Source: Escherichia phage vB_EcoP_SP7. Taken from it: a stretch of 39,305 bases of DNA. A program made the translations under genes and the position numbers. Positions 1 through 39,305 of the stretch are shown here, one piece after another; within the stretch, counting starts at the first letter, position 1, and the number at the start of each line of letters is the position of its first letter. Location: the sequence record MT682707.1; one strand, 5' to 3'. The notes beneath the pieces were generated by a model. The model was not told where the DNA came from. It saw nothing but the letters and a program-made list of their open reading frames with translations, and made no database searches.

Positions 1-155
1 TGGTAACTTATGGTCTCTGCCAGCATCACGTCACCAACGCCCGGCTTATGGTCAAGACAGGGCAGTTAAACCATGATGCGACTATGCGTCACCTGAAAGC
101 GGTCTATGAGGGGCGCAAGCGCATACACGACAGCTTACACTCTGAGGACAAGTAA
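1..155 (+). CDS. Early ORF in the gene 0.4 position, 5' end wraps around the window junction (ATG = base 39305 + bases 1-2); about 51 aa
   Basis: Frame is open from base 3 to TAA at 153-155; the start codon is reconstituted across the junction and overlaps the gene 0.3 stop (TAG TGA|TGG). Same length as T7 gp0.4 but no clear sequence similarity. Confidence 0.4.
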   Translation, partial: VTYGLCQHHVTNARLMVKTGQLNHDATMRHLKAVYEGRKRIHDSLHSEDK

Positions 156-157
156 AC

Positions 158-283
158 ATGTATCAGATAACTTATAGCAGCGAACAGGCGTTCTATGATG
201 GGTGCTACGAGATGATGAAACGCGGGGCTTGCTACGTAGCTGATCACCATAACCTGACTATAACGCTGAAAGGCGGTTACTAA
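158..283 (+). CDS. Small early ORF (41 aa), hypothetical
   Basis: ATG at 158 immediately after the previous stop; tightly packed early-gene arrangement. Below the ORF-track length cutoff; no recognisable motif. Confidence 0.3.
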   Translation: MYQITYSSEQAFYDGCYEMMKRGACYVADHHNLTITLKGGY

Positions 284-289
284 CTGCGA

Positions 290-646
290 GTGATAGACGA
301 GAGGTCATCGACCGATAGGTGGCCTCAAAGATTACCACTTACATTGATAGGAGTTAACTATGAACATAGGTTACTGGGTATGCTTATCTCCGGTCATCTT
401 TCTGATAGCTTGGGGCCTTCTGGACGCAATAAAGCGAGGGTCATTCTAATGAGCTGGATACTTCTGGTTATCTTCGGCTATGGACTTATCGCCTACGTGC
501 TGATGAGAGACATCAATAAAGCGCGCAAAGTCTATAAATTCAACTATGTAAGTCTGGGGCGCTGGACTGTACGCCAACCTAATGGACGATTCACGCGTAA
601 CTTAGCGAACGTCTGGGATATAGCAACACTTGGGAGCAAACTGTAA
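290..646 (+). CDS. Early hypothetical protein with a hydrophobic segment (start uncertain; internal ATG at 449 gives a 65-aa membrane peptide)
   Basis: Track ORF starting at a GTG; internal ATG at 449 is preceded by GAGGG and encodes a transmembrane-like stretch (SWILLVIFGYGLIAYVLM). A separate 29-aa hydrophobic ORF (360..449) lies upstream in another frame. Confidence 0.35.
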   Translation: MIDERSSTDRWPQRLPLTLIGVNYEHRLLGMLISGHLSDSLGPSGRNKARVILMSWILLVIFGYGLIAYVLMRDINKARKVYKFNYVSLGRWTVRQPNGRFTRNLANVWDIATLGSKL

Positions 647-1038
647 TGAATATGTCAAATCTGGTACACGCAATGGGCTCAATCATATCGCTTCGCACAT
701 TCACTGATAAGAACGGCGTAGAGTGGAAGTACGTTGGCACGGACTCTCGAGGTCGCAACTACTGGGAGAAGACAGGGAGCAAGACCGCTTATGTACATCG
801 CCACTCGTCACACACCGCACGTCAACAGCAGGAGCGGGACAGTGTACTACAGGCACGACTCCGGGCAGAGGGCCATAAGTCTGAGCTGATGTATCTAGCG
901 TATGGTGGACGGCCAATCACCGACGATGGTAAACTTCTGGTCTCAGGCTGGAAGGCGATAGACCAACGGTCAACCATCAAGCACACTACCCATGGTGACT
1001 TCAGCCATCTACACGCTAACCCTCTGATATGCAAGTAA
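646..1038 (+). CDS. Early hypothetical protein (130 aa)
   Basis: ATG overlaps the upstream stop (TAATGA); sits where T7 has gene 0.6/0.7 but has no kinase motifs. Confidence 0.5.
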   Translation: MNMSNLVHAMGSIISLRTFTDKNGVEWKYVGTDSRGRNYWEKTGSKTAYVHRHSSHTARQQQERDSVLQARLRAEGHKSELMYLAYGGRPITDDGKLLVSGWKAIDQRSTIKHTTHGDFSHLHANPLICK

Positions 1039-1043
1039 TTATG

Positions 1044-1066
1044 ACTTAACTATCACTATAGGACTC
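1044..1066 (+). promoter_or_regulatory. Phage-RNAP promoter immediately upstream of the RNAP gene
   Basis: ACTTAACTATCACTATAGGACTC matches the consensus of the other ten promoters; predicted +1 G at 1061. Confidence 0.7.
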
Positions 1067-1135
1067 AAGGTCTAAGACTACAAGTGAAATACCAAAGAGA
1101 CTTTAAGTGAAAGACTAATAACAAGGACTTTAAGT

Positions 1136-3817
1136 ATGAGCGTCATCTCTATTGACAAACACGACTTCTCTGATGTGTCGAACGCCATTGAGCCGTTTAA
1201 CCTGCTGGCTGACCATTACGGGCAAGACCTTGCAGTTAAACAGCTTCAGCTTGAGCATGAGGCATACACTGAAGGCGAGCGACGTTTCATCAAAAACCTT
1301 GAGCGCCAGACTGAGCGCGGGGAATTGGCAGACAATCAGGTAGCCAAGCCTCTCATGCAGACTCTGGTCCCTAAGATTGCGCAAGCCGTCAAGGAGTGGC
1401 ACGAAGGCGCGGACGGGAAGCTGTCAACTTCTCGCCCTAGCGTAGCGTTCACCATGTTGAGCACTGAAGAGAAGGCCGTCAAGGACCGCTCTCTACGCAT
1501 ATCCTGTGAGTCTGCTGCGGTTATCATACTGAAGGTCATCCTCTCCAAGCTGGTCAAGCCTGAAGGGATACCGATTACACCGATGGCCTCCGCGATAGGT
1601 CGCACACTTGAGGATGAAATCCGCTTCGGTCGCATCCGTGACAAGGAGCAGGAGCACTTCAAGAAGGCGATAGCTGAGAACCTGAACAAGCGCGCCGGGG
1701 CATCCTACAAAAAAGCCTACATGCAAGCGGTTGAGACATCCATGCTGGAGCAAGGACAGCTTGAAGATGCGTGGGGGACTTGGAGTCCGACCGAGGCGGT
1801 ACACGTTGGCATCAAGATGCTTGAGATTGTCATCCAGTCTACGCAACTGGTCGAGCTTAAGCGTTATGGTGCTGGCAATGCAGCGGCTGACGTTGAGATG
1901 GTCCACCTGTCAGACTTCTGGGTCAAGAAGATGGCACAACGTGGATTCAGCCTTGCGGGTATCGCACCAGTCTATCAGCCTTGCGTAGTTCCACCTAAGC
2001 CGTGGACGGGTGTCGTAGGCGGTGGTTACTGGGCTAAAGGTCGCAGACCGTTACCATTGATTCGCTTAGGGTCTAAGTCTGCGGTAGCACGTTACGAAGA
2101 CGTGTACATGCCTGAAGTCTATGACGCTGTGAACATCATCCAGAATACACCTTGGAAAGTTAACAAGAAGGTACTGGACGTGGTGAACATGGTCGAGAAG
2201 CTGAACAACACGCCTATTGATGACATCCCTCAGATGGAACCACTGAAGCCTGAGGACTACGCGGGTGAGACCGAAGAGGACCTCAAGGCATGGAAGAAGG
2301 CTGCTGCTGGTATCTACCGCCGAGAGAAGGCCCGGCAGTCACGCAGATTGTCACTGAGCTTTATCGTTAACCAAGCGAACAAGTTCTCTCAGTTCAAGGC
2401 CATCTGGTTCCCGTACAACATGGACTGGCGCGGTCGCGTCTACGCTGTGCCGATGTTCAACCCTCAGGGTAACGACATGCAGAAGGGTCTCCTGACTCTG
2501 GCAGTCGGCAAGCCCATTGGTGCTGATGGTTTCAAATGGCTGAAGGTCCACGGTGCAAACTGTGCTGGTGTCGATAAAGTCACCTTCGAGGAGCGCATCA
2601 AGTGGGTGGAAGACAACCACGACAACATCATGGCTGCTGCTAAGGCACCGATGGATAGCATTGAGTGGTGGGGCAAGTTAGACTCTCCGTTCTGCTTCCT
2701 TGCGTTCTGCTTCGAGTATGCTGGCGTAATGCACCACGGCCTGTCTTACTCCTGCTCTCTGCCCATAGCGTTCGATGGGTCCTGCTCCGGTATTCAGCAC
2801 TTTAGTGCTATGCTTCGTGACCACATCGGCGGACATGCAGTAAACCTGACGCCTTCCGGTAAGGTCCAAGACATCTACCGCATCGTGTCTGACCGCATTG
2901 AGGAGGAGCTTAAAGTCCTGCTGGTTAATGGCACGGACAACGAGGTGGTCACTCACGAGGACAAGAAAACTGGTGAGATTACCGAACGTCTCAAGCTGGG
3001 TACACGAGAGTTGGCCCGTCAGTGGCTGACTTACGGTATGTCACGCAAGGTCACTAAGCGTTCAGTCATGACTCTGGCCTATGGGTCGAAAGAGTACGGC
3101 TTCGCAGACCAAGTTTACGAGGACATCGTAATGCCTGCGATTGACTCAGGGTCTGGCGCTATGTTCACCGAACCAAGCCAAGCGTCCCGCTTCATGGCTA
3201 AGATGATTTGGGAAGCCGTGAGTGTGACCGTGGTTGCTGCTGTTGACGCGATGAAGTGGCTTCAAGGTGCTGCCAAGCTGCTGGCTGCTGAAGTGAAGGA
3301 CAAAAAGACTGGAGAAATCCTGAAGCCTTGCCTTCCGGTACACTGGGTCACACCTGATGGTTTCCCGGTCTGGCAGGAATACCGCAAGAAGGATACCACT
3401 CGTCTGAATCTGATGTTCTTAGGGTCATTCAACCTTCAGCCTACCGTCAACAAAGGCACGAAGAAGGAGTTGGATAAGCACAAGCAGGAGTCAGGTATTA
3501 GCCCGAACTTCGTCCACTCACAAGATGGTAGCCACCTACGCAAGACTGTAGTCCACACTCACCGCAAGTATGGCGTGATGTCATTCGCAGTGATTCACGA
3601 TAGCTTCGGGACCATCCCGGCTGACGCTGAGTATCTGTTCCGTGGTGTCCGTGAGACGATGGTCGAGACCTACCGAGACAACGATGTGCTGCTTGACTTC
3701 TACGAGCAGTTTGAATACCAACTTCATGAGAGCCAACGCGACAAGCTGCCTGAGCTTCCGAAGAAAGGTAAACTGAATATCGAAGACATCTTGTCTTCAG
3801 ACTTTGCATTCGCTTAA
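1136..3817 (+). CDS. DNA-directed RNA polymerase, single-subunit T7 type (gene 1), 893 aa
   Basis: Collinear with recalled T7 RNAP along its length (e.g. FNLLADHYG, CVVPPKPWTG, FPYNMDWRGRVYAV, HGANCAGVDK, SPFCFLAFCFEYAGV, LPIAFDGSCSGIQHFSAMLRD, SFAVIHDSFGT, C-terminal SDFAFA). Confidence 0.98.
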   Translation: MSVISIDKHDFSDVSNAIEPFNLLADHYGQDLAVKQLQLEHEAYTEGERRFIKNLERQTERGELADNQVAKPLMQTLVPKIAQAVKEWHEGADGKLSTSRPSVAFTMLSTEEKAVKDRSLRISCESAAVIILKVILSKLVKPEGIPITPMASAIGRTLEDEIRFGRIRDKEQEHFKKAIAENLNKRAGASYKKAYMQAVETSMLEQGQLEDAWGTWSPTEAVHVGIKMLEIVIQSTQLVELKRYGAGNAAADVEMVHLSDFWVKKMAQRGFSLAGIAPVYQPCVVPPKPWTGVVGGGYWAKGRRPLPLIRLGSKSAVARYEDVYMPEVYDAVNIIQNTPWKVNKKVLDVVNMVEKLNNTPIDDIPQMEPLKPEDYAGETEEDLKAWKKAAAGIYRREKARQSRRLSLSFIVNQANKFSQFKAIWFPYNMDWRGRVYAVPMFNPQGNDMQKGLLTLAVGKPIGADGFKWLKVHGANCAGVDKVTFEERIKWVEDNHDNIMAAAKAPMDSIEWWGKLDSPFCFLAFCFEYAGVMHHGLSYSCSLPIAFDGSCSGIQHFSAMLRDHIGGHAVNLTPSGKVQDIYRIVSDRIEEELKVLLVNGTDNEVVTHEDKKTGEITERLKLGTRELARQWLTYGMSRKVTKRSVMTLAYGSKEYGFADQVYEDIVMPAIDSGSGAMFTEPSQASRFMAKMIWEAVSVTVVAAVDAMKWLQGAAKLLAAEVKDKKTGEILKPCLPVHWVTPDGFPVWQEYRKKDTTRLNLMFLGSFNLQPTVNKGTKKELDKHKQESGISPNFVHSQDGSHLRKTVVHTHRKYGVMSFAVIHDSFGTIPADAEYLFRGVRETMVETYRDNDVLLDFYEQFEYQLHESQRDKLPELPKKGKLNIEDILSSDFAFA

Positions 3818-3829
3818 CAGGAGAGAGTT

Positions 3830-4045
3830 ATGAAATTCGCACACAAGCAGACTGGCGTTAAGGGTGGGACTCAAATCGTGACCGTAACAGAACACAACGG
3901 CAAGGGTCTGGTGAAGACCACTGTCATTCCAACTAAGATGTCCAAGCAGCTTAACATCCCGTTCAAGACCCTTGTATATCTGGTCGAGTCCAGCCATGAG
4001 AAGTACCTGAAGGACGCAGTGTCTAAACTGGAGCAGACCAAATGA
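3830..4045 (+). CDS. Hypothetical protein (71 aa), no T7 counterpart at this position
   Basis: ORF with RBS directly after gene 1; lies upstream of the promoter/RNase III pair that marks the gene 1.1 start in T7. Confidence 0.5.
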   Translation: MKFAHKQTGVKGGTQIVTVTEHNGKGLVKTTVIPTKMSKQLNIPFKTLVYLVESSHEKYLKDAVSKLEQTK

Positions 4046-4123
4046 CAGACCTACAGTTACTGGCCTTGTGGCTGGGAGCACTCGCAGTATTCACTTTAAT
4101 CCAACGCAGAAGAGGTTAACCCT

Positions 4124-4591
4124 ATGTTCGGTAAGTCAAAACTTAGAGCACAAATCAAAGAGTTGAGCATGAAGGTGGCATACTTGGAGCGAGCCGTAAT
4201 GGTCAGGGATAAAGACAACGAGAGACTGAAGGTTAAACTTGCTGAATCAGAGCGTAAGCGCCTAACGACACCAGCGGCTGTAACTGTCAAGCGTATGGTA
4301 GGCATCAAGTTCAAGGCACTTTTCAACGGTCTATACCAACCGACTGAGTTCAAGACCGGGCCGGGTAGCTGTGGGAAGAACGTTAAGCACTTCACCACAT
4401 CGAAGACTGAACGCACCATTACCATCCACCAACACCACGTAGACGGGTCTCAGAAAGACTTTGAGTACCGACTGAGCGACATAGACGGTCGCATCCAGTA
4501 TGACTACGAGCTGGTTCGGCTCTACGGCGAGGAGGAAGAGCAGGAACGTATAGTCCAAGCCTTCCGCAACATACCACGATTCATGCCCTAA
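4124..4591 (+). CDS. Hypothetical protein (155 aa) with predicted N-terminal coiled coil
   Basis: ORF with GAGG RBS; N-terminal heptad-like charged region (KELSMKVAYLERAVMVRDKDNERLKVKLAESERKRL). No recognised homolog. Confidence 0.55.
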   Translation: MFGKSKLRAQIKELSMKVAYLERAVMVRDKDNERLKVKLAESERKRLTTPAAVTVKRMVGIKFKALFNGLYQPTEFKTGPGSCGKNVKHFTTSKTERTITIHQHHVDGSQKDFEYRLSDIDGRIQYDYELVRLYGEEEEQERIVQAFRNIPRFMP

Positions 4592-4609
4592 ACTATCACT
4601 ATAGGATTA
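4587..4609 (+). promoter_or_regulatory. Phage-RNAP promoter (phi1.1 position)
   Basis: CTAAACTATCACTATAGGATTAG; +1 at 4604. Confidence 0.8.
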
Positions 4610-4650
4610 GACTCAAGGTCATGACTCAAAGTCGTGGCCTTCATGATTAA
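4609..4650 (+). promoter_or_regulatory. RNase III processing site (R1.1-like)
   Basis: AGACTCAAGGTCA...GTGGCCTTCATGATTAA; the same conserved element recurs at 11899 and 34856 and resembles the recalled T7 R0.5 site GACTCAAGGTCGC..GAGTGGCCTTTATGATT. Confidence 0.7.
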
Positions 4651-4679
4651 CCCTAACTCATTCAATCAGGAGCTACACC

Positions 4680-4859
4680 ATGTATCAGAACACTATCAAC
4701 TTCGAGCGCATCCGTGAACGTCAGCAGACTGAAGGTTACATTCCTAAGGGTCGCAAGCTGAACAAGACCAAACGTGGCGGTGGTGTCAAGGGTGCTTTCC
4801 GTAATGCTGAAGGTAAAGACTCTCTGGTTAACCAAGAGAAGTATTTCGTAGGAGCATAA
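4680..4859 (+). CDS. gp1.1-like small basic protein (59 aa)
   Basis: Contains KGRKLNKTKR, matching the recalled T7 gp1.1 motif; sits directly after promoter plus RNase III site as in T7. Confidence 0.6.
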   Translation: MYQNTINFERIRERQQTEGYIPKGRKLNKTKRGGGVKGAFRNAEGKDSLVNQEKYFVGA

Positions 4860-4863
4860 CCAA

Positions 4864-5127
4864 ATGGGCCGACTTTATAGTGGCAACCTCAACGCTTTCA
4901 AAGCAGCGTGTAACAGGCTCTATCAGTTAGACTTCGCTGTCATATCTCAAGAGTTTCAAGACCATGTGTCACGCCAAGAGTGCATGAAACTCAGGGTGGA
5001 GGACCGAGCTGGTAACATCTTCGCGCTTGAGACCTTCGCACACCACGATGAAGACGTACTGTACAACACTGCAACAGACTTCCTTAATGGTCTCGCTGAC
5101 CACCTCGACACATGGAGCAAATCATAA
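4864..5127 (+). CDS. gp1.2-like inhibitor of host dGTP triphosphohydrolase
   Basis: MGRLYSGNLNAFKAA..QLDFAVI..RVEDRAGN..HHDEDVLYN closely matches recalled T7 gp1.2. Confidence 0.85.
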   Translation: MGRLYSGNLNAFKAACNRLYQLDFAVISQEFQDHVSRQECMKLRVEDRAGNIFALETFAHHDEDVLYNTATDFLNGLADHLDTWSKS

Positions 5128-6233
5128 TGACTACGACTATTAAAACTAACCCGCACCGCGCTGTAGATTACTCTGAGTCCGGCGTTAAGAAAGCACTGGA
5201 AGCTGCCGGGTCACTGGAAGCTGAGGTGAAGTATGACGGTGTGCGCCTGAATCTCCCGGTCTTCCCGACAGGCGAGACCCAGTGGTTGAGCCGAGAGTCC
5301 AAGCCGCTTCCAGCCCTTGAATGGCTATCTGTCCTGACCAGCCTCGACAATATCGTGGAAGACCAGCAGCGCGCTAGCGACTGGCGGTGGTTCCTGAAGC
5401 AAGCTGGCTATGAGGGGACTGGCCTGATGGTTGATGGCGAGGTCATGGTGAAAGGGGTAGACTTCAACACATCCTCAGGTCTCATCCGAACGAAGTGGGT
5501 AAAGCAAAAGAACTTTGAGTTTTCAACTGGTGAGCACTGGGGTAAGAACTGGAAGAAAGAGAATCTACCGTTCTGTCTTGACAGGAAGCACATCAAGGTG
5601 GTCGTCTATGGTATCATCGACCTTAACGTCATCCTCGACCCGAAAGCCGAAGGTCCTATCCATAGCGTCACACGCCTGAAGGCCGAAGCTATCGTCCCTC
5701 TACTTCAGAAATACTTCCCGGAAATCGACTGGGTTCTGTCTGAGTCACACACGGTCTATGACCTTGAGTCGCTCAACTCCCTGTACGAAGAGAAGCGTCT
5801 GGAAGGACACGAGGGTCTGGTAGTCAAAGACCCACTTGGTAAATACAAGCGTGGTAAGAAGTCAGGCATGTGGAAAATGAAGCCTGAGGAGACAATTGAC
5901 GGGACCGTGTGTGGACTCGTGTGGGGGACTCAGGGTAAGGCCAACGAAGGCAAGGTCATTGGTTTTGAGGTTCTCTTGGAGGATGGCATGGTGGTTAACG
6001 CCTGTGGCCTGACTGAGGATCAGAAGGACGAGTTCACGGCAGAAGTATTTAACCGCAATGGGATTGACTCCCAGCGCGAGTACGAGGAATTGCTTTGTAT
6101 TGAGACTTTCAACCCTTACGGCGGGTGGCAGTGCGAGGTCCTCTTCATGGAGCGCTTCCCAGATGGTTCCTTACGTCACCCTAGCTTCAAGTGCTGGCGC
6201 GGGACGGAAGACAACCCTACCATTAAGAGCTAA
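5127..6233 (+). CDS. ATP-dependent DNA ligase (gene 1.3)
   Basis: IKTNP N-terminus, adenylation motif EVKYDGVR, and LMVDGEVMVKGVDFNTSSGLIRTKW match recalled T7 ligase. ATG at 5127 overlaps the gene 1.2 stop (track start 5112 is less likely). Confidence 0.95.
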   Translation: MTTTIKTNPHRAVDYSESGVKKALEAAGSLEAEVKYDGVRLNLPVFPTGETQWLSRESKPLPALEWLSVLTSLDNIVEDQQRASDWRWFLKQAGYEGTGLMVDGEVMVKGVDFNTSSGLIRTKWVKQKNFEFSTGEHWGKNWKKENLPFCLDRKHIKVVVYGIIDLNVILDPKAEGPIHSVTRLKAEAIVPLLQKYFPEIDWVLSESHTVYDLESLNSLYEEKRLEGHEGLVVKDPLGKYKRGKKSGMWKMKPEETIDGTVCGLVWGTQGKANEGKVIGFEVLLEDGMVVNACGLTEDQKDEFTAEVFNRNGIDSQREYEELLCIETFNPYGGWQCEVLFMERFPDGSLRHPSFKCWRGTEDNPTIKS

Positions 6234-6243
6234 CTAAATGTCA

Positions 6244-6276
6244 ACCCAGTGGTCTTAGGACTGCTGGGTCTTTTCA
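6244..6276 (+). terminator. Rho-independent terminator, probable early terminator TE
   Basis: CCCAGTGGTC-TTAG-GACTGCTGGG stem-loop (10 bp including G-U pairs) followed by TCTTTTC; same position after ligase as T7 TE. Confidence 0.6.
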
Positions 6277-6294
6277 CATCTGGAGGTTTACCAA

Positions 6295-6507
6295 ATGTCT
6301 AAGACCAAATTGTTTATCGGACAGTGGGACGTATGGGCGGTGACTGATGGCGTCGTTAGAGTCTGCCCTAAGTATCGCTTTATACTTGGCTACTATGAGT
6401 GGCGTGACGCCTACAGGACTGTATCGTCCCTTGAGGCAGACGAAGGGGTGAAGACCTTAGAGGTCAACAACTTCACTGAGAAGTCCGACCCTAAACTATC
6501 ACTGTAG
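6295..6507 (+). CDS. Hypothetical protein (70 aa), gene 1.4-1.6 region
   Basis: ORF with RBS (GGAGG) after the terminator. Confidence 0.5.
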   Translation: MSKTKLFIGQWDVWAVTDGVVRVCPKYRFILGYYEWRDAYRTVSSLEADEGVKTLEVNNFTEKSDPKLSL

Positions 6508-6512
6508 GACCA
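6490..6512 (+). promoter_or_regulatory. Phage-RNAP promoter, variant core CACTGTAGG
   Basis: CCTAAACTATCACTGTAGGACCA; A to G at -3 relative to consensus. Confidence 0.6.
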
Positions 6513-6546
6513 ACGTCGAGTTCATCAACTCAAAGGAGTAAACACT

Positions 6547-6807
6547 ATGTCTAAGAACTTAATGTTCAACCGTTATTCCAATACCTTCCACCTGTCCCAC
6601 AACCCGTTCGCTTGCATTAAGCGTAACGAGAAGCTGGGATACTTCGGGAAGGCCGTTAAGCTGTCACCTACAGTCTACGCGCTGATTACTCCGGGCAAAG
6701 CTGAAGAGGCTCGCCAGAAGCGTGAGACCAACGTACCTGTGGTCTACACTAAGTGGCCTCGCGTCCGTCTGTTCGTTGAGTTCGTGAAGGAGGTGGTAAA
6801 TGATTAA
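6547..6807 (+). CDS. Hypothetical protein (86 aa)
   Basis: ORF with AAAGGAG RBS. Confidence 0.5.
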   Translation: MSKNLMFNRYSNTFHLSHNPFACIKRNEKLGYFGKAVKLSPTVYALITPGKAEEARQKRETNVPVVYTKWPRVRLFVEFVKEVVND

Positions 6808-7249
6808 CCATAAACCAACTGCTGCCCAAGAACTTCTGGCACTTAACTTTAACGTAAGAGACGAAGCTAGCTGCGGTAAGGGGATAATCTGCAAGGGACT
6901 ATCATGTGATCGATGTCCAATGGTAGGTCAGTTGTCAGGTGATGGAGAGTACAAGACCCTTCGTGACTTACGGGCCTCTGTTGGAACAGTGGGAACGTGC
7001 AGCGAAGACGATGGTGTACGCAAGCCTCCCCACTATCAGGTCTTTGACGGTGTGGAATCCATTGAGGTTATCGCTAGGTCTATGACTGTCAGCGAGTTCC
7101 GTGGTTTCTGCATGGGTAACGTCCTGAAGTATCGACTACGAGCTGGTAAGAAGTCAGAGCTGGCGACTATGGAGAAGGACCTGAACAAAGCAGCCTTCTA
7201 TCAGGAGCTGTTCGACCTACATAAAGGTAAGTGCTATGCTGCCGAGTGA
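6800..7249 (+). CDS. Hypothetical Cys-rich protein (149 aa), possibly DUF3310-like C-terminus
   Basis: Cys cluster CGKGIICKGLSCDRCP; C-terminal GNVLKYRLRAGKK resembles the recalled DUF3310 signature (low certainty). Confidence 0.5.
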   Translation: MINHKPTAAQELLALNFNVRDEASCGKGIICKGLSCDRCPMVGQLSGDGEYKTLRDLRASVGTVGTCSEDDGVRKPPHYQVFDGVESIEVIARSMTVSEFRGFCMGNVLKYRLRAGKKSELATMEKDLNKAAFYQELFDLHKGKCYAAE

Positions 7250-7326
7250 GTGGTGCCGGGAGATGTACGAGAAGACTCTCAACCCGGACTACATTACGCT
7301 ATACAACCAATGGAAGGAGCGCGGTT

Positions 7327-7486
7327 TATGACTGAGGTTGAGAAGAAATACATCGTGGAGCTTGAGGGTCGCGTTCAGTCCTTCGAGGTTCCGGTGTACG
7401 CAAAGTCTCTTGAAGAGGCTACCATGAAGTCCCAAGAGTATGAGGACGCTGGGTTTGTGGTCGGACGGATTCGTCCTGAGACCTAA
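7327..7486 (+). CDS. gp2-like inhibitor of host RNA polymerase
   Basis: [14 protein letters not shown]...[10 protein letters not shown] matches recalled T7 gp2 (SFEVPIYAETLDEA...AGFEVTRVRP). AAGGAG sits 8 nt upstream of ATG 7327; the track's 7250 start is a GTG with no RBS. Confidence 0.75.
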
Positions 7487-7504
7487 ACTATCACTGTAGG
7501 ACAG
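7482..7504 (+). promoter_or_regulatory. Phage-RNAP promoter (phi2.5 position), variant core CACTGTAGG
   Basis: CCTAAACTATCACTGTAGGACAG. Confidence 0.6.
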
Positions 7505-7543
7505 ACGTCCAGTTCGTAACTTTAAAATAGGAGATTTACACCA

Positions 7544-8242
7544 ATGGCTAAAGAGCAACTGAAGACTTTCACCACTCCGGTAGCTGGTATCGTTGAGCCT
7601 TACGCATGGCTAAACAAAGCAGACACCAAGTTCAACGAGCGTGGTGAACACAAAGTCAACCTGACATTCGACCTGAACAACACGAAGGTCCGTAAGATGA
7701 TTGATGTCTTACAGAAGATTCATGACGATGCCTATGCGAAAGCACTCGCAGACCACGAGAAGAACCCACCTCAGGTTCAGCGTGGTAAGAAGCCTATTGA
7801 ACCACGAGAAGGCGACATGCCGTGGATTGAGAATGGTGACGGTACTGTTACCCTGAAGTTTAAGTGCTTCGCGTCTTACCTGAAGGATGGTAAGTCAGAG
7901 CCTATCGTATTACGGTTCTACGACACCGATGCTAAACTCATCCGTGACGTCCCGAATATTGGCGCTGGGTCTAAGCTGAAGGTCAAGTTCAAAGTCCTGC
8001 CGTTCAAGTGGAACGCTGCGACTGGTGCAAGCGTTAAGCTCCAGCTTGAGTCCTGCCTTCTGGTAGAACTGAAGGAGTGGAAAGGTGATGGTGCTGGTGG
8101 TGATGGTGGCTGGGGTGATGATGAAGACCTTGGTACTGGCTACAAAGCGTCAACAGATGGTGACTTCGGGTCTGATGACTTCGGTGATGATGGCTCCGAA
8201 GGTGGTGATGACTCCAGCTCTGGTGGCGATTACGACTTCTAA
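7544..8242 (+). CDS. Single-stranded DNA-binding protein (gene 2.5), 232 aa
   Basis: Same length as T7 gp2.5; conserved NPP..RGKKP, GDMP, ENGDGT, KLKVKFKV..KWNAATGASVKLQLES and the acidic C-terminal tail ending in F. Confidence 0.95.
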   Translation: MAKEQLKTFTTPVAGIVEPYAWLNKADTKFNERGEHKVNLTFDLNNTKVRKMIDVLQKIHDDAYAKALADHEKNPPQVQRGKKPIEPREGDMPWIENGDGTVTLKFKCFASYLKDGKSEPIVLRFYDTDAKLIRDVPNIGAGSKLKVKFKVLPFKWNAATGASVKLQLESCLLVELKEWKGDGAGGDGGWGDDEDLGTGYKASTDGDFGSDDFGDDGSEGGDDSSSGGDYDF

Positions 8243-8694
8243 TGGCCCAATGGTCTGCAAAACGGGGGCACTCTGTGGGTGCCTACCGCTCTGGACTTGA
8301 AGCCAAGAACCAGCAGTGGCTGGAACAGAACGGCGTCAAAGCGGAGTACGAAAGCCATTATATCAACTATGTGATTCCGGCTTCCGACCACAAGTACACA
8401 CCAGACTTTATCCTTCCAAACGGGATCATCGTGGAGACCAAAGGTATCTTCGATAGTGATGACCGTAAGAAGCACCTTCTGGTACGAGAACAGCACCCAG
8501 AGTTAGACATCCGGTTCGTGTTCTCAAGTTCCCGCTCCAAGCTATACAAAGGGTCTCCGACCACGTATGGCGCATGGTGCGAAAAGAACGGCTATAAGTA
8601 TGCCGATAAATTCATCCCGGTTGAGTGGCTTCGAGAGGCGACTGTACGTCTGCCTTCAGGTATACTCATCCCTAAGAAGAAAGGAGTTAAGTGA
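8242..8694 (+). CDS. Endonuclease I, Holliday-junction resolvase (gene 3)
   Basis: YRSGLE, YTPDFILPNGIIVETKG, DDRKKHLLVREQHPELDIRFVFSSSRSKLYKGSPTTYG match recalled T7 endonuclease I. Confidence 0.95.
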   Translation: MAQWSAKRGHSVGAYRSGLEAKNQQWLEQNGVKAEYESHYINYVIPASDHKYTPDFILPNGIIVETKGIFDSDDRKKHLLVREQHPELDIRFVFSSSRSKLYKGSPTTYGAWCEKNGYKYADKFIPVEWLREATVRLPSGILIPKKKGVK

Positions 8695-9185
8695 TGGGCA
8701 AGAAGTTTAAACTGTTAGAAGATAAGTGTGGCTGGTCTCGTGGGACTATCGTTACCAAGTGTGAGAATGATCCCGAACCCGATTCAGGAATGACCCTAGT
8801 TGAGTGCCAGACTCCAGGAGCATACAAACATGGGTCTAACGGCCGCAATACTCAGCCTGAGGGTATGTGGGGAGCATGGGTCCCTAATTACGAACTTGAG
8901 GAAATCAAACCAGAAGGGGAACTCACTGGAGTGCAGACCACTCAAGTCCTGCCAGCTTCTAGCGTACCACCTTTGACTGTGAAGCGTGAAGTCCTGACCA
9001 TCGACAAGATTGGTGTAGGCCAGACGTTCATCGTCCACGGCAAGCCTGACGAAGTTTACGTGAAGATTAGCAACTCACACGTCTTCAACCATAAGCGTCT
9101 CCAGATGCACACCACGGACGCACAACGCTTCACCCAGCACCTGAATCTAGTGGTCGTAGAATTGGTGGTGTACAATGGTAAGTAA
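8694..9185 (+). CDS. Hypothetical protein (163 aa) inserted between endonuclease I and lysozyme
   Basis: ATG overlaps the gene 3 stop, with AAGGAG RBS; no T7 counterpart (genes 3 and 3.5 are adjacent in T7). Confidence 0.55.
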   Translation: MGKKFKLLEDKCGWSRGTIVTKCENDPEPDSGMTLVECQTPGAYKHGSNGRNTQPEGMWGAWVPNYELEEIKPEGELTGVQTTQVLPASSVPPLTVKREVLTIDKIGVGQTFIVHGKPDEVYVKISNSHVFNHKRLQMHTTDAQRFTQHLNLVVVELVVYNGK

Positions 9186-9633
9186 GGTGCAATTCAACCA
9201 ACGGTCCCGGACTGACGCTATCTTCGTTCACTGTTCGGCTACCAAGCCAGAGATGGACATCGGGGTAGAGACCATCCGTATGTGGCACAAGCAGCAAGGC
9301 TGGCTGGACGTAGGCTACCACTTTATCATCAAGCGAGACGGTACTGTGGAAGAGGGTCGACCGGTCAATGTCGTAGGGTCACATGTTAAGGACTGGAACT
9401 CACGGTCTGTAGGCGTCTGCCTTGTAGGTGGAATCAACGCTAAGGGTCAGTTTGAAGCTAACTTCACTCCAGCCCAGATGAACTCCCTGCGCAACAAGCT
9501 GGCTGACCTGAAGTCCATGTATCCTCAGGCAGAAATCAAAGCACACCATGACGTAGCACCTAAGGCGTGTCCAAGTTTCGACTTGCAACGCTGGCTGTCT
9601 ACCAATGAACTGGTCACTTCCGACCGTGGATAA
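9175..9633 (+). CDS. Lysozyme, N-acetylmuramoyl-L-alanine amidase and RNAP inhibitor (gene 3.5)
   Basis: VQFNQRSRTDAIFVHCSATKP...WLDVGYHFIIKRDGTVEEGR...APKACPSFDL...NELVTSDRG is nearly collinear with recalled T7 lysozyme. Confidence 0.95.
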   Translation: MVSKVQFNQRSRTDAIFVHCSATKPEMDIGVETIRMWHKQQGWLDVGYHFIIKRDGTVEEGRPVNVVGSHVKDWNSRSVGVCLVGGINAKGQFEANFTPAQMNSLRNKLADLKSMYPQAEIKAHHDVAPKACPSFDLQRWLSTNELVTSDRG

Positions 9634-9733
9634 GATAGACTTTCTGCTTATCCTTCTGTTATCAGGAGCAATCACCTTCGTAGGATGGTGGTTCTTCCCT
9701 GAACACTTTGAACTCTAAAGGAGAACAACCCCA

Positions 9734-9949
9734 ATGATTAAACTTATTGAATTTCTTGGTCGTCTGGTGGTGCGTGGCTATCGTCGTGCTGCGGTTATGG
9801 AACGAAAGGTAGCAGAGAAGACCGCTGACGGTGCGGCTGATGCTGCTGCTCTAGCTGACAAGCTGACAATCCAGTCACTGGAAGCTGGCATGAAGGCTCG
9901 TCAGGCTGATACCAAAGCTGACCAGTTGGCGCATTTCTTCAAAGCCTAA
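9734..9949 (+). CDS. Hypothetical protein (71 aa), Ala-rich
   Basis: ORF with AAAGGAG RBS between lysozyme and the gene 4 promoter. Confidence 0.45.
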   Translation: MIKLIEFLGRLVVRGYRRAAVMERKVAEKTADGAADAAALADKLTIQSLEAGMKARQADTKADQLAHFFKA

Positions 9950-9967
9950 ACTATCACCTTAGGGATG
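9945..9967 (+). promoter_or_regulatory. Divergent phage-RNAP promoter-like site upstream of gene 4
   Basis: CCTAAACTATCACCTTAGGGATG; the upstream specificity region is intact, with two substitutions at -4 and -3. Confidence 0.45.
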
Positions 9968-10014
9968 GGACCGTGAGTCCTGTCCCTTTGTCCGCGTTTG
10001 TGATTAAGGAGTGA

Positions 10015-11894
<1,880 letters not shown>

Positions 11895-11898
11895 GTCT

Positions 11899-11940
11899 AG
11901 ACTCAAGGTCATTCACAGCGAGTGGCCTTTATGATTAGAC
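11899..11940 (+). promoter_or_regulatory. RNase III processing site upstream of the DNA polymerase gene
   Basis: AGACTCAAGGTCATTCACAGCGAGTGGCCTTTATGATTAGAC; same conserved element as at 4609 and 34856. Confidence 0.7.
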
Positions 11941-11957
11941 TAAACGGAGGATTAACC

Positions 11958-14129
11958 ATGTTTGACCTTAAGAGTATCTGGGGTTCTGACATCGAGACAA
12001 ACGGTCTCCTTGATACAGTCTCCCAGTTTCACTGTGGGGTACTGATTAACGCCGAGTCGAATGAGACCCTTAAGTATGGGGTAGCTCCGATGGTCGGTAT
12101 CATCGGTGGCTTCAAAGAGTATGTTCATAAAGTGGAAGAGATTGCCGCATCACCTGATGGTATGCTGGTATTCCACAACGGTATCAACTATGACGTCCCT
12201 GCTATTGACAAGCTGAAACGTCTGTACCTTGGGAAACGCTTTAACTTCCCGAAACACAAGATGATTGATACATTGGTGTTGGGACGCTTGATGTATCCCA
12301 ACATTAAGTTCTCAGACATGGGCGCGGTGAAAGCGGGTCGTCTACCACCTAAGATGATGGGACGTCAGTCTCTTGAGGCTTGGGGCTATCGTCTTGGTGA
12401 GATGAAAGGTGAGTACAAACACGATTACGTTGCCAAGTGCAAGGCTGAAGGTATCGAATATAAGGCTGGGGACGAATGGTTGTTCCCATCTCAGGAGATG
12501 CTGGACTATAACGTTCAAGACGTTGTGGTCACACTGGAGTTGTTCAAGAAGTTCCTGACTGACAAGTATTACTTCCAGTCTGAACAGTTCGCTTTCGACC
12601 AGATTTATGCGTTGCGTCTGGAACATGATGCTGCGTGGACCTGTGCGAAGATGGAACGTAATGGCTATCCAATGAACACCGAGATGGTCGAAGGCTTATA
12701 TCGTGAACTCACCGTCAAACGTGCAGAGCTGCTGGACAAGCTGCGCTCGACTTTCGGTAGCTGGTACGCACCAAAGGGAGGCAAAGAGTTCTTCAAGCAC
12801 CCCAGGACAGGCAAGGACCTTCCGAAGTATCCGCGAGTCGTGTATCCTAAAATAGGTGGCATCTTTAAGAAGCCGAAGAACAAAGCTCAACGCTTAGGTC
12901 TTGAACCTTGTGAGCGCGATACGCGAGACACGATGGAGGGAGCACCGTTCACGCCTATAACTTACGTTGAGTTTAATCCGGGAAGCGGAGACCACTTAGC
13001 GAAAGTCCTGATGGAGCGTGGATGGGAGCCTGTAGACTTCACTGACACCGGGAAACCTGTAGTCGATGACGAGACGTTAGAACACGTTAAGTTACAAGAT
13101 GAAGAGGCTCAGGCTTGCGTAGAGCTGGTCCGCGAGTATCTGGTAGTCCAGAAGCGCATCGGTCAGGCGGCTGAAGGTAAGAACGCATGGTTGAAACTTG
13201 TAGGTCCAGACGGACGTATGCACGGTTCAATCAACCCATGTGGTGCAGTAACCGGACGTGCGACCCATAGTACACCAAATATGGCTCAGGTCCCGGCTAA
13301 CGGTGCCCCATACGGTGAGACTTGCCGTGGTGCTTTCGGTGCAGCGTGGAACAAGACTAACGGTGAGCCAGACCCTTGGCTTCAGGTTGGTGTGGATGCT
13401 TCAGGTCTTGAGCTTCGCTGTCTGGGGAACAGAGCGGCTCCGTTTGACGGTGGTGAATACGCCAAGACTGTGGTCGAAGGTGACATCCACTGGGCCAACG
13501 CAGTAAACGCTGGGTTAGCACCTAACGTCCAACGCGATAAGTCTAACCACGACCATGATGCTTTCCGTAATAACGCTAAGACGTTCATCTATGCGTTCCT
13601 GTATGGTGCCGGGGCCGCGAAGATTGGACTGATAGTTGGAGGTGGTAAGAAGGAAGGTTCAGCTCTCATGAAGAAATTCATTGAGGGTACACCAGCCATA
13701 AAGGACCTCAGGGAAGCTGTGCAGAACACGCTCATCTCAGAGTCGAAGTGGGTAGATGGTGAGAACATCGTGAAGTGGAAACGTCGCTGGCTGAAAGGTC
13801 TGGATGGTCGCCGCATTCACATCCGGTCGCCACACTCAGCACTTAACGCATTACTTCAGGGCGATGGTGCGGTAGTCTGCAAGCACTGGATGGTACTTAC
13901 TGAGAAGAAACTTGAAGAGGCTGGTTACGGTAACGGATGGGACGGTGATTTTGCGCTAATGGCTTGGATTCACGATGAATTGCAGATAGCGTGTCGTACT
14001 CAGGAGATAGCAGAAGATGTCGTCCGTATTGCTCAAGAGGCGATGCGTGAGGTCGGACGCTTCTATAACTTCAAGTGTGAACTTGATACGGAGGGTAAGA
14101 TTGGACCAACGTGGAAAGAGTGTCATTGA
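11958..14129 (+). CDS. DNA polymerase (gene 5), family A
   Basis: 3'-5' exonuclease motif DIETNGL and polymerase motifs (VTGRATHS, RDKSNHDHDAFRNNAKTFIYAFLYGAG, WIHDELQ) match recalled T7 DNAP. ATG 11958 has a GGAGG RBS; the track's 11922 start overlaps the RNase III site. Confidence 0.97.
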   Translation: MFDLKSIWGSDIETNGLLDTVSQFHCGVLINAESNETLKYGVAPMVGIIGGFKEYVHKVEEIAASPDGMLVFHNGINYDVPAIDKLKRLYLGKRFNFPKHKMIDTLVLGRLMYPNIKFSDMGAVKAGRLPPKMMGRQSLEAWGYRLGEMKGEYKHDYVAKCKAEGIEYKAGDEWLFPSQEMLDYNVQDVVVTLELFKKFLTDKYYFQSEQFAFDQIYALRLEHDAAWTCAKMERNGYPMNTEMVEGLYRELTVKRAELLDKLRSTFGSWYAPKGGKEFFKHPRTGKDLPKYPRVVYPKIGGIFKKPKNKAQRLGLEPCERDTRDTMEGAPFTPITYVEFNPGSGDHLAKVLMERGWEPVDFTDTGKPVVDDETLEHVKLQDEEAQACVELVREYLVVQKRIGQAAEGKNAWLKLVGPDGRMHGSINPCGAVTGRATHSTPNMAQVPANGAPYGETCRGAFGAAWNKTNGEPDPWLQVGVDASGLELRCLGNRAAPFDGGEYAKTVVEGDIHWANAVNAGLAPNVQRDKSNHDHDAFRNNAKTFIYAFLYGAGAAKIGLIVGGGKKEGSALMKKFIEGTPAIKDLREAVQNTLISESKWVDGENIVKWKRRWLKGLDGRRIHIRSPHSALNALLQGDGAVVCKHWMVLTEKKLEEAGYGNGWDGDFALMAWIHDELQIACRTQEIAEDVVRIAQEAMREVGRFYNFKCELDTEGKIGPTWKECH

Positions 14130-14171
14130 CCCTCGAACCCAGACCCTACGCTTCCACACCATGCCTACCGG

Positions 14172-14441
14172 ATGTATCGTCTGCGTGTCCACAAGAGGAA
14201 CCAAGATGGGTACTTCCGGTACTCCATGGGAAGCTACAGGAAGGGTAACAAGTTCGCCTTCATGTTCCACCGATGGGTGTGGGAGCAGAAGCGTGGACCT
14301 ATACCAGATGGCTATGAGATAGACCATTTGTGCTTGAACCGTGGGTGCTGCAACATAGAGCACCTACAGTGTATTCCAAAGCGCGAACACGTCATTAAGA
14401 CGAACCGCGAGCGCAAACTTGTTAAGAAGGAGTGTCACTAA
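14172..14441 (+). CDS. HNH homing endonuclease
   Basis: HNH motif region GYEIDHLCLNRGCCNIEHLQCIPKREH; located immediately after gene 5, where T7 has no such gene. Confidence 0.8.
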   Translation: MYRLRVHKRNQDGYFRYSMGSYRKGNKFAFMFHRWVWEQKRGPIPDGYEIDHLCLNRGCCNIEHLQCIPKREHVIKTNRERKLVKKECH

Positions 14442-14629
14442 TGGGTCATTATGACAGCGCATACGAAGAGTTAGCTGAAGAAACACGCAGGCGTGAAGAG
14501 CTACGTCAGTCGCGGTGCGAACATCCAGATTGGGTACTTGTCTACTGCACGCAGGATGGCAAGCCCAAAGTAACTCAGTGCAGACTGTGTGGAAAGACCA
14601 ATCACATTGAATCCCAAGGAGAAATCTAA
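14441..14629 (+). CDS. Hypothetical small Cys-containing protein (62 aa), possible zinc ribbon
   Basis: AAGGAG RBS then ATG 14441; cysteines CEH...YC...CRLCGK. Confidence 0.45.
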   Translation: MGHYDSAYEELAEETRRREELRQSRCEHPDWVLVYCTQDGKPKVTQCRLCGKTNHIESQGEI

Positions 14630-14901
14630 TGGCTATTACTAAACGCCTTACCTGTAAGTTTGACATGAAGATTATCTTTACGTCTGAGGACGTGGAGTCA
14701 TACGCTCTTAATATGGTGGAGCTTACCAAGGGTTATGTCTCCGGTGAGAAACAGGATGGCATGACACGGAAGCTGGTAGAGACTGCTATAGAGCATGGGG
14801 TCGAAGCTGCCATTGAGCTGCACCTGAAGTCTATTCTGTCGTCCAATCTGAAAGACGCGCTGCAAGAGGTCTACAACATCAGCACGAGGTTCAAGCAATG
14901 A
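14629..14901 (+). CDS. gp5.5-like protein (candidate H-NS-binding host takeover factor)
   Basis: N-terminus MAITKR... and position resemble recalled T7 gp5.5; similarity is weak. Confidence 0.45.
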   Translation: MAITKRLTCKFDMKIIFTSEDVESYALNMVELTKGYVSGEKQDGMTRKLVETAIEHGVEAAIELHLKSILSSNLKDALQEVYNISTRFKQ

Positions 14902-15107
14902 GTGAATACTTACGGGTCCTTGCGGCCCTTAAGTCCTGCCCGAAGACCTTCCAGTCCAACTATGTGCGCAACAACGCTGCACTTGTGGCTGAGGCTGCGA
15001 GTCGTGGACATCTAAGCTGCCTGTCTATGGATGGGCGTAACAACGGTGCGTGGGAAATTACTGCTGCTGGCACCAAGTTCCTAAATCAACATGGAGGCTG
15101 TCTATGA
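14898..15107 (+). CDS. gp5.7-like protein (candidate host sigma-S/RNAP inhibitor)
   Basis: MSEYLRVLAALKSCPKTFQSNYVRNNAALVAEAASRGH...GAWEITAAGTKFL strongly resembles my recollection of T7 gp5.7. Confidence 0.6.
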   Translation: MSEYLRVLAALKSCPKTFQSNYVRNNAALVAEAASRGHLSCLSMDGRNNGAWEITAAGTKFLNQHGGCL

Positions 15108-15382
15108 ATCAAGACGTATCAGGACGCGAACTTAAGGTAGGACAGAAGGTTGCTTTCTGTCTGGCTGGAAAATCCTACGCAATGCGTATAGGCGAAGTCG
15201 TCCGGGTAATGCCTAAGACGGTAGCCATCAAGCATAAGACATATATTCGCTGGAAAGGAGCTGCCGAGGAAGTCGAGACGGTACGTGCATTCTCTTCAGT
15301 GTGTATCGTTGAGGAACCGAAAGCTTCATTGATGCCAGCTACGGTCGCTATGGCTACGGGAGGTCTGGACGATGGGTTCTGA
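15104..15382 (+). CDS. Hypothetical protein (92 aa), gene 5.9 position but not gp5.9-like
   Basis: GGAGG RBS then ATG 15104; no similarity to recalled T7 gp5.9. Confidence 0.45.
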   Translation: MNQDVSGRELKVGQKVAFCLAGKSYAMRIGEVVRVMPKTVAIKHKTYIRWKGAAEEVETVRAFSSVCIVEEPKASLMPATVAMATGGLDDGF

Positions 15383-16241
15383 GAAGAAGATAGCTCTGGT
15401 GTTGGATGGTGACTATCTGGTCTTCTCTTCTATGGCTGCTGCCGAGGACGAGACAGACTGGGGTGATGACATCTGGACCATTATCTGCGACCATGAGAAG
15501 GCTCGTCGTATCCTTGAGAACACCATCGCTGAAATCGTTAAGAAGCGTAAGGCGTGGAAAGACGCTAAGATTGTGATGTGCTTTACTGACGATAACAACT
15601 GGCGTAAGGATGTTCTGCCTACTTATAAGGCCAACCGTAAAGGTTCTCGCAAGCCTGTAGGTTACAAGAAGTTCGTAGCCGAGGTGATGGCTGACCCACG
15701 GTTCAACAGTTTCCTGCGTCCTACGCTTGAGGGTGATGACTGTATGGGTATCATCGGGACCCGACCTCAGATTGTAGGATGTGACCATGCGGTGCTGGTG
15801 TCCTGTGACAAGGACTTCAAGACAATCCCGAACTGTGAGTTCTTCTGGTTAACAACTGGTGAAATCCTGAGTCATACGACTGCCGAGGCAGACTACTGGC
15901 ACATGGAGCAGACCATCAAGGGTGACACTACAGATGGCTACGGTGGTATTCCGGGGATGGGTGAGGACACAACTCGTGCGTTCCTTGACGAGCCGTACTA
16001 CTTCGTGCAGGAGAGCCGTGAGCTTAAGACTGGTAAGAATAAAGGCCAGATTAAGACTGAGTGGAAGAAGTATCCGAAGCGTGAAGACATGACGCTGTGG
16101 GACTGCATGGTGACTCTGGCTGCTAAAGCTGGGATGACCGAGGAGGAACTTCTGGTCCAAGCTCAGGTAGCTCGCATTTGTCGAGCCTCCGACTATGACC
16201 CTAAGTCCAAGGAGGTCATCCTGTGGACACCATCCATGTAA
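15372..16241 (+). CDS. 5'-3' exonuclease (gene 6)
   Basis: LVLDGDYLVF, CDHEKARRILE, YKANRK..KPVGY, SCDKDFKTIPNC, TIKGDTTDGYGGIPG, KAGMTEEEL match recalled T7 gp6. Confidence 0.95.
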   Translation: MGSEKKIALVLDGDYLVFSSMAAAEDETDWGDDIWTIICDHEKARRILENTIAEIVKKRKAWKDAKIVMCFTDDNNWRKDVLPTYKANRKGSRKPVGYKKFVAEVMADPRFNSFLRPTLEGDDCMGIIGTRPQIVGCDHAVLVSCDKDFKTIPNCEFFWLTTGEILSHTTAEADYWHMEQTIKGDTTDGYGGIPGMGEDTTRAFLDEPYYFVQESRELKTGKNKGQIKTEWKKYPKREDMTLWDCMVTLAAKAGMTEEELLVQAQVARICRASDYDPKSKEVILWTPSM

Positions 16242-16367
16242 TTTACTGGGCCGGACTTCTGGCCATTTACTGCATGTACAAGTGGTTTGGGTCAAACAAC
16301 CGTCCTAAACACTGAGTCTAACCGATAGTCATATCCTATCAATCCAACAGTCATCCATAGGTGAAAC

Positions 16368-16390
16368 ACTAAACTATCACTATAGGGACT
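16368..16390 (+). promoter_or_regulatory. Phage-RNAP promoter (phi6.5 position)
   Basis: CACTAAACTATCACTATAGGGACT; +1 at 16385. Confidence 0.85.
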
Positions 16391-16451
16391 TTAGGACCTA
16401 AGATATGACTATAAGATAGACTTTAGTCTTAACTTAAAGAGGAGATTCAAG

Positions 16452-16724
16452 ATGGCGATTAATGCTATTGAAAACGTTGTTAAGCAGTTACAGGAAGAAA
16501 GACTTGATGTCCCGAACATCTCCCAGTCTGCCATCCAGTTCCTGCACGTACTGTTCAACGCAAGCTACGCTGAGAAGATGGGAGCCATTAGTCTCCTCAA
16601 GCAGCAGGGCTACAGCGATGCGTTCATTGCCGGATTCATCAAGGGTCTCCAGTATTGCTCTGACACTCTCGACTCTGCGATTGCTATGCGTCGTGAGCTG
16701 AAAGATACCGTTCAGTTTGATTAA
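16452..16724 (+). CDS. Hypothetical protein (90 aa), gene 6.5 position
   Basis: ORF with AAAGAGGAG RBS downstream of the promoter. Confidence 0.5.
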   Translation: MAINAIENVVKQLQEERLDVPNISQSAIQFLHVLFNASYAEKMGAISLLKQQGYSDAFIAGFIKGLQYCSDTLDSAIAMRRELKDTVQFD

Positions 16725-16738
16725 CTGTAGGAGGGACT

Positions 16739-16963
16739 ATGTGTTTCAGTCCAAAGATTAGCACTCCGAAGCCTTCGGTCCAAGCGCCTGAACCAGCACC
16801 TCTGAGTGAGGAAGTTGCGTCAGTTGACATCGGGGCTGAATCGGATGTGGATACCAACGAGACCAAAGGTATCAAAGACCTGAAGGTCAAGAAGGAGTCT
16901 GCACCTAAAGACAAATCGTCAGTAAGTCGCGCTATGCGTAACTCTGGCGTCAACATGGGGTAA
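16739..16963 (+). CDS. gp6.7-like virion protein
   Basis: MCFSPKISTPK...APEPAPLSEEV resembles recalled T7 gp6.7 (MCFSPKIKTPK...AVEPAPLTQEV). Confidence 0.7.
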   Translation: MCFSPKISTPKPSVQAPEPAPLSEEVASVDIGAESDVDTNETKGIKDLKVKKESAPKDKSSVSRAMRNSGVNMG

Positions 16964-16967
16964 GGCA

Positions 16968-17372
16968 ATGCTACCATATCTCAACTCACGCGAGGGTCGC
17001 CACATGTGCGCTTGTCGCCTCTGGGAAGACGGGCAGTCTAACTTCAAGTCATTCGAGGACTTCAAGGCTCATACTTACCGTATGGCTGACGAGTTCGACG
17101 GTGAAGAGTACACAATCTACGATGTCTCAGGTCAACCAGTAGCGTATCTCTACATGCTGGCTACCGCATCTTGGCACCGACCGACTCCCGGTCTTGACCT
17201 TTCAATCGTCGCTATCCGTCGTGACTCGCAGTCCTCCCGCAAGGTTCTTGAGACTGTCAGACACATCATAGACGAAGAGTGCAAGCGTTGGGGTCTTGGC
17301 TGGTATTCTCGTGTCAAGCATGTTTCCGGGTCGGTAGACATCGTAACAACTAAGGAGATTAACCGTGGGTAA
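16968..17372 (+). CDS. gp7-like protein (virion/host-range associated)
   Basis: Position and size (134 aa versus 133 aa in T7); sequence similarity not verified. Confidence 0.5.
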   Translation: MLPYLNSREGRHMCACRLWEDGQSNFKSFEDFKAHTYRMADEFDGEEYTIYDVSGQPVAYLYMLATASWHRPTPGLDLSIVAIRRDSQSSRKVLETVRHIIDEECKRWGLGWYSRVKHVSGSVDIVTTKEINRG

Positions 17373-17616
17373 ATCAATCAGTAAGGCTTTCAAGAAAGTG
17401 GTTAAAAGTACGTTAGGGACCGTTGGTCTTGGCTCTGACGATGCGCCTAAGGTTGTTGAGGCTCCAACCCCAGCAGCAGCGCCAGTGGAAGTCCCGAACG
17501 ACAAAGTGGAAGATGTGGATACTGAAGTGACCGCATCCGACGAGAAGAAAGTTAAGCGTTCCGGTAAGCGTAGCCTTCAGGTCTCTCGCACCTCTGGTGG
17601 CGGTATTTCTATTTAA
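17365..17616 (+). CDS. gp7.3-like tail/virion protein
   Basis: Lys-rich N-terminus and C-terminal KRSLQVSRTSGGGISI match recalled T7 gp7.3 (KKSLSVARSSGGGINI). Confidence 0.75.
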   Translation: MGKSISKAFKKVVKSTLGTVGLGSDDAPKVVEAPTPAAAPVEVPNDKVEDVDTEVTASDEKKVKRSGKRSLQVSRTSGGGISI

Positions 17617-17627
17617 GGAGGTGACGA

Positions 17628-19196
17628 ATGGCTGAACGTGAAGGGTTCGCTGCTGAAGGAGCCAAAGCGGTCTATGACCGACTGAAGAACGGTAGACAGC
17701 CATATGAGACACGCGCTCAGAACTGTGCTGCTGTCACTATCCCGTCACTGTTTCCTAAGGAGTCCGACAACTCGTCCACTGAGTACACAACTCCGTGGCA
17801 AGCTGTAGGTGCTCGCTGCTTGAACAACTTGGCGGCAAAGCTGATGTTGGCGTTATTCCCTCAGTCACCGTGGATGCGACTAACAGTCTCAGAATATGAG
17901 GCCAAGACCTTGAGTCAGGACTCAGAGGCTGCTGCTCGTGTTGACGAGGGGCTTGCTATGGTCGAGCGTGTGTTGATGGCATACATGGAGACAAACAGTT
18001 TCCGTGTGCCATTGTTCGAAGCTCTGAAGCAGCTTATAGTCTCCGGTAACTGTCTGCTCTACATTCCAGAGCCTGAACAGGGAACCTACAGTCCTATGCG
18101 AATGTACCGCTTAGTGTCCTATGTTGTTCAACGTGATGCTTTCGGTAACATCTTACAGATTGTGACTCTCGACAAGGTAGCGTTTAGTGCTCTACCGGAA
18201 GACGTGAAGTCTCAACTAAACGCAGATGACTATGAGCCTGACACAGAGCTGGAAGTGTATACGCACATTTACCGTCAGGACGACGAGTATCTGCGCTACG
18301 AGGAAGTGGAAGGAATTGAGGTAGCAGGGACCGATGGTTCTTACCCACTGACTGCCTGTCCATACATCCCGGTACGAATGGTTCGACTGGACGGTGAAGA
18401 CTATGGTCGCTCTTATTGCGAGGAGTATCTGGGAGACCTGAACTCGCTGGAGACGATTACAGAAGCTATCACCAAAATGGCTAAGGTAGCCTCCAAGGTG
18501 GTTGGCCTCGTTAACCCGAACGGTATCACGCAACCTCGTCGTCTGAATAAGGCGGCTACAGGTGAGTTCGTGGCTGGTCGCGTCGAGGACATCAACTTCC
18601 TGCAACTGACGAAAGGTCAGGACTTTACGATTGCCAAGTCGGTGGCTGACGCTATCGAGCAACGTTTAGGATGGGCCTTCCTTCTTAATAGTGCCGTTCA
18701 GCGTAATGCCGAGCGAGTCACTGCTGAAGAGATTCGTTATGTTGCCGGCGAACTGGAGGCGACCTTAGGTGGTGTGTACTCAGTACAATCCCAAGAGCTT
18801 CAGTTACCTATCGTCCGTGTGCTGATGAACCAACTTCAGTCTGCTGGCATGATTCCTGACCTTCCGAAAGAAGCGGTAGAGCCTACTGTCTCCACTGGTC
18901 TGGAAGCGTTAGGTCGTGGTCAAGACTTGGAGAAGCTAACTCAGGCAGTCAACATGATGACCGGTCTTCAGCAGCTCTCTCAGGACCCAGACATTAACTT
19001 GCCGACCCTGAAGCTTCGACTGCTGAATGCATTAGGTATTGACACAGCTGGTTTGCTACTGACTCAGGATGAGAAGATTCAGCGCATGGCTGAGCAGTCG
19101 TCTCAACAGGCAGTTGTCCAAGGCGCTAGTGCTGCTGGTGCTAACATGGGTGCTGCTGTAGGTCAGGGAGCTGGTGAGGACATGGCTCAAGCCTAA
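17628..19196 (+). CDS. Portal (head-tail connector) protein (gene 8)
   Basis: Collinear with recalled T7 gp8 (GAKAVYDRLKNGRQPYETRAQNCA, PWQAVGARCLNNLAAKLMLALFP, YRLVSYVVQRDAFGN, VRMVRLDGEDYGRSY, VTAEEIRYVAGELEATLGGVYS). Confidence 0.97.
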   Translation: MAEREGFAAEGAKAVYDRLKNGRQPYETRAQNCAAVTIPSLFPKESDNSSTEYTTPWQAVGARCLNNLAAKLMLALFPQSPWMRLTVSEYEAKTLSQDSEAAARVDEGLAMVERVLMAYMETNSFRVPLFEALKQLIVSGNCLLYIPEPEQGTYSPMRMYRLVSYVVQRDAFGNILQIVTLDKVAFSALPEDVKSQLNADDYEPDTELEVYTHIYRQDDEYLRYEEVEGIEVAGTDGSYPLTACPYIPVRMVRLDGEDYGRSYCEEYLGDLNSLETITEAITKMAKVASKVVGLVNPNGITQPRRLNKAATGEFVAGRVEDINFLQLTKGQDFTIAKSVADAIEQRLGWAFLLNSAVQRNAERVTAEEIRYVAGELEATLGGVYSVQSQELQLPIVRVLMNQLQSAGMIPDLPKEAVEPTVSTGLEALGRGQDLEKLTQAVNMMTGLQQLSQDPDINLPTLKLRLLNALGIDTAGLLLTQDEKIQRMAEQSSQQAVVQGASAAGANMGAAVGQGAGEDMAQA

Positions 19197-19214
19197 ACTA
19201 TCACTATAGGAACA
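19192..19214 (+). promoter_or_regulatory. Phage-RNAP promoter (phi9 position)
   Basis: CCTAAACTATCACTATAGGAACA; +1 at 19209. Confidence 0.85.
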
Positions 19215-19304
19215 ACACAACTTGAGTGAGTGAACGCATGGCCAGCCGTAATGGGAGGGCAGGTTGTTGTGTTTCCCTATTAACTACCAAAGGAGAATGA
19301 CTCA

Positions 19305-20189
19305 ATGTCTCAATCAGTTTATGCCGAGTTCGGCGTTAGCTCTAATGCAATCACTGGTTCCGTTGAGGACCTGAACGAACACCAGAAGTCTATGCTTGAA
19401 CAGGACGTAGCTGTTCGTGATGGCGACGACGCTATTACCTTCAAGCAACTGGAAGACGAAAACGAAGAGGCGACCGAAGAAGACGAGAACGTCGAAGAGA
19501 CTGAAGGTGAAGAAGATCACGAGTCAGATGACGAAGAGTCTGAGACCGATGGTGAGCATCCTGAGTTCATCGAACTAGGTGATGCACCAAAAGAGCTGAC
19601 CGAAAGTGTAACCGCTCTGGATGAAAACGAAGCTGCATTCGACGACATGGTGTCTTCTGCTGTAGAAGCTGGCAAGGTCACTGCTGATGAAATTACCGCT
19701 ATCAAGGCTGAATACGCCAAGGACGGTAAGCTGTCTGACGCATCCTACGCTAAGTTGCAGGAAGCAGGCTACACCAAGCGTTTCGTAGATTCGTTTGTCC
19801 GTGGTCAGGAAGCTCTTGCTGAACAGTATGCTGCTGGTGTGGTTCGCTACGCTGGTGGTGCTGAACAGTTTAATCGCATCCTGTCACACCTTGAGTCCAA
19901 CGACCCGTCAACTCGTGAAGCACTGGAAGCTGCTATCGTTCGTAAGGACATTGCTACTACCAAAGCTCTGCTGAATCTGGCTGGCAAGACTCTGGGTAAA
20001 GCTGTTGGTGTTAAACCTCAGCGTACCATCACCACTCATGCTAAACCTGTGGTCGCACCTAAGGCTCCTCAGGCCGAAGCATTCAGCTCTAAGGCTGACA
20101 TGATTAAGGCTATGAGTGACCCGCGATACCTGCGTGACACTAAATACACGATGGAAGTTCGCGCTAAGGTAGCTGCCTCAAGCCTGTAG
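19305..20189 (+). CDS. Capsid assembly (scaffolding) protein (gene 9)
   Basis: Highly acidic; conserved SYAKL.E.GYTK.F.DS..RGQEAL.EQY and IKAMSDPRY as in recalled T7 gp9. Confidence 0.85.
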   Translation: MSQSVYAEFGVSSNAITGSVEDLNEHQKSMLEQDVAVRDGDDAITFKQLEDENEEATEEDENVEETEGEEDHESDDEESETDGEHPEFIELGDAPKELTESVTALDENEAAFDDMVSSAVEAGKVTADEITAIKAEYAKDGKLSDASYAKLQEAGYTKRFVDSFVRGQEALAEQYAAGVVRYAGGAEQFNRILSHLESNDPSTREALEAAIVRKDIATTKALLNLAGKTLGKAVGVKPQRTITTHAKPVVAPKAPQAEAFSSKADMIKAMSDPRYLRDTKYTMEVRAKVAASSL

Positions 20190-20212
20190 GACTAAACTAT
20201 CACTATAGGGAG
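20190..20212 (+). promoter_or_regulatory. Phage-RNAP promoter (phi10 position), strong class III type
   Basis: ACTAAACTATCACTATAGGGAGA; the transcript starts with a GGGAGACC...GGTTTCCC 5' stem-loop like the T7 gene 10 leader. Confidence 0.9.
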
Positions 20213-20315
20213 ACCAAGAGACAGACTCAAGGTTTCCCTATTACTTCAGTCCATACGGATTGGGCGTACAGTAAGTAATAAACTTTATCTTTCAATTGAA
20301 TAGGAGAATTATCAT

Positions 20316-21359
20316 ATGGCAAACGTTCCGGGTCAGAAAATTGGTACAGACCAAGGTAAAGGCAAATCCAGTTCCGACGCTCTGGCGTTGTTCCTGAAGG
20401 TATTTGCTGGTGAAGTCCTGACCGCATTCACTCGCCGCTCTGTAACTGCTGATAAGCATATTGTCCGTACCATTCAGAACGGTAAGTCTGCTCAGTTCCC
20501 GGTCATGGGTCGCACCTCTGGTGTGTATCTGGCTCCGGGTGAGCGACTGTCCGATAAACGTAAAGGTATCAAACATACCGAGAAAGTGATTACCATTGAT
20601 GGTCTGCTGACTGCCGATGTGATGATTTTCGACATTGAAGACGCGATGAACCACTATGACGTGGCTGGTGAGTATTCCAACCAGTTGGGTGAAGCTCTGG
20701 CTATCGCTGCCGATGGTGCGGTTCTGGCTGAAATGGCTATCCTGTGTAACCTCCCATCCGCATCCAACGAGAACATCGCTGGTCTGGGTACCGCGTCAGT
20801 ACTGGAAGTTGGTAAGAAAGCTGACCTCGACACCCCAGCTAAACTGGGTGAGGCAATCATCGGTCAACTGACCATTGCTCGTGCGAAGCTGACCTCCAAC
20901 TACGTTCCTGCTGGCGACCGTTACTTCTACACTACGCCGGACAACTACTCTGCAATCCTCGCGGCTCTGATGCCGAACGCTGCTAACTATGCTGCGCTGA
21001 TTGACCCAGAGACTGGTAACATCCGTAACGTTATGGGCTTCGTTGTTGTTGAAGTTCCGCATCTGGTTCAGGGTGGTGCTGGTGAGACTCGTGGTGAAGA
21101 TGGTATCTCTATCGCTTCCGGCCAGAAACACGCATTCCCGGCGACTGCTACTGGCGACGTTAAAGTTGCTATGGATAACGTTGTGGGTCTGTTCTCTCAC
21201 CGTTCTGCTGTGGGTACTGTGAAGCTGCGTGATTTGGCGCTGGAACGTGACCGTGACGTCGATGCTCAGGGTGACCTGATTGTTGGTAAGTACGCTATGG
21301 GTCACGGTGGTCTTCGTCCTGAAGCGGCTGGCGCACTGGTTTTCAGCTCAGCGATGTAA
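20316..21359 (+). CDS. Major capsid protein 10A
   Basis: Collinear with recalled T7 gp10A (LALFLKVF.GEVLTAF, KHTEKVITIDGLLTADV, DIEDAMNHYDV, ILAALMPNAANYAALIDPE, SAVGTVKLRDLALER, KYAMGHGGLRPEAAGA). Confidence 0.98.
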   Translation: MANVPGQKIGTDQGKGKSSSDALALFLKVFAGEVLTAFTRRSVTADKHIVRTIQNGKSAQFPVMGRTSGVYLAPGERLSDKRKGIKHTEKVITIDGLLTADVMIFDIEDAMNHYDVAGEYSNQLGEALAIAADGAVLAEMAILCNLPSASNENIAGLGTASVLEVGKKADLDTPAKLGEAIIGQLTIARAKLTSNYVPAGDRYFYTTPDNYSAILAALMPNAANYAALIDPETGNIRNVMGFVVVEVPHLVQGGAGETRGEDGISIASGQKHAFPATATGDVKVAMDNVVGLFSHRSAVGTVKLRDLALERDRDVDAQGDLIVGKYAMGHGGLRPEAAGALVFSSAM

Positions 21360-21490
21360 GCACCTTTAGCCAACCTAACGTCGCTACAGTAGCGGCCGCA
21401 CCTGAAGAGGAGACTCTAACTCCTCAACAGAAAGCTGCGCGTACTCGTGCTGCGAATAGGGCCGCTAAACTGGCTAAGTCCAACAACTAA
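20316..21490 (+). CDS. Minor capsid protein 10B, predicted product of a -1 ribosomal frameshift near the end of gene 10 (about 391 aa)
   Basis: Slippery heptamer G GTT TTC at 21338-21344 (same as I recall for T7); the -1 frame stays open to TAA at 21488-21490 and encodes ...EETLTPQQKAARTRAANRAAK, resembling the recalled T7 10B tail (EETLTPAQEAARTRAANKARK). Confidence 0.6.
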
Positions 21491-21493
21491 TTG

Positions 21494-21536
21494 AAACCCC
21501 TTGGGTGCCTTCGGGTGCTTGAGGGGTTTTTTGCTT
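21494..21536 (+). terminator. T-phi-like terminator for phage RNAP (also intrinsic-terminator-like)
   Basis: AACCCCTTGGGTGCCTTCGGGTGCTTGAGGGGTTTTTTG: GC-rich hairpin plus U-tract, very similar to recalled T7 T-phi and in the same position after gene 10. Confidence 0.85.
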
Positions 21537-21553
21537 AAAGTGAGAGGAGACTT

Positions 21554-22120
21554 ATGGCTCAATACATTCCACTGAATGCTAACGATGACTTAGATGCCAT
21601 CAACGATATGTTAGCCGCTATCGGTGAACCAGCAGTCCTACAGCTTGACGAGGGGAACGCTGACGTCTCGAACGCTCAACGTATCCTGCATCGTGTCAAT
21701 CGTCAGGTCCAAGCTAAAGGCTGGAACTTTAACATCAACGAAGCTGCTGTCCTGACACCTGACATCCAAGACAATAGGATTCGATTCTTGCCGTCATACC
21801 TTCGTGTAATGACCGCTGGGGCCACCAGCTACTACAGCAACATGGGTGGGTACCTGTACGACCTGTCCACCCAGTCAACCACTTTCACCGACCCTATCAC
21901 GGTAGAGCTTGTGGAGATGAAGCCATTCTCCGAGATGCCTGTGGTATTCAGGGACTACATCGTAACTAAAGCTAGCCGTGAGTTCAACGCTAAGTTCTTC
22001 GGGAGCCCAGAGTCAGAGATATACCTTCGTGAGCAGGAAGCAGAACTCTATCAGCAGGTTATGGAGTACGAGATGGACACTGGTCGCTACAACATGATGT
22101 CTGACATCGGGAGGGACTAA
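21554..22120 (+). CDS. Tail tubular protein A (gene 11)
   Basis: RILHRVNRQVQAKGWNFNINE, GGYLYD, YIVTKASREFNAKFFG..E.E, EYEMD.GRYNM match recalled T7 gp11. Confidence 0.95.
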   Translation: MAQYIPLNANDDLDAINDMLAAIGEPAVLQLDEGNADVSNAQRILHRVNRQVQAKGWNFNINEAAVLTPDIQDNRIRFLPSYLRVMTAGATSYYSNMGGYLYDLSTQSTTFTDPITVELVEMKPFSEMPVVFRDYIVTKASREFNAKFFGSPESEIYLREQEAELYQQVMEYEMDTGRYNMMSDIGRD

Positions 22121-22347
22121 TGGCTAGTCACAACCTGAAGATTCACCGCCAGCACTTTGGCCCGGTACAGCTAGGTCTAAAGACAGCAGAGCTGAGACTT
22201 AACGACCGGGACTTTAAGGTTGGCGATTGGCTTATCCTGAATGAATGGGACAACGGGTATACTGGACAACAGGTAGCACGTAAGGTTGTCCACATTGCTG
22301 ACGTTGGTGACATCGCTGAGGGATACGTTCTAATGAGTATGATTTAA
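22120..22347 (+). CDS. Small PUA/ASCH-like protein (DUF3850-like), 75 aa, inserted between tail tubular genes
   Basis: HNLKIHRQHFGPVQLGLKTAELRLNDRDFKVGDWLILNEW resembles the DUF3850 signature as I recall it; ATG overlaps the gene 11 stop (TAATG). No T7 counterpart. Confidence 0.5.
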   Translation: MASHNLKIHRQHFGPVQLGLKTAELRLNDRDFKVGDWLILNEWDNGYTGQQVARKVVHIADVGDIAEGYVLMSMI

Positions 22348-22356
22348 GGAGGGCCT

Positions 22357-24714
22357 ATGCCGCTTATCACACAAAGCATAAAAAATCTTAAAGGTGGCAT
22401 TAGCCAACAGCCTGATATACTGAGGTTCTCAGACCAAGGCGAGGCACAGGTTAACTGCTGGTCATCCGAGAGTGATGGCCTCCAGAAGCGCCCACCTACA
22501 GTCTTCAAGCGCCGACTTAACATCGACGTGGGGAGCAACCCTAAGTTCCACCTTATTAACCGTGACGAGCAGGAGCAGTATTATATCGTGTTCAATGGGT
22601 CCAACATTCAGGTAGTTGACTTGAGTGGTACTCAATACCCAGTGTCAGGTGCAGTAGACTACGTTAAGTCATCCAACCCACGGGATGACATCCGTGTCGT
22701 TACCGTGGCAGACTATACGTTCGTAGTTAACCGTAAGGTTGTCGTCAAAGGTGGAAGCGAGAAGTCACACTCTGGCTATAACCGCAAAGCACGAGCTTTA
22801 ATTAACCTTCGTGGTGGACAGTACGGTAGAACCCTTAAGGTTGGAATCAACGGAGGAGTCAAGGTCTCGCATAAGCTACCAGCAGGTAATGATGCCGAGA
22901 ATGACCCACCTAAGGTTGACGCTCAGGCCATAGGTTCAGCTCTGAGAGACCTTCTTGTTGCTGCCTATCCAGACTTCACGTTCGACCTTGGGTCTGGCTT
23001 CCTGTTAATCACGGCGCCTTCAGGGACTGACATTAACTCAGTAGAGACGGAGGATGGCTACGCTAACCAGCTAATCAGCCCAGTCCTAGACACAGTGCAG
23101 ACAATCTCTAAGTTGCCTCTTGCGGCCCCTAATGGATATATCATTAAGATTCAGGGTGAGACCAACAGTAGCGCTGATGAATATTACGTGATGTATGACT
23201 CCAACACTAAGACTTGGAAGGAGACAGTGGAGCCGGGAGTGGTCACTGGGTTCGATAATGCCACAATGCCACATGCTCTGGTGCGACAAGCTGATGGCTC
23301 CTTTGAGTTCAAGACGCTGGAATGGTCTAAGCGTGGTGCTGGTAATGATGACACAAACCCTATGCCTAGCTTCGTGGATGCTGCGATTAACGATGTGTTC
23401 TTCTACAGGAACAGACTTGGGTTCTTGTCAGGAGAGAACGTAATCATGAGTCGTTCAGCCAGCTACTTTGCGTTCTTCCCTAAGAGTGTGGCGACATTGA
23501 GTGATGATGATCCTATTGACGTAGCTGTAAGTCACCCTAGAATCTCAATCCTTAAGTATGCCGTTCCGTTTAGCGAGCAGCTACTACTTTGGTCAGATGA
23601 GGTGCAGTTCGTGATGACAAGCTCAGGGGTCCTTACCTCGAAGTCTATCCAGCTCGATGTAGGCTCAGAGTTTGCCTTAGGTGATAATGCCAGACCGTTC
23701 GCTGTGGGACGCTCAGTCTTCTTCTCAGCGCCTCGTGGGTCATTCACCAGCATTAAGCGATACTTCGCTGTAGCAGATGTGTCTGACGTGAAGGATTCTG
23801 ATGATACCACTGGCCACGTGCTGTCCTATATCCCTAACGGGGTGTTTGACATTCACGGAACAGGGACTGAGAACTACATCTGCGTCAACTCTACAGGTGC
23901 ATACAACCGAATCTACATCTACAAGTTCTTGTTTAAGGACGGCGTACAGCTTCAAGCCTCTTGGTCGCACTGGGAGTTCCCTAAAGCTGATAAGATTCTG
24001 GCGTCTGCGTCGATTGGCTCTACCATGTTCATTGTTCGTCAGCACCAAGGCGGCGTAGACCTTGAGCACCTTAAGTTCATCAAGGAGGCAACTGACTTTC
24101 CATTAGAGCCGTATAGACTCCACGTTGACTCCAAGGTGTCTATGGTAATCCCAATTGGCTCATATAACGCTGACACCTATAAGACTACGGTAGACATTGG
24201 TTCTGCTTATGGTGGAAACGCTCCGTCTCCCGGTCGTTACTATCTGATTGACAGTCAGGGTGCCTATGTGGACCTTGGTGAGCTTACCGGCATCTCAACT
24301 GTGGCTATGCTCAATGGCGATTGGTCGGGACGTACAGTGTTCATCGGACGGTCTTATCTGATGTCCTACAAGTTCTCACGGTTCCTGATTAAGATTGAAG
24401 ACGAGAGCGGCACTCAGTCTGAAGACACTGGACGTCTACAACTTCGTAGGGCTTGGGTCAACTACAAGGACACTGGCGCTCTTAGACTCATTGTCAGAAA
24501 CGGTGAGCGGGAGTTCGTGAACACCTTTAATGGGTACACCCTTGGTCAGCAAACCATCGGTACTACAAACATTGGTGACGGGCAGTATCGCTTCGCTATG
24601 AATGGTAACGCATTAACCACGAGTCTAACCTTAGAGTCAGACTATCCTACCCCAGTGTCCATCGTTGGGTGTGGCTGGGAGGCGTCATACGCTAAGAAAG
24701 CTCGTTCCGTCTAA
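22357..24714 (+). CDS. Tail tubular protein B (gene 12)
   Basis: ITQSIKNLKGGISQQPDILR, HLINRDEQEQYY, VTVADYTFVVNRKV, NDVFFYRNRLGFLSGEN, ILKYAVPFSEQLLLWSDE, RLQLRRAWVNYKDTG, IVGCGWEASY match recalled T7 gp12. Confidence 0.97.
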   Translation: MPLITQSIKNLKGGISQQPDILRFSDQGEAQVNCWSSESDGLQKRPPTVFKRRLNIDVGSNPKFHLINRDEQEQYYIVFNGSNIQVVDLSGTQYPVSGAVDYVKSSNPRDDIRVVTVADYTFVVNRKVVVKGGSEKSHSGYNRKARALINLRGGQYGRTLKVGINGGVKVSHKLPAGNDAENDPPKVDAQAIGSALRDLLVAAYPDFTFDLGSGFLLITAPSGTDINSVETEDGYANQLISPVLDTVQTISKLPLAAPNGYIIKIQGETNSSADEYYVMYDSNTKTWKETVEPGVVTGFDNATMPHALVRQADGSFEFKTLEWSKRGAGNDDTNPMPSFVDAAINDVFFYRNRLGFLSGENVIMSRSASYFAFFPKSVATLSDDDPIDVAVSHPRISILKYAVPFSEQLLLWSDEVQFVMTSSGVLTSKSIQLDVGSEFALGDNARPFAVGRSVFFSAPRGSFTSIKRYFAVADVSDVKDSDDTTGHVLSYIPNGVFDIHGTGTENYICVNSTGAYNRIYIYKFLFKDGVQLQASWSHWEFPKADKILASASIGSTMFIVRQHQGGVDLEHLKFIKEATDFPLEPYRLHVDSKVSMVIPIGSYNADTYKTTVDIGSAYGGNAPSPGRYYLIDSQGAYVDLGELTGISTVAMLNGDWSGRTVFIGRSYLMSYKFSRFLIKIEDESGTQSEDTGRLQLRRAWVNYKDTGALRLIVRNGEREFVNTFNGYTLGQQTIGTTNIGDGQYRFAMNGNALTTSLTLESDYPTPVSIVGCGWEASYAKKARSV

Positions 24715-24738
24715 CTTATTGAATGGCCTATAGATTTA

Positions 24739-24761
24739 CCTTAACTATCACTATAGGGACT
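24739..24761 (+). promoter_or_regulatory. Phage-RNAP promoter (phi13 position)
   Basis: CCTTAACTATCACTATAGGGACT; +1 at 24756. Confidence 0.85.
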
Positions 24762-24790
24762 ATAGGCCCTTAAGGTTATAAGGAGACTTT

Positions 24791-25273
24791 ATGTATATTC
24801 GCAAGGCTACGGAACCAGATGTCCAATACTTTCTGTGTCATCTTTCAGCAGATGATGTTAATGAGTGCAAAGCAAACTATGGGACAACAGTTGGTCTCTC
24901 TGAAAGACTGCTTAAGCACCTATCTCCGTCATCTGTGGTTTTAACGAACGGTGTAGGCGAAGTGTTCGCCTATGGTGGAAACCAAGGGGACAACGTATGG
25001 TTCTTGACTTCCGGTCTGGTCCACAAGCTGAGACCTAAAGAGAAGCGAGAGTTCATAAAGCGTATCTCTGAGTACAGGGACTTAATGTTAGACCAATACG
25101 GGACCATCTGGAACTACGTGTGGTCAGGCAATAAGTCTCACATTAAATTCTTGAAGTTGCTTGGGGCTAAGTTCCATGATGATTGGACTATCAGCCCGGT
25201 AACTGGTGAGCGTTTTCAATTATTCACTATCTCTAAGGAGGACGTATGTGTGAACCAGTATCCATCGGTCTAG
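24791..25273 (+). CDS. Internal virion protein A (gene 13)-like
   Basis: Position between the promoter and gene 14; ORF with AAGGAG RBS. Sequence homology not verified. Confidence 0.55.
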   Translation: MYIRKATEPDVQYFLCHLSADDVNECKANYGTTVGLSERLLKHLSPSSVVLTNGVGEVFAYGGNQGDNVWFLTSGLVHKLRPKEKREFIKRISEYRDLMLDQYGTIWNYVWSGNKSHIKFLKLLGAKFHDDWTISPVTGERFQLFTISKEDVCVNQYPSV

Positions 25274-25833
25274 GAGTACTGTCTGTAGCCGGGGCCACTA
25301 TGTCCGCATCCCAACAGGCCAAGGCCGAAGGTGCAGCAATTGACGCTCAGAACCGACAGGCTCAGGAAATGGTTAAGCAGATGAACTACTCTGACGCCAA
25401 CCTGAAGATGCAGGAGCGCTACCTGAAGGAGCAGCAGATGGCTGAACTGACAGAGACCACGCTTAACGGTATCCGCAATCAGGGTATGGTCCGAGCTGCG
25501 GTGGCTGAGTCCGGTCTGGAAGGTAACTCTATGGACAGGATTGAACGTCAGGTCGAAGGAGATACAGTCAAGGAGCGAGCAGGGATTACCGAAAGTTACA
25601 ACCGCGACTATGCGGCTATCTTCGGGAACCGTATAGCCAACATTGAGAACACAAAGTCTGCTATCCGTGGTCAAGGTAAAATCATCAAGACCAGCCCGCT
25701 GGCTCATGCACTTAATGTTGCTAACGCCGGGATGCAAGGCTACGTCGCTGGTAAGTCAATCTCTGGAGAGTCCAGCTCTGGTGGTTCTGCACCAATTAGT
25801 GCTGCTAAAGGCACACCTACAGGTCATAGCTAA
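25246..25833 (+). CDS. Internal virion protein B (gene 14)
   Basis: MC... N-terminus, GNSMDRIERQVEGD, RDYAAIFGN and C-terminal PISAAKGTPTG match recalled T7 gp14. Confidence 0.9.
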   Translation: MCEPVSIGLGVLSVAGATMSASQQAKAEGAAIDAQNRQAQEMVKQMNYSDANLKMQERYLKEQQMAELTETTLNGIRNQGMVRAAVAESGLEGNSMDRIERQVEGDTVKERAGITESYNRDYAAIFGNRIANIENTKSAIRGQGKIIKTSPLAHALNVANAGMQGYVAGKSISGESSSGGSAPISAAKGTPTGHS

Positions 25834-25844
25834 GAGGAGGACTA

Positions 25845-28127
25845 ATGGCTAGTAATATTGAATCAGCTCTGGCTAATCGGACTATGGGTCGTGGCAGAGC
25901 ACCGGGTAAAACTATCGCCGTCAACTATCAAGCAGCCAACGTTCAGGCTCCGACTGGTGACTCCGGTCTGGCTCGTGCATTAACCAACTTCGTTGAGTCT
26001 GGGACTGGATTATACAAGCAGTTCAAGGACGAGGAGAAGACCAGAGCTGACGAGCGGTCTAACGAGATTATCCGTAAGTTGACGCCTCAGCAGAGACGTG
26101 AGGCTATCCAGAACGGTACACTGCTGTATCAGGATGACCCTTACGCTATGGAAGCACTTCGAGTCAAGACTGGTCGCAATGCTGCCTTTGCTGTAGACGA
26201 CGAGATTAACGTTAAGATTCAGAATGGTGAGTTCCGCACACGTCAGGAAATGGAAGAATATCGCCACCAGCGACTTCAAGACGCAGCTAAGTCCTATGCT
26301 GAAGAGGCTGGTATCAATCCTACAGACGAGTTCTTCCAGCGTGGATTTAACGATAATATCACTGACCGAAACATCGCTATCTACGGGTCATTCAATAAAT
26401 ATTTCAGCAAGCAGTCTGAAGAGACGGCAATGTTGAATACTCGAATTGAGATGAACTCGTTCCTGAACGATGGGGACCTAATGCGTTCACCTGAAGCTGG
26501 TAAGACCTTCATGGCCTACCTTCGGGATGGACTGACTACTGCTTCTATCCCTTCGGACCAGCGAGCACGAGAGGTCATCACCCAGACTGTCCGTGACGCA
26601 ATCCAGAAGTCAGGAGGCTCAAACTTCCTACAGCAAGTCCGTGGTGAGCGTATCAACCTTAACGGTGTCGATGCTACCGTAGAAGAGATTGTAGGACCTG
26701 ACGTCTTCAATGCTGCTATGGTAGAGGCTCAAGGCACTGAGTACAAACTGGTGGCTAAATATCAGGAAGACTTAGCGCTTGGAGTTCAGTCTGCTATTCT
26801 TCAGGATGACCCAACCATCGGTCTGGCCCAGATTCAGAAGCTAAAGGAGCAGAACAACCTGCTTCAACCGGGTGAAGAACTCACACCTCAGCGTCAGATG
26901 CTTATTAATGCCGAAGCCAGCCTACTGGAAGCGGTCAAGCGTAAGTCTGCTGAACAGGCAAAGGAGAACACTAAGTTAATCCAGACCCAGAACAAGCAAC
27001 TGGTCATCGACCAAGTGTATCAGCGACGTCTGGCTGGGGACAACGTGTCAACCAACTATGAGGACCTTCCTGTCTCTGAGGCTACAGGAGAGTTCAAACG
27101 TTCAGACATGAACAACTATGCGTCTGCCAAGCTACAGCAGATTGACCAGATGGACATCCCTGAGGCCACTAAGGACGCTCAGAAGGTGGCATTGTTAAGG
27201 GCTGACACTAACAACGGTCCGTTCCGTAATGCCTTCCAGACGCTGACTCAGGACGCTGCTGGTGAGTGGCAAGCTGCTGTCATCCGTGGACAGTACGACC
27301 CAGACAAGATGAAACGCTTCGAGTCTCTTCGTCGTGCCTACACTCAGGACCCTTCAAGTTTCGCTGCTCTGTATCCTGACCAAGCTCAGTTGTTCTCTAC
27401 GTTCGACCAGATGGACAAGATGGGTCTTGACCCTCAGACGATGATTGAAGCTGATAAGCAAGCTGCAAGTCAAAGCCGTGAGATGCGCATGGAGTCAGAC
27501 AAGGCGTGGCAGGAGTTGAAGAACGACTCCAAGAACACCCAGTTGTCTCGTCTCCCAACGTCTCTTGACTCAAGTGCTCGTAAGGTCTGGGACTCATGGT
27601 ACTATCGTACAGGTAACGCTGACGCTGCAACTCAGCAGACTCAACGCTGGCTGAATGAGAACACCGTAACGTTCCAGTCTGAAGGTTCTGACGGTAAGTC
27701 CATCGGCATGGTGTCAAAGCACCAGCTTATGGTTGGGGATAACCCAGAGTCGTGGCAGGTTGGTCGAGACATTATCGACACAGCTCGTCAGCAGCTCATT
27801 AAGGCCAACCCTTGGGTAGTGAACTCTCAGTTGTCCGTTGTTGAACAGAACGGCTCTATCTTCCTCCAAGACGCTACGGGGACTATTCGTATTCGCTACG
27901 ATAAAGAACTTGTAGGTAAACTCTACCGAGAACAACAGCAGAAGGCACAAGATGCCGCATATGCTCAGGCAGAACGTGACGCTAACAAGCGAGCGCGTAT
28001 CGTCGGGACTAAAGCTGCTGGTGACAAACGTCGAGCTGACCGAGAGTCCAACATCGAGAAGCGCGGTGGGATGTACAATGACGTCTCACTGGAGGGTATC
28101 GCAAACGTACTAATCGGTAAGGAGTAA
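25845..28127 (+). CDS. Internal virion (core) protein C (gene 15)
   Basis: ADERSNEIIRKLTPQQRREAIQNGTLLYQDDPYAMEALRVKTGRNAAF, MEEYRH.RLQ, NENTGEFK.SDM.NYA, SNPW..N.QL and IRIRYDKEL match recalled T7 gp15. Confidence 0.95.
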   Translation: MASNIESALANRTMGRGRAPGKTIAVNYQAANVQAPTGDSGLARALTNFVESGTGLYKQFKDEEKTRADERSNEIIRKLTPQQRREAIQNGTLLYQDDPYAMEALRVKTGRNAAFAVDDEINVKIQNGEFRTRQEMEEYRHQRLQDAAKSYAEEAGINPTDEFFQRGFNDNITDRNIAIYGSFNKYFSKQSEETAMLNTRIEMNSFLNDGDLMRSPEAGKTFMAYLRDGLTTASIPSDQRAREVITQTVRDAIQKSGGSNFLQQVRGERINLNGVDATVEEIVGPDVFNAAMVEAQGTEYKLVAKYQEDLALGVQSAILQDDPTIGLAQIQKLKEQNNLLQPGEELTPQRQMLINAEASLLEAVKRKSAEQAKENTKLIQTQNKQLVIDQVYQRRLAGDNVSTNYEDLPVSEATGEFKRSDMNNYASAKLQQIDQMDIPEATKDAQKVALLRADTNNGPFRNAFQTLTQDAAGEWQAAVIRGQYDPDKMKRFESLRRAYTQDPSSFAALYPDQAQLFSTFDQMDKMGLDPQTMIEADKQAASQSREMRMESDKAWQELKNDSKNTQLSRLPTSLDSSARKVWDSWYYRTGNADAATQQTQRWLNENTVTFQSEGSDGKSIGMVSKHQLMVGDNPESWQVGRDIIDTARQQLIKANPWVVNSQLSVVEQNGSIFLQDATGTIRIRYDKELVGKLYREQQQKAQDAAYAQAERDANKRARIVGTKAAGDKRRADRESNIEKRGGMYNDVSLEGIANVLIGKE

Positions 28128-28131
28128 CATA

Positions 28132-31100
28132 ATGGCGACTCGTGGTATTCGCAATAACAATCCGGGTAACATCCGGGTAAGTAAGGACCAATGGGAAGGA
28201 ATGACTGGGGATGATGGTGCATTCGTCATCTTTGATAGTCCAGAGTCTGGCGTCCGAGCTTTAGGTAAAAACCTGCTGTCCTACGGTCGCCAAGGTTATG
28301 ACTCCATCGAGAAGATTATCAACAGATGGGCTCCTCCTAACGAGAACGACACTCAGGCTTATATTGACTCTGTGGTGGCTGCGACTGGTATTCCAGCTAC
28401 CCAGAGTCTCGACCTCTCGAACCCGGACACCCTGTCTTCTCTGGCTCAAGCTATCAGCTTCCATGAGACAGGCTCCCGGTACAATCCTGAAGTATATCAG
28501 AAGGGAGTCGCACGAGCACTAAACGGTATCAGCCCAAAGACTCCACCAGTAAGCGCTAACGTAGTTGACGCACTCACGGAAGGACTCAAGGCTAAACCTA
28601 AAGTAGCTCTGGGAGAGAACCTTCCGACCGCTGCTGGTCTGAACATTGAGGGTCAAGCACCTGAAGCTCCAAACGAATCGTTCGGTGAGATGTTCTATAA
28701 GGCTACTGGCGAGACAATGCAGGAACGAGATGACCGCTCTACGTGGTTCGGCTTCGGGGCGGCTACAGAAGCTGAAGTGAAGAACTCTATGGTCGGCGTG
28801 GCTATCCGCGCTGGTCAGACCGAGGACTCACTTGATGTAATTGGCGATGTGTTCAACCCGACCCGCTGGAACAACCATAAGTGGACTCGTGAGGAGCTGG
28901 ACCAGATTCGTAACGCTGGGGTTCTGCCTCAGTATTACGGAGTCATTACTGGTGGCTCTCCTCAGAACCTGACCGAGCTGATTAACTTGGCGCTTGAGAA
29001 CCAGAAGTTGGATCAAGAGAAGGCCAAGGCCGGTATTGGTGCTCAGTTAGCTGCTGGCGTGATTGGTGCTGGTGTAGACCCGCTGACCTACGTTCCTATC
29101 GCTGGACAGGTTGGTAAGGGTGGTAAGCTGGTCAACAAGATGTTCACCGTGGCTGCTCAATCTGGAGCGCTGGCTGGTGTGTCTGAGATGGCTCGTACCT
29201 CAGTGGCTGGTGGTGATGCTCATGTGGCTGAAGCTATCCTCGGAGGTGCTCTCTTCGGGGGCGGAATGACCGCTATCGCTGACGGCTTAGGAAGAGCCTT
29301 AGGTCGCAACACTAACGAGTTCGCTGGCCCGGCTACACGTCTGGAAGCCCGTGAGACTGCTCGTAACGTTGATGGTCAGGACCTGTCTCGTCTCCCTATT
29401 CAGGAAGGTGAGCAGACCTTTAGTCATCAAGGCGTTAAGTTCGCTGACGTTCAGAATGAGCCGGGTAGTGTACGACTGGAGGATGGTTCAATCCTGATTG
29501 GTGAGAACCCTCTGAACCCTAAGACACGTCAGGTCTTTGACGAAGTGATTGAGCCTGAACGCGCAGCCGCTGGTGTTAACCTTGGGGGGCTGACTGAGAT
29601 TGGCCTGAAGCTGCTTCGGTCAGAGAACCCTGAGATTCGTGGAGTCGCTGCTGACTTAGTGCGTTCACCGACTGGTATGCAGTCAGGAGCCTCAGGTAAA
29701 ATTGGGACCACTGCGTCAGACGTGTTCGAGAGACTTCGTGCTGTGGACCATCGGTTCTACAACGACATCGACGATGCTGTTACTGAGGCACTCAAGGACC
29801 CCTACTTCCAGACAGCATTCTGGCGAGACTCTGGCGCATTCCGTCAGGACATCTACCAGCGTGTGTCTATGGCTATTGAAGATGTAAGTGGGAACCTGAA
29901 GGCTGAACTGACTCCGGGAGAACTGAAAGTCTATGACCTGCTGAAGAATCAGTTTGACGCAAAGCGTGAGATGATGGAGAACCCAGCTATGTTTGGTCGT
30001 CCAGACGCTAAGTCTATCTTCCCCGGCAGTCGCTTCAAGGGAACCTACGTCCCGCATGTGTATAGCAATCAGATGAAGGAGCTGTACATCAAGGAGCTTG
30101 GAAGCCCAGAGGCACTACAGGAGGCCATCAAGAAGTCATGGTTGACCAGCTATGCGTCTCGACCTGAAGTCAAGAAACGTGTGGACGAGGCACTCTTAGA
30201 GGCTGACCCTACGTTGACTCCAGATGGACTTGCTGCTGCGGTCTATAAGTACGCTAACGATAAGGCTTACGGTATCTCTCACACCGAGCAGTTCGAGCGT
30301 TCATCCGTAATGGAAGAGAACATCAATGGTCTGGTGGGTTTGGAGAACAACAGCTTCCTTGAGGCTCGTAACCTGTTTGATAGCGATATGTCAATCGTTC
30401 TGCCGAACGGTCATACCTTCAGTGTCAACAATCTGCGTGAGTGGGACATGGATAAGATTGTCCCTGCTTATAACCGTCGAGTTAATGGTGACATTGCTAT
30501 CATGGCTGGTACAGGAAAGACTACGAAGGAAATGAAGGATTTAGTTGAGACCATGATGAATAAGGCTGGTGATGATGGAAAGTTGAAAGGTGAGGTATCT
30601 ACCTTACGTGACACCCTGAAGATTCTAACTGGTCGTGCTCGACGTGATGGCGCTGATGATGCGGCCTTCGCTACCGTGATGCGCACGATGACAGACCTAT
30701 CGTTCTTCGCTAAAAATGCCTACATGGGTGTGCAGAACTTAACGGAGATTGGTGGTATGCTGGCTCGTGGTAACGTTCGTGCATTGCTACATGGAGTTCC
30801 TATGTTCCGTGACCTAGCCTTCCGTAACAAGAAGGTAGGGGCCTCAGAGATTAAGGACCTGCACAATGTTATCTTCGGTAAGGAACTGGACGACTCAATC
30901 CGCCCGTCTAAACAGGATGTCATCGACCGTCTGCGGTCTTACAGTGACCTCGGTCGTGGTGCAGCCACAGCTCTGGGGACTGCCAAGTATTACACTGGTG
31001 AACTTGCAGTACGCTCGCCGTTCACTAAAGTCCTCAACGGTACGACAAACTACCTGTTAGATGCTGGACGTCAAGGCTTCCTGTCTGACATCGTGGAGCA

Positions 31101-32019
31101 TAGTCTGACTGGCAGTAAGCGTCGGTTCGATGACCGCTGGCTGAAGACCGCTGGTATCTCTGACGAGCAGTGGAAGGGCATTAAGTCCCTAATCCGTGAG
31201 TCAGTGACTCGTGGTCCAGACGGGAAGTACACCATCAAGGATAAGAAGGCGTTCAGTCAGGACCCAAGGGCTATGGACTTATGGCGTATGGGTGACACCA
31301 TCGCTGATGAAACGTTACTACGTCCTCATAAGCTGTCCAACATGGATGCAAAGGCTTATGGTCCTCTCGCTAAGACTGTCCTTCAGTTTAAGAACTTCGT
31401 CATCAAGTCCATCAATGGGCGTACCATGCGAACCTTCTATAACGCCACGAAGAACAACCGAGCGATGGATGCTGCTCTGTCCACTGTGATGTCTATGGGC
31501 CTTGCTGGTATCTACTACATGGCTCAGGCACACATCAAGGCTTACGCTATGCAGGATGGTCGTGACCGTGACTACCTCAAGCAAGCTCTTGACCCGACGA
31601 TGATTGGTTACGCGGCTCTGTCCCGTAGCTCACACTTGGGTGGGCCACTTGGGGTAGCTAACATTCTGGGTGGCATCGCTGGGTATGAGGACACCAAGAT
31701 GCTCCGTTCGTCTATACTACCTCGTTCGCCTACAGAGAAGCCTGAACGTGCCATCTCGTATGGTGCAGCTACAAGTGACCCTGTGATGAATGTCGTCGGT
31801 AACTTCTTGGAGCAGGTTCCAGCTTTCGGATATGCTGCTAACGTTGGCGCTTCGGCTTACAACTTGGCTGGCTACCTCAAGGCGGATACTCGGGTAAACG
31901 AGAGAGACTACATGACCGGGATGTATAACACCTTCCGTGAACTGGTTCCGAACGACCCACTTACTCAGAAGTTGCTACTGGGAACGTTTGAGGAGCAAGG
32001 TATCCACATCAAGGACTAA
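28132..32019 (+). CDS. Internal virion protein D (gene 16) with a non-T7 N-terminal domain
   Basis: Residues after about 250 are collinear with recalled T7 gp16 (RLEARETARN, DLVRSPTGMQSGASGK, FLEARNLFDSD, RRVNGDIAIM, FFAKNAYMG.QN.TEI.GM, WTK.LNGTTNYLLDA, DPTMI..AALSRSS, ELVPNDPLTQ). The first ~130 aa (GIRNNNPGNIR...) differ from the T7 SLT-type lytic transglycosylase module. Confidence 0.95.
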   Translation: MATRGIRNNNPGNIRVSKDQWEGMTGDDGAFVIFDSPESGVRALGKNLLSYGRQGYDSIEKIINRWAPPNENDTQAYIDSVVAATGIPATQSLDLSNPDTLSSLAQAISFHETGSRYNPEVYQKGVARALNGISPKTPPVSANVVDALTEGLKAKPKVALGENLPTAAGLNIEGQAPEAPNESFGEMFYKATGETMQERDDRSTWFGFGAATEAEVKNSMVGVAIRAGQTEDSLDVIGDVFNPTRWNNHKWTREELDQIRNAGVLPQYYGVITGGSPQNLTELINLALENQKLDQEKAKAGIGAQLAAGVIGAGVDPLTYVPIAGQVGKGGKLVNKMFTVAAQSGALAGVSEMARTSVAGGDAHVAEAILGGALFGGGMTAIADGLGRALGRNTNEFAGPATRLEARETARNVDGQDLSRLPIQEGEQTFSHQGVKFADVQNEPGSVRLEDGSILIGENPLNPKTRQVFDEVIEPERAAAGVNLGGLTEIGLKLLRSENPEIRGVAADLVRSPTGMQSGASGKIGTTASDVFERLRAVDHRFYNDIDDAVTEALKDPYFQTAFWRDSGAFRQDIYQRVSMAIEDVSGNLKAELTPGELKVYDLLKNQFDAKREMMENPAMFGRPDAKSIFPGSRFKGTYVPHVYSNQMKELYIKELGSPEALQEAIKKSWLTSYASRPEVKKRVDEALLEADPTLTPDGLAAAVYKYANDKAYGISHTEQFERSSVMEENINGLVGLENNSFLEARNLFDSDMSIVLPNGHTFSVNNLREWDMDKIVPAYNRRVNGDIAIMAGTGKTTKEMKDLVETMMNKAGDDGKLKGEVSTLRDTLKILTGRARRDGADDAAFATVMRTMTDLSFFAKNAYMGVQNLTEIGGMLARGNVRALLHGVPMFRDLAFRNKKVGASEIKDLHNVIFGKELDDSIRPSKQDVIDRLRSYSDLGRGAATALGTAKYYTGELAVRSPFTKVLNGTTNYLLDAGRQGFLSDIVEHSLTGSKRRFDDRWLKTAGISDEQWKGIKSLIRESVTRGPDGKYTIKDKKAFSQDPRAMDLWRMGDTIADETLLRPHKLSNMDAKAYGPLAKTVLQFKNFVIKSINGRTMRTFYNATKNNRAMDAALSTVMSMGLAGIYYMAQAHIKAYAMQDGRDRDYLKQALDPTMIGYAALSRSSHLGGPLGVANILGGIAGYEDTKMLRSSILPRSPTEKPERAISYGAATSDPVMNVVGNFLEQVPAFGYAANVGASAYNLAGYLKADTRVNERDYMTGMYNTFRELVPNDPLTQKLLLGTFEEQGIHIKD

Positions 32020-32037
32020 ACTATCACTATAGGAAAC
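32015..32037 (+). promoter_or_regulatory. Phage-RNAP promoter (phi17 position)
   Basis: ACTAAACTATCACTATAGGAAAC; +1 at 32032, followed by a GGAGAC/GTCTCC hairpin at 32038..32059. Confidence 0.85.
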
Positions 32038-32082
32038 GGAGACGCTACCATAGGTCTCCATTTAAATCACAAAGGAGGCATA

Positions 32083-34269
32083 ATGTCCACGATTACACAA
32101 TTCCCCACAGGAAACACTCAGTACAGGATTGAGTTCGACTACCTATCCAGAACGTTTGTTGTTGTTACGCTGGTGAATAGCTCTAACCCTACCCTGAACC
32201 GTGTACTGGAAGTTGGTCGAGATTACCGATTCCTTAATCCAACGATGATTGAGATGTTGGCTGACCAATCAGGTTTCGACATCGTTCGTATTCACCGTCA
32301 GACTGGAACTGACTTAGTGGTAGACTTCAGAAATGGCTCAGTGTTGACAGCCAGTGACCTGACCAATGCAGAGCTTCAGGCTATCCATATTGCAGAAGAG
32401 GGTAGGGACCAAACGGTTGACTTAGCGAAGGAATATGCTGATGCTGCTGGTACCTCTGCCGGTAACGCTAAGGATAGCGAGGACGAAGCACGACGAATCG
32501 CTGAGGATATCAAGGCATCTGGTCGAATTGGCTATATTACCCGTCGCTCCTTCGAGAAAGGCTTCAACGTTATAACATGGAACGAGGTACTGCTATGGGA
32601 AGAGGATGGTGAGTATTACCGTTGGGATGGTACGCTTCCAAAGAACGTTCCTGCTGGTTCAACTCCTGAAACTTCCGGTGGGATTGGAGTAGGTGCGTGG
32701 GTTCTCGTAGGTGATGCTTCACTTCGTAGCGCACTAGCTTCTGAAGCAGGGGCATCAATGGTGTCCCGGAACGGCTCACCCCTAGGCAGAATCATTCGTG
32801 CGTCACTCTTCGAATACCTTACCGAATCAGATCAGCAAGCATTACTTACTACTTCTGGAGCAGTAGTTGCAGCGGATTATGCGTTAAAAGCCGCTATAGC
32901 TGCTGGAGTTATGGTCCTTGATATACCACGGAACATGGGGATTATTGAACTTGGTAGAGATCCAGCGACGCTTCCATTGGGGTTCTCGCTTATAGGATGG
33001 GGCTGCCGTCGACCTTATACTGTATCAGATGACAGTAGCTTCCTTAATTGCGGGGTAGTTATCCGCGTAGCAGCTGGGGCAAGTTTTCCTTTTTATTCAA
33101 CTGGTCGTCATGTGTTCCGGGATATTGTTTTTGACGGGCGAGATAAAACAACGTATCTTTTTTATTCCACAGATAGGTATACTGAGTTCAACGGTACTCG
33201 ACTAGAGGGGTGCGGAATTTATCGTTTTGCTATTGGTATTGGTTGGAATATTGGAGGAGTATCAAGGTACATTGCAACAGTAAAAGCTCATTTCTGTTCA
33301 ATATCTGGAAACGGGGACGGAGTTAAGAATTTAATAGACTCTATGATGATTGGTTGCACAATCAATGCCAATGACCGAGGCGTAGCTCTTGTCGGCGGGG
33401 CAAATAGTAACTTTTTCGGAGGATGCCGGAACGAATGGAACGCTGGTGATAACTGGTATGCGTATGAATCAATAGAAAACCAGATTTCAGGTGAACTGTG
33501 CGACAGAGCTGGGCGAGGCGGGGTAGTTGCTGGCAAGGATTCGTCATGGATTGTAACCGGAGTTGTCGTCGCTCGCAGTGGTGCTAATCAACCAATGAAT
33601 GATAACTACTCAGCAAACTTTGTTATTATTGATAACGGTAAAATCGTAATCTCTGGGGTGAGAACCAGAAACGGAGCTAACGAGTGGGGTCAGGGTGGGA
33701 CAAATTCTCCATCGTTTAACGTATCGGTTCTTGGTTCTGGTAATGGGACACTCCTGGTATCTGGAAGTGATATGACCGGTTTTGTTACTTCGGCAATTAA
33801 CCAGAAGGCTCCTACATTAAATAAAGCTATAACCGGAAATCTCGGTATGGATGATGATGTAAATGTTGGAATGTCTCAGGTTATTAAAGGAAGACGGATT
33901 ATTGGTTCACAGTCATCAGGTAGATTGCAAGACGCTGTGGGAGCAACGTTATCATTCACTAAGCCCAATATTGCGCAAGATTTATATGGTACATACGTCA
34001 CCAGAGCCATATTGATTGAGTGTAGAATTGGCAATACTGCACAAGGTGATTATATAAAAATACCTATAGGGGTAAGGCACGAAAACAATTTCTATCTTGA
34101 TATCATCACCAGCGGAATTGTTGCAAGCTCTGGAAGGATTGGCCTTTCAGGAACGGGGGTTACTGTTAGCTTATCTATTGATAGCGCAACGGGTGCCATA
34201 TCAGTCGTGTTAACTAGCGTTGATGGGCTGGTGAGAGATGTTAATGTCTCTTTACTACCATCAATGTAA
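32083..34269 (+). CDS. Tail fiber/tailspike (gene 17): T7 gp17-like N-terminal adaptor domain fused to a non-T7 putative beta-helix depolymerase/receptor-binding module
   Basis: N-terminal ~150 aa match recalled T7 gp17 ([47 protein letters not shown]). The rest is unrelated, Gly/Asn/Ser-rich with beta-helix-like repeats, and its coding DNA (about 33000..34270) is visibly AT-rich relative to the genome. Confidence 0.9.
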
Positions 34270-34387
34270 GAGTGAGAACGGAAGTCGAAACAGAACTGGT
34301 GGTTGTGGAGGTAGAGGCTAACTATACGCTGACCAACGTATGTAATAACTTTGGGTCACGGACGACCCGCTTTAAACTGGAGGTTTT

Positions 34388-34582
34388 ATGATTGAGTTAG
34401 ACTTCAAGAATGAGGTCCTTAAAGCCTCTCCTATCGTCGGGACCGCTGCGGCTGATGGTGCCAGTCGGTTCTTCTTCGGGCTCACACTTAACGAATGGTT
34501 CTACGTTGCAGCTATCGCGTACACCGTTGTCCAGATTGGTGTGCTAGTCTATAAAACGATTAAAGGAGGTGGTAAAACATGA
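34388..34582 (+). CDS. Holin, class II (gene 17.5)
   Basis: DFKNEVLKASPIVGTAAADGASRFFFGLTLNEWFYVAAIAYTVVQIG matches recalled T7 gp17.5. Confidence 0.9.
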   Translation: MIELDFKNEVLKASPIVGTAAADGASRFFFGLTLNEWFYVAAIAYTVVQIGVLVYKTIKGGGKT

Positions 34583-34842
34583 CGCAGATGGACTTAGAGA
34601 AGTTCCTCTTAATGCTGGATACTGAACGTGCTCGACTCATGCTGCAAGACCTGCGGGATGACTCTAAGCGTTCACCTCAGCTCTACAACGCCATTGAGAA
34701 GCTGCTTGCTCGTCACAACTTTGTGTTAAGCAAGGTGTCTGTTGACGAGAAGACTCTGGCTGATATGGAGGCCCTGAACGCAGAGTACGATAAGGTGCTC
34801 TCAGCTACGGAAGATAATGACACTGGGTATGGAGTGCAGTAA
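34579..34842 (+). CDS. Terminase small subunit (gene 18)
   Basis: FLLMLDT..A..ML.DL.....RSPQLYNAI motif and position match recalled T7 gp18. Confidence 0.85.
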   Translation: MTQMDLEKFLLMLDTERARLMLQDLRDDSKRSPQLYNAIEKLLARHNFVLSKVSVDEKTLADMEALNAEYDKVLSATEDNDTGYGVQ

Positions 34843-34855
34843 ATCTCTTAAGTGT

Positions 34856-34900
34856 TAGACTCAAGGTCATTACTATATGTAGTGGCCTTTATGGTTAACA
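34856..34900 (+). promoter_or_regulatory. RNase III processing site (R18.5-like)
   Basis: TAGACTCAAGGTCATTACTATATGTAGTGGCCTTTATGGTTAACA; conserved element in the same position as T7 R18.5. Confidence 0.7.
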
Positions 34901-34952
34901 CTAACTAGTGGAGGCGACTCTACGTGAAATCTGATAAACCGGGAGGGCAACT

Positions 34953-35402
34953 ATGCTCGAATTTTTAAAGAGAGCGGCTCCGTGGTTACTTGCAGCAGTG
35001 ATGTTTGCTGGTGGCTACCACACCGCTAACAATAAGTGGGAGGCTAAGGTCAATGCAGAATACACCTCGAATCTTAAGGCATCGGAAGATACAAGGCTTG
35101 CTGTCCAAGCTGAAGTCAACAAGGTGTCCAAACGGTTTCAGGACGAAATGTCCTCGCTGGAAGGCAGCACTGATAGGATTATTGCTGACCTTCAGTCTGA
35201 CAATAAGCGGTTGCGCATCCGAGTCAAACCAACGAGTGGAACCACGCAAAGTGACGGTCGATGCGTCATTGATGGTTACGCCGAACTTGACGAACGAGAT
35301 GCTAAACGTCTTATCTCCATCGGACTGAAAGGGGACGCTTGGATTAAGACCCTTCAGGACACTGTGAGAGCCTTGCAGCAAGAGAGGGGGAGTAATGATT
35401 AG
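34953..35402 (+). CDS. Rz-like i-spanin (gene 18.5)
   Basis: MLEFL N-terminus with a transmembrane segment, then LEGSTDRIIADLQSDNKRLRIRVK and DERDAKRLI..KGDAWI..LQDT matching recalled T7 gp18.5. Confidence 0.85.
   Translation: MLEFLKRAAPWLLAAVMFAGGYHTANNKWEAKVNAEYTSNLKASEDTRLAVQAEVNKVSKRFQDEMSSLEGSTDRIIADLQSDNKRLRIRVKPTSGTTQSDGRCVIDGYAELDERDAKRLISIGLKGDAWIKTLQDTVRALQQERGSND
35053..35328 (+). CDS. Rz1-like o-spanin lipoprotein embedded in the +1 frame of Rz (start uncertain)
   Basis: +1 frame ORF inside Rz with a lipobox-like LTISGC followed by ASES...SLMV.PNLT.EMLNV; start chosen at the internal ATG 35053, but 35005 is also possible. Confidence 0.4.
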   Translation: MQNTPRILRHRKIQGLLSKLKSTRCPNGFRTKCPRWKAALIGLLLTFSLTISGCASESNQRVEPRKVTVDASLMVTPNLTNEMLNVLSPSD

Positions 35403-35565
35403 AGTTAAATGCTTAAAGACTGACTCAAATGGGATTCTTGAGGTGGGTTCAGTCTACTGGGTTGACTCGCTTGAAGACATTGACTCCTATGTGCATATTA
35501 GAGGAGGGCGATACATTGGTATGTTCCCATCTAAGTGGTTTGAGCCTAAGGAGGAGAACCATTGA
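35395..35565 (+). CDS. Small hypothetical ORF (56 aa) bridging the Rz stop and the terminase start
   Basis: ATG overlaps the Rz stop; ORF ends 1 nt after the TTG start of gene 19. No T7 counterpart known to me. Confidence 0.3.
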
Positions 35566-37325
35566 GTAAAGACTTAGTGGCGCGTCAGGCGCTAATGACA
35601 GCACGTATGAAGGCAGACTTCGTGTTCTTCCTGTTCGTCCTATGGAAAGCCTTGTCACTCCCAGTCCCGACTCGCTGTCAGATTGACATGGCGAAGAAAC
35701 TATCGGCTGGGGACAACAGGCGTTTCATCCTACAGGCGTTCCGTGGTATCGGGAAGTCCTTCATTACATGTGCCTTCGTGGTCTGGAAGCTATGGAACAA
35801 CCCAGACTTGAAGTTCATGATTGTGTCGGCCTCAAAGGAACGAGCCGATGCGAACTCCATCTTCATCAAGCGAATCATCGACCTCATGCCACAGCTTCAG
35901 GAACTCAAACCTAAGCAGGGACAGCGAGATGCGGTTATCAGCTTCGATGTTGGGCCAGCAAAGCCAGACCACTCACCTTCGGTTAAGTCCGTTGGTATCA
36001 CTGGTCAGTTGACTGGTAGTCGTGCTGACATCCTTATTGCAGATGACGTTGAGGTTCCAAACAACTCAGCGACTCAGGCTGCGCGAGACCGACTGTCAGA
36101 GCTTGTTAAAGAGTTCGACGCTATTCTGAAGCCTGGAGGTACAATCATCTATCTGGGTACTCCTCAGAACGAGATGACCCTGTATCGTGAGTTGGAAGGC
36201 CGCGGGTACACCACTACTATCTGGCCAGCTCGTTATCCACGCGATAAGAAGGACTGGCAGTCTTACGGAGACCGTCTGGCTCCTATGCTTCAGGCAGAGC
36301 TTGAAGAGGACCCTGAGTCCTTCTACTGGCGTCCAACAGATGAGGTACGATTCGATGATACGGACCTGAAGGAACGTGAGCTGTCATACGGTAAAGCTGG
36401 CTTCGCTCTACAGTTCATGCTTAACCCGAACCTGAGTGATGCTGAGAAGTACCCTCTGAAGCTCCGTGACCTTATCGTAGCCGACTTGGACCCAGAGTCA
36501 AGCCCAATGGTCTACCAATGGCTGCCGAACCCTCAGAACAAGCGTGAGGACGTTCCTAACGTTGGACTCATGGGTGACTCGTACCACACGTATCAGACTG
36601 TAGGTTCTGCGTTCAGCTCATACACCCAGAAGATTCTGGTCATTGACCCCAGTGGTCGGGGTAAGGATGAAACTGGTTATGCGGTACTGTACCAGCTCAA
36701 CGGCTACATCTTCGCTATGGAAGTTGGTGGTATGCGTGGTGGATATGAAGACTCTACGCTGGAAGCCTTGGCTAAGATTGGTCGTAAGTGGAAGGTCAAC
36801 GAATACGTCATTGAGGGTAACTTCGGTGATGGTATGTACCTTGAGTTATTCAAGCCTGTTGCGGCCCGTACCCATCCTGCTGCTGTAACTGAAGTGAAGA
36901 GTAAGGGTCAGAAGGAACTCCGAATCTGTGACGTTCTGGAGCCTATCATGGGGTCTCACCGACTTATCGTCAACGCTGCTGCTATCGTCCAAGACTACCA
37001 GACAGCCTCTGACAAGGACGGTGTGCGTAACCCTATCTACTCTCTCTTCTATCAGATGACCCGTATATCTCGTGAACGTGGAGCCTTGGCACACGATGAC
37101 CGACTTGATGCGCTGGCTATCGGTGTACAGTTCTTCGTTGAGTCTATGGCTAAGGATGCCAACAAAGGTGAACGTGAAGTCACTGAGGAGTGGCTGGAGG
37201 AACAGATGGAGAACCCACGGAAGGGCTTCGAGTCCATCCACACTGAGTTCTGGGACAATGGTGTCCGGGTAACTCACGATACGGACGACGAGCCGGGACT
37301 AGGGTCCTACGTTACGTTCCACTAG
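35562..37325 (+). CDS. Terminase large subunit (gene 19); TTG start
   Basis: [45 protein letters not shown] (Walker A), [83 protein letters not shown] match recalled T7 gp19; AAGGAGG RBS before TTG 35562. Confidence 0.97.
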
Positions 37326-37334
37326 CTGAATGAA

Positions 37335-37383
37335 TAACTATAGGTGAAAGCTGCATGAATACGCGGTTAGTAACCTATAGTTA
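37335..37383. repeat. Perfect 11-bp inverted repeat (TAACTATAGGT ... ACCTATAGTTA) between gene 19 and the rightmost promoter
   Basis: Arms at 37335..37345 and 37373..37383, separated by 27 nt; each arm contains the promoter-core-like CTATAGG; CTGTTTT follows at about 37399..37406. Confidence 0.6.
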
Positions 37384-37419
37384 CTACCAGTCTAACCTAC
37401 TGTTTTACAAGGAGTTTGG

Positions 37420-37442
37420 ACTTAACTATCACTATAGGGAAG
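37420..37442 (+). promoter_or_regulatory. Phage-RNAP promoter (phiOR position)
   Basis: ACTTAACTATCACTATAGGGAAG; +1 at 37437. Confidence 0.85.
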
Positions 37443-37621
37443 ACCCCCGGTTACTTATAGTATTACTGTAGTGAATATACATATGCAGACTTTATGCAAG
37501 ACCTTAGGAGGCAGACTCCGAGTTCTTACCTAAGGCTTGCACCGATGGAAGGTGGGTGATATTAATCATAATCCCTCCAATACAGATAGTAAAGACCATA
37601 GATACAGGAGGTATGTAGCAT

Positions 37622-37780
37622 ATGGCAAAGACCAAAGCTGTGCTTAAAGCTCTGGCGACCAACCGAGCTACATACAGGTTTCTTGCTGCTGTTCTACTTG
37701 CTGCTGGCGTTACTGCTGGAAGTCAGTGGGTCGGGTGGGTCGAGACTCTCGTATGTTCTCTGGTCTCTCAGTGCAATTAA
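37622..37780 (+). CDS. Small ORF in the gene 19.5 position (52 aa, hydrophobic core)
   Basis: AGGAGG RBS; downstream of the phiOR-like promoter as T7 gene 19.5; below the ORF-track cutoff. Confidence 0.45.
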   Translation: MAKTKAVLKALATNRATYRFLAAVLLAAGVTAGSQWVGWVETLVCSLVSQCN

Positions 37781-38019
37781 CGCAATCGTGGTAACGATTC
37801 ATGAGCGGAAGACCTAAGGTCAGTACGTGGATAAAGACTCACTCTACTGACCTTAGCTACTGTAGTCAAGGACTTTAGGTAACACCTTAAGAGAAGCTCA
37901 CTTAGGGTCATCCTACTTATTGGTCTATCCTAGTGTCGCCTGACCTACGGTCCTTGACCTACAGTGGCTGTGGCCTACAGTAGTGACGATGAGTTTTGGA
38001 CCAAAAGTTTGAGACCACA

Positions 38020-38217
38020 TCTCACAGTTCAAGAACCTCAAGTCTCCCCATAGGCCCTCTTTCAGTCCAGACCAAAGGCCCTACCCAGTCTATCATAAGG
38101 TTGGACCGATGGTCAATACTTCAGGTCAACGATAGGTATAGGCTATGGCTGGAGGTCAGGACGATAGGTAGGGACTATGGGTCTTCTCTGAGTCTCTATC
38201 TGTATCAGACCTTTGAG
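38020..38217. repeat. Putative terminal-repeat region with the genome left end near 38020 (one copy, as expected in a circularised or concatemer-derived assembly)
   Basis: TCTCACAGT...TCCCCATAGGCCC resembles the recalled first bases of the T7 genome (TCTCACAGTGTACGG...CCCCCATAGGGGG); TCTCTATCTGTA near the distal end resembles the T7 ATCTGTT element; flanked by CCTACAG-type short repeat arrays on both sides as in T7. Confidence 0.45.
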
Positions 38218-38218
38218 T

Positions 38219-38277
38219 CACTACCTACAGTCTAACTACCTACAGTCTAACTACCTACAGTCTAACTACCTACAGTC
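38219..38277. repeat. 15-bp tandem repeat array (CTACCTACAGTCTAA, about 3.7 copies), with further CCTACAG copies to about 38330
   Basis: Directly visible; analogous to the short repeat arrays flanking the T7 terminal repeat. Confidence 0.85.
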
Positions 38278-38436
38278 ATCGACCATCGGTAATGCCGCTA
38301 CCTACAGTCAGAGACCTACAGTTAATAGACACAAAGGATATAGACTTAATGTCTAAGACATGTTAGTCAAAGATTATATCCTCTTACACCATGGGGGGCC
38401 GATGCTAGCTCAATCAATATTATTTCAAATTACCTA

Positions 38437-38465
38437 TTGACTATAGGTATCGACTATGGCTTAAT
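38437..38465 (+). promoter_or_regulatory. Candidate sigma70 early promoter (A1-like)
   Basis: TTGACT, 17-nt spacer, CTTAAT; the spacer contains CTATAGG as the T7 A1 spacer does. Confidence 0.45.
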
Positions 38466-38577
38466 AGCTTCCGTCAACACGACACGGCAACAACCGGATA
38501 GTGAAGACGCCTGGTCATCCCGGTCAAGTAGACAGCCTGATAAGTCATACGAAAAACAGGCAGATGACAGAAAGCAG

Positions 38578-38606
38578 TTGACAAGAAGTAAGACTTAAAG
38601 TAGTAT
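38578..38606 (+). promoter_or_regulatory. Candidate sigma70 early promoter (A2-like)
   Basis: TTGACA, 17-nt spacer (AGAAGTAAGACTTAAAG), TAGTAT; the upstream GTAGACAGCCTGATAAGTC..CGAAAAACAGG closely matches the recalled T7 early promoter region. Confidence 0.6.
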
Positions 38607-38731
38607 GAGTCACCAAGCAGTACAGCGAGCCGGAACTGATAACTACATCGGCTATGCGGAGTGACCAGCGCGAATATCTGGTCTAATGAGTAAGGCGGTA
38701 GGTTACTACAGCAAGCGAGTTAAGAAAGTGA

Positions 38732-38760
38732 TTGACAAGCTGGTTTGACTGTAGTAACTT
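38732..38760 (+). promoter_or_regulatory. Candidate sigma70 early promoter (A3-like), weak -10
   Basis: TTGACA, 17-nt spacer, TAACTT. Confidence 0.35.
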
Positions 38761-38830
38761 ATACGACAAGCAAGATTAGTGAGTCCCAACACTGAAACGG
38801 GATAGCACGGCGACGACAGCCAATGCGAAT

Positions 38831-38843
38831 GCTCTTTAACAAT
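38831..38843 (+). promoter_or_regulatory. boxA-like element in the early leader
   Basis: GCTCTTTAACAAT matches the E. coli rrn boxA core and the equivalent T7 leader sequence (recalled). Confidence 0.6.
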
Positions 38844-38882
38844 CTGGACAAACTCTTAATGTGCGCCGATAGCGACTAACTA

Positions 38883-38914
38883 CAGGGTCTTTGAGTCTAC
38901 ATCTAAAGGCCCTG
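38883..38914 (+). promoter_or_regulatory. Stem-loop upstream of gene 0.3 (R0.3-like candidate RNase III site)
   Basis: CAGGGTCTTT...AAAGGCCCTG inverted repeat about 45 nt upstream of the ocr start. Confidence 0.45.
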
Positions 38915-38960
38915 ACTGATAGTCACTAACATACACAAACAACTTTGAGAGGATATAGCT

Positions 38961-39302
38961 ATGGAACGTAACGCTAACGCATACTATGAGCTGCTGGCTG
39001 CAACTGTTGAAGCATTTAACGAGAGCATTCAGCATGACGAAATAGCTGAAGGTGACGACTACAGCGATGCGCTGCACGAAGTCGTAGAAGGTATGGTTCC
39101 GCATTATTACCACGAGATTTTCACGGTGATGGCTGCTGATGGTATTGACCACGAGTTCGAAGACTCTGGGCTGATGCCTGAGACCAAGGACGTAACGCGT
39201 ATACTACAAGCCCGAATCTATGAGGCGCTTTATAACGACGTGTCTAATAGCTCGGATGTGGTCTGGTTTGAGGATGAAGAGAACGACGAAGAGGACTGCT
39301 AG
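38961..39302 (+). CDS. ocr: Ocr-like DNA mimic, anti-restriction protein (gene 0.3)
   Basis: [43 protein letters not shown] closely matches recalled T7 Ocr; acidic C-terminus; first early gene downstream of the host-type promoters. Confidence 0.9.
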
Positions 39303-39305
39303 TGA

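What the first reader, a model, noticed from the sequence alone, without database searches (positions are those of the whole stretch)
1..155. An ORF spans the window junction, supporting circular permutation
The last base of the window (A at 39305) plus the first two (TG) form an ATG that overlaps the ocr stop and opens a 51-codon frame ending at 155. This indicates the window ends were joined in the source molecule or assembly.
Basis: seen in the sequence. Interest (0 to 1): 0.35.

Follow-up and report, generated by a model that had tools for sequence, protein, structure and literature searches.

The report
Phage gene split by record ends
The window is the deposited genome of the T7-like coliphage vB_EcoP_SP7, opened at an arbitrary point that cuts the start codon of a small conserved early gene (a T7 gp0.4 / FtsZ-inhibitor homologue); this is an ordinary assembly and record artefact, not new biology.

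Summary
A(39305)+TG(1-2) opens a 51-aa ORF ending at 155. One correction: ocr stops at TAG 39300-39302, and the ATG overlaps the next in-frame TGA, which is the ocr stop in relatives.

- The window is Escherichia phage vB_EcoP_SP7 (MT682707; 39,305 bp; Kayfunavirus). [quoted passage not shown]
- An independent Logan contig from the phage's own SRA run (SRR12228467) equals window 38330..39305 followed by 1..169, with 0 mismatches.
- 180 phage records carry the same gene uninterrupted; in every relative whose annotation was inspected it starts at the last base of the ocr stop.
- The window is collinear end to end with EcoDS1 when rotated to 38020, where many finished relatives begin and which starts TCTCACAGT as T7 does.
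- Only one copy of the 178-bp terminal repeat (38020-38197) is present. The virion DNA is therefore probably a linear, non-permuted molecule of about 39,483 bp. The "circularity" belongs to the assembly.

The split gene is in Pfam PF26807 (Phage_T7_GP04). It is under purifying selection, is predicted as a two-helix hairpin, and keeps 5 of 6 validated FtsZ-contact residues of T7 Gp0.4. It is missing from the deposited annotation.

Low interest; already known in kind.

The parts
39305..39305 (+). First base (A) of the ATG of the split gene. It is also the last base of the TGA at 39303-39305, which is the ocr stop codon in relatives.
1..155 (+). Rest of the split gene: TG of the ATG, 50 codons, and TAA at 153-155. 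It encodes a 51-aa protein of Pfam PF26807 (Phage_T7_GP04), equivalent to gene 0.35 of EcoDS1/K1F and homologous to T7 gene 0.4. It is not annotated in the deposited record.
39291..39295 (+). GAGGA Shine-Dalgarno for the split gene, 9 nt upstream of the ATG and inside the acidic C-terminal codons of ocr. Relatives and T7 conserve it as GAGGAGGA.
   Evidence: Peacock annotates an RBS at the equivalent place.
38961..39302 (+). ocr (gene 0.3), a DNA-mimic anti-restriction protein of 113 aa. It is identical to QLF80639.1 of vB_EcoP_SP7. It ends at TAG, one codon earlier than in relatives.
   Evidence: Pfam PF08684 E 1.3e-30; phrog_2568; exact look-up.
38020..38197 (+). Single, collapsed copy of the 178-bp direct terminal repeat. 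38020 is the predicted physical left end and 38197 the predicted physical right end of the virion DNA.
   Evidence: Aligns to both annotated terminal repeats of EcoDS1 and to Peacock's PhageTerm-predicted repeat. There is no second copy in the window. Starts TCTCACAGT and is followed by ATCTGT, as in T7.
37781..38019 (+). Unique right-arm sequence between gene 19.5 and the terminal repeat. Homologous to EcoDS1 38861-39074.
38198..38960 (+). Left-arm non-coding early control region. It holds a 15-bp x 3.9 tandem repeat (38220-38277) and three host-RNAP promoters whose -35 hexamers start at about 38437, 38578 and 38732. These transcribe rightward through ocr and across the window end.
   Evidence: Homology to EcoDS1's annotated promoters; consensus scan hit at 38578-38606; tandem repeat.
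158..283 (+). First gene annotated in the deposited record (SP7_0001, 41 aa). This shows that window coordinates are the record's own coordinates and that nothing is annotated at 1-155.
   Evidence: Exact look-up: QLF80663.1 'hypothetical protein SP7_0001'.
1136..3817 (+). Gene 1, T7-type single-subunit RNA polymerase (893 aa). It is a downstream member of the same early transcription unit.
   Evidence: ORF list; collinear with EcoDS1 gene 1.

Best explanation
The window is the GenBank record of Escherichia phage vB_EcoP_SP7 (MT682707), a T7-like Kayfunavirus. Short-read assembly collapsed the two copies of its roughly 178-bp direct terminal repeat into one, giving an apparently circular 39,305-bp contig. 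The authors could not determine the termini, and the contig was opened at an arbitrary point. That point lies one base into the start codon of the small gene directly after ocr. The two window ends are therefore ordinary neighbouring bases about 1.29 kb from the true left end. The junction ORF is a real early gene, transcribed from the host-RNAP promoters at about 38437-38740 and translated from an SD inside the end of ocr. Its start overlaps the TGA that is the ocr stop in relatives, a layout compatible with translational coupling. It belongs to the T7 gp0.4 family. Its most likely function (inferred, not shown) is to bind FtsZ as a two-helix hairpin and block host cell division. The virion DNA most likely runs 38020 -> 39305 -> 1 -> 38197, about 39,483 bp, linear and not permuted.
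For: Identity of the window: the exact ocr protein is QLF80639.1 [vB_EcoP_SP7] on a 39,305-bp contig. SP7_0001, SP7_0002 and SP7_0003 are the first ORFs of the window. Length 39,305 bp and GC 50.07% match Table 1 of PMC7471389, which also says the genome ends could not be determined with PhageTerm. Continuity: a Logan contig from the same run, SRR12228467, crosses the join with 0 mismatches over 1,145 bp. Homology: 92-94% aa identity to genes that are continuous in EcoDS1, Peacock and SEA1f; 180 phage records hold the gene full-length; the stop/start/SD context is conserved. Rotation: blastn against EcoDS1 gives window 38020-39284 = EcoDS1 1-1313, window 1-147 = 1323-1469, and so on to window 34328-38197 = 35414-39252. 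Terminal repeat: the alignment runs right arm, then repeat, then left arm, and there is one copy only. Real gene: dN/dS of 0.04-0.31 against the window. Family: PF26807:Phage_T7_GP04 is recorded for the exact protein, for all 91 of its homologues and for all 43 T7 gp0.4 homologues. hhalign gives E 1.8e-5 over 40 columns and BLASTP to T7 gp0.4 gives 39% over 41 aa. The AF2 model has two helices and pLDDT 91.7. Five of six mutationally validated FtsZ-interface residues of T7 Gp0.4 are identical (PMC13423816, alignment).
Against: The terminal-repeat boundaries and the linear, non-permuted state of SP7 virion DNA rest on homology to relatives with defined ends, not on SP7 read starts or physical mapping. 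W28 of T7 Gp0.4, which is essential for FtsZ binding, is His in this protein. The hhalign probability is only 78%. K1F's copy has no BLASTP-detectable match to T7 gp0.4. No experiment links any Kayfunavirus copy to FtsZ. Why the record was opened at exactly this base is unknown.
Confidence: 0.95

Rival explanations
1. The virion DNA itself is circularly permuted and terminally redundant (headful packaging), so no fixed ends exist and any opening point is equally valid.
For: The authors' PhageTerm run could not determine the ends. The assembly behaves as a circle.
Against: The window contains a homologue (38020-38197) of the fixed terminal repeat annotated in EcoDS1 and predicted by PhageTerm in Peacock. 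It has the T7-type TCTCACAGT left end and the ATCTGT sequence after the repeat. At least eight finished relatives begin exactly at the equivalent base. The library was Nextera XT; from my own knowledge, transposase libraries are poorly suited to calling termini, which would explain the failed determination.
Confidence: 0.03
2. The window ends are true molecule ends, or a mis-join, and the junction ORF is a chance reading frame.
For: ORFs across arbitrary joins are very common (90% of simulated joins). A second, non-conserved ORF also crosses this join.
Against: A read-level contig crosses the join exactly. The ORF has full-length homologues in 180 phages. It shows purifying selection, has a curated Pfam family and gives a confident fold. 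Collinearity with EcoDS1 continues seamlessly across the join.
Confidence: 0.01
3. The ends are joined, but the 51-aa gene is not an FtsZ inhibitor. It shares ancestry with T7 gp0.4 and has diverged to another host target or another role.
For: Only about 39% identity to T7 gp0.4. The essential W28 is replaced by His. The residues of T7 Gp0.4 that contact CapRel (A12, T14, L16, S19, R23) are all different. No direct data exist for any Kayfunavirus copy.
Against: V15, V22, M32, L35 and Y39 of the validated FtsZ interface are identical. The two-helix fold, length, genomic position and early expression context are the same. K1F, which carries a 78%-identical copy, mislocalises FtsZ and filaments its host (PMC9372555).
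Confidence: 0.3

Closest known systems
Arbitrarily opened, repeat-collapsed assemblies of T7-like phages with short direct terminal repeats (for example EcoDS1 and Peacock as correctly oriented references)
   Same: Gene order, the terminal-repeat sequence, the TCTCACAGT left end and the promoter layout are shared. Many other deposited Kayfunavirus records are also permuted: the terminase, terminal-repeat and ocr region lies internally in ST31, P762, CY1, vB_EcoP-U8 and others.
   Different: In SP7 the cut falls inside a gene's start codon, so that gene is lost from the annotation. None of the 180 phage records in the collection that hold the gene splits it.
T7 gene 0.4 (Gp0.4), the FtsZ inhibitor (Kiro et al. 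2013, PNAS, PMC3845191, as cited in PMC9372555 and PMC13423816)
   Same: Both are 51 aa. Both lie directly after ocr with a one-base overlap between the start codon and a stop codon in the ocr frame, and with an SD inside the end of ocr. Both are early genes, in the same Pfam family (PF26807), with a predicted two-helix hairpin. Five of six validated FtsZ-interface residues are identical.
   Different: Only about 39% identity. W28 is replaced by His. The CapRel-contact residues are not conserved. FtsZ binding has not been tested for this subfamily.
Gene 0.35 of EcoDS1 and CLB_P1, and the unnamed ORF after gene 0.3 of K1F (AAZ72965.1)
   Same: These are orthologues with 78-94% aa identity, the same position and the same context.
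   Different: In those records the gene is annotated and intact. Here it straddles the ends of the record.

Membership tests
T7-like (Studiervirinae, Kayfunavirus) linear genome with short direct terminal repeats | Genome-wide collinearity and nucleotide similarity with members of the genus | tested here: met
   95.4% identity to Klebsiella phage SEA1f over 25 kb and about 93% to EcoDS1 and others. Fully collinear with EcoDS1 after rotation.
T7-like (Studiervirinae, Kayfunavirus) linear genome with short direct terminal repeats | A homologue of the terminal repeat with the conserved end sequence | tested here: met
   Window 38020-38197 aligns to both EcoDS1 terminal repeats and to Peacock's. 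It starts TCTCACAGT and is followed by ATCTGT, as in T7.
T7-like (Studiervirinae, Kayfunavirus) linear genome with short direct terminal repeats | The repeat is physically present at both ends of virion DNA, at fixed positions | not testable with these tools
   This needs read-start or coverage analysis, or physical mapping. The window holds one copy, and the authors' PhageTerm run was inconclusive.
Pfam PF26807 (Phage_T7_GP04) | Match to the family model | tested here: met
   A precomputed hit is recorded for the exact 51-aa protein on L014 and for all 91 homologues. The model is absent from the local Pfam copy, so I could not recompute it. Independent support comes from hhalign E 1.8e-5 and reciprocal PHROG cross-hits between phrog_5058 and phrog_7202.
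Pfam PF26807 (Phage_T7_GP04) | About 50 aa forming two antiparallel helices | tested here: met
   AF2 gives helices at 7-19 and 24-47 with mean pLDDT 91.7. T7 Gp0.4 is described as two antiparallel alpha-helices (PMC13423816).
Pfam PF26807 (Phage_T7_GP04) | Residues of the FtsZ interface (V15, V22, W28, M32, L35, Y39 of T7 Gp0.4) | tested here: inconclusive
   Five of six are identical (V11, V18, M29, L32, Y36). W28 corresponds to H25.
Pfam PF26807 (Phage_T7_GP04) | Binds FtsZ and blocks cell division | not testable with these tools
   This requires expression and binding experiments.
Headful-packaged, circularly permuted phage genomes | No fixed ends; terminal redundancy of variable sequence | tested here: not met
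   A homologue of a fixed-position terminal repeat is present, and relatives with determined ends start at the equivalent of 38020. This evidence is indirect for SP7 itself.
ocr (Pfam PF08684), the upstream neighbour | Match to the family model above the gathering score | tested here: met
   106.3 bits against a cut-off of 25, E 1.3e-30.

The most novel reading that the evidence does not exclude
The split gene and its Kayfunavirus orthologues (gene 0.35 of EcoDS1; AAZ72965.1 of K1F) may be the 'currently unknown' FtsZ-inhibiting peptide of K1F-type phages. Dhanoa et al. 2022 (PMC9372555) reported that peptide as absent because BLAST found no gp0.4 homologue. The subfamily keeps the FtsZ-contact face of T7 Gp0.4, while every residue that T7 Gp0.4 uses to contact the CapRel(Ebc) immune sensor has changed. 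It might therefore inhibit division without triggering that defence.
Probability: 0.4. Interest if true: 0.35.

Novelty: already known. Interest (0 to 1): 0.1.

Why it matters
The value is mainly in curation. MT682707 lacks one conserved early gene because the record boundary cuts its start codon. Its termini, reported as undetermined, can be predicted at 38020 and 38197, giving a virion length of about 39,483 bp. Re-orienting the record would restore the gene and make it comparable with reference Kayfunavirus genomes. It also illustrates a general point: an ORF across a window join is very weak evidence on its own (90% of artificial joins produce one), whereas homology and read-level continuity are decisive. 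There is one modest biological side-benefit. The K1F group does encode a gp0.4-family protein, contrary to a published statement, which gives a concrete candidate for the FtsZ inhibition seen with K1F.

Tried and rejected
- An exact 39-nt junction pattern found 0 matches in IMG/VR viral contigs.
- The local Pfam scan gave nothing for the junction protein. T7 gp0.4 itself also gave nothing, so PF26807 is simply absent from that copy and the negative result is uninformative.
- A PDB sequence search found no solved relative.
It worked through ocr and through the cluster-member id.
- MT682707 is not in the annotated collections. I inferred the record's annotation from exact protein look-ups instead.
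- The terminal-repeat annotation of Providencia phage EPr2 is internally duplicated and messy, so I did not use it as an end reference.
- The dN/dS value for Cronobacter phage CtuP_B1 (1.04) is invalid, because a 2-codon deletion breaks the ungapped comparison. The pooled pN/pS of 0.52 includes it and should be ignored.
- I rejected the second junction-spanning ORF (39220..76, 53 aa) as a gene. It overlaps ocr out of frame and has in-frame stops in K1F, SH3 and ASO2B.
- Direct BLASTP of K1F's copy against T7 gp0.4 gives nothing. The family link rests on the window's copy, on profiles and on Pfam.
- I did not run a fold search, because a 50-residue helical hairpin would give uninformative matches.

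Full report
**1. The observation**

The window ends ...GACTGCTAGTGA and begins TGGTAACTTATGG. The last base plus the first two make an ATG. Fifty further sense codons follow, then TAA at 153-155. The product is a 51-aa protein, MVTYGLCQHHVTNARLMVKTGQLNHDATMRHLKAVYEGRKRIHDSLHSEDK.

One detail needs correcting. The ocr ORF (38961-39302; Pfam ocr, E 1.3e-30) stops at TAG 39300-39302. The ATG overlaps the next in-frame codon, TGA 39303-39305. In relatives the sequence is GAC TGC GAG TGATG, so that TGA is the ocr stop and the overlap is the T7-type one-base stop/start overlap. This phage has a GAG->TAG change one codon earlier. A GAGGA Shine-Dalgarno sits at 39291-39295. The ribosome-binding site is therefore at one end of the window and the ORF body at the other.

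**2. Is it more than chance?**

The ORF alone is not.
- 90% of 5,000 artificial joins of random window positions gave some ORF of at least 51 aa across the join.
- 59% of shuffled ends did the same.
- A start codon straddling the join followed by at least 50 sense codons occurred in 3.1% of joins, or 0.9% for ATG only.
- A second 53-aa ORF also crosses the real join. It is interrupted by stops in K1F, SH3 and ASO2B, so it is spurious.

The case has to rest on other evidence.

**3. What the window is**

megablast places the window in Kayfunavirus, the K1F/EcoDS1 group of T7-like phages. The closest record in the collection is Klebsiella phage SEA1f, at 95.4% over 25 kb.

Exact-sequence look-ups identify the source.
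- The window's 113-aa ocr is QLF80639.1 of Escherichia phage vB_EcoP_SP7, on a 39,305-bp contig.
- The first three ORFs of the window are SP7_0001 (158-283), SP7_0002 (449-646) and SP7_0003 (646-1038).
- The genome announcement (PMC7471389) lists SP7 as MT682707, 39,305 bp, 53 CDS, GC 50.1%, Nextera XT library, SRA SRR12228467. The window's GC is 50.07%.

Window coordinates are therefore the record's own coordinates. The record was opened without knowledge of the ends.

**4. The window ends are adjacent in the real DNA**

- **Read-level evidence.** Logan contig SRR12228467_2202 (1,145 bp) was assembled independently from the phage's own run. It equals window 38330..39305 followed by 1..169 with zero mismatches. 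Gene calling on it gives ocr followed, after two intervening bases, by the 51-aa gene.
- **Homology.** EcoDS1 gene 0.35, Peacock_006 and SEA1f_orf003 are 92-94% identical to the junction protein. In all three, the start overlaps the last base of the ocr stop, on uninterrupted DNA. tblastn finds a full-length copy in 180 phage records, none of them split.
- **Collinearity.** blastn against the whole EcoDS1 genome gives window 38020-39284 = EcoDS1 1-1313 and window 1-147 = 1323-1469. The match continues in order to window 34328-38197 = EcoDS1 35414-39252, the right terminus.

**5. Where the true ends are**

Eight finished relatives have record position 1 aligned to window 38020: EcoDS1, Peacock, LS2, LS3, ECG4, SH3, Vec13 and MopsHU1.
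- Window 37781-38019 aligns to EcoDS1's unique right arm.
- Window 38020-38197 aligns to both copies of EcoDS1's annotated 178-bp terminal repeat and to Peacock's PhageTerm-predicted repeat.
- Window 38198 onward aligns to the unique left arm.
- The repeat begins TCTCACAGT and is followed by ATCTGT, as in T7 itself.
- The window has no second copy.

The assembly therefore collapsed the two repeat copies. By homology, the virion DNA is linear, 38020 -> 39305 -> 1 -> 38197, about 39,483 bp. The "circular permutation" is a property of the record, not of the phage. SP7's own ends were not measured here.

**6. The split gene**

- It is under purifying selection, with dN/dS of 0.04-0.31 against the window for the ungapped relatives and differences concentrated at third codon positions in the closest relatives.
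- It hits phrog_5058 (E 1.9e-28), with a cross-hit to phrog_7202, which is T7 gp0.4's family. T7 gp0.4 cross-hits phrog_5058 in return.
- BLASTP to T7 gp0.4, whose sequence I verified from NC_001604, gives 39% identity over 41 aa.
- hhalign of the two families gives E 1.8e-5 over 40 columns, probability 78%.
- The precomputed Pfam family PF26807 (Phage_T7_GP04) is assigned to the exact protein, to all 91 of its homologues and to all 43 T7 gp0.4 homologues.
- AlphaFold2 predicts two helices with pLDDT 91.7. This matches the two antiparallel helices described for T7 Gp0.4 (PMC13423816).
- T7 Gp0.4 binds FtsZ and blocks division (Kiro et al. 2013, as cited in PMC9372555 and PMC13423816).
- Substitutions V15A, V22A, W28A, M32A, L35A and Y39A abolish T7 Gp0.4 toxicity. 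In the alignment these positions correspond to V11, V18, H25, M29, L32 and Y36. Five of six are identical.

Three host-RNAP promoters, mapped from EcoDS1's annotation, have -35 hexamers starting at about 38437, 38578 and 38732. They point through ocr and across the window end.

Which steps are shown and which are inferred:
- Shown: gene identity, family membership, expression context and predicted fold.
- Inferred: FtsZ binding and inhibition of cell division.

**7. Consequence for the record**

The exact 51-aa sequence is in the protein collection only from Logan, not from NCBI, although other SP7 proteins are there from NCBI. SP7_0001 starts at 158. The deposited annotation therefore lacks this gene because of the opening point.

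**8. Side observation**

Dhanoa et al. [quoted passage not shown] K1F's ORF after gene 0.3 (AAZ72965.1) is 78% identical to the junction protein and keeps the same five interface residues. Its direct BLASTP against T7 gp0.4 finds nothing, which explains the published statement. It is a concrete candidate for the unknown inhibitor. Pfam already groups the two families, so the homology itself is not new.

**9. Verdict**

The feature is an ordinary artefact of how a T7-like genome with collapsed terminal repeats was linearised. The affected gene belongs to a known family. Interest is low and the value is mainly for curation.

Noticed in passing
window 39300-39305: ocr ends with tandem stops, TAG TGA. 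Relatives have GAG TGA, so SP7's ocr is one residue (a terminal Glu) shorter: 113 aa against 114 aa in its cluster. The TAG is also present in the independent Logan contig, so it is not an error of the deposited assembly.
   Followed up: partly
L009:501-650 (K1F DQ111067 1623-1772), and window 39305+1..155: A published paper (PMC9372555) says K1F lacks gene 0.4 and that its FtsZ-inhibiting peptide is unknown. The K1F ORF after ocr is a PF26807 (Phage_T7_GP04) family member that keeps 5 of 6 validated FtsZ-contact residues. Plain BLASTP against T7 gp0.4 misses it.
   Followed up: partly
window 38220-38277 and 37940-38005: A perfect 15-bp tandem repeat (ACTACCTACAGTCTA, 3.9 copies) lies just right of the terminal repeat. 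Further scattered ACCTACAGT motifs lie on both sides of it. From my own knowledge this resembles the short-repeat arrays that flank the T7 terminal repeat. The copy number differs from EcoDS1 and Peacock.
   Followed up: no
window 32720-34328: The C-terminal two-thirds of the tail-fibre gene 17 (ORF 32083-34269) has no blastn match to EcoDS1, although the rest of the genome is about 93% identical. This looks like a swapped host-range module.
   Followed up: no
window 25240-25246 versus EcoDS1 25871-26271: EcoDS1's gene 13.5 (annotated endonuclease VII, about 400 bp) has no counterpart in the window. This is probably the presence or absence of a mobile homing-type endonuclease between genes 13 and 14. 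Other breaks in collinearity lie at window 4854-5124, 6795-7010 and 14125-14886.
   Followed up: no
window 1016-1062, 4581-4631, 6490-6534, 7482-7526, 9939-9970, 16340-16393, 19186-19236, 20185-20216, 24711-24757, 32009-32040, 37392-37438: A family of phage-RNAP promoter-like repeats with core TAAACTATCACTATAGG (or TTAACTATCACTATAGG). The copy at about 37392-37438 corresponds in position to EcoDS1's phiOR.
   Followed up: no
window 290-646: The mechanical 118-aa GTG ORF is really two genes. Residues 1-41 hit phrog_36394 and residues 52-117 hit phrog_2385. The record annotates only 449-646 (SP7_0002). The exact product of the small upstream ORF (359-451, 30 aa) is not in the protein collection.
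   Followed up: partly
window 4595-4658 and 34843-34906: A 64-nt direct repeat (80% identity) follows a promoter-like element at two distant sites, after gene 1.05/1.1 and after gene 18. It may be a shared RNA-processing or regulatory element.
   Followed up: no

Follow-up and report, generated by a model that had tools for sequence, protein, structure and literature searches.

The window, that is, the whole stretch of 39,305 nucleotides analysed here, is a circularly permuted Kayfunavirus genome, and for this reason ocr, the first of the early genes, is found at its far end (38961-39302). All the features described below, ocr included, lie on the plus strand. Bases 1-1135 are matched by 212 GenBank phage records, nearly all of them Kayfunavirus (K1F-like Studiervirinae), the top match being Escherichia phage P762 with 92.8% identity at 100% query coverage. 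The product of ocr, a DNA mimic of the gene 0.3 type with a length of 113 aa, is recognised by the Pfam ocr family (PF08684; E = 1.3e-30, 106.3 bits against a gathering cut-off of 25) and by phrog_2568 (3.6e-52), and is 60% identical to the T7 protein. A preliminary description of this DNA had placed ocr within bases 1-1038; the gene is indeed present, though outside that interval. The next gene, which codes for a 51-aa protein assigned below to the gp0.4 family, crosses the junction of the window: its start codon ATG takes its A from base 39305, and the rest of the gene occupies bases 1-155. When the two ends are rejoined, the protein begins with MVTYGLCQHH..., an N-terminus that is identical in every relative with a record running uninterrupted through this point. 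Therefore, the junction is real and the 51-aa reading frame is complete.

From ocr to gene 1, about 1.1 kb of DNA is filled with small co-oriented reading frames, including two for membrane peptides (hydropathy maxima of 2.04 and 2.31), as the preliminary description had stated, and its inventory of 51, 41, 29, 65 and 130 aa is correct. The overlapping start and stop codons that it reported are found at two of the junctions only. Specifically, an overlapping TAATG joins the 29-aa to the 65-aa frame and the 65-aa to the 130-aa frame, while 2 nt lie between ocr and the 51-aa frame and again between the 51-aa and 41-aa frames, and the 41-aa and 29-aa genes are separated by a gap of 76 nt (284-359) that contains a hairpin. 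Each of the frames has a Shine-Dalgarno-like motif at its start, and neither a sigma-70 promoter nor an intrinsic terminator could be convincingly placed inside bases 1-1200. The right boundary of the region is gene 1 (1136-3817 in the list of open reading frames), which encodes a T7-type single-subunit RNA polymerase of 893 aa, with 98-100% identity to the N-termini of Kayfunavirus RNA polymerases. Upstream of it, a promoter-match scan locates a promoter for the phage RNA polymerase, TTAACTATCACTATAGGAC, at 1046-1064. Its conserved ACTATCACTATAGG core starts 87 nt before the start codon of gene 1, and the window contains 11 matches to this type of promoter where chance would give 0.01. A promoter is kept before gene 1, at -87 or -93, in 26 of 28 related loci, and it changes together with the promoter type.

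To evaluate the coding status of the five small frames, a set of about 28 early regions was compared, comprising those of the GenBank phages Peacock, vB_VIPECLMC06, P762, JSS1 and K1F as well as the IMG/VR loci L021-L044. Across these loci the lengths of all five frames are kept and variation falls mostly on third codon positions; in the 29-aa frame, for example, 28 of 29 third positions are variable versus 9 of 29 second positions. The pooled dN/dS amounts to 0.23, 0.12, 0.16, 0.27 and 0.29 for the 51-, 41-, 29-, 65- and 130-aa frames, respectively. On the basis of conserved lengths, third-position variation and dN/dS, the five frames are genes under purifying selection rather than chance ORFs. 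The opposite view, according to which some or all of them, and particularly the 29-aa and 41-aa frames, would be fortuitous ORFs in a non-coding leader, has a very slight probability in our estimate. It draws on their very short size, on the several GenBank records in which they are not annotated, and on the scans of the ORFs and of the region with Pfam, NCBIfam and Rfam, which returned nothing beyond ocr, with no Pfam or NCBIfam match for the small ORFs. However, the lengths do not vary even across diverged relatives, the two shortest frames combine third-position-dominated variation with dN/dS values of 0.12-0.16, and Shine-Dalgarno motifs and TAATG coupling accompany the small ORFs. The preliminary description had named a comparative analysis showing the ORFs to be non-coding as one finding that would overturn it; the dN/dS values of 0.12-0.29 over about 28 loci show the contrary.

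Other readings of the same DNA were considered and rejected. A GTG-initiated frame of 118 aa can be drawn over 290-646, but its upstream part runs across the 29-aa gene as well as the hairpin, and the ATG at 449 is conserved in relatives. As for the ORFs of the minus strand, the substitution pattern tracks the plus-strand frames.

The 41-aa gene (158-283) codes for a conserved, soluble early protein of invariant length, which has the lowest dN/dS of the five. The protein occurs in 109 GenBank phage records, where it is annotated as hypothetical in every case, and a homologue with 41% identity is found in L047, a distant locus that bears a kinase gene. No family or structure match was obtained for it in Pfam, in NCBIfam or in a profile search of the PDB.

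Beyond the 76-nt gap, three genes are translationally coupled, and the first of them (360-449) encodes a peptide of 29 aa preceded by AGGAG at a distance of 8 nt. In 19 of 20 loci its length is the same 29 aa, with two allelic types, and its Kyte-Doolittle maximum over 17 residues reaches 2.04, so as to give one predicted transmembrane segment and the profile of a single-pass membrane peptide. In relation to T7, this peptide is the positional analogue of gp0.5, with which it has in common the position after R0.5 and hydrophobicity only; a search with T7 gp0.5 as query revealed no sequence similarity, and the two belong to different PHROGs. In K1F and JSS1, the same slot is taken by other small membrane ORFs.

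The second gene of the trio (449-646) encodes a protein of 65 aa, made up of an N-terminal transmembrane anchor (one predicted segment, hydropathy maximum 2.31 at residues 3-19) and a nearly invariant basic C-terminal part. BLASTP aligns it with T3 gp0.6 at 38% identity (E = 1e-9), its identity to the product of K1F 'gene 0.6' is 85%, and it matches phrog_2385 with 4.2e-30, so that the protein can be assigned by similarity to the T3 gp0.6 family. This family extends over 620 phage records across the Studiervirinae, all of them annotated as hypothetical. Most likely, the 29-aa and the 65-aa products are both inner-membrane proteins.

The last of the coupled genes (646-1038) encodes a protein of 130 aa of the EcoDS1 gp0.38 family (phrog_7066, 1e-44), whose match in BFVD is EcoDS1 Gp0.38 with 95% identity. 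Its conserved core is formed by the C-terminal 84 aa, preceded by an N-terminal extension that is variable and gives rise to forms of 130, 108 and 86 aa. The full-length AlphaFold model is poor (pLDDT 53) and was left out of the fold search, whereas the 84-aa core is modelled as three helices with a pLDDT of 77.5; the protein is most likely a small helical one. Structure searches and PDB profile searches gave no fold or PDB relatives. The tail of the family is nearly invariant, ending in ...HTTHGDFSHLHANPLICK and modelled with low confidence. This C-terminal peptide, HTTxGDFSHLHANPLICK in the family, probably docks onto a host factor. The 137 homologues are located, every one, on phage-sized contigs, and an exhaustive profile search over 1.84 billion representative proteins retrieved only 13 clusters, which points to a narrow, genus-restricted family. 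A full-text peptide search of the literature, together with an accessory-gene screen preprint, yielded no functional data on the 41-, 29-, 65- and 130-aa proteins. A speculative proposal, to which we give little credit, is that the gp0.38-family protein and the two coupled membrane proteins upstream of it make up a new module for host takeover or anti-defence. If true, the 29/65/130 module could help to explain why the majority of Kayfunaviruses get by with no T7 kinase.

The gap between the 41-aa and 29-aa genes harbours, at 288-340, a hairpin of the R0.5 type, that is, a putative site of processing by RNase III. The fold has an energy of -27.3 kcal/mol (z = -3.7), and the element aligns with the annotated R0.5 stem-loop of T3 and with the R0.5 region of T7, with 26 invariant columns. 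Moreover, the upper stem counts 9 pairs, 3 of which show compensatory changes among the ten copies compared. By fold, alignment and covariation the hairpin is a homologue of the R0.5 site, and RNase III would cleave there. A second hairpin, at 38876-38927 upstream of ocr, would correspond to the R0.3 type and belong to the same hairpin family (CTACAGGGTC...GGCCCTGACTGATAGTCAC); it emerges from the fold of a single sequence (z = -1.84), and its placement in this family, for which the likeness to upstream-type copies was judged by eye, is the weakest part of this account. The fold of the spacer upstream of gene 1 (1030-1140) is not stable (z = 0.31) and gives no hint of an R1-type hairpin. Upstream of ocr, a consensus scan places the best sigma-70-type promoter-like site, TTGACA-17-TAGTAT, at 38578-38606 (10 of 12 matches), and this can be proposed as a candidate A-type early promoter.

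We read the region, with a probability of roughly 85%, as the early (class I) operon of a phage of the K1F type. Following what is established for T7 and T3, the host RNA polymerase would transcribe the operon from promoters upstream of ocr, and RNase III would then cut the early transcript at the R0.3- and R0.5-type hairpins. The cleavage would generate one group of cistrons with ocr, the gp0.4-like gene and the 41-aa gene, and a second, translationally coupled group with the 29-aa, gp0.6-like and gp0.38-like genes, after which the phage promoter and then gene 1 would follow.

The preliminary description had also remarked on the lack of a 0.7-type kinase, and here it is borne out. A tblastn search of the whole window with T7 gp0.7 found no kinase (best E = 0.63), and the full-length query, residues 243-359 included, produced no match in the window for the C-terminal basic shutoff/DNA-binding domain either. 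In addition, a profile was built from the kinases of T7, T3 and 8 Kayfunaviruses and run with hmmsearch --max against 863 six-frame stop-to-stop pieces, among all of which the best hit had an E-value of 2.1 and 3.5 bits, with a positive control at 3e-93. The 130-aa protein compared with gp0.7 by BLASTP gives E = 0.36, and no remnant of a kinase was found in the window. A kinase homologue elsewhere in the genome, which the preliminary description had named as one finding that would overturn it, is thus missing from both searches of the whole window. The T7-type kinase (phrog_2828 / phrog_15752) is absent from this genome, and this is the majority state in the genus, K1F included.

Since the window boundary falls inside the early region, between ocr and the next gene, an artefact of assembly or of the position of the cut might be suspected behind the missing kinase; we hold the chance of this to be negligible. 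The rejoined ends restore an intact ATG and the MVTYGLC... N-terminus as in contiguous relatives, the slot in which relatives carry the kinase (284-359) is internal to the window and away from the junction, and kinase-less members of the genus typically have genomes of the length seen here, 39,305 bp.

The kinase gene is found in 9 of 28 related loci, each time between the 41-aa and the 29-aa genes. In GenBank, about 47 records carry a kinase of the Kayfunavirus type (at least 60% identity) versus about 208 with a gp0.6 of the Kayfunavirus type (at least 80% identity); about three quarters of the genus are without the kinase. The Kayfunavirus kinase is a protein of 244 aa (phrog_15752) with 31% identity to the N-terminal part of T7 gp0.7. 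In contrast to T7 gp0.7, it consists of the kinase domain only, corresponding to about residues 6-222 of the T7 protein, and has no shutoff/DNA-binding domain. The 244-aa kinase of Enterobacter phage vB_VIPECLMC06 represents the genus's version of the T7 kinase (T7K) and marks the slot that is empty in the window. In four loci (L003, L036, L037 and L043) a hairpin copy stands on either side of the kinase gene, while the window, whose gap 284-359 corresponds to the kinase slot of relatives, keeps one copy. The hairpin copies that bound the kinase gene indicate, therefore, that the early region is built of cassettes of a hairpin, a ribosome-binding site and one or more genes, and the kinase is an optional cassette of the genus, formed by a hairpin and the 244-aa kinase-only gene. 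Probably, recombination between hairpin copies generated the polymorphism of kinase presence and absence. Cassettes of early genes set between repeats of the RNase III hairpin suggest that such genes could be shuffled simply by recombination, and Kayfunaviruses that lack the kinase or possess its kinase-only version offer a natural comparison set for the question of what a phage gains from the kinase.

The kinase status does correlate with the left-hand module: in most kinase-bearing Kayfunaviruses, ocr and gp0.4 are replaced by a homologue of the T3-type 0.3 gene. Papers on a 'JSS1_004' kinase, reached by way of the close relative phage JSS1, were set aside, the early region of KX689784.2 being without a kinase.

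The preliminary description had presented the small ORFs as standing in the place of the kinase, and this part of it does not hold. One could argue that the small ORFs, and especially the coupled trio of 29, 65 and 130 aa, act as functional substitutes for the kinase in the form of anti-defence or host-shutoff effectors, an idea that we judge unlikely. T7K is a broad anti-defence factor (PMC13645617), and kinase-less phages might consequently need other counter-defences; furthermore, the 130-aa family is restricted to the genus and its gene immediately precedes gene 1, in the slot occupied in T7 by gene 0.7. However, kinase-bearing Kayfunaviruses (L003, L034-L044) possess all of the 41-, 29-, 65- and 130-aa genes as well, and homologues of the 51-, 41- and 65-aa proteins occur alongside a full-length kinase in L047. 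The RNA polymerase of this latter locus is 44% identical to that of the window over the N-terminal region, and the locus carries a homologue of the T3-type 0.3 gene (SAM hydrolase), gp0.4-like, 41-aa-like and gp0.6-like genes, and a kinase of 384 aa. In a comparison prompted by PMC13645617, the Ser/Thr/Tyr content of the orthologues does not differ between kinase-bearing and kinase-less genomes. Four of the small genes coexist with the kinase in Kayfunaviruses, and the small ORFs are not its replacements; they are counterparts of the 0.4-0.6 genes of T7 and T3.

The statement that none of the early ORFs could be recognised proved too pessimistic, as the 51-aa and 65-aa proteins are relatives of T7 gp0.4 and T3 gp0.6, respectively. 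Of the profile and structure searches that had been recommended, the profile searches did recognise the gp0.4 and gp0.6 families, while the 130-aa protein came out without fold relatives. As regards the 51-aa protein, its identity to T7 gp0.4 is 39% over 41 aa, and it is the best tblastn match of gp0.4 in the window. The PHROGs of the two proteins, phrog_5058 and phrog_7202, cross-match reciprocally (2.8e-5 and 9e-5), and hhalign of the 51-aa family against the T7 gp0.4 family gives a probability of 91.5% (E = 8.8e-7). A precomputed tag, PF26807.1, is carried by all 91 K1F-type and 43 T7-type homologues. The arrangement is also alike, with the ATG 2 nt past the ocr stop codon here as for gp0.4 in T7. 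A profile search of the PDB with the 51-aa family retrieved nothing meaningful. On these similarities, the 51-aa protein is a divergent homologue of T7 gp0.4.

T7 Gp0.4 binds FtsZ and blocks its polymerisation, and residues W28 and L35 are required for this activity (PMC13423816); its identification as an inhibitor of FtsZ polymerisation goes back to Kiro et al. 2013 (cited in PMC9372555). During infection by K1F, mislocalisation of FtsZ, filamentation and multi-ring filaments are observed; the paper that describes them says that K1F 'lacks the 0.4 genes' and calls the responsible FtsZ inhibitor unknown (PMC9372555). The candidate 51-aa protein has in common with T7 Gp0.4 its length, its position, the profile homology, the YGL motif, Leu32 (T7 L35) and Tyr36 (T7 Y39), and Leu32 is invariant in the K1F-type family. 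It differs from it in that the identity is only about 35-39% and in that T7 W28 is replaced, in the family alignment, by a histidine (His25), a point against its acting on FtsZ. By analogy with T7 gp0.4, binding to FtsZ and a block of cell division are the most likely activity of the 51-aa protein. In our view, the gp0.4-like protein of 51 aa is somewhat favoured as K1F's 'unknown' inhibitor of FtsZ, and this is likelier than the reading of the coupled trio as an anti-defence module. According to the literature, K1F blocks FtsZ and yet 'lacks 0.4', and naming the gene of 49-51 aa as a divergent gp0.4 makes the question testable. Of the general expectation that early genes of this class hit host defences or cell division, the cell-division part finds a candidate in one ORF, the 51-aa gp0.4-family gene.

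With respect to known systems, the region resembles T7 in two main traits: a gene of the gp0.4 family, of 51 aa, comes right after ocr, and an R0.5 site is followed by the gene of a small hydrophobic peptide and by overlapping small genes before gene 1. The phage described here differs from T7 in lacking the 0.7 kinase/shutoff gene and in having the additional 41-aa gene and the genus-specific 130-aa gene. Moreover, the sequences of T7 gp0.5 and gp0.6A are unrelated to those of the 29-aa and 65-aa proteins, and upstream of gene 1 a phage promoter is found here in a spacer whose fold suggests no R1-type hairpin. As to T3, its gp0.6 shares with the 65-aa protein the length of 65 aa, the N-terminal hydrophobic segment, the R(F/W)TVR(E/Q)(R/P)NGRF motif and the location downstream of R0.5. 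In T3, however, the gp0.6 gene comes directly after R0.5 and is followed by 0.65 and by the kinase, whereas here the 29-aa gene precedes the 65-aa gene and the gp0.38-like gene follows it.

The closest parallels are within the genus itself, and the arrangement was already known: a layout with ocr and no kinase entered GenBank as early as K1F. The layout is no peculiarity of this genome but standard for the genus; it is present in K1F, and the same five ORFs are annotated in relatives deposited in GenBank. The Kayfunavirus order consists of ocr, an ORF of 49-51 aa, an optional ORF of 41 aa, the hairpin, a small membrane ORF, the 65-aa 'gene 0.6', the gp0.38-like gene, the phage promoter and gene 1. 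K1F has ocr, a 49-aa ORF, a membrane ORF of 55 aa, 'gene 0.6' and gene 1, likewise without a kinase. It departs from the window in that the 55-aa ORF, with two helices, replaces the 29-aa peptide, in that the 41-aa gene is absent, and in that its gp0.38-like ORF contains an internal stop and is not annotated. Overall, K1F, Peacock (MK903279) and P762 (MW876471) share with the window a layout that dispenses with the kinase, at 88-93% nucleotide identity over the region.

Members of the genus Kayfunavirus carry two alternative left-hand modules in the early region, and the module present is correlated with the presence of the gp0.7-type kinase gene. Most kinase-bearing Kayfunaviruses (loci L034-L043 of the comparison) lack both ocr and the gp0.4-like gene, and their early region opens instead with a 150-aa ORF (MIYTNEPAN..., for example at 829-1281 of L037), a putative homologue of the T3 0.3 SAM hydrolase. 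The correlation has exceptions, represented by two further early-region loci, L003 and L044.

A trace of the kinase gene itself is found in Salmonella phage ST15 (OQ860983.1), where positions 20738-20848 contain only the last ~38 codons of a Kayfunavirus-type kinase, with 86.8% identity, adjoining a SAM hydrolase gene. This fragment appears to be a deletion remnant and indicates that the kinase was lost in at least one lineage. Escherichia phage JSS1 requires a separate comment. The early region of record KX689784.2 contains no kinase gene and reads ocr, 49-aa, 81-aa, 65-aa and 130-aa ORFs, gene 1, whereas in published papers 'JSS1_004' of 'phage JSS1' is described as a gp0.7-like kinase. This mismatch between record and papers points to either a name clash or a different isolate.

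The small ORFs vary among relatives as well. In the K1F reference genome (NC_007456), an unannotated homologue of the conserved core of the 130-aa protein, at 2208-2468, is interrupted by an in-frame stop (MKTVYINRPSIR*QCR...), and would be either a pseudogene or the product of a sequencing error. In another related locus, L032, a deletion has joined the 29-aa gene to the 65-aa gene, and the resulting 47-aa chimera (2600-2743) combines the N-terminal transmembrane segment of the 29-aa peptide with the last 19 residues of the 65-aa protein.

Upstream of ocr, the window carries further non-coding elements. Specifically, a hairpin of the R0.5-type family lies just 5′ of ocr (38876-38927), in the position of R0.3, and is similar, in an alignment inspected by eye, to the copies found 5′ of the kinase gene in relatives. 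A perfect tandem repeat, made of 3.9 copies of the 15-bp unit ACTACCTACAGTCTA, occupies non-coding positions 38220-38277, 5′ of the early promoters, and a second, weaker repeat with a 17-bp unit is found at 37900-37932.

At the other end of the early region, a phage-RNA-polymerase promoter is located at 1046-1064, with the conserved core ACTATCACTATAGG starting 87 nt 5′ of the gene 1 start codon. A promoter at -87/-93 is kept in 26 of the 28 related loci, and its sequence covaries with the type of promoter that each lineage has, being ACTATCACTATAGG, ACTATCACTAAAGG or ACCCTCACTATAGG. This conservation, together with the concerted change, suggests a positive feedback on polymerase synthesis. 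A search for a stable fold in the same spacer of the window found none. T7 and T3 differ here: their spacer before gene 1 holds the R1 hairpin together with an E. coli promoter, where the window has a phage promoter instead.

What the first reader, a model, noticed from the sequence alone, without database searches (positions are those of the whole stretch)
1044..1066. Phage-RNAP promoter directly upstream of the RNAP gene (possible positive feedback)
A consensus-quality phage promoter sits about 75 nt upstream of the gene 1 start. To my knowledge T7 has no such promoter, its gene 1 being transcribed only by host RNAP from the early promoters. If functional, this would let the phage RNAP amplify its own transcription.
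Basis: partly seen in the sequence, partly recalled or inferred. Interest (0 to 1): 0.5.

Follow-up and report, generated by a model that had tools for sequence, protein, structure and literature searches.

The report
Phage promoter before its polymerase gene
A K1F-type phage carries a genuine promoter for its own RNA polymerase directly in front of that polymerase's gene, so the enzyme can very probably transcribe its own gene; the site is conserved and already annotated in related phage genomes, so it is real but not new.

Summary
Window 1044-1066 (ACTTAACTATCACTATAGGACTC, +1 = G1061) is one of ten same-strand copies of the genome's phage-RNAP promoter. It lies in the 97-nt gap between gp0.38 and gene 1, 75 nt before the ATG. 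A weight matrix built from the other nine sites scores it 31.7 bits; the best non-promoter position scores 13.5.

The window is a circularly permuted Kayfunavirus (K1F-like) genome. All 27 relatives examined keep the site, K1F included. The site also tracks polymerase specificity. Cronobacter phage GW1 (RNAP D748/R756) has ACCCTC there, and Citrobacter phage CR8 (genus Caroctavirus) has GGTACA there. Each matches its own genome's other promoters.

The lineage lacks the left-end promoter phiOL. About 50 T7-, T3-, K11- and Berlin-like loci show the opposite pattern: phiOL is present and no phage promoter lies within about 600 nt of gene 1.

The most likely mechanism is that host RNAP starts gene 1 expression and the phage RNAP then transcribes its own gene, restrained by lysozyme. 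This is inferred, not shown.

It is not new. GenBank EcoDS1 (2008) and CR8 (2014) already annotate the site, and the same feedback idea was published for phage LUZ100.

The parts
1044..1066 (+). Phage-RNAP promoter, positions -17 to +6 (ACTTAACTATCACTATAGGACTC). Identical to the 'promoter phi' annotated at 2244-2266 of EcoDS1 and to K1F 2474-2496.
1061..1061 (+). Predicted transcription start (+1 G; initial sequence GGACTC, as in the middle-gene promoters at 4604, 6507 and 7499, which start GGA(T/C)).
   Evidence: position inferred from the T7-group promoter architecture
1067..1135 (+). Leader of 69 nt after +6. It is 31.9% GC (lowest 0.05% of 75-nt windows in a 50% GC genome) and has no significant RNA structure. 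It contains two ACTTTAAG copies (1100, 1127) and the Shine-Dalgarno AAGGA at 1123-1127.
1136..3817 (+). Gene 1, single-subunit RNA polymerase, 893 aa. Specificity-loop residues are N748 and N756 in T7 numbering.
646..1038 (+). Upstream early gene (gp0.38 homologue). Its stop codon lies 6 nt before the promoter.
38433..38770 (+). Region of the host (sigma-70) early promoters that must start gene 1 expression. Placed by homology to the three promoters annotated in EcoDS1 (469-505, 609-647, 764-800). One of them was found by the consensus scan at 38578-38606 (TTGACA-17-TAGTAT).
4587..4609 (+). Cognate promoter copy (next one downstream of gene 1).
6490..6512 (+). Cognate promoter copy.
7482..7504 (+). 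Cognate promoter copy.
16368..16390 (+). Cognate promoter copy.
19192..19214 (+). Cognate promoter copy.
20191..20213 (+). Cognate promoter copy (GGGAGA start, before the capsid gene).
24739..24761 (+). Cognate promoter copy.
32015..32037 (+). Cognate promoter copy.
37420..37442 (+). Cognate promoter copy (phiOR equivalent). Its -17..-1 sequence is identical to that of the gene 1 site.
9178..9630 (+). Homologue of T7 gp3.5 lysozyme (69% identity over all 151 aa). Presumed brake on the phage RNAP, by analogy with T7.
   Evidence: the role is inferred from T7
7340..7477 (+). Homologue of T7 gp2, the inhibitor of host RNAP. After it acts, only phage-RNAP promoters can sustain gene 1 transcription.
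   Evidence: the role is inferred from T7

Best explanation
1044-1066 is a functional, middle-class (class II-like) promoter for the phage's own single-subunit RNA polymerase. It sits in the intergenic gap immediately before the polymerase gene.

Proposed sequence of events:
- Early in infection, host RNAP starts at the sigma-70 promoters near the physical left end (about 38.4-38.8 kb in the window, 1.7-2.0 kb upstream). It reads through the small early genes into gene 1. (Inferred from homology and the T7 paradigm.)
- The first RNAP molecules then recognise this promoter and start at G1061. They produce an mRNA with a 75-nt AT-rich, unstructured leader, followed by gene 1 and the downstream middle genes.
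- Gene 1 is therefore both an early gene and a self-transcribed middle gene. This is a positive feedback that raises RNAP synthesis and keeps it going after gp2 has inhibited the host enzyme.
- The loop is presumably limited by the gp3.5 lysozyme homologue and by competition from the late promoters.

In this lineage the site is the only phage promoter left of gene 1. It takes the place that phiOL occupies in T7-, T3-, K11- and Berlin-like phages.

Shown here: sequence match, position, conservation, co-variation with RNAP specificity, and absence of a terminator or a sigma-70 signal. Inferred: initiation at G1061, the feedback itself and its restraint.
For: - Match to the genome's own promoters: 31.7 bits with the site left out of the model, within 2.2 bits of the nine other sites and 18 bits above any non-promoter position. 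Same strand as all genes and wholly intergenic.
- Cognate enzyme: the window RNAP is 99.0% identical to K1F RNAP. K1F RNAP with the PK1F promoter works as an orthogonal expression pair in vivo. The K1F specificity loop grafted into T7 RNAP activates a promoter carrying the K1F -12..-7 consensus.
- Conservation: 27 of 27 relatives (25 distinct sequences) keep a promoter at the same place, while the leader just downstream has indels and substitutions. In 20 IMG/VR contigs the promoter-plus-leader string occurs exactly once per contig.
- Co-variation: GW1 has RNAP D748/R756 (window: N748/N756). All 11 of its other promoters read ACCCTC at -12..-7, and its gene 1 site equals that consensus exactly. 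CR8 (another genus, RNAP 79% identical) has AAGGAAGGTACACTATAGG; a motif trained only on four downstream sites finds one site about 90 nt before gene 1.
- Cross-scoring: each gene 1 site scores 30-35 bits with its own genome's model and -2 to 19.5 bits with models of another specificity class.
- No terminator-like site and no sigma-70-like site on the + strand between 1 and 1136, so initiation here must transcribe gene 1.
- gp2 and lysozyme homologues are present.
- Independent annotators marked the homologous site as a phage promoter in EcoDS1 and CR8.
- Precedent: in LUZ100 a mapped phage-specific start site directly upstream of the RNAP gene led its authors to propose the same feedback.
Against: - There are no transcript, run-off or mutant data for this site in any K1F-like phage. 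I found none in the searchable literature.
- The initial transcribed sequence GGACTC departs from the GGGAGA of the strongest promoter, so the site may be weak.
- In the Ro45lw clade the site carries -2 T>A, unlike every other promoter of those genomes. This could mean selection for reduced strength.
- T7's phiOL, which also lies upstream of gene 1, is regarded as only weakly used. A promoter upstream of gene 1 therefore need not contribute much to RNAP synthesis.
- Conservation proves selection for recognition by the RNAP, not which consequence of that recognition is selected.
Confidence: 0.7

Rival explanations
1. The site is a functional phage promoter, but its selected role is not RNAP amplification. 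It would be the lineage's substitute for phiOL. Together with the AT-rich stretch that follows, it would serve as an origin of DNA replication, as a T7 promoter plus an AT-rich region does at the T7 primary and secondary origins (from my own knowledge). Alternatively it would serve as the first place where the fast phage RNAP can engage the entering genome. Self-transcription of gene 1 would then be a by-product.
For: - The 69 nt after the promoter are 31.9% GC, in the lowest 0.05% of windows in the genome. Low GC is kept in GW1, Ro45lw, K1F and CR8 (32-35%).
- phiOL is absent from the window, K1F, EcoDS1, PE3-1, Ro45lw and CR8, while roughly 50 other Studiervirinae loci have phiOL and no gene-1-proximal site (annotated).
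- The promoter just after gene 1, where T7 has its primary origin, is single and followed by 46% GC sequence.
- phiOL has been linked to RNAP-mediated genome entry.
Against: - AT-rich leaders also follow other promoters (16385: 33%; 20208 region: 30%). They contain the ribosome-binding region, so low GC may simply serve translation.
- The site lies about 2.3 kb from the physical left end. That is probably beyond the stretch that enters without transcription, and it can only be used after gene 1 has already been transcribed and translated. This limits any gain for genome entry.
- No origin assay exists.
Confidence: 0.2
2. It is a promoter for the host sigma-70 RNA polymerase, as the PE3-1 GenBank record labels the homologous 23 bp. 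This would be analogous to the minor E. coli promoter C that T7 and 13a have in the same intergenic gap.
For: - PE3-1 annotation 'host RNAP promoter' at 2874-2896.
- T7 and 13a have host promoter C, and Yepe2 a potential host promoter, just before gene 1.
Against: - No sigma-70-like hexamer pair is found on the + strand anywhere in 1..7600.
- The annotated 23 bp are exactly the -17..+6 span of a phage promoter and identical to the site EcoDS1 labels 'phi'.
- The site changes together with the phage RNAP's specificity in GW1 and CR8. A host promoter would not do so.
Confidence: 0.02
3. It is a chance or decaying copy of the promoter with no function, for example a remnant of recombination between promoter-flanked modules.
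For: Promoters are short and repeated, and can mark module boundaries in T7-like genomes (general knowledge).
Against: - Expected 0.00 chance matches.
- Full-strength score.
- Retained in 27 of 27 relatives and in a second genus, and re-tuned twice to new RNAP specificities.
Confidence: 0.02

Closest known systems
'promoter phi' at 2244-2266 of Escherichia phage EcoDS1 (GenBank EU734172), and the same site in K1F (2474-2496)
   Same: The 23-bp sequence is identical. It holds the same position between gp0.38 and gene 1, with the same 75-nt distance to the ATG.
   Different: Nothing of substance; the window is another Kayfunavirus isolate. The record gives only the label, with no functional comment.
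'predicted promoter' at 3356-3378 of Citrobacter phage CR8 (genus Caroctavirus, HG818824)
   Same: It has the same gene context (gp0.38, promoter, gene 1), an AT-rich leader, and no phiOL.
   Different: The promoter specificity differs (AAGGAAGGTACACTATAGG), as does the RNAP specificity loop. The leader is 87 nt, and the genome carries a 0.7 gene.
phi1 of Pseudomonas phage LUZ100 (PMC10134795)
   Same: It is a phage-specific promoter directly upstream of the RNAP gene. Its authors propose that host RNAP read-through starts expression and the RNAP then amplifies its own transcription.
   Different: The LUZ100 start site was mapped by ONT-cappable-seq, whereas here nothing is mapped. LUZ100 is a distant, putatively temperate T7-like phage, and its promoter is proposed to be repressed by a MarR-like protein. 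I looked for no such regulator here; the early genes between the host promoters and gene 1 are small and mostly annotated as hypothetical proteins in relatives.
T7 phiOL (nt 405) and its equivalents in 13a, K11 and Yepe2
   Same: It is the only phage-RNAP promoter to the left of gene 1, and transcripts from it would run through gene 1.
   Different: phiOL lies between the terminal repeat and the host promoters, 1.5-2.8 kb before gene 1 in the four annotated records. It is considered weak and has been linked to genome entry. The present site abuts gene 1.
E. coli promoter C of T7 (nt 3113) and of 13a
   Same: It occupies the same intergenic gap immediately before gene 1, giving gene 1 a dedicated proximal promoter.
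   Different: It is recognised by host RNAP, not by the phage enzyme, so there is no feedback.
Engineered T7 autogene (Dubendorff and Studier 1991; cited from my own knowledge, not retrieved)
   Same: The polymerase gene is placed under its own cognate promoter, giving self-amplifying expression.
   Different: It is a laboratory construct, reported as difficult to maintain. Here the arrangement is natural and sits in a lytic genome that also encodes the lysozyme inhibitor.

Membership tests
T7-group single-subunit RNAP promoter, K1F specificity class | About 23 bp (-17 to +6) matching the consensus of the genome's other promoters, including the -12..-7 specificity region (ACTATC) and the CACTATAGG core | tested here: met
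   31.7 bits with a leave-one-out matrix; the other nine sites score 33.9-38.4; the best non-promoter position scores 13.5
T7-group single-subunit RNAP promoter, K1F specificity class | Co-directional with the genes and located between genes or at gene ends | tested here: met
   + strand, in the gap 1039-1135 between ORF 646..1038 and gene 1
T7-group single-subunit RNAP promoter, K1F specificity class | A cognate RNAP with the matching specificity loop is encoded in the same genome | tested here: met
   Gene 1 is 99.0% identical to K1F RNAP, and the loop is identical to K1F's. K1F RNAP and loop activity on K1F-type promoters has been shown experimentally
T7-group single-subunit RNAP promoter, K1F specificity class | The site changes together with RNAP specificity in relatives | tested here: met
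   GW1 (D748/R756, ACCCTC) and CR8 (GGTACA); own-model scores are 30-35 bits against -2 to 19.5 for models of another specificity class
T7-group single-subunit RNAP promoter, K1F specificity class | Initiation by the phage RNAP at +1, in vitro or in vivo | not testable with these tools
   No transcript data; no published mapping was found
Self-transcribed polymerase gene (autogene-type positive feedback, as proposed for LUZ100) | Cognate promoter upstream of the polymerase gene with no terminator in between | tested here: met
   75 nt apart; no terminator-like site in 1..1136 on the + strand; no stable structure in the leader
Self-transcribed polymerase gene (autogene-type positive feedback, as proposed for LUZ100) | An independent route for the first round of expression (host promoters reading into the gene) | tested here: met
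   The three host promoters annotated in EcoDS1 map to about 38433-38770. One is found by the scan at 38578-38606, and no terminator-like site lies on the way
Self-transcribed polymerase gene (autogene-type positive feedback, as proposed for LUZ100) | Gene 1 mRNA or RNAP level depends on active RNAP and on the promoter | not testable with these tools
   Needs promoter-down mutants or rifampicin time courses
phiOL-type left-end promoter / promoter-dependent replication origin | Located between the left terminal repeat and the host early promoters | tested here: not met
   The site lies about 2.3 kb from the inferred left end (about 38020), downstream of the host promoters and of the early genes
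phiOL-type left-end promoter / promoter-dependent replication origin | Promoter followed by an AT-rich region | tested here: met
   31.9% GC over 1067-1135, in the lowest 0.05% of windows; not unique to this promoter
phiOL-type left-end promoter / promoter-dependent replication origin | Origin activity | not testable with these tools
   Needs a replication assay
Host sigma-70 promoter (PE3-1 label; T7 promoter C position) | -35 and -10 hexamers with 16-18 nt spacing | tested here: not met
   No + strand match in 1..7600

The most novel reading that the evidence does not exclude
In the K1F/CR8 lineage, phiOL has been lost and replaced by a promoter abutting gene 1. The polymerase gene would then be a natural autogene. 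Its self-amplification would set the timing and sharpness of the early-to-middle switch. In this genome that role would be all the greater because it lacks the gp0.7 host shut-off kinase. Possibly the same promoter plus its AT-rich leader also acts as the replication origin. The complementary distribution (phiOL or a gene-1-proximal promoter, never both, in the genomes sampled) would then reflect two alternative solutions to one requirement.
Probability: 0.2. Interest if true: 0.45.

Novelty: already known. Interest (0 to 1): 0.22.

Why it matters
If the loop operates, these phages control the amount of their key enzyme differently from the T7 textbook scheme. Polymerase supply would no longer depend only on a short window of host transcription. 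That could affect how fast the phage takes over, how it copes with hosts whose RNAP is poorly recruited, and how it should be modelled or engineered. K1F-type RNAP/promoter pairs are already used as orthogonal expression parts.

The comparative pattern found here is a small addition to what the database annotations already say. The site follows three different polymerase specificities, and it alternates with phiOL across genera. The pattern gives a clean, cheap experiment: intergenic point mutations. It does not open a new kind of mechanism.

Tried and rejected
- RNA structure or an RNase III-type hairpin between the promoter and gene 1, as at T7 R1. Folding 1061-1160 and 1000-1140 gave z-scores of +0.84 and +1.14, no better than shuffles. 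Rfam found nothing in 600-1600 at E <= 1.
- Host promoter reading (the PE3-1 label). Rejected on the sigma-70 scan and on co-variation.
- phiOL hidden in the window. A weight-matrix scan of the whole left arm found nothing above 6.6 bits apart from the site itself, and the same held in K1F, EcoDS1, PE3-1 and Ro45lw.
- The original K1F genome paper and the Chen and Schneider promoter paper could not be read. I cannot say whether they discuss this site.
- The Temme 2012 and Segall-Shapiro 2014 main texts do not print the PK1F sequence. The statement that it carries ACTATC at -12..-7 rests on the paper's description of swapping in the subfamily consensus, and on my memory.
- A first de novo motif survey was led astray in several K1F-like loci by the left-end ACCTACAGTC repeats. 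A second, with 9-mer seeds, was led astray by coding repeats. Those loci were re-done with a core-anchored search.
- Sites 0.6-1.4 kb upstream of gene 1 in a few T3-, T7- and K11-like contigs (L094, L099, L092, L087, L119). I read these as phiOL in genomes with short early regions, or as weak sites before gene 0.7. None is adjacent to gene 1.

Full report
**What the window is.** The first 4 kb match about 160 phage records over at least 80% of their length. The best matches are about 94% identical: Escherichia phages P762, PE3-1 and EcoDS1, Klebsiella phage SEA1f and others, all of the genus Kayfunavirus (K1F-like, subfamily Studiervirinae). Homology to the ends of EcoDS1 places the physical left end near window position 38020, so the window is a complete genome written in a circularly permuted form. 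ORF 1136..3817 encodes an 893-aa single-subunit RNA polymerase. It is 99.0% identical to K1F RNAP and 63.8% to T7 RNAP, and ends in the canonical FAFA.

**The observation.** Positions 1044-1066 read ACTTAACTATCACTATAGGACTC.
- With T7-group numbering this is -17 to +6, with +1 at G1061, 75 nt before the ATG.
- The site starts 6 nt after the stop codon of the upstream gene (646..1038, a gp0.38 homologue) and lies wholly in the 97-nt intergenic gap.
- Ten sites share (A/C)CT(A/T)AACTATCACT(A/G)TAGG, all on the + strand.
- A 23-column weight matrix built from the other nine sites gives the candidate 31.7 bits. The nine training sites score 33.9-38.4. The next position scores 25.4 (9945-9967, probably a weak eleventh promoter), then 13.5. 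The mean over both strands is -38 with sd 10.
- Shuffled sequence gives no match to the 23-mer at up to 3 mismatches.

**Is it a working promoter? Comparative evidence.**
- I aligned the 260 nt upstream of gene 1 from the window, 21 IMG/VR contigs and the GenBank genomes of PE3-1, EcoDS1, K1F, GW1 and Ro45lw. That is 27 sequences, 25 of them distinct.
- Every one has a promoter at the same place. The leader just downstream shows indels and many substitutions. K1F and EcoDS1 have the identical 23-mer.
- The substitutions that do occur in the site are informative. In Cronobacter phage GW1 and its IMG/VR twin the site reads ATTAAACCCTCACTATAGGACTC. All 11 other promoters of GW1 have ACCCTC at -12..-7 instead of ACTATC, and the gene 1 site equals their consensus exactly.
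- The GW1 polymerase differs from the window's at the two classical specificity-loop positions. It has D748 and R756 (T7 numbering) where the window and K1F have N748 and N756. From my own knowledge, D at 748 together with ACCCTC is the T3 solution.
- Citrobacter phage CR8 belongs to a different genus (Caroctavirus; RNAP 79% identical, with a different loop). It uses a third promoter type, AAGGAAGGTACACTATAGG. A motif trained only on four sites downstream of gene 1 finds exactly one upstream site, about 90 nt before gene 1.
- In a cross-scoring matrix, each genome's gene 1 site scores 30-35 bits with its own genome's model (site left out). It scores -2 to 19.5 bits with models of another specificity class.

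A site that is re-tuned each time the polymerase changes its specificity is under selection to be recognised by that polymerase. This is the strongest evidence available without an experiment.

**Recognition of this promoter class by this enzyme class is established experimentally.**
- Native K1F RNAP with a PK1F promoter is used as an orthogonal expression and mutagenesis system.
- The K1F specificity loop grafted into T7 RNAP activates a T7 promoter whose -12..-7 region was replaced by the K1F-subfamily consensus.
- The particular copy in front of gene 1 has not, as far as I could find, been tested.

**Surroundings.**
- No sigma-70-like promoter and no intrinsic-terminator-like site lies on the + strand between position 1 and gene 1.
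- The three host promoters annotated in EcoDS1 map to about 38433-38770 of the window, and one is picked up by the scan at 38578-38606.
- Host RNAP can therefore read from the left end through the small early genes into gene 1, as in T7. Any phage-RNAP initiation at 1061 must also transcribe gene 1.
- The leader RNA has no significant structure (z = +0.84 and +1.14) and no Rfam match. There is no sign of an RNase III site like T7's R1.
- The 69 nt after +6 are 31.9% GC in a 50% GC genome, in the lowest 0.05% of 75-nt windows. This is conserved in GW1, Ro45lw, K1F and CR8. Similar AT-rich stretches follow the promoters at 16385 and 20208.
- The genome encodes homologues of T7 gp2 (host RNAP inhibitor) and gp3.5 lysozyme (69% identical; the T7 protein inhibits T7 RNAP). 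It has no detectable gp0.7.

**How it compares with other T7-group phages.**
- In T7 the same intergenic gap holds the minor E. coli promoter C (nt 3113). The only T7-RNAP promoter left of gene 1 is phiOL at nt 405, with no T7 terminator annotated before Tphi.
- Records annotated in the same style as EcoDS1 and numbered alongside it (13a, K11, Yepe2) likewise show phiOL near the left end and no phage promoter before gene 1. 13a has host promoter C and Yepe2 a 'potential host RNAP promoter' there.
- EcoDS1 shows the reverse: no phiOL, and 'promoter phi' immediately before gene 1.
- I widened this with 80 IMG/VR loci found with an RNAP alignment. For each locus I derived the promoter core from sites downstream of gene 1 and listed the upstream sites.
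- In about 50 T7-, T3-, K11- and Berlin-like loci with a recognisable promoter core, the nearest upstream site is 0.6-4 kb before gene 1, mostly 2-3.4 kb. None lies within 600 nt.
- In 19 of 19 evaluable K1F-like loci, and in CR8, the site is 75-90 nt before gene 1.
- A weight-matrix scan of the whole left arm finds no second site in the window, K1F, EcoDS1, PE3-1 or Ro45lw; the best other score is 10 bits.
- So every sampled genome has a phage promoter somewhere to the left of gene 1. The K1F/CR8 lineage is particular in where it lies.

**Most likely mechanism.**
- Host RNAP starts gene 1 expression. The new polymerase then also starts at G1061 and transcribes its own gene. This continues after gp2 has inhibited the host enzyme, which amounts to a positive feedback.
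- The start sequence GGACTC resembles the middle-gene promoters (GGATTA, GGACCA, GGACAG) rather than the capsid promoter (GGGAGA). I therefore expect a class II-like promoter of moderate strength.
- By analogy with T7, such promoters are the ones most sensitive to lysozyme, which would close the loop negatively. These last steps are inference.
- In the Ro45lw clade the site alone carries -2 T>A. From my own knowledge, T3 promoters have A at -2 and T7 RNAP tolerates it. I therefore read this as a tuned rather than a dead site, but it may indicate selection on strength.

**Rivals.**
- The main rival keeps the promoter but assigns another selected role: a substitute for phiOL acting as a promoter-plus-AT-rich replication origin, or as the first entry point for the fast polymerase. 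The AT-rich leader and the phiOL alternation fit this. phiOL has been linked to RNAP-mediated genome entry and is considered weakly used.
- Against that rival: AT-rich leaders are not unique to this site, and the site is about 2.3 kb from the left end, usable only after gene 1 has been expressed. I give this rival about 0.2.
- The host-promoter reading (the PE3-1 label) and the chance or relic reading are each contradicted by the sigma-70 scan and by the co-variation.

**Novelty.**
- The site is annotated as a phage promoter in EcoDS1 (2008 record) and in CR8 (2014 record).
- A 2026 paper on the Kayfunavirus phage Sparklingdew lists eight CTWAACTATCACTATAGG repeats, one of them at the end of the gene preceding the RNAP gene, and calls them promoters.
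- The feedback idea has been published for the mapped phi1 promoter of LUZ100. From my own knowledge, it is also the principle of the engineered T7 autogene.
- The feature is therefore already known. This analysis adds the co-variation across three specificity classes and the alternation with phiOL.

**Verdict.** This is a real, conserved and almost certainly functional phage promoter that makes gene 1 self-transcribed. The feature is ordinary for this lineage and already annotated, so interest is low (0.22).

Noticed in passing
window 9945-9967: CCTAAACTATCACCTTAGGGATG is a near-consensus promoter variant (25.4 bits; CACCTTAGG instead of CACTATAGG). It lies 60 nt before the gene 4 (primase/helicase) homologue and is probably a weak eleventh promoter.
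   Followed up: partly
window 16368-16469: The real promoter at 16368-16390 is followed at once by a degenerate promoter-like copy (16397-16419, 13.5 bits) and a 30% GC stretch (16400-16469). This tandem promoter plus AT-rich layout is reminiscent of the T7 primary origin.
   Followed up: no
window 38223-38323: An array of ACCTACAGTC repeats at about 15-nt spacing lies just inside the inferred left terminal repeat. The same repeat is annotated in CR8 and dominates the left ends of many K1F-like contigs.
   Followed up: partly
window about 38020: The window is circularly permuted. The physical left end and terminal repeat map here by homology to EcoDS1 1-218.
   Followed up: partly
window early region (38770-39305 and 1-1135): No homologue of the T7 gp0.7 kinase/host shut-off gene was detected, although GW1 and CR8 carry one. 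The early gene content is variable within the lineage.
   Followed up: partly
L001 (PE3-1, KJ748011) record positions 2874-2896: The GenBank record labels the homologous 23 bp 'host RNAP promoter'. The sequence is identical to the phage promoter and has no sigma-70 signal, so this is probably a mis-annotation.
   Followed up: yes
L016-L021 and L025 (Ro45lw clade), about 80 nt before gene 1: In this clade the gene 1 promoter alone has A at -2 (CACTAAAGG, as in T3 promoters). All other promoters of the same genomes keep T or have -3 G. This may be a strength-tuning change.
   Followed up: partly
window 33100-34900: A cluster of very low-GC 70-nt windows (29-33% GC) lies in the region between the promoter at 32015 and the gene 19 homologue, probably the tail-fibre/receptor-binding gene. 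This suggests a horizontally acquired module.
   Followed up: no
L094 9370 (T3-like IMG/VR contig of 36 kb): A T3-type promoter lies only about 630 nt before gene 1, because almost the whole early region is missing between phiOR, phiOL and gene 1.
   Followed up: partly

What the first reader, a model, noticed from the sequence alone, without database searches (positions are those of the whole stretch)
3830..4591. Accessory gene block between the RNAP gene and the first class II promoter
In T7 the promoter/RNase III site preceding gene 1.1 follows gene 1 directly. Here two ORFs (71 aa and 155 aa, the latter with a predicted coiled-coil N-terminus) plus a 25-aa hydrophobic micro-ORF (4042..4119, MTDLQLLALWLGALAVFTLIQRRRG) sit in between, and the promoter at 4587 lies inside the 3' end of the 155-aa ORF. 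Their position puts them in the early/middle transcript, consistent with host-takeover or anti-defense roles; I recognise no homologs.
Basis: inference. Interest (0 to 1): 0.6.

Follow-up and report, generated by a model that had tools for sequence, protein, structure and literature searches.

The report
Kayfunavirus gene 1.05 block with hidden micro-gene
The stretch after the phage RNA polymerase gene holds three real small genes: a genus-wide 71-aa protein, a conserved 25-aa membrane peptide, and a dispensable member of the long-known but uncharacterised phage T3 gene 1.05 family. It is mostly ordinary, and the membrane peptide is the one modestly new point.

Summary
The window is Escherichia phage vB_EcoP_SP7, a Kayfunavirus (K1F-like).

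- **155-aa ORF:** it does have homologs. It belongs to Pfam PF25755 (phage T3 gene 1.05 protein) and sits in the same slot as gene 1.05 of T3 and K11, with the phi1.1-type promoter overlapping its last 5 nt and a conserved R1.1 RNase III hairpin after it. About 84 of ~220 related phage records carry it. K1F and others lack it cleanly, between CCCTA repeats.
- **71-aa ORF (phrog_8082) and 25-aa micro-ORF:** both occur in essentially all ~220 relatives, so they are core to the genus rather than accessory.
- **Micro-ORF:** it shows a clear coding signature (31 synonymous against 15 amino-acid variants, pN/pS about 0.2, never interrupted). It persists in Citrobacter phage CR8 behind an unrelated gene.
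- **gp1.05 in other genera:** most forms carry their own N-terminal membrane helix. Here that helix is missing and the membrane micro-gene lies 4 nt upstream.
- **Structure:** a confident model of gp1.05 (pLDDT 95) has no solved structural relative.

Function is unknown. I infer host-interaction factors acting at the inner membrane. Verdict: a new member of a known kind, of low to moderate interest.

The parts
1136..3817 (+). Gene 1, the phage single-subunit RNA polymerase (893 aa). It forms the upstream boundary of the block.
   Evidence: ORF list. Annotated as RNA polymerase in all related records.
3819..3823 (+). Shine-Dalgarno AGGAG for the 71-aa ORF, 6 nt before its ATG.
   Evidence: Read directly from the sequence.
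3830..4045 (+). ORF-A: a 71-aa basic protein (pI 9.9) of family phrog_8082, restricted to Kayfunavirus-like phages. The predicted fold is a three-strand beta-meander followed by two helices.
4042..4119 (+). Micro-gene for a 25-aa single-pass membrane peptide (hydrophobic residues 4-20, then RRRG). Its ATG overlaps the ORF-A stop codon (ATGA), which implies translational coupling.
   Evidence: Intact in every locus examined, 36 in all, in K1F and in Caroctavirus CR8 behind an unrelated gene. Coding signature: 31 synonymous against 15 amino-acid variants in this frame, 8:38 and 6:43 in the other frames, pN/pS 0.21-0.24. The region is not a stable RNA structure (z +2.2). Annotated as a CDS in GA2A and IMM-002.
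4110..4115 (+). Shine-Dalgarno AAGAGG for the 155-aa ORF. It lies inside the Arg-Arg-Gly codons of the micro-gene.
   Evidence: Read directly from the sequence. The sequence is invariant in Kayfunavirus loci, including those that lack gp1.05.
4124..4591 (+). ORF-B: a gp1.05-family protein of 155 aa. It has an N-terminal 46-residue helix (coiled-coil-like, nt 4127-4264), a six-strand beta domain (residues 53-133, nt 4280-4522) and a C-terminal helix.
   Evidence: PF25755 E 7.7e-25 over residues 58-128. phrog_8103 E 2.5e-58. 241 close homolog clusters. 60 distant representatives. Invariant residues G79 C83 V87 Q103 F113 G122 R123. AlphaFold2 pLDDT 95.2.
4120..4124 (+). Left copy of the CCCTA short direct repeat that flanks the gp1.05 cassette.
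   Evidence: Genomes without gp1.05 read GGTTAACC(C)TAAACTATCACTATAGG. This window reads GGTTAACCCTA|TGTTC...ATGCCCTA|AACTATCAC.
4586..4590 (+). Right copy of the CCCTA repeat. It is also part of the promoter's upstream end and of the ORF-B stop codon.
4587..4609 (+). Phage RNA polymerase promoter, homologous in position to phi1.1 of T3 and K11 (+1 at 4604).
   Evidence: Exact match to the genome's promoter core and to the shared upstream bases. Aligned with the annotated phi1.1 promoters of T3 and K11 and phi1.1A of T7.
4612..4642 (+). R1.1-type RNase III hairpin (ACTCAAGGTCAT...GTGGCCTT).
   Evidence: RNA fold -22.1 kcal/mol, z -3.1, 0 of 200 shuffles as stable. The sequence is conserved with T3's annotated R1.1 stem-loop and with T7, K11 and CR8.
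4680..4859 (+). Gene 1.1 (59 aa). It forms the downstream boundary of the block.
   Evidence: PF08200 E 5.6e-11.

Best explanation
**What is shown.** The interval holds three real protein-coding genes, co-transcribed with the RNA polymerase gene. It ends at the phi1.1-type promoter and the R1.1 RNase III site.
1. A 71-aa basic alpha/beta protein that is core to Kayfunavirus.
2. A 25-aa membrane peptide, translationally coupled to the 71-aa gene. It is core to Kayfunavirus and shared with Caroctavirus.
3. A dispensable gp1.05-family protein (Pfam PF25755) in the same slot as gene 1.05 of T3 and K11.

**What is inferred (mechanism).**
- gp1.05 probably works as a coiled-coil oligomer whose conserved beta domain acts at the cytoplasmic face of the inner membrane. 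In other Studiervirinae genera for which a full-length gene 1.05 was read here (Przondovirus, Apdecimavirus, Berlinvirus) and in about a third of the distant family representatives, the same domain is tethered by its own N-terminal helix followed by basic residues.
- In Kayfunavirus that anchor is missing, and a separately translated anchor-like peptide is encoded 4-5 nt upstream.
- The peptide also has a function of its own, because it is kept under purifying selection in phages without gp1.05.
- All three are most likely non-structural factors of the early or middle phase that act on host components. They are unlikely to be replication or transcription machinery.
For: **Identity of the window**
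- It is phage vB_EcoP_SP7: a 100% identical protein on a contig of 39305 bases.

**gp1.05**
- Family membership.
- Same slot and same promoter overlap as in T3 and K11.
- R1.1 hairpin homology.
- No promoter or terminator inside the block.
- Variable presence: tblastn covers 80% or more of the protein in 84 records, against 221 records with the micro-ORF region and 219 with ORF-A. It is cleanly absent from K1F and from six further distinct viral contigs, L014, L015, L019, L021, L022 and L023. It is broken in SH3 and Peacock.

**Micro-gene**
- Coding signature and conservation across two genera.
- Overlap with the upstream stop codon (ATGA, or TAATG in CR8) is conserved.

**Membrane-anchored architecture elsewhere**
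- K11, AP10 and PhiV-1 gp1.05 each begin with a hydrophobic helix followed by basic residues.
- About 19 of 60 distant representatives do the same.

**Structure**
- Confident model with helix 2-47 and a beta domain at 53-133.
Against: - No experiment or expression data exist for any of the three genes. Literature searches gave only genome-annotation tables.
- The membrane link is architectural only. The micro-peptide shows no demonstrable sequence homology to the anchors of the other genera.
- The micro-peptide is present in about 140 records that lack gp1.05, so the two are not obligate partners.
- Erwinia phage L1 has a coiled-coil gp1.05 with neither an anchor nor an upstream micro-ORF. T3 gp1.05 is the bare domain.
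- The last 8 codons of the micro-gene barely vary even at synonymous sites within Kayfunavirus. Some nucleotide-level constraint is superimposed on the coding constraint.
Confidence: 0.55

Rival explanations
1. The micro-ORF is not translated. Its conservation reflects a nucleotide-level element, such as the ribosome-binding site of gene 1.05, sequence upstream of the phi1.1 promoter, or part of a replication origin.
For: - The 3' third (ATCCAACGCAGAAGAGGTTAA) is nearly invariant even at synonymous sites in 19 Kayfunavirus sequences.
- It contains the Shine-Dalgarno sequence of gene 1.05 and abuts the promoter in genomes without gp1.05.
- Nucleotide identity of this 121-bp piece is 95% or more in 160 of 221 records, while the flanks diverge.
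- In T3 the primary origin lies in the equivalent interval.
Against: - The first 18 codons vary mostly at third positions.
- There are 31 synonymous against 15 amino-acid variants in this frame, and 8:38 and 6:43 in the other two frames. pN/pS is about 0.2.
- The frame is never interrupted in the 36 loci examined.
- CR8 keeps the peptide (21 of 25 residues identical) at 76% nucleotide identity, including an AGA to CGT change that preserves Arg, and it has a different promoter downstream.
- The region folds less stably than shuffled sequence.
- The Shine-Dalgarno sequence is retained where there is no gene 1.05 to serve.
Confidence: 0.1
2. The micro-ORF and gene 1.05 are joined by programmed ribosomal frameshifting. 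This would recreate the membrane-anchored gp1.05 found in K11, AP10 and Berlinvirus.
For: - In the window, the gene 1.05 frame is open from 4100, so a +1 shift between 4100 and 4119 would fuse the two.
- Tandem rare AGA codons and a Shine-Dalgarno-like AAGAGG precede the stop codon.
- The fused architecture exists as a single gene in other genera.
Against: - The spacer between the micro-ORF stop codon and the gene 1.05 ATG is 4 nt in most genomes. It is 5 nt in Peacock, IMM-002, L039 and L044, so the frame relation is not conserved.
- There is no slippery sequence on which the P-site tRNA could re-pair.
- The micro-ORF is kept where gene 1.05 is absent.
- A search with the hypothetical fusion junction found no fused protein.
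Confidence: 0.03
3. gp1.05 serves phage DNA replication at the primary origin, for example by tethering the origin to the membrane, and does not act on host factors.
For: - In T3 the annotated primary origin (5682-5758) overlaps the start of gene 1.05.
- In T7 the origin lies at phi1.1A/B, which is established knowledge.
- The gene always sits next to the phi1.1 promoter.
- The protein is basic (pI 9.7), and many homologs are membrane-anchored.
Against: - The gene is missing or broken in most Kayfunavirus records, and these are viable isolates.
- T7 lacks it entirely.
- This window has no phi1.05 promoter upstream of it.
- No known DNA-binding fold or motif was detected.
Confidence: 0.1
4. One reading: the ORFs are anti-defence or host-takeover factors in the strict sense, meaning inhibitors of a specific bacterial immune system.
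For: - The genes have an early position.
- gp1.05 shows presence/absence polymorphism, and its N-terminal helix diversifies quickly (several unrelated coiled-coil variants on a conserved domain).
- The same interval hosts other inserted ORFs in EcoDS1 and L011. This is typical of accessory regions.
Against: - No similarity to any known anti-defence or defence protein. PADLOC gave only a weak helix-turn-helix hit to ORF-A (E 0.016).
- ORF-A and the micro-gene are invariant core genes, not fast-evolving accessory ones.
- The accessory-gene screen that I read does not mention this family.
Confidence: 0.25

Closest known systems
Phage T3 gene 1.05 protein family (Pfam PF25755, PHROG 8103/6379); gene 1.05 of T3, K11, EcoDS1 and Erwinia phage L1
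   Same: - The conserved beta domain with the motif FK.G.G.CGK.V ... Q.H.DG..K.F.Y ... D..GR.
- The position between gene 1 and the phi1.1 promoter plus R1.1 site, with the promoter overlapping the 3' end of the gene.
- Function unknown, and non-essential.
   Different: - T3 gp1.05 is the bare 90-aa domain. K11, AP10 and PhiV-1 carry an N-terminal membrane helix plus a coiled coil. The window's protein has the coiled coil but no membrane helix.
- T3 and K11 have a phi1.05 promoter (and T3 the primary origin) upstream. Here that place is taken by two other genes, with no phage promoter.
T7 gene 1 / phi1.1A-phi1.1B / R1.1 / gene 1.1 junction
   Same: The homologous R1.1 hairpin and the genes 1.1, 1.2 and 1.3 follow the promoter.
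   Different: T7 has no genes between gene 1 and the promoter (26 nt). The window has 770 nt carrying three genes.
Small bacterial and phage single-pass membrane peptides, such as type I toxins and small regulators of membrane proteins (recalled from general knowledge, not tested here)
   Same: The size (25 aa), one hydrophobic helix and a basic C-terminal flank.
   Different: No sequence similarity was found. There is no antisense RNA or toxin-antitoxin context. It is encoded inside an operon and is translationally coupled to the upstream gene.
LptE / RlpB fold, and the type III secretion chaperone / SecB-like two-layer alpha/beta folds (structural resemblance of the 71-aa ORF)
   Different: - Sequence identity is 12% or less.
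- There is no signal peptide or lipobox cysteine (the protein has no cysteine).
- It is half the size of LptE.
- Only one of the five models is highly confident. The resemblance is probably generic.

Membership tests
Pfam PF25755 Phage_T3_1_05 (gp1.05 family) | Score above the curated gathering threshold of the family model | tested here: met
   87.1 bits against a cut-off of 27, E 7.7e-25, profile positions 2-73 of 73. All 120 listed close homologs carry a precomputed PF25755 hit.
Pfam PF25755 Phage_T3_1_05 (gp1.05 family) | Conserved residues of the domain (G-x-G-x-C-G-K, Q-x-H-x-D-G, G-R) | tested here: met
   G79, C83, V87, Q103, F113, G122 and R123 are invariant, and F76, G81, G84, D107, G108, K111 and Y115 are 90% or more conserved, in a 57-sequence alignment reaching down to 23% identity. 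T3 gp1.05 shows the same motif.
Pfam PF25755 Phage_T3_1_05 (gp1.05 family) | Genomic slot: directly downstream of gene 1 and directly upstream of the phi1.1 promoter, R1.1 and gene 1.1 | tested here: met
   T3, K11, L1, AP10 and PhiV-1 all have gene 1.05 between gene 1 and gene 1.1 or 1.2. The promoter overlaps the gene's 3' end in the two records that annotate phi1.1 (T3 by 6 nt, K11 by 2 nt) and in this window by 5 nt.
T3/K11-type gene 1.05 transcription unit | Its own phage promoter (phi1.05) between gene 1 and gene 1.05 | tested here: not met
   No match to the promoter core, with up to 3 mismatches, between 1063 and 4592. The interval holds ORF-A and the micro-gene instead.
Membrane-anchored gp1.05 subtype (K11 'gp1.05 fusion protein', AP10, PhiV-1) | N-terminal hydrophobic helix on the same polypeptide | tested here: not met
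   The window protein starts MFGKSKLRAQIKEL, with no hydrophobic segment. A separate 25-aa hydrophobic ORF lies 4 nt upstream.
PHROG 8082 (the 71-aa ORF) | Full-length match to the family profile | tested here: met
   E 1.2e-41, residues 1-66 on profile positions 1-66 of 66. The family is of unknown function.
LptE / RlpB lipoproteins (considered for the 71-aa ORF) | Signal peptide with a lipobox cysteine, and export to the outer membrane | tested here: not met
RNase III processing site R1.1 of T7-group phages | A stable hairpin after the phi1.1 promoter with the conserved AAGGTC...GTGGCCTT arms | tested here: met
   z -3.1. The arms are invariant in an alignment with T3's annotated R1.1 and with T7, K11 and CR8. 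Cleavage itself cannot be tested here.
Known anti-phage defence or anti-defence proteins | Similarity to a catalogued family | tested here: not met
   PADLOC gave no hit for gp1.05 or the micro-peptide, and only a weak HTH_VI hit (E 0.016) for ORF-A. NCBIfam gave nothing.
Small membrane peptide (the micro-gene) | Actual translation and membrane insertion | not testable with these tools
   Only indirect evidence is available: the coding signature, mean Kyte-Doolittle hydropathy of 2.2 over residues 4-20, and the conserved start/stop overlap.

The most novel reading that the evidence does not exclude
The 25-aa micro-gene is an unrecognised core small membrane protein of Kayfunavirus and Caroctavirus. 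It arose as, or now serves as, the detached membrane anchor of gp1.05. It would recruit the soluble coiled-coil gp1.05 to the inner membrane when that gene is present, and act on a host membrane target by itself when it is not. This would be a natural split-gene version of the single-chain anchored gp1.05 of K11-like and Berlin-like phages.
Probability: 0.25. Interest if true: 0.5.

Novelty: new member of a known kind. Interest (0 to 1): 0.3.

Why it matters
gp1.05-domain proteins occur in at least 600 Autographiviridae records, including therapeutic Klebsiella and E. coli K1 phages, and nothing is known about what they do. Three results make the family tractable:
- The domain comes bare, with a coiled coil, or membrane-anchored.
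- It is cleanly dispensable within one genus.
- Its fold has no solved relative.

Natural isogenic-like pairs with and without the gene exist for comparison. The micro-gene is missed in most of the annotated related records examined here; only GA2A and IMM-002 annotate it. It is a concrete example of the small proteins that gene callers skip. None of this overturns current understanding of T7-group genome organisation.

Tried and rejected
- **Micro-ORF as an RNA hairpin or RNase III site.** Rejected: the region folds less well than shuffled sequence (z +2.2), and Rfam finds nothing.
- **Micro-ORF as a degenerate phage promoter.** Rejected: no match within 3 mismatches.
- **Programmed +1 frameshift fusing the micro-ORF to gp1.05.** Rejected: the spacer is 4 or 5 nt in different genomes, and no fused protein was found.
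- **tblastn of the 25-aa peptide.** It found nothing, probably because of the low-complexity filter. A degenerate DNA pattern search in IMG/VR found only contigs of about 39-40 kb, the same size as the Kayfunavirus and CR8 genomes.
- **'Microtubule-binding protein' annotation of gp1.05 in phages TM1 and yong1.** Rejected as a coiled-coil artefact. The only Pfam hint was TMF_DNA_bd at E 0.81.
- **Two repeat-rich 588-aa and 1173-aa hits in the representative search.** These are cysteine- and glycine-rich low-complexity proteins, not relatives.
- **Base composition.** There is no anomaly that would mark the block as foreign.
- **Short repeats in the region.** Apart from the CCCTA junction, they look like chance.
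- **Literature.** No functional study of gp1.05 was found. The phage accessory-gene screen I read does not mention it.
Full report
**Source of the window.** The window is the genome of Escherichia phage vB_EcoP_SP7. The 155-aa protein is 100% identical to 'hypothetical protein SP7_0006' on a contig of 39305 bases. The region 3700-4800 matches 223 phage records at 80-93% nucleotide identity. Almost all are Kayfunavirus (K1F-like Autographiviridae) of Escherichia, Salmonella, Enterobacter, Citrobacter and relatives.

**Observation check.**
- The promoter is real. The core ACTATCACTATAGGA at 4592-4606 is one of 11 plus-strand copies in the window, where about 1 is expected by chance. All copies share the upstream bases (C/A)CT(A/T)A.
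- With +1 at 4604, the 23-bp promoter is 4587-4609. It overlaps the 155-aa ORF by 5 nt, which include its TAA stop.
- The sequence after it (ACTCAAGGTCAT...GTGGCCTTCATGATTAAC) forms a hairpin that is significantly stable (z -3.1).
- This hairpin aligns with the annotated R1.1 RNase III site of T3 and with the corresponding sequence of T7, K11 and CR8.
- Genes 1.1 (PF08200) and 1.2 (PF10922) follow.
- One correction is needed. A perfect promoter core also lies at 1049-1063, just upstream of gene 1, so 4587 is not the first phage-type promoter.
- No sigma-70-like promoter, terminator or phage promoter lies inside 3817-4587. The three ORFs therefore share the gene 1 transcript.

**The 155-aa ORF is a gp1.05-family protein.**
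- It matches Pfam PF25755 'Enterobacteria phage T3 gene 1.05 protein' (87 bits against a cut-off of 27) and PHROG 8103. Its EcoDS1 homolog is annotated gp1.05.
- T3 and K11 have the layout gene 1 - phi1.05 - gene 1.05 - phi1.1 (overlapping the 3' end of gene 1.05) - R1.1 - gene 1.1. T3 and K11, not T7, are therefore the right comparators. The arrangement of a promoter overlapping the end of the ORF is inherited, not peculiar to this phage.
- An exhaustive profile-free search found only 60 representative clusters at E 0.001 or better, all of them small proteins.
- tblastn with a distant member finds the domain in 602 phage records across Autographiviridae.
- The family has three architectures:
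  - the bare domain of about 80-100 aa, as in T3 (90 aa);
  - coiled coil plus domain, about 160 aa, as in Kayfunavirus and Erwinia phage L1;
  - N-terminal hydrophobic helix followed by basic residues, then coiled coil, then domain, about 170-190 aa, as in K11, AP10, PhiV-1 and about 19 of the 60 representatives.
- A 57-sequence alignment reaching down to 23% identity leaves G79, C83, V87, Q103, F113, G122 and R123 invariant.
- AlphaFold2 gives a confident model (pLDDT 95.2): helix 2-47, six strands between 53 and 133, and helix 135-148.

**gp1.05 is the accessory part.**
- tblastn covers 80% or more of the protein in 84 phage records. The neighbouring micro-ORF region is found in 221 records and the 71-aa ORF in 219.
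- K1F itself and six further distinct viral contigs (L014, L015, L019, L021, L022, L023) lack it cleanly. There the micro-ORF stop codon is followed at once by the promoter, GGTTAACC(C)TAAACTATCACTATAGG.
- In the window the same sequence is interrupted: GGTTAACCCTA|TGTTC ... ATGCCCTA|AACTATCAC. A 466-bp cassette is thus bounded by a CCCTA direct repeat (4120-4124 and 4586-4590).
- SH3 and Peacock carry broken copies.
- Five other genera have gene 1.05 in the same slot. Loss in K1F-type lineages is therefore more likely than gain, but this is an inference.
- The N-terminal helix exists in several unrelated sequence variants on a well-conserved domain.
- EcoDS1 and one metagenomic relative also have an extra ORF inserted between gene 1 and the 71-aa ORF. 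The interval is therefore a site of gene flux.

**The 71-aa ORF.**
- It matches PHROG 8082, of unknown function, and has no Pfam, NCBIfam or PDB sequence hit.
- It is confined to contigs of about 40 kb of this phage group, with 156 protein clusters.
- It comes in 71-aa and 66-aa forms that differ in the last helix. The first 45 residues are almost invariant.
- It is basic, with pI 9.9.
- The best AlphaFold2 model (pLDDT 92.6; the other four are 60-79) is a three-strand meander followed by two helices.
- The protein has no signal peptide and no cysteine, so it is not an LptE-type lipoprotein. I treat the resemblance as a generic two-layer alpha/beta fold.
- It is a core gene of the genus, not an accessory one.

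**The 25-aa micro-ORF is very probably a real gene.**
- It is intact, with the same length, in every locus examined: 36 loci and 20 distinct nucleotide sequences in the first set.
- Variable columns fall 12, 7 and 18 on codon positions 1, 2 and 3.
- In its own frame there are 31 extra synonymous codon variants against 15 amino-acid variants, with no internal stop codon. The other two frames give 8:38 and 6:43, with stop codons.
- pN/pS is 0.21-0.24 against the three most distant copies.
- The amino-acid changes are conservative within the hydrophobic core: V/I, L/M, F/Y/L and GA/AF.
- Citrobacter phage CR8 belongs to a different genus (Caroctavirus), with a different promoter and an unrelated 45-aa upstream gene. 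It keeps MTYLQLFALWMGALAVFTLIQQRRG at 76% nucleotide identity.
- The start codon always overlaps the stop codon of the upstream gene (ATGA, or TAATG in CR8). This points to translational coupling.
- The region is not a stable RNA structure and matches no Rfam family.
- The peptide has one hydrophobic stretch (residues 4-20, mean hydropathy 2.2) followed by RRRG.
- Two GenBank records already annotate it as a CDS: GA2A as 'hypothetical protein' and IMM-002, doubtfully, as 'DUF2842'. Most records do not.
- One caveat: the last eight codons hardly vary even synonymously within Kayfunavirus. They contain the Shine-Dalgarno sequence of gene 1.05 and abut the promoter, so a nucleotide-level constraint is superimposed.

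**How the pieces may fit together.**
- Three other genera (Przondovirus K11, Apdecimavirus AP10, Berlinvirus PhiV-1) anchor the gp1.05 domain through an N-terminal helix followed by basic residues. By the positive-inside rule, this places the coiled coil and domain in the cytoplasm at the inner membrane.
- Kayfunavirus gp1.05 lacks the helix, but a peptide of exactly that type is encoded 4-5 nt upstream.
- I therefore think the gp1.05 domain works near the membrane, and the peptide may substitute for the missing anchor.
- This is an architectural argument only. The peptide is kept in about 140 records without gp1.05, so it must also have a role of its own. Phage L1 and T3 have neither an anchor nor a micro-ORF.
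- A programmed frameshift joining the two ORFs is excluded. The spacer is 4 nt in some genomes and 5 nt in others, and no fused protein was found.

**Function.**
- I found no experimental work on gp1.05. The literature hits are annotation tables, and a large screen of phage accessory genes does not mention it.
- There is no similarity to catalogued defence-related proteins.
- My best guess is that all three are non-structural early or middle proteins that act on host components at or near the inner membrane. gp1.05 would be the host-dependent, dispensable one.
- A role of gp1.05 at the replication origin is a weaker alternative. It is suggested by the T3 origin overlapping the gene's start, but it is made unlikely by the gene's frequent absence.

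**Verdict.**
- It is wrong that they lack homologs, and wrong that the whole block is accessory.
- The finding is a new member of a known kind. Its modestly new elements are the coding evidence for the micro-gene, the clean cassette boundaries of gene 1.05, the three-architecture view of the family, and a confident model of a fold with no solved relative.

Noticed in passing
window 1044-1066: A perfect copy of the phage promoter core (ACTATCACTATAGGA at 1049-1063) lies 73 nt upstream of the RNA polymerase gene. The polymerase gene and the block after it can therefore be transcribed by the phage enzyme itself. The leader that follows (1060-1140) does not fold into a significant hairpin (z +0.9).
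   Followed up: partly
L001 (EcoDS1) 1634-1864; L011 5909-6073: Some relatives carry an additional unrelated ORF (76 aa in EcoDS1, 54 aa in a metagenomic contig) inserted between gene 1 and the 71-aa ORF. This is a second insertion slot in the same interval. EcoDS1 also labels the 71-aa ORF homolog 'gp1.1', which looks like a mis-annotation.
   Followed up: no
window 4124-4264 and homologs in L009, L010, L011, L037-L044: The N-terminal coiled-coil half of Kayfunavirus gp1.05 exists in several mutually dissimilar sequence variants (MFGKSKLKAQIKEL..., MFFNSALKARIAELE..., MFNRKLKARIA..., MFFNNKVATRL...). The C-terminal domain stays about 80-90% identical. The C-terminal tail also has at least three variants.
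   Followed up: partly
window 4095-4119: The last eight codons of the micro-gene are almost invariant at the nucleotide level across Kayfunavirus, even in genomes without gene 1.05. The first 18 codons vary freely at synonymous sites. The extra constraint is unexplained; it could be the ribosome-binding site, sequence upstream of the promoter, or something else.
   Followed up: partly
window promoters at 4587, 6490, 7482, 9945, 19192, 20191, 32015 and others: Most promoters carry CTAA at positions -16 to -13. At 4587 this TAA is the stop codon of the upstream gene. Promoter and gene end are fused in the same way in T3 and K11.
   Followed up: no
L036 (IMM-002) 834-1030 and 924-1439: The IMM-002 record over-annotates this region. 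It has two antisense ORFs ('metal resistance protein' and a dinoflagellate-named hypothetical protein), labels the micro-ORF 'DUF2842', and starts gp1.05 inside the micro-ORF in another frame. These are annotation artefacts, not features.
   Followed up: yes
L042 (IMG/VR contig 3300045988_000139), micro-ORF: One copy of the micro-peptide has Asp in the middle of the hydrophobic stretch (MTDLQLLDLWLGALALFTLIQRRRG). Another database entry (P0302) is a frameshifted 47-aa version. These are possibly defective alleles or assembly errors.
   Followed up: no

Follow-up and report, generated by a model that had tools for sequence, protein, structure and literature searches.

Old conserved copies of T7-group RNA processing signals, very probably RNase III sites, in the genome of Escherichia phage vB_EcoP_SP7

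Bacteriophage T7 carries ten RNase III sites that process its polycistronic mRNAs (PMC6938266). RNase III targets are defined by a proximal box of 4 bp and a distal box of 2 bp located about 11 bp from the cut, and internal loops confine the cut to a single strand and preserve 3′ hairpins with a protective role (PMC3867540, PMC1540722). Cellular substrates of E. coli RNase III, such as the rRNA precursor stems and the rnc leader, are processed by the same enzyme and are expected to follow the same logic of proximal and distal boxes (PMC3867540). Their boxes are degenerate, no primary sequence is common to them, and RNase III cuts many of them on both strands (PMC3867540), unlike the phage sites, in which a fixed sequence goes with an internal loop that restricts the enzyme to one cut. 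The T7-type sites are not new in themselves; they belong to known biology. The RefSeq record of T3 (NC_003298) annotates homologous hairpins, from R0.3 to R18.5, as ‘RNase III recognition site’. In the T7 records NC_001604 and V01146, zero RNase III features are annotated, and the T7 cut positions used below are as reportedly given by Dunn & Studier 1983.

The DNA analysed here, referred to as the window, is a stretch of 39,305 nt from Escherichia phage vB_EcoP_SP7 (MT682707.1), a Kayfunavirus and a T7-like phage, whose closest relatives are Klebsiella phage SEA1f, EcoDS1, and K1F. In a sequence search for Kayfunavirus genomes, more than 150 records had a query coverage of ≥80%. An earlier note on this DNA had described three near-identical RNase III sites at operon boundaries and had likened their core to that of T7 sites. 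The three elements are indeed present, within 1-3 bases of where it had placed them: the pattern GACTCAAGGTCAT-N8-16-GTGGCCTTYATGRTTA occurs exactly three times in the window (4610-4649, 11900-11937, and 34858-34897, all on the + strand) and in none of 100 dinucleotide-preserving shuffles (0 expected). The near-identity holds for a 29-nt core, composed of a 13-nt 5′ block and a 16-nt 3′ block, which is identical in all three copies; it does not extend to the whole hairpin, which from lower stem to lower stem is only 78-81% identical between copies. Within the core, ACUC and AAGGUC on the 5′ side and GGCCUU and YAUGR on the 3′ side are exact in all three copies and are also found in T7 and T3. 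The comparison with T7 was right as well, since the core ACUCAAGGUC...GUGGCCUUYAUGRUU is common to the window sites and to T7 R1.1, R4.7, and R18.5 (also R0.5 and R1.3), and AAGGTC-N-GGCCTT occurs in T7 at R0.5, R1.1, R1.3, and R4.7. In the T7 search, a pattern with fixed spacing and 3 mismatches returned noise only and a variable-gap pattern worked; scanning seven genomes with a loose regular expression gave a noisy result in which the true sites were nonetheless visible.

The neighbouring genes were named via PHROGs and compared with the maps of T7, T3, K11, and EcoDS1. All three sites are intergenic and syntenic with R1.1, R4.7, and R18.5 of T7 and T3, and also on the K11 map: one lies before gene 1.1/1.2, one before the DNA polymerase gene (gene 5), and one in the gap between genes 18 and 18.5. 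The T3 sites R1.1 (6003-6053), R4.7 (12970-13018), and R18.5 (35038-35088) line up with the window elements in every alignment column, and in the Kayfunavirus genomes EcoDS1, K1F, and SH3 the sites stand at the same positions and are 90-100% identical site by site, with hairpins that carry no RNase III site annotation in the three records. Compared to T7, the window has overlapping genes 1.2 and 1.3 and hence no R1.3; it also has no gene 4.7, so that the ‘R4.7’ site directly precedes gene 5. It is also without the gp0.7 kinase, which in T7 stimulates RNase III; the kinetics of RNase III may therefore differ. The description as operon boundaries proved loose, as the sites occupy intergenic gaps within overlapping polycistronic transcripts and only the first directly follows a promoter (Table 1). 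The consensus of this promoter has 11 matches in the window against 0.4 expected, and in the EcoDS1 record a ‘phi’ promoter is annotated at the corresponding location (6034-6056). The start of the window promoter is inferred at G4604, which would put the 5′ end of its transcripts within the first hairpin's lower stem, an arrangement shared with T7 phi1.1A/R1.1.

Table 1. Predicted processing hairpins and the associated promoter in the window; scores are those of the covariance model built from T7 and T3 sites only.
Feature	Position	Strand	Lower stem	Upper stem	Apical loop	Internal loop	Score	Fold	Neighbouring genes	Evidence
R1.1-type RNase III processing hairpin	4598..4659	+	4602-4610/4647-4655	4615-4626/4630-4641	4627-4629	ACUC 4611-4614 opposite CAUGA 4642-4646	45.9 bits, E 4e-8	-20.2 kcal/mol, z -4.2	upstream of gp1.1 and dGTPase inhibitor gp1.2	pattern match, covariance model, fold, synteny
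Phage RNA polymerase promoter, phi1.1 equivalent	4591..4606	+								exact match to window promoter consensus AACTATCACTATAGGA
R4.7-type RNase III processing hairpin	11888..11946	+	11894-11900/11935-11941	11905-11914/11920-11929		ACUC 11901-11904 opposite UAUGA 11930-11934	51.1 bits	-19.4 kcal/mol, z -3.4	gp4.3-like ORF 11697-11894; DNA polymerase gene 11958-14129	pattern, fold, covariance model, synteny
R18.5-type RNase III processing hairpin	34846..34907	+	34851-34857/34896-34902	34863-34873/34879-34889		GACUC 34858-34862 opposite UAUGGU 34890-34895	54 bits	-23.4 kcal/mol, z -4.65	small terminase gene 34579-34842; Rz-like spanin gene 34953-35402	pattern, fold, covariance model, synteny
Diverged early-region copy, R0.5-like	284..344	+					22.1 bits, E 0.014 (filters off)	-19.8 kcal/mol, z -3.6	upstream of ORF 359-646	covariance model, fold
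Weak diverged R0.3-like hairpin (tentative), CAGGGUC...GGCCCUG	38866..38932	+					13.4 bits, E 1.5	-25.7 kcal/mol, z -4.8	upstream of gp0.3 ORF 38961-39302	

At gathering thresholds, Rfam gave no match in the window. As Rfam evidently lacks a family for these sites and hence a curated threshold, a covariance model was built on seeds from T7 (5 sites) and T3 (6 sites), with zero window sequences among them. The three elements scored 45.9-54 bits (E about 1e-8 to 1e-10), next to 53-69 bits for the seed sites themselves, in alignments that are fitted to the model structure and so biased towards it. The next matches were the two diverged early copies (Table 1), and beyond these five nothing exceeded 11 bits on either strand of the 39 kb window. 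Pseudomonas phage gh-1 yielded zero matches to the model. In T7, the position 18852 for R6.5 proved wrong, with nothing structured there; the model puts this site at 18498-18578, around promoter phi6.5.

Folding, which the earlier note had proposed as a check, gave structures like those of T7. In ViennaRNA, both the minimum free energy and the centroid structures agree between the three elements and T7 R0.5, R1.1, R4.7, and R18.5, which were folded alongside. Each element has a lower stem, an internal loop, an upper stem of 10-12 bp, and a small apical loop, at -19 to -23 kcal/mol (z -3.4 to -4.7). Architecture, strand, and genome positions are the same as in T7, whereas the sequences of lower stems and apical loops have diverged in a compensatory manner, and the 10-12 bp upper stems with loops of 3-5 nt compare to 10 bp for T7 stems. 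Folding of the minus strand is poorer (-11 to -18 kcal/mol, z -0.6 to -2.2) because the conserved G.U pairs turn into A.C mismatches. Among 46 distinct sites from 8 genomes, double changes were found in 8 of 9 lower-stem pairs and 13 of 16 pairs overall, and 93% of the cells are paired, versus 77% in shuffles and 27-52% with slid partners. This result was reproduced in 114 distinct sites from IMG/VR contigs. From copy to copy, the lower stems vary in a compensatory way, whereas the sequence is constant in the loop and at the base of the upper stem. Across the 114 sites, core columns are 89-100% conserved, partly by ascertainment, as these loci were chosen by the exact core pattern; excepted are two polymorphic columns, namely pair seven of the upper stem (A/G, 68%) and the base that opens the 3′ loop (U/C, 75%).

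Sequence, fold, strand specificity, covariation, synteny, and conservation were observed directly, and the three elements are very probably cis-acting RNA processing signals of the T7 group, orthologous to R1.1, R4.7, and R18.5 of T7 and T3. Binding and cleavage by RNase III, as well as the exact cut site, would follow by homology. When the + strand is transcribed within long polycistronic phage mRNAs, each element would form a lower stem and, beyond an asymmetric internal loop with ACUC facing YAUGR, an upper stem of 10-12 bp. Host RNase III would then bind the upper stem, with its invariant AAGG/CCUU base as the putative proximal box and the distal box at its top. All three sites have the same base as T7 R1.1. 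The distal-box pairs of the R4.7-type site also equal those of T7 R1.1 and the other two differ (G-C/A-U and U-A/A-U). Indeed, the whole upper stem of the R4.7-type site equals, base for base, that of T7 R1.1, the standard in vitro substrate of RNase III. A single cut on the 3′ side of the loop is proposed because the internal loop would let only one strand reach the catalytic site. The aligned window flanks match T7 as far as the T7 cut position, which falls between U and G in ...YAUG..., and cuts transferred by this alignment are predicted after U4644, U11932, and U34892. The upstream RNA would end in a stable 3′ hairpin, shielding it from 3′ exonucleases, and the downstream RNA would begin 25-60 nt before the next start codon.

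The identity of the core had suggested to the earlier note either strong selection or recent spread by recombination. A recently spread repeat, or copies homogenized by recombination or gene conversion, would owe their identity to recent common descent, and the 29-nt core identical in three copies speaks for such an origin. However, copies at the same position across Kayfunavirus genomes share 96% identity on average (minimum 88%) against a mean of 79% (maximum 83%) for copies at different positions, and paralogues are no closer within one genome (78.5%) than between genomes (79.3%), which fits purifying selection on an ancient motif. Lower stem and apex are also particular to each site and are retained at the corresponding position in EcoDS1, K1F, and SH3. 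The UAUGG variant of the window R18.5-type site is common to R18.5 of T7, T3, and K11, and is thus shared by sites of this type across genera. The core itself occurs in T7, T3, K11, and Berlin, where the DNA around it has no more than ~35-65% identity to the window. Conversion may have acted elsewhere: upper stem and loop of K11 R4.7 are identical at 28/28 positions to the upper stem of the Kayfunavirus R18.5 and also resemble K11's own R18.5. For the window, recent spread or concerted evolution is largely refuted by the orthologue and paralogue identities and is very unlikely; selection is the part of the earlier proposal that is supported, and the sites are old conserved copies; they are neither new nor the product of recent spread.

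Being stable hairpins between genes and on the transcribed strand, the elements could also act mainly without RNase III, as terminators, pause sites, or plain stem-loops that stabilize RNA or regulate translation, and T7 does grow in hosts lacking RNase III, so that cleavage is not essential (PMC6938266). Nevertheless, the scan for intrinsic terminators (a G+C-rich stem followed by a T run) found no such combination at any of the three sites, and the terminator reading was rejected. A plain hairpin, for its part, would not need an invariant internal loop and stem base across >100 distinct sites while other helix positions drift. Given also that experiments have established the homologous hairpins of T7 as substrates of RNase III (PMC1540722), a role mainly independent of the enzyme is highly improbable. 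Still less probable, to the point of being nearly negligible, is a function at the DNA level, that is, as palindromic protein-binding sites or as origin or recombination signals. The elements are inverted repeats, and the R1.1 region of T7 overlaps the primary replication origin. Yet all copies in all genomes lie on the transcribed strand only, the lower-stem sequence varies freely as long as pairing is kept, and the conserved G.U pairs and G.U intermediates are meaningful only in the RNA of that strand. With the minus strand folding worse, the DNA palindrome was rejected.

Taken as RNase III processing signals, the elements combine in one RNA a constraint at the sequence level (loop and proximal stem) with a constraint on structure only (lower stem). 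The internal-loop bases and the first seven pairs of the upper stem are almost invariant among >100 distinct sites from several phage genera, and the other helix positions drift freely. In vitro work has suggested that accurate cleavage does not require all of the conserved sequence. In that case, the core could face a second constraint beyond recognition by RNase III, although we consider this unlikely; another host or phage factor may be involved, or a non-canonical loop fold that enforces the single cut and a particular protective 3′ end. More generally, repeated phage regulatory motifs may look freshly copied and yet be ancient and held by selection. The value of the present work lies mainly in annotation, as it places RNase III signals and predicted cuts on a Kayfunavirus genome; the records of its close relatives EcoDS1, K1F, and SH3 omit such signals.

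The count of three given by the earlier note stands for strong sites, but the total is larger: against six core-type sites in T3, there are three strong and two diverged early ones in the window. The R0.5-like copy (TAGACGAGAGGTCAT...GTGGCCTCAAAGATTA, also written GAGAGGUCAU...GGUGGCCUC) folds with the architecture of the main sites, and the covariance model finds its orthologues in EcoDS1 (1487-1547), K1F (1763-1823), and SH3 (2159-2219). A 5′ half-core, GACTCAAGGTC, located after the promoter upstream of gene 1, was rejected as a site because a 3′ partner is missing and the fold is not significant (z -0.09). The R0.3-like hairpin is a tentative RNase III candidate: it matches the model only weakly, yet its fold is strong, and its sequence recurs just upstream of gene 0.3 of EcoDS1 and at the corresponding place in K1F. 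In the early region of K1F, a separate match to the model is found at 1027-1087 (25.7 bits).

The repeated elements are real. The pattern GACTCAAGGTCAT-N(8-16)-GTGGCCTTYATGRTTA matches the window three times, always on the + strand, which carries all long ORFs, and has 0 matches in 100 dinucleotide-preserving shuffles of the window. Direct reading of the sequence finds the three elements where an earlier note had placed them; the near-identity it ascribed to them holds within blocks of 13 and 16 nt, but not over the whole hairpin, in which the three copies are 78-81% identical. Half-site searches allowing mismatches revealed a fourth, diverged copy.

Judged by sequence, the genome is that of a Kayfunavirus-type, T7-like phage (Studiervirinae), with 95% identity to the Klebsiella phage SEA1f and about 93% to EcoDS1-type Kayfunavirus phages. 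The record is a circular permutation whose first base lies just past gene 0.3 (gene 0.3 region at 38961-39305, then 1-1136 up to gene 1). Judged from PHROG matches and from the gene maps annotated for T7, T3, K11 and EcoDS1, the elements fall at the R1.1, R4.7 and R18.5 positions, gene 4.7 being absent from the second. In EcoDS1, K1F and SH3 alike, all three of these positions are occupied by a strong site according to a covariance model, whose seed, an alignment of five T7 and six T3 sites, contained no window sequence. The model returned 47 matches in nine genomes and recovered T7 R0.3, R1 and R6.5 from outside the seed, while Pseudomonas phage gh-1 yielded 0 matches.

Elements and covariance-model matches in the window (search with filters off; E-values are rough owing to a short calibration)
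Feature	Element	Model match	Strand	Location	Bits	E
Element 1, R1.1 type	4610-4649	4598-4659	+	right after phage promoter 4591-4606, ahead of genes 1.1 and 1.2 (1.2 encodes a dGTPase inhibitor)	45.9	4.3e-8
Element 2, R4.7 type	11900-11937	11888-11946	+	between gp4.3-like ORF and DNA polymerase gene (start 11958)	51.1	2.6e-9
Element 3, R18.5 type	34858-34897	34846-34907	+	between small terminase gene 18 and spanin gene 18.5	54	5.5e-10
Diverged, R0.5-like	294-334	284-344	+		22.1	0.014
Diverged		38866-38932	+	upstream of gene 0.3	13.4	1.5
Further match			-		10.9	5.6

The T7 core to which the earlier note likened the elements is borne out by the reference genomes. AAGGTC-N-GGCCTT occurs in T7 in exactly four copies, namely R0.5, R1.1, R1.3 and R4.7, with T7 R18.5 as a GGCC/GGUC variant, and the T3 RefSeq record labels the corresponding hairpins, R0.3 to R18.5, "RNase III recognition site". 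Being orthologues of T7/T3 sites described long ago, the elements represent known biology; their reading as RNase III sites is right by every non-experimental test available.

RNA fold prediction, a check proposed in the earlier note, folds all three elements like the T7 sites folded alongside, with 7-9 lower-stem pairs, a predicted internal loop in which ACUC faces YAUGA, 10-12 upper-stem pairs and an apical loop of 3-5 nt. Fold energies range from -19.4 to -23.4 kcal/mol (z -3.4 to -4.65); the reverse complements fold markedly worse (-10.8 to -17.6 kcal/mol, z -0.6 to -2.2) as A.C takes the place of conserved G.U pairs, and the signal therefore resides in the transcribed-strand RNA. Both this strand asymmetry and the G.U pairs in the helices speak against a palindrome at the DNA level, which is disfavoured; a terminator reading was excluded, as the elements have no T-runs. 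The lower stems of the window copies (GGAUUA/UAACCC, GGUCUA/UAGACU and GUGUUA/UAACAC) differ, so pairing is kept despite sequence change. In a set of 46 distinct sites drawn from eight genomes, 93% of helix cells pair, versus 77% in shuffles and 27-52% with slid partners; double changes occur in 8 of 9 lower-stem pairs, and the seven proximal upper-stem pairs are near-fixed in sequence.

The resemblance of the copies had been attributed to strong selection or to recent spread by recombination. The former is supported: orthologues are on average 96% identical (minimum 88%) and paralogues 79% (maximum 83%), and the elements outlast their flanks, sharing 65-80% identity with T7, T3, K11 and Berlin where most 200-nt flanks share only 35-65%. 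Recent spread was rejected, since paralogues are no closer within one genome (78.5%) than between genomes (79.3%), and the lower stem and apex are site-specific, each kept at its own position across Kayfunavirus genomes. UAUGG in place of UAUGA is likewise common to R18.5-type sites across genera. These comparisons indicate sites that are old, hold their positions and are under purifying selection, rather than recent duplication or homogenisation. Outside the window, the R4.7 site of Klebsiella phage K11 (13461-13523) has an upper stem and apical loop identical at 28/28 positions to the Kayfunavirus R18.5 (window 34862-34889) and similar to those of R18.5 in K11 itself; this possible exception may reflect conversion from one processing site to another in the K11 lineage.

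RNase III recognizes two boxes, a proximal one of 4 bp beside its target and a distal one of 2 bp at a distance of about 11 bp. Where internal loops occur, only one strand is cleaved, and the upstream RNA keeps a stabilising 3' hairpin (PMC3867540, PMC1540722). The upper-stem base of the window's sites has the T7 sequence, and the entire upper stem of its R4.7 site is that of T7 R1.1. The T7 cut positions (...YAU|G...), which we take from Dunn & Studier 1983, agree with the T7-window alignment; transferred by it, they predict cuts after U4644, U11932 and U34892, which precede the next start codons by 35, 25 and 60 nt, respectively. Transcripts from the promoter at element 1 would begin at G4604, within the lower stem, the same arrangement as in T7 phi1.1A/R1.1. 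Parts of the rigidly fixed core have been reported dispensable in vitro; a second constraint on the core seems to us quite unlikely.

A scan of IMG/VR with the core pattern returned at least 120 stretches, nearly all of those listed lying on contigs of 38-41 kb, and among the matches listed the covariance model found 155 sites in 80 loci. The best 150 of these, comprising 114 distinct sequences, repeat the pairing and covariation picture of the 46-site set. Conservation is 89-100% in the 5' loop ACUC and in the proximal upper-stem pairs, except for the seventh pair, in which A and G alternate (68%), and 75-100% in the 3' loop YAUGA; this core conservation is partly ascertainment, because loci were chosen by the core pattern. 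In the lower stem, column conservation lies between 37% and 95%. On some T7-like contigs (L026 1579-2287, L013 3025-3403, L080 1139-1517), two or three core-type sites with full scores lie within 300-700 nt, denser than in the window; these probably represent early-region arrays of the R0.3/R0.4/R0.5 kind.

The phage promoter AACTATCACTATAGGA occurs 11 times in the window versus 0.4 expected. An exact copy in the stretch 1048-1075 lies directly 5' of the gene for the phage's RNA polymerase (1136-3817), matching the "phi" promoter annotated in EcoDS1 at 2244-2266, and would permit positive autoregulation. Downstream of it are repeated GACTTTAAGT motifs and a lone 5' half-core, GACTCAAGGTC, which lacks a 3' partner and does not fold significantly (z -0.09). 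The gp0.7 protein kinase of T7 stimulates RNase III; the interval from gene 0.3 to gene 1 (38961-39305 plus 1-1136) holds no ORF >130 aa, and the window therefore lacks a gp0.7-type kinase. The phi1.3/R1.3 pair, present in T7, T3 and K11, is missing from the window and other Kayfunavirus genomes because genes 1.2 and 1.3 (ligase) overlap, at 5112-5127 in the window, with no intergenic gap.

Other promoters are accompanied by non-core hairpins. A long one at 16311-16427 (-33.3 kcal/mol, z -4.0) has arms flanking a phi6.5-type promoter (16372-16387); it shares the topology of R6.5 of T7, T3, K11 and Berlin, but lacks their AAGGYC/GGCCUU-like core and has no covariance-model match. It could form only in read-through transcripts from upstream. 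Two more hairpins are similar to non-core T7/T3 RNase III sites: an R13-like 9-bp stem, GGCCUAUAG/CUAUAGGCC, at 24725-24768 around promoter 24743-24758 (z only -1.3), and a tight, R3.8-like hairpin, GGGAUGGGAC...GUCCUGUCCC, at 9961-9987 just 3' of promoter 9949-9964 (z -2.75).

What the first reader, a model, noticed from the sequence alone, without database searches (positions are those of the whole stretch)
8694..9185. Orphan 163-aa ORF inserted between endonuclease I and lysozyme
T7 genes 3 and 3.5 are adjacent; here an extra ORF is translationally coupled on both sides (ATG overlaps the gene 3 stop; its 3' end overlaps the lysozyme start by 11 nt). I see no recognisable motif. Insertions into the conserved replication module are often accessory or anti-defense functions.
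Basis: inference. Interest (0 to 1): 0.55.

Follow-up and report, generated by a model that had tools for sequence, protein, structure and literature searches.

The report
Phage gp3.2: swappable head, fixed core
The extra gene between the phage's DNA-cutting enzyme and its lysozyme is real but is not an orphan: it is gp3.2, a protein of unknown function annotated in K1F-like phages since 2005, with a fast-changing, exchangeable front domain joined to an almost invariant rear domain.

Summary
A 163-aa ORF (8694..9185, +) lies between endonuclease I (gene 3) and the amidase/lysozyme (gene 3.5) and overlaps both, as described. T7 has nothing in this position.

"Orphan" is wrong. The window is Escherichia phage vB_EcoP_SP7, a Kayfunavirus, and the ORF is gp3.2. 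That gene is annotated in K1F, EcoDS1 and Dev2, matches PHROG 16385 and 15211, and occurs in about 220 phage records, always in this slot.

It is a real coding gene. dN/dS is 0.09-0.13 in the C-terminal core, while synonymous sites differ by up to about 1.4 substitutions per site.

What I add is the architecture:
- **N-terminal module (aa 1-75):** a confidently predicted SH3-like barrel. It is hypervariable in its loops and is replaced by unrelated modules, or is absent, in near-identical genomes.
- **Linker:** proline-rich.
- **C-terminal core (68 aa):** near-invariant, with the motif SNSHxFN..QMHTT..RF. Its fold could not be resolved.

Natural frameshift deletions show the gene is dispensable. 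No Pfam, NCBIfam, PDB, PADLOC or Rfam match was found, and no functional study.

My best guess, which is inference, is a non-essential middle-gene adaptor that binds a variable host or defence target. The gene is already known, its function is open, and interest is modest.

The parts
8694..9185 (+). gp3.2 coding sequence, 163 aa plus stop. It is identical to GenBank 'hypothetical protein SP7_0016' of Escherichia phage vB_EcoP_SP7.
   Evidence: ORF list and sequence. P0001 is a 100% identical match. PHROG 16385 matches full length at E 8.7e-92. Relatives are annotated gp3.2 in K1F and EcoDS1.
8679..8685 (+). Shine-Dalgarno sequence AAAGGAG, 8 nt upstream of the gp3.2 ATG, inside the end of gene 3.
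   Evidence: Read directly from the sequence. The equivalent AAAGGAG is listed for the SH4 orthologue (PMC4925675).
8694..8918 (+). N-terminal module, type A (aa 1-75). It is predicted as a five-stranded SH3-like beta-barrel with an invariant framework (GW, GTIVTKC, DP, LVE, QPxGMWGAW) and hypervariable loops at aa 8-12, 28-33 and 64-67.
8919..8978 (+). Proline- and serine-rich linker (aa 76-95, ..PQVLPASSVPPVT..). It is the junction at which N-terminal modules are exchanged.
   Evidence: Alignments A1 and A2. dN/dS is 0.07. Identity to genomes with a different module recovers from about 8924. AF2 pLDDT is low, consistent with a flexible segment.
8979..9182 (+). C-terminal core domain (aa 96-163). 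It is the only part shared by the whole family and corresponds to the free-standing 74-aa gp3.2 of SH4 and Dev2, PHROG 15211.
9057..9131 (+). Invariant motif of the core, Y122..SNSHxFN(126-132)..QMHTT(137-141)..RF(145-146). It is conserved even in the most distant relatives (34-46% identity).
   Evidence: Invariant columns of alignments A2 and A3. Sequences of P0135, P0141 and PSTRCR_120.
8242..8694 (+). Gene 3, endonuclease I. This is the upstream neighbour; its stop overlaps the gp3.2 ATG.
   Evidence: PF05367, E 2.8e-81, full-length match. ORF list.
9175..9633 (+). Gene 3.5, amidase / T7-lysozyme homologue. This is the downstream neighbour; it starts 11 nt before the gp3.2 stop.
   Evidence: PF01510, E 2.2e-16; PHROG 822, E 4e-80. 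ORF list.
7482..7526 (+). Phage-RNA-polymerase promoter-like repeat (CCTAAACTATCACTGTAGGAC) upstream of gene 2.5. It is the nearest promoter upstream of genes 2.5, 3, 3.2 and 3.5.
   Evidence: Repeat family D3/D1 of the promoter consensus CTAAACTATCACTATAGG. No such repeat and no sigma-70 promoter or terminator lies inside 8242-9633. The position is analogous to T7 phi2.5.
9939..9970 (+). Next phage-promoter-like repeat, upstream of gene 4. It marks the downstream end of the promoter-free stretch that carries gp3.2.
   Evidence: Repeat family D1.

Best explanation
**Shown**
- The ORF is gp3.2, a real protein-coding middle (class II) gene specific to Kayfunavirus-type T7-like phages.
- No promoter or terminator separates it from genes 3 and 3.5, so it is most likely co-transcribed with them from the promoter upstream of gene 2.5.
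- It has three parts: an exchangeable N-terminal module predicted to be an SH3-like barrel with hypervariable loops, a Pro-rich linker, and a 68-aa near-invariant C-terminal core carrying the motif SNSHxFN..QMHTT..RF.
- In other family members the N-terminal module is replaced by at least six unrelated modules, is doubled up with a second module, or is absent.
- The core and the genomic slot (gene 3 -> gp3.2 -> gene 3.5) are constant.
- Loss alleles occur in nature, so the gene is dispensable in at least some hosts.

**Inferred mechanism**
gp3.2 is a non-essential adaptor made in mid-infection.
- The conserved core performs or anchors one constant activity, probably by binding a conserved phage or host partner through the invariant polar motif.
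- The variable N-terminal barrel supplies strain-specific recognition of a fast-evolving host target, such as a defence or other host factor.
- Recombination at the linker lets phages swap specificities.

Identity and architecture are near certain. The adaptor / host-target mechanism is a minority-to-even bet; the confidence given below is for the whole statement.
For: **Identity**
- 100% match to SP7_0016, with 254 relatives.
- PHROG 16385 and 15211.
- gp3.2 annotations in K1F, EcoDS1 and Dev2.

**Coding**
- Core dN/dS is 0.09-0.13 with dS up to 1.4-1.5, so the constraint acts on the protein and not on the DNA.
- No Rfam element.

**Transcription unit**
- Promoter repeats occur only at about 7482 and about 9945.
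- No sigma-70 promoter or terminator lies inside the stretch.

**Modularity**
- N-terminal module types are seen. A+B forms are, and the 74-aa short form.
- The type A module is in 55 records, the core in 220.

**Cassette exchange**
- Against L008, the flanks are 90-100% identical.
- Positions 8684-8924 fall to background, and identity returns to 95-98% from 8984. Core dS is only 0.07-0.09.

**Scaffold with variable loops**
- Column entropy profile; N-domain dN/dS of 0.36.

**Fold of the N module**
-.

**Slot constancy, even for the most distant members**
-.

**Dispensability**
- TH20, P0132 and P0134 delete the core and run into another frame that stops at TAA 9179-9181, just past the gp3.5 ATG.
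- P0122, P0137 and P0138 delete most of the N module.
- T7 lacks the gene altogether.

**Not a recent foreign insert**
- GC is 0.47-0.53, like the flanks.
Against: - There is no direct evidence of any binding partner, target or phenotype.
- No similarity to any characterised anti-defence or host-takeover protein was found.
- No functional study turned up in the literature searched.
- The core's fold could not be predicted, so 'binding interface' rather than 'catalytic site' is a guess.
- Hypervariability and cassette exchange also fit other roles, such as phage-phage competition.
- Two phages with different modules were both isolated on E. coli K-12 MG1655, so module type does not simply track the isolation host.
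- The TH20 record is flagged UNVERIFIED, and the metagenomic deletion alleles could come from defective genomes.
Confidence: 0.45

Rival explanations
1. gp3.2 is a partner or regulator of a neighbouring phage protein. The conserved core would bind the amidase/lysozyme gp3.5, modulating its lytic activity or its inhibition of the phage RNA polymerase, or would bind endonuclease I. The SH3-like module would act like a separately encoded cell-wall-binding or targeting domain.
For: - The core always lies immediately upstream of gene 3.5, usually overlapping it; a second ORF intervenes in the PSTRCR_120 lineage.
- Deletion alleles preserve the junction with gene 3.5.
- SH3-like domains are the classic wall-binding modules of endolysins (established knowledge), and the N module is SH3-like.
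Against: - T7 genes 3 and 3.5 overlap in the same way without any gp3.2, so tight packing is the default here.
- gp3.5 is full length and functions in T7, and presumably in TH20, without gp3.2.
- In the PSTRCR_120 lineage another ORF separates the core from the amidase.
- No Pfam SH3b or GW family is matched.
- A partner of a conserved phage protein would not be expected to need unrelated, swappable N-terminal modules.
Confidence: 0.2
2. gp3.2 is a nucleic-acid-binding or nucleic-acid-processing accessory factor of the replication/recombination module. The basic core would bind DNA or RNA, or would be a very small nuclease-like domain using the invariant His, Asn and Arg residues.
For: - It lies within the DNA-metabolism gene block, between the SSB and endonuclease I on one side and the primase-helicase on the other.
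- The Kayfunavirus core has pI 9.5-9.7.
- It has a dense cluster of invariant polar residues: N127, S128, H129, N132, Q137, H139, T140, T141, R145.
- SH3-like, Tudor and KOW barrels often bind nucleic acids (established knowledge).
Against: - Distant cores are not basic; P0135 and P0141 have pI about 6.3.
- No HNH, His-Me or other nuclease family is matched.
- H133 and H149 are not conserved, and the spacing H129-N132-H139 does not fit an HNH motif.
- The Hpy99I match most plausibly comes from its barrel rather than its active site; this is my inference, since the aligned residues were not inspected. The core region of the model is unreliable in any case.
Confidence: 0.12
3. The ORF is a decaying or selfish remnant with no function of its own. 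On this view it is kept only because it carries the ribosome-binding site and translational coupling for gene 3.5.
For: - The Shine-Dalgarno sequence and ATG of gene 3.5 lie inside its last codons.
- Deletion alleles keep exactly that piece.
Against: - Strong purifying selection acts on amino acids across the whole 68-aa core while synonymous sites are near saturation.
- The motif is conserved to 34% overall identity in distant lineages.
- The N module also has dN/dS of 0.36, below 1.
- The family is maintained in about 220 sequenced phages.
Confidence: 0.03

Closest known systems
gp3.2 of coliphage K1F and EcoDS1 (long form), and of Cronobacter phage Dev2 and Citrobacter phage SH4 (74-aa short form); PHROG 16385 and 15211, both 'unknown function'
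   Same: - Same family. The window protein is 80-88% identical to the long forms over its full length.
- The core is about 80% identical to the short forms.
- Same slot between genes 3 and 3.5 with the same overlaps.
   Different: Nothing essential; this is simply the vB_EcoP_SP7 allele. The short forms lack the N-terminal module altogether. None of these proteins has a described function.
Small non-essential class II proteins of T7 that act on host factors: gp2 (host RNA polymerase), gp5.5 (H-NS), gp5.7, gp5.9 (RecBCD) and gp4.5 (Lon)
   Same: - Small and dispensable.
- Embedded among DNA-metabolism genes and expressed from middle promoters.
- Lineage-variable (established knowledge of T7 biology; slot and promoters).
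   Different: - No sequence or detectable fold relationship.
- No host target is known for gp3.2.
- To my knowledge (not tested here), those T7 proteins are not built from a conserved core plus swappable modules.
SH3-like small beta-barrel domains, including SH3b and GW cell-wall-binding modules of endolysins
   Same: - The N-terminal module is confidently predicted as a five-stranded barrel.
- Its best structural matches are SH3 domains.
- It is encoded next to a peptidoglycan amidase.
   Different: - No Pfam SH3, SH3b or GW model is matched.
- It is a separate polypeptide.
- To my knowledge (not tested here), T7-type lysozymes of Gram-negative hosts have not been reported to use wall-binding domains.
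Hypervariable 'accessory regions' of enterobacterial phage genomes that encode counter-defence genes (Silas et al., bioRxiv 10.1101/2023.04.06.535777)
   Same: A fixed genomic slot flanked by conserved core genes, whose content varies between near-identical genomes.
   Different: - Here the variation is within one gene (domain swapping on a constant core) rather than between alternative genes.
- gp3.2 sequence motifs do not occur in that study's supplementary files.

Membership tests
gp3.2 family (PHROG 16385 / PHROG 15211) | Significant full-length profile match to the family model | tested here: met
   phrog_16385 at E 8.7e-92 over aa 1-163, model positions 1-157 of 157. phrog_15211 at E 2.7e-40 over aa 95-163.
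gp3.2 family (PHROG 16385 / PHROG 15211) | Position between endonuclease I (gene 3) and amidase (gene 3.5) in a T7-like genome | tested here: met
   Window; K1F; SH4; 23 IMG/VR loci; distant members.
gp3.2 family (PHROG 16385 / PHROG 15211) | Conserved core motif Y..SNSHxFN..QMHTT..RF | tested here: met
   Window aa 122-146; these are invariant columns in A2 and A3.
SH3-like small beta-barrel fold (N-terminal module only) | Five-stranded barrel with structural similarity to SH3 domains | tested here: inconclusive
   [not shown]
SH3b / GW cell-wall-binding domains | Match to a Pfam SH3b or GW family model | tested here: not met
   No Pfam family at E <= 1 for the whole protein.
HNH / His-Me-finger homing endonucleases (the usual inserts in the T7 class II region: genes 2.8, 3.8, 5.3) | HNH motif or profile match | tested here: not met
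   No Pfam, NCBIfam or PDB-sequence match. Only H129 and H139 are invariant, their spacing does not fit HNH, and there is no Cys/His zinc site.
Detached domain of a neighbouring protein (endonuclease I or amidase) | The neighbour lacks a segment that the ORF supplies | tested here: not met
   Both neighbours match their Pfam models end to end (1-147 of 149; 3-130 of 131) and have the same lengths as the T7 proteins. No similarity of gp3.2 to any other ORF in the window.
Known anti-defence proteins | Homology to a characterised inhibitor, or an experimentally shown counter-defence phenotype | not testable with these tools
   No anti-defence profile library is available. PADLOC, which holds defence proteins, gives no hit. 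Nothing in the literature searched.

The most novel reading that the evidence does not exclude
gp3.2 is a 'plug-and-play' counter-defence or host-takeover adaptor.
- A tiny, previously undescribed effector or anchor domain (the SNSHxFN..QMHTT..RF core, with no detectable relatives outside this slot among 1.84 billion representative proteins) is retargeted by recombinational swapping of unrelated small barrel modules.
- The loops of those modules evolve like an immune-receptor binding surface.
- Each module would then mark a different host target, and the family would be a natural library of binders for strain-specific host factors or defence systems.
Probability: 0.25. Interest if true: 0.7.

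Novelty: already known. Interest (0 to 1): 0.33.

Why it matters
As a sequence feature it is ordinary. The gene has been annotated as gp3.2 since the K1F genome, and this exact protein is in GenBank.

What may be useful is the architecture shown here: one constant 68-aa core with an unexplained invariant motif, joined to interchangeable hypervariable barrels in otherwise near-identical therapeutic-type coliphages. Kayfunaviruses are widely isolated for phage therapy against K1, O25b and ETEC strains. If the modules set strain-specific infection success, they would be a compact, engineerable determinant of host range beyond adsorption, and the core would be a new small functional domain.

The experiments are simple: deletion and module-swap phages tested on strain panels, and pull-downs.

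Full report
**1. Observation**

The ORF listing and the raw sequence show three tightly packed genes.
- **Gene 3** runs 8242..8694 and ends in TGA at 8692-8694.
- **The ORF** has its ATG at 8694-8696 (TGATG, a 1-nt overlap) and its TAA at 9183-9185, giving 163 aa.
- **The next gene** starts at 9175, an 11-nt overlap.

Endonuclease I matches PF05367 at E 2.8e-81 end to end, and the second is an Amidase_2 / T7-lysozyme homologue (PF01510, E 2.2e-16; PHROG 822, E 4e-80). A strong Shine-Dalgarno sequence, AAAGGAG, lies 8 nt upstream of the ATG. In T7 itself gene 3 (10257..10706) abuts gene 3.5 (10706..11161).

**2. It is not an orphan**

The protein is 100% identical to 'hypothetical protein SP7_0016' of Escherichia phage vB_EcoP_SP7. 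That record's contig length, 39305, equals the window. SP7 is an ETEC phage from swine (PMC7471389).
- tblastn finds the protein in 219 phage records.
- The records are mostly Kayfunavirus, isolated on Escherichia, Salmonella, Enterobacter, Citrobacter, Shigella, Klebsiella, Cronobacter and others.
- It is annotated 'gp3.2' in K1F and EcoDS1 and in Dev2 and SH4 (PMC4925675).
- PHROG 16385 matches full length at E 8.7e-92. PHROG 15211, a 74-aa family, matches only aa 95-163 at E 2.7e-40. Both are 'unknown function'.

**3. It is a real gene, probably co-transcribed with its neighbours**

Selection acts on the protein:
- dN/dS in the C-terminal 68 codons is 0.13 across 24 loci and 0.09 among type A alleles.
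- Synonymous divergence from the short forms reaches 1.2-1.5 substitutions per site, although the proteins stay about 80% identical. The constraint is therefore on the protein, not on DNA or RNA.
- The N-terminal 75 codons have dN/dS 0.36, the linker 0.07, and gene 3.5 has 0.13 for comparison.

Other checks agree:
- Rfam finds nothing.
- The phage promoter consensus (CTAAACTATCACTATAGG) occurs at about 7482, upstream of gene 2.5, and at about 9945, upstream of gene 4. It does not occur in between, and there is no sigma-70 promoter or terminator in between.
- Genes 2.5, 3, 3.2 and 3.5 therefore look like one middle-class transcription unit, as in T7.
- GC content is unremarkable.

**4. Anatomy: a constant core with an exchangeable head**

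Alignment of 20 relatives and of more distant ones shows three parts.

*(a) aa 1-75, the 'type A' module.*
- It has an invariant framework: G13-W14, GTIVTKC, D26-P27, LVE, QPxGMWGAW.
- It has very variable positions at aa 8-12, 28-33, 44, 51 and 64-67.
- AF2 predicts a five-stranded barrel with pLDDT 82-91.

*(b) aa 76-95, the linker.* It is Pro/Ser-rich (PQVLPASSVPPVT).

*(c) aa 96-163, the core.*
- Mean pairwise identity is 0.93, against 0.64 for the head.
- The invariant motif is Y122, S126-N-S-H-x-F-N132, Q137-M-H-T-T141, R145-F146.
- The motif survives in relatives that share only 34-46% identity: P0135, P0141 and Providencia phage PSTRCR_120.

The head is not constant across the family. 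Variants seen are:
- a 74-aa form with no head (SH4, Dev2 and many Salmonella Typhi phages);
- a 'CKDLEVGTRYRF' type B head;
- a 'YRVL..IGETF' type;
- four further unrelated heads (P0124, P0125, P0130, P0135);
- 221-227-aa forms carrying A and B in tandem.

In the phage database the type A head occurs in 55 records and the core in 220.

**5. The head is a recombination cassette**

I aligned the window (7544-10017) to L008, a genome with a type B head.
- Identity is 87-100% up to 8684.
- It falls to about 50%, with gaps, through 8684-8924.
- It returns to 95-98% from 8984.

The core of L008 and L009 differs from the window's at dS of only 0.07-0.09. Even L003, which has the same head type, drops to 72-87% identity in the head while the flanks stay at 95-100%. 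Two phages isolated on the same K-12 host carry different heads: LNA5 has type A, and LNA3 matches only aa 80-163.

**6. Dispensability**

TH20 (an UNVERIFIED record) and the metagenomic alleles P0132 and P0134 have independent deletions that remove the core.
- They read into another frame of its last 60 nt. Translation of the window's own 9119-9181 gives RTTLHPAPESSGRRIGGVQW*, matching their tails.
- That frame stops at 9179-9181, just after the gene 3.5 ATG. The junction with gene 3.5 is therefore preserved while gp3.2 is destroyed.

P0122, P0137 and P0138 lack most of the head. T7 has no gp3.2 at all.

**7. How narrow the family is**

An exhaustive HMM search of 1.84 billion representative proteins found only 16 clusters. 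A core-only profile search added one more. I checked the genomic context of three distant members, P0135, P0130 and P0141, and all three lie between endonuclease I and the amidase in T7-like contigs. So do the Providencia phage PSTRCR_120 and Pectobacterium phage LET1 homologues. The Providencia-phage lineage has a second unknown 117-aa ORF in the same slot.

**8. What it does**

Nothing curated matches:
- Pfam, NCBIfam, PADLOC and the PDB sequence set give no significant hit for the window protein, or for relatives with other heads in the first three.
- The core has no paralogue elsewhere in the window.
- Literature searches found only genome-table mentions.
- The supplements of one large accessory-gene screen do not contain the gp3.2 motifs.

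The mechanism is therefore inference from anatomy. Four features point the same way:
- a conserved scaffold with hypervariable loops;
- replacement by unrelated small modules on a constant core;
- natural loss alleles;
- middle-gene expression.

Together these fit best a non-essential adaptor. Its head would recognise a fast-evolving, strain-specific host target, such as a defence or other host factor, and its core would provide a constant activity or anchor. I put this at roughly 0.4-0.45.

Rivals:
- **Partner or regulator of the adjacent amidase/lysozyme or of endonuclease I (0.2).** Constant adjacency and the SH3-like fold favour it. Against it, T7 genes 3 and 3.5 overlap in the same way without gp3.2, gp3.5 works without gp3.2 in T7, and a partner of a conserved phage protein should not need swappable heads.
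- **Nucleic-acid-binding or nucleic-acid-processing factor (0.12).** The basic core in Kayfunavirus and the invariant His/Asn/Arg cluster favour it. Against it, distant cores are not basic and no nuclease motif fits.
- **Functionless spacer kept for gene 3.5 coupling (0.03).** The dN/dS results contradict this.

**9. Comparison and verdict**

The protein is a member of the known but uncharacterised gp3.2 family; all three defining features tested were met.
- The head works like an SH3-like binding module, but it fails the test for membership of the SH3b or GW families.
- The protein is not an HNH insert and not a detached domain of a neighbour.
- The reading 'orphan' is wrong, 'accessory' is supported, and 'anti-defence' remains untested.

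As a discovery it is already known. The modular core-plus-cassette architecture and the invariant motif are a modest, testable addition.

Noticed in passing
window 9584-9733: This is a second variable spot: the last codons of gene 3.5 and the roughly 100-nt spacer before the gp3.7-like ORF (9734..9949). It loses all alignable identity to relatives that are otherwise 95-100% identical.
   Followed up: no
window 38220-38277 (related copies 37943-38322): A 15-nt unit, ACTACCTACAGTCTA, is repeated in tandem about four times near the right end of the genome, with degenerate copies nearby (families D8 and D4). This may be the repeat array next to the terminal repeat or concatemer junction typical of T7-like phages.
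   Followed up: no
window 4595-4658 and 34843-34906; also 11892-11912: A 64-nt repeat (80% identical) follows promoter-like sequence, and the shared element TAGACTCAAGGTCAT occurs at three sites (D6 and D14). These may be RNase III processing hairpins.
   Followed up: no
L001 (Citrobacter phage SH4) 1032-1486; L031 (K1F) 2052-2504: In SH4-like genomes endonuclease I is annotated as only 72 aa, with about 236 nt unannotated upstream (PHROG 27028 is this short form). K1F annotates both a full gene 3 and an internal-start '3B'. I did not resolve whether the short form is an annotation artefact or a real truncated or internal product.
   Followed up: partly
L002 (Escherichia virus TH20) 616-1056: A 146-aa HNH-like ORF sits immediately upstream of gene 3 in TH20, at the position of T7 gene 2.8. 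The window has no such gene, since its gene 2.5 abuts gene 3.
   Followed up: no
L035 (Providencia phage PSTRCR_120) 1659-2012; L026 4456-4812: A second unknown 117-118-aa ORF occupies the same gene 3 to gene 3.5 slot, downstream of the distant gp3.2 homologue. It has no PHROG match.
   Followed up: partly
window 9119-9181, alternative frame: Independent natural deletion alleles (TH20, P0132, P0134) all read into this frame. It ends at TAA 9179-9181, just after the gene 3.5 ATG, so coupling to gene 3.5 is kept while gp3.2 is lost.
   Followed up: yes

What the first reader, a model, noticed from the sequence alone, without database searches (positions are those of the whole stretch)
14127..14441. 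HNH homing endonuclease after the DNA polymerase gene; both ORFs end with KECH
The DNAP ends ...TWKECH* (AAAGAGTGTCATTGA) and the downstream HNH ORF ends ...VKKECH* (AAGGAGTGTCACTAA). The near-identical 3' ends may be a footprint of endonuclease insertion or repair at the end of gene 5, the kind of site homing endonucleases commonly target. The HNH motif itself (EIDHLCLNRGCCNIEH...H) is clear.
Basis: partly seen in the sequence, partly recalled or inferred. Interest (0 to 1): 0.55.

Follow-up and report, generated by a model that had tools for sequence, protein, structure and literature searches.

The report
Homing-endonuclease insertion scar after DNA polymerase

Summary
AAAGAGTGTCATTGA (14115-14129, end of the polymerase gene, gene 5) and AAGGAGTGTCACTAA (14427-14441, end of the HNH ORF) are the only two matches to that pattern in the window, with 0 expected by chance.

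About 20 related Kayfunavirus loci lack the nuclease. In most of them gene 5 ends ...ACGTGG AAG GAG TGT CAC TAATGG, identical to the right-hand copy. The right copy is therefore the ancestral end of gene 5. It was kept because it holds the ribosome-binding site (AAGGAG) and the overlapping TAATG start of the next gene. The left copy belongs to a roughly 240-bp polymerase tail (13892-14129) that travels with the nuclease gene.

The HNH protein is 84% identical to T3 gp5.3. T3 gp5.3 ends at ...KLVKK, so ECH is polymerase-derived. From the literature on T3 gp5.3, the expected cut site is the group I intron insertion site in polymerase motif C (13973|13974), not the gene's end.

Intact relatives start the HNH ORF at a TTG inside gene 5 (14101). 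This window carries a 1-nt deletion at 14189/14190 that splits the ORF, so the gene is probably dead or mis-sequenced.

Verdict: a new member of a known kind, of modest interest.

The parts
11958..14129 (+). Gene 5, T7-type family A DNA polymerase. The ORF is open from GTG 11922. The likely start is ATG 11958, giving 723 aa as in relatives.
   Evidence: PF00476, 131.9 bits. Relatives' CDS is 2172 nt.
13892..14129 (+). Polymerase tail haplotype linked to the nuclease gene, read as a co-conversion block. It includes the putative resistant target and the embedded start signals.
   Evidence: 94-100% identical among most HEG-bearing loci (84-92% in L009 and L011) and 68-80% to empty alleles, while identity upstream is unrelated to HEG status. 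Against HEG-less SEA1f: 56/238 mismatches here, compared with 7/615 at 13015-13629.
13962..13985 (+). Motif C codons (A-W-I-H-D-E-L-Q), the predicted target region of the T3-type enzyme. The intron insertion site of relatives falls between 13973 and 13974. The ATT (Ile) codon at 13968-13970 replaces the GTN (Val) of empty alleles.
   Evidence: Intron mapped in CLB_P1, WX2 and L026. Rfam Intron_gpI E = 2e-7, below the gathering score. No HNH-bearing locus has WVHDE. The cleavage site itself comes from the literature, not from a test here.
14090..14103 (+). GGAGGG (14090-14095) plus TTG (14101-14103): the inferred translation start of the nuclease ORF, embedded in the +1 frame of gene 5.
   Evidence: MopsHU1 annotates this start. 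Homology to T3 gp5.3 begins upstream of the first ATG. There is no ATG/GTG/TTG between it and the conserved TLRFH. The same leader LDQRGK..ID is used by an unrelated PD-(D/E)XK ORF in L006, L007 and L011. Empty alleles read ACCGAAGG instead of ACGGAGGG.
14115..14129 (+). Left copy: the working end of gene 5 (K-E-C-H-stop), differing from the ancestral end at 3 of 15 positions (2 synonymous changes plus TAA to TGA).
14101..14441 (+). HNH homing endonuclease gene, orthologue of T3 gene 5.3, disrupted here by a 1-nt deletion at 14189/14190. The N-terminal piece is in frame 14101..14322. The C-terminal ORF is 14172..14441, in the same frame as gene 5.
14262..14393 (+). HNH_3 catalytic domain (MFHRWVWEQKRGPIPDGYEIDHLCLNRGCCNIEHLQCIPKREHV).
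14427..14443 (+). Right copy: relic of the recipient's gene 5 terminus (AAG GAG TGT CAC TAA). It now serves as the HNH tail and stop, as the Shine-Dalgarno AAGGAG, and as the overlapping ATG (14441-14443) of the next gene.
   Evidence: Identical to the gene 5 end of empty relatives. T3 gp5.3 lacks ECH.
14441..14629 (+). Small Cys-rich ORF (62 aa, CX..C...CxxC) translationally coupled to the relic. It is a separate variable cassette.
   Evidence: Present in the window, SEA1f and TH20. Absent from MopsHU1, Baskent and GW1. No Pfam family.

Best explanation
The window is a Kayfunavirus (T7-like) genome. It carries a free-standing HNH homing endonuclease gene (HEG), orthologous to T3 gene 5.3, wedged between gene 5 (DNA polymerase) and the next gene.

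Mechanism, inferred from the T3 enzyme: the nuclease cuts HEG-less polymerase alleles at the motif C / intron insertion site (W-V-H|D-E, equivalent to 13973|13974). The break is resected and repaired from an HEG-bearing co-infecting genome. This copies a resistant polymerase tail (13892-14129, W-I-H-D-E, ending AAA GAG TGT CAT TGA) together with the HEG.

The right end of the copied tract lies in the 7-nt GAAGGAG shared by the donor's HEG 3' end and the recipient's last polymerase codons. The recipient's own GAG TGT CAC TAA therefore survives downstream of the HEG. It is retained because it supplies the Shine-Dalgarno sequence and the TAATG stop/start overlap for the next gene. The HEG lost its own stop codon and reads into this relic, which is why it ends KECH like the polymerase.

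Shown: the relic's identity, the haplotype block, orthology to T3 gp5.3, and the frameshift. Inferred: the cleavage position, the TTG start, and the exact crossover. In this genome the HEG is split by a 1-nt deletion, so it is most likely a decaying copy, unless the deletion is a sequencing error.
For: (1) Most empty-site relatives end gene 5 with ACGTGG AAG GAG TGT CAC TAATGG. This is 18/18 identical to 14427-14444 and continues into the same downstream genes.

(2) T3 gp5.3 aligns end to end with residues 13-110 of the intact Kayfunavirus HNH (84% identity) and stops at KLVKK. ECH is extra. Orthologues in other contexts have other tails: KK*, K*, KKEKTNGYY*, KREKANGYY*, KKE*, KECR*.

(3) L095/L027 carry ...AAGAAGGAG|AAGACTAATGG. 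Crossing this with an empty allele ...TGGAAGGAG|TGTCACTAATGG inside GAAGGAG yields exactly the window's junction.

(4) Before/after pair: HEG-less SEA1f is 98.9% identical to the window at 13015-13629 and in the 180 nt after the relic, but only 76.5% identical at 13892-14129. HEG-bearing loci on different upstream backgrounds share that block at 94-100% in most cases.

(5) Introns of CLB_P1, WX2 and L026 interrupt W-V-H|D-E inside that block. Reviews state that the T3-type free-standing enzyme cleaves at the intron insertion site (PMC3984707, PMC10448857), and that free-standing HEGs cut at a distance from themselves and co-convert the flanks (PMC2988022).

(6) None of about 14 unique HNH-bearing loci has WVHDE. 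The 17 intron-free HEG-less loci with WVHDE, and the intron hosts, do.

(7) The HEG shows signs of decay: a 1-nt deletion here and an independent 55-nt deletion in TH20.
Against: No cleavage data exist for this enzyme. The cut site is extrapolated from T3 gp5.3, and the primary paper (Bonocora & Shub 2009) could not be read here.

WIHDE is also the normal sequence of many HEG-less phages of other genera (54 loci). The Ile/Val association is therefore correlative and confounded by shared descent of the block.

The GGAGGG/TTG start is inferred, not shown. Its correlation with HEG presence is a single haplotype, not independent events.

The direction of the original event cannot be dated. The crossover point could equally be a microhomology join with a T3-type donor (AAGAA|ATAA x TGGAA|GGAG).
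Confidence: 0.78

Rival explanations
1. The nuclease targets the very end of gene 5 (the insertion point TGG|AAGGAGTGTCAC). The three changes in the left copy (AAA, CAT, TGA) are the immunity mutations.
For: The insertion splits the empty-site sequence, and the left copy differs at 3 of 15 positions. Many intron- or intein-encoded enzymes cut at their insertion point.
Against: The orthologous T3 enzyme is reported to cut at the intron insertion site (PMC3984707, PMC10448857), about 155 nt upstream. Free-standing HEGs typically cut away from themselves (PMC2988022). The HEG-linked divergent block extends 235 nt upstream and brackets motif C. The same left copy is found with an unrelated PD-(D/E)XK gene. 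T3 itself keeps GAATGTCACTAA.
Confidence: 0.1
2. Reverse direction: the HEG-bearing arrangement with two direct repeats is ancestral, and 'empty' alleles arose by deletion between the repeats.
For: 12/15-nt direct repeats flanking 312 nt could mediate deletion. HEG loss is part of the known HEG life cycle.
Against: Empty alleles differ from HEG-bearing ones by about 23% across the last 238 nt of gene 5, not just by the deletion. Outgroups (T3, L028, T7) show ..GA(A/G)TGTCACTAA or a similar sequence as the native gene 5 end. Empty alleles occur on many different backgrounds.
Confidence: 0.06
3. Coincidence or convergence: KECH on the HNH is unrelated to the polymerase, and arose because the next gene's ribosome-binding site constrains the sequence.
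For: AAGGAG-N8-ATG is a generic T7-like start region. Similar motifs occur at 14616 and 28119.
Against: The match to the polymerase end of empty relatives is exact over 18 nt, including TGTCAC, which no generic start region requires. The pattern is expected 0 times by chance. Other HNH alleles use different spacers.
Confidence: 0.02
4. The KECH tail is functional on the nuclease, for example mimicking the polymerase C-terminus. A variant specific to this window: UGA-C read-through makes a polymerase-HNH fusion, because here the two ORFs are in the same frame.
For: In this window the 312-nt spacing puts the HNH catalytic part in frame with gene 5 across a single TGA followed by C.
Against: Intact relatives have a 313-nt spacing, so the HNH is in another frame. 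The tails vary freely among orthologues, including KECR and KKE*. A fusion would lack the CxxC segment.
Confidence: 0.03

Closest known systems
Phage T3 gene 5.3 product (free-standing HNH homing endonuclease F-TslI; Bonocora & Shub 2009, Curr Biol 19:223. Known to me from its abstract and cited in PMC3984707 and PMC10448857.)
   Same: 84% amino-acid identity over the whole T3 protein. Same locus between gene 5 and gene 5.5. Sporadic distribution among close relatives. Host polymerase carries W-I-H-D-E at the intron insertion site.
   Different: T3's gene is a separate cistron with its own SD, ATG and TAA stop, placed after the gene 5 stop. In the Kayfunavirus arrangement the ORF starts at a TTG inside gene 5, has lost its own stop, and ends in a relic of gene 5's last codons. 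The window copy is also frameshifted.
I-TslI, the intron-encoded HNH endonuclease in gene 5 of W31/PhiI, K1F and CLB_P1
   Same: Homologous HNH core (about 47-58% identity). Same target gene. The intron sits in motif C, 155 nt upstream of the gene 5 stop.
   Different: It is intron-borne and about 45 aa longer at the C-terminus. The window's gene 5 is uninterrupted.
Phage T7 gene 5.3 (PD-(D/E)XK, Pfam PDDEXK_5)
   Same: Occupies the same slot after gene 5. Kayfunavirus loci L006, L007 and L011 carry a homologue behind the same polymerase tail and the same TTG leader as the window's HNH.
   Different: Unrelated fold and sequence to the window's HNH.
T4 seg/mob free-standing endonucleases (intronless homing, marker exclusion)
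   Same: The cleavage site is separated from the endonuclease gene. Flanking markers are co-converted, producing mosaic blocks (PMC2988022).
   Different: Different nuclease families and targets. No reported reuse of the target gene's displaced terminal codons as the HEG's own tail.
Fungal mitochondrial HEG insertions that displace and duplicate a host gene end (own knowledge: Allomyces atp6, Paquin et al. 1994; Ophiostoma rps3, Sethuraman et al. 2009. See also the partial gene duplication in PMC8393795.)
   Same: The mobile ORF arrives with its own copy of the host gene's terminus, leaving the resident terminus as a downstream relic.
   Different: Those cases involve LAGLIDADG or GIY-YIG genes in organelles, with longer duplicated segments. 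Here the relic is only 12-15 nt and persists as a translation signal.

Membership tests
HNH (His-Me finger) endonuclease, Pfam HNH_3 | Significant match to the HNH_3 profile, with the D-H ... N ... H catalytic residues | tested here: met
   70.2 bits against a cut-off of 24.8. The motif EIDHLCLNRGCCNIEHL..EH is present.
HNH (His-Me finger) endonuclease, Pfam HNH_3 | Intact reading frame that includes the N-terminal CxxC segment conserved in orthologues | tested here: not met
   a 1-nt deletion at 14189/14190 relative to 6 intact relatives. CIVC is left in another frame.
T3 gp5.3 / F-TslI-type free-standing homing endonuclease | Close orthology to T3 gp5.3 | tested here: met
   84.7% by tblastn; 82/98 identical, covering T3 residues 4-101.
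T3 gp5.3 / F-TslI-type free-standing homing endonuclease | Located next to gene 5 and present or absent among otherwise near-identical genomes | tested here: met
   SEA1f is 98.9% identical in the flanks but lacks the gene.
T3 gp5.3 / F-TslI-type free-standing homing endonuclease | Flanking co-conversion block and a variant target sequence in the carrier genome | tested here: met
   Block 13892-14129; WIHDE or FVHDE in all HNH carriers, WVHDE in empty Kayfunavirus alleles. The evidence is correlative.
T3 gp5.3 / F-TslI-type free-standing homing endonuclease | Site-specific cleavage of HEG-less gene 5 at the intron insertion site, and super-Mendelian inheritance in crosses | not testable with these tools
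   Requires enzyme assays and phage crosses. The claim rests on the literature for T3 (PMC3984707, PMC10448857).
Intron-encoded endonuclease (I-TslI type) | ORF lies inside a group I intron that interrupts gene 5 | tested here: not met
   Gene 5 is one continuous ORF. No Rfam hit in the window.
Intein-associated endonuclease | In-frame insertion without stop codons, flanked by splicing (Hint) motifs | tested here: not met
   A TGA stop separates the ORFs. Intact relatives are in another frame. Only HNH_3 and zf-His_Me_endon domains were found.

The most novel reading that the evidence does not exclude
The last ~240 bp of Kayfunavirus gene 5 may act as a standard 'socket' for homing endonuclease genes. 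It would consist of a cleavage-resistant polymerase tail with a ribosome-binding site and TTG start hidden in its +1 frame, closed on the right by the relic GGAGT..CACTAATGG that restarts the next gene. Two unrelated nucleases (T3-type HNH and T7-type PD-(D/E)XK) plug into the same socket without start signals of their own, and in some alleles without their own stop. They would be exchanged as cassettes while the socket spreads by co-conversion.
Probability: 0.4. Interest if true: 0.45.

Novelty: new member of a known kind. Interest (0 to 1): 0.3.

Why it matters
This gives a nucleotide-level before/after picture of a homing event in T7-like phages. It shows where the conversion tract starts (about 13892) and where it ends (inside a 7-nt Shine-Dalgarno match). 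It shows how an essential gene's last codons are duplicated so that neither the polymerase nor the downstream gene's translation signals are damaged.

It also explains a local spike of polymerase divergence that would otherwise distort phylogenies built on gene 5. It flags that automated annotation misses the real, non-ATG, overlapping start of this HEG. Conceptually it adds nothing beyond established intronless homing.

Tried and rejected
- Intein or intron reading: rejected. There is a stop codon between the ORFs, gene 5 is continuous, and Rfam gives no hit in the window.
- Programmed -1 frameshift or transcriptional slippage to repair the 1-nt deletion: rejected. There is no slippery heptamer or long homopolymer at 14180-14200 (read).
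- UGA read-through fusion: kept only as a remote rival.
- My initial assumption that T7 gp5.3 is the homologue: wrong. T7 gp5.3 is a PD-(D/E)XK protein with no similarity to this HNH.
- Rfam at gathering threshold did not detect the introns of CLB_P1, WX2 or L026. A permissive search gave Intron_gpI at 35.6 bits, below the cut-off of 50, with E = 2e-7.
- The primary papers (PMC2856452, PMC529087) are not held, so the T3 cleavage site rests on reviews and my memory of the abstract.
- The Ile/Val 'immunity' idea was weakened by finding WIHDE in 54 HEG-less loci of other genera.
- The large protein-database, structure-prediction and fold-search tools were not used, because the DNA comparisons were decisive.
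Full report
**1. What is in the sequence**

The window is a T7-like phage of the genus Kayfunavirus. The best DNA matches are Kayfunavirus genomes at about 95% identity. Gene 5 (family A DNA polymerase, PF00476) is an uninterrupted ORF ending TGG AAA GAG TGT CAT TGA at 14129. Relatives have a 2172-nt gene, which places the likely start at ATG 11958 rather than GTG 11922.

Downstream, an ORF with a clear HNH_3 domain (70.2 bits) ends AAG AAG GAG TGT CAC TAA at 14441. The pattern AARGARTGYCAYTRA occurs only at 14115-14129 and 14427-14441, with none found in 100 shuffles. The stated start (14127) is the polymerase stop codon, not a start.

**2. The right copy is the ancestral polymerase end**

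I aligned the window with relatives that lack the nuclease: Baskent_phicoli_1, GW1 and SEA1f from GenBank, plus about 17 IMG/VR loci. In most of them gene 5 ends ...GGACCAACGTGG AAG GAG TGT CAC TAATGG, and the next gene starts at that overlapping ATG. This is 18/18 identical to window 14427-14444.

In HNH-bearing genomes the same string lies after the HNH. The polymerase instead ends with a version differing at 3 of 15 positions (AAA GAG TGY CAT TGA). The spacing between copies is 312 nt here and 313 nt in intact relatives.

AAGGAG is the Shine-Dalgarno sequence, 8 nt upstream of the next gene's ATG. That explains why the relic has to stay where it is.

**3. Identity of the nuclease**

A tblastn search with the intact orthologue finds T3 gene 5.3 at about 85% identity. 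BLASTP gives 82/98 identical, covering T3 residues 4-101, which is up to the last residue of the T3 protein...KLVKK. In T3 the gene has its own SD, ATG and TAA, followed by the gene 5.5 start region. E-C-H therefore lies beyond the native C-terminus.

Orthologues in other contexts end KK*, K*, KKEKTNGYY*, KREKANGYY*, KKE* or KECR*. The tail depends on the right-hand junction and is not conserved as protein.

One allele type (L027/L095) reads ...AAGAAGGAG AAGAC TAATGG. A conversion tract ending within the shared GAAGGAG of that donor and an empty recipient (...TGGAAGGAG TGTCAC TAATGG) gives exactly the window's junction. A microhomology join with a T3-type donor is an equally possible origin.

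**4. Where the enzyme probably cuts**

I could not open Bonocora & Shub 2009. From its abstract (my own knowledge), and from reviews that cite it, the T3 free-standing enzyme and the intron-encoded I-TslI cleave intronless polymerase genes at the intron insertion site (PMC3984707; PMC10448857). Free-standing enzymes generally cut at a distance from their own gene and co-convert the interval (PMC2988022).

Intron-bearing relatives (CLB_P1, WX2, L026) place the insertion site between CAT and GAT of W-V-H|D-E. This is window 13973|13974, 128 nt upstream of the HNH start and 155 nt upstream of the gene 5 stop. Rfam gives Intron_gpI E = 2e-7 there, but below the gathering score.

**5. Evidence for a co-converted block**

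In the last 238 nt of gene 5 (13892-14129), most HEG-bearing loci are 94-100% identical to the window (L009 and L011: 84-92%). Empty alleles are 68-80% identical. Upstream, similarity is unrelated to HEG status.

The clearest case is HEG-less SEA1f compared with the window:

| Region | Mismatches |
|---|---|
| 13015-13629 | 7/615 |
| 13892-14129 | 56/238 |
| First 180 nt after the relic | 2/180 |

The window therefore looks like a SEA1f-like genome into which a tract running from about 13892 to about 14430 was copied.

The block spans motif C and changes GTN (Val) to ATT (Ile), 4-6 nt upstream of the insertion site. None of about 14 unique HNH-bearing loci has WVHDE; they have WIHDE or, in the ZG49-like group, FVHDE. 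Empty Kayfunavirus alleles and the intron hosts have WVHDE.

Two caveats apply. WIHDE is also normal in 54 HEG-less loci of other genera. And the Kayfunavirus carriers share the block by descent, so this is supporting evidence, not proof. L008 is an HEG-less recombinant carrying only the upstream, WIHDE half of the block. That is what an aborted or partial conversion would leave.

**6. Start of the gene and a shared slot**

Homology to T3 gp5.3 begins at ...TLRFH, upstream of the first ATG (14161). No ATG, GTG or TTG lies between that point and TTG 14101, which sits 5 nt after GGAGGG (14090-14095) inside gene 5. MopsHU1 is annotated from this TTG.

Three IMG/VR loci (L006, L007, L011) have the same polymerase tail and the same leader LDQRGK..ID, followed by an unrelated PD-(D/E)XK ORF (PF11645, E = 6e-11). 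That ORF is homologous to T7 gene 5.3. It also lacks a start codon of its own and ends at GGAGTAACACTAATGG or a variant.

Empty alleles read ACCGAAGG where carriers read ACGGAGGG. This suggests, but does not prove, a common embedded translation start used by two HEG families.

**7. State of the gene in this window**

Six of the seven class B relatives examined read GTGTC[C/T]CACAAG. The window reads GTGTC-CACAAG (14189/14190). This shifts the frame, so the TTG-initiated product terminates at 14322. The HNH domain remains only in an 89-codon ATG ORF (14172-14441) that lacks the CIVC segment and has no obvious SD.

TH20, the closest relative in this region, has an independent 55-nt deletion in the same gene. 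Decay of a fixed HEG is the expected life cycle (PMC3984707). A sequencing error in a CCC run cannot be excluded.

By accident, the deletion puts the HNH part in frame with gene 5 across TGA-C. I treat read-through as a remote possibility only.

**8. Verdict**

The idea that the gene 5 terminus is the target is probably wrong.

The element is an orthologue of a characterised homing endonuclease, in a slightly different, more compact arrangement: an overlapping start, a lost stop, and a relic tail. It is a new member of a known kind. Its interest is modest and lies mainly in its value as a clean natural example of tract ends in intronless homing.

Noticed in passing
window 14441-14629: A 62-aa Cys-rich ORF (MGHYDSAYEE...CEHPDW...CRLCGK) lies between the HNH and the gp5.5-like gene. 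It is present in the window, SEA1f and TH20, and absent from MopsHU1, Baskent, GW1 and others. It ends AAGGAGAAATCTAATGG, the same SD-spacer-TAATG design as the relic, so cassettes at this junction all carry the next gene's start signal. No Pfam family.
   Followed up: partly
L006, L007, L011 (about 3100-3520 in each locus): A T7 gene 5.3-like PD-(D/E)XK (PDDEXK_5) ORF occupies the same slot behind the same polymerase tail, and shares the TTG leader with the HNH. Its right junction, GGAGTAACACTAATGG, looks like the relic with TGT changed to TAA.
   Followed up: partly
L008 (IMGVR_UViG_2757321099_000001), last 240 nt of gene 5: An HEG-less recombinant. It carries the carrier-type haplotype (including WIHDE) from about 13893 to about 14050 equivalents, then the empty-type haplotype. 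It may be the product of a conversion tract that stopped before the HEG.
   Followed up: partly
L088 (Escherichia virus TH20, MT446394.1), HNH region: An independent 55-nt deletion removes the ATG...CxxC part of the same HNH gene. This is a second example of decay in the window's closest relative. The record is flagged UNVERIFIED.
   Followed up: partly
window 11922-11957: The polymerase ORF is open from GTG 11922, but relatives' annotated genes are 2172 nt. This implies the real start is ATG 11958 (MFDLKSIW...).
   Followed up: partly
L099-L109 (IMG/VR), L086, L087: Intron-encoded homologues of the HNH are about 45 aa longer, with a conserved C-terminal extension (...YW..TG..LA.LF.VSF..AC.WIREWK), possibly a DNA-binding module. 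The free-standing T3/Kayfunavirus proteins lack it.
   Followed up: no
L087 2406-3003; also L086 and L026: The gene 5 group I introns of these phages score below Rfam's gathering threshold (35.6 bits against 50) and are missed by a default Rfam scan.
   Followed up: yes
window about 14610-14900, compared with L004 (SEA1f): Right after the shared small ORF, the gp5.5-like gene is highly divergent between the window and SEA1f (about 28-35 mismatches per 60 nt), then similarity returns. This is another mosaic boundary at a TAATG junction.
   Followed up: no
L001 (MopsHU1) 1428-1443; L089 (T147P5): The relic drifts when it serves as an HNH tail: KECR* (CAC to CGC) in MopsHU1, and GAG TAA (an early stop) in T147P5. 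This is consistent with no protein-level constraint on ECH.
   Followed up: yes
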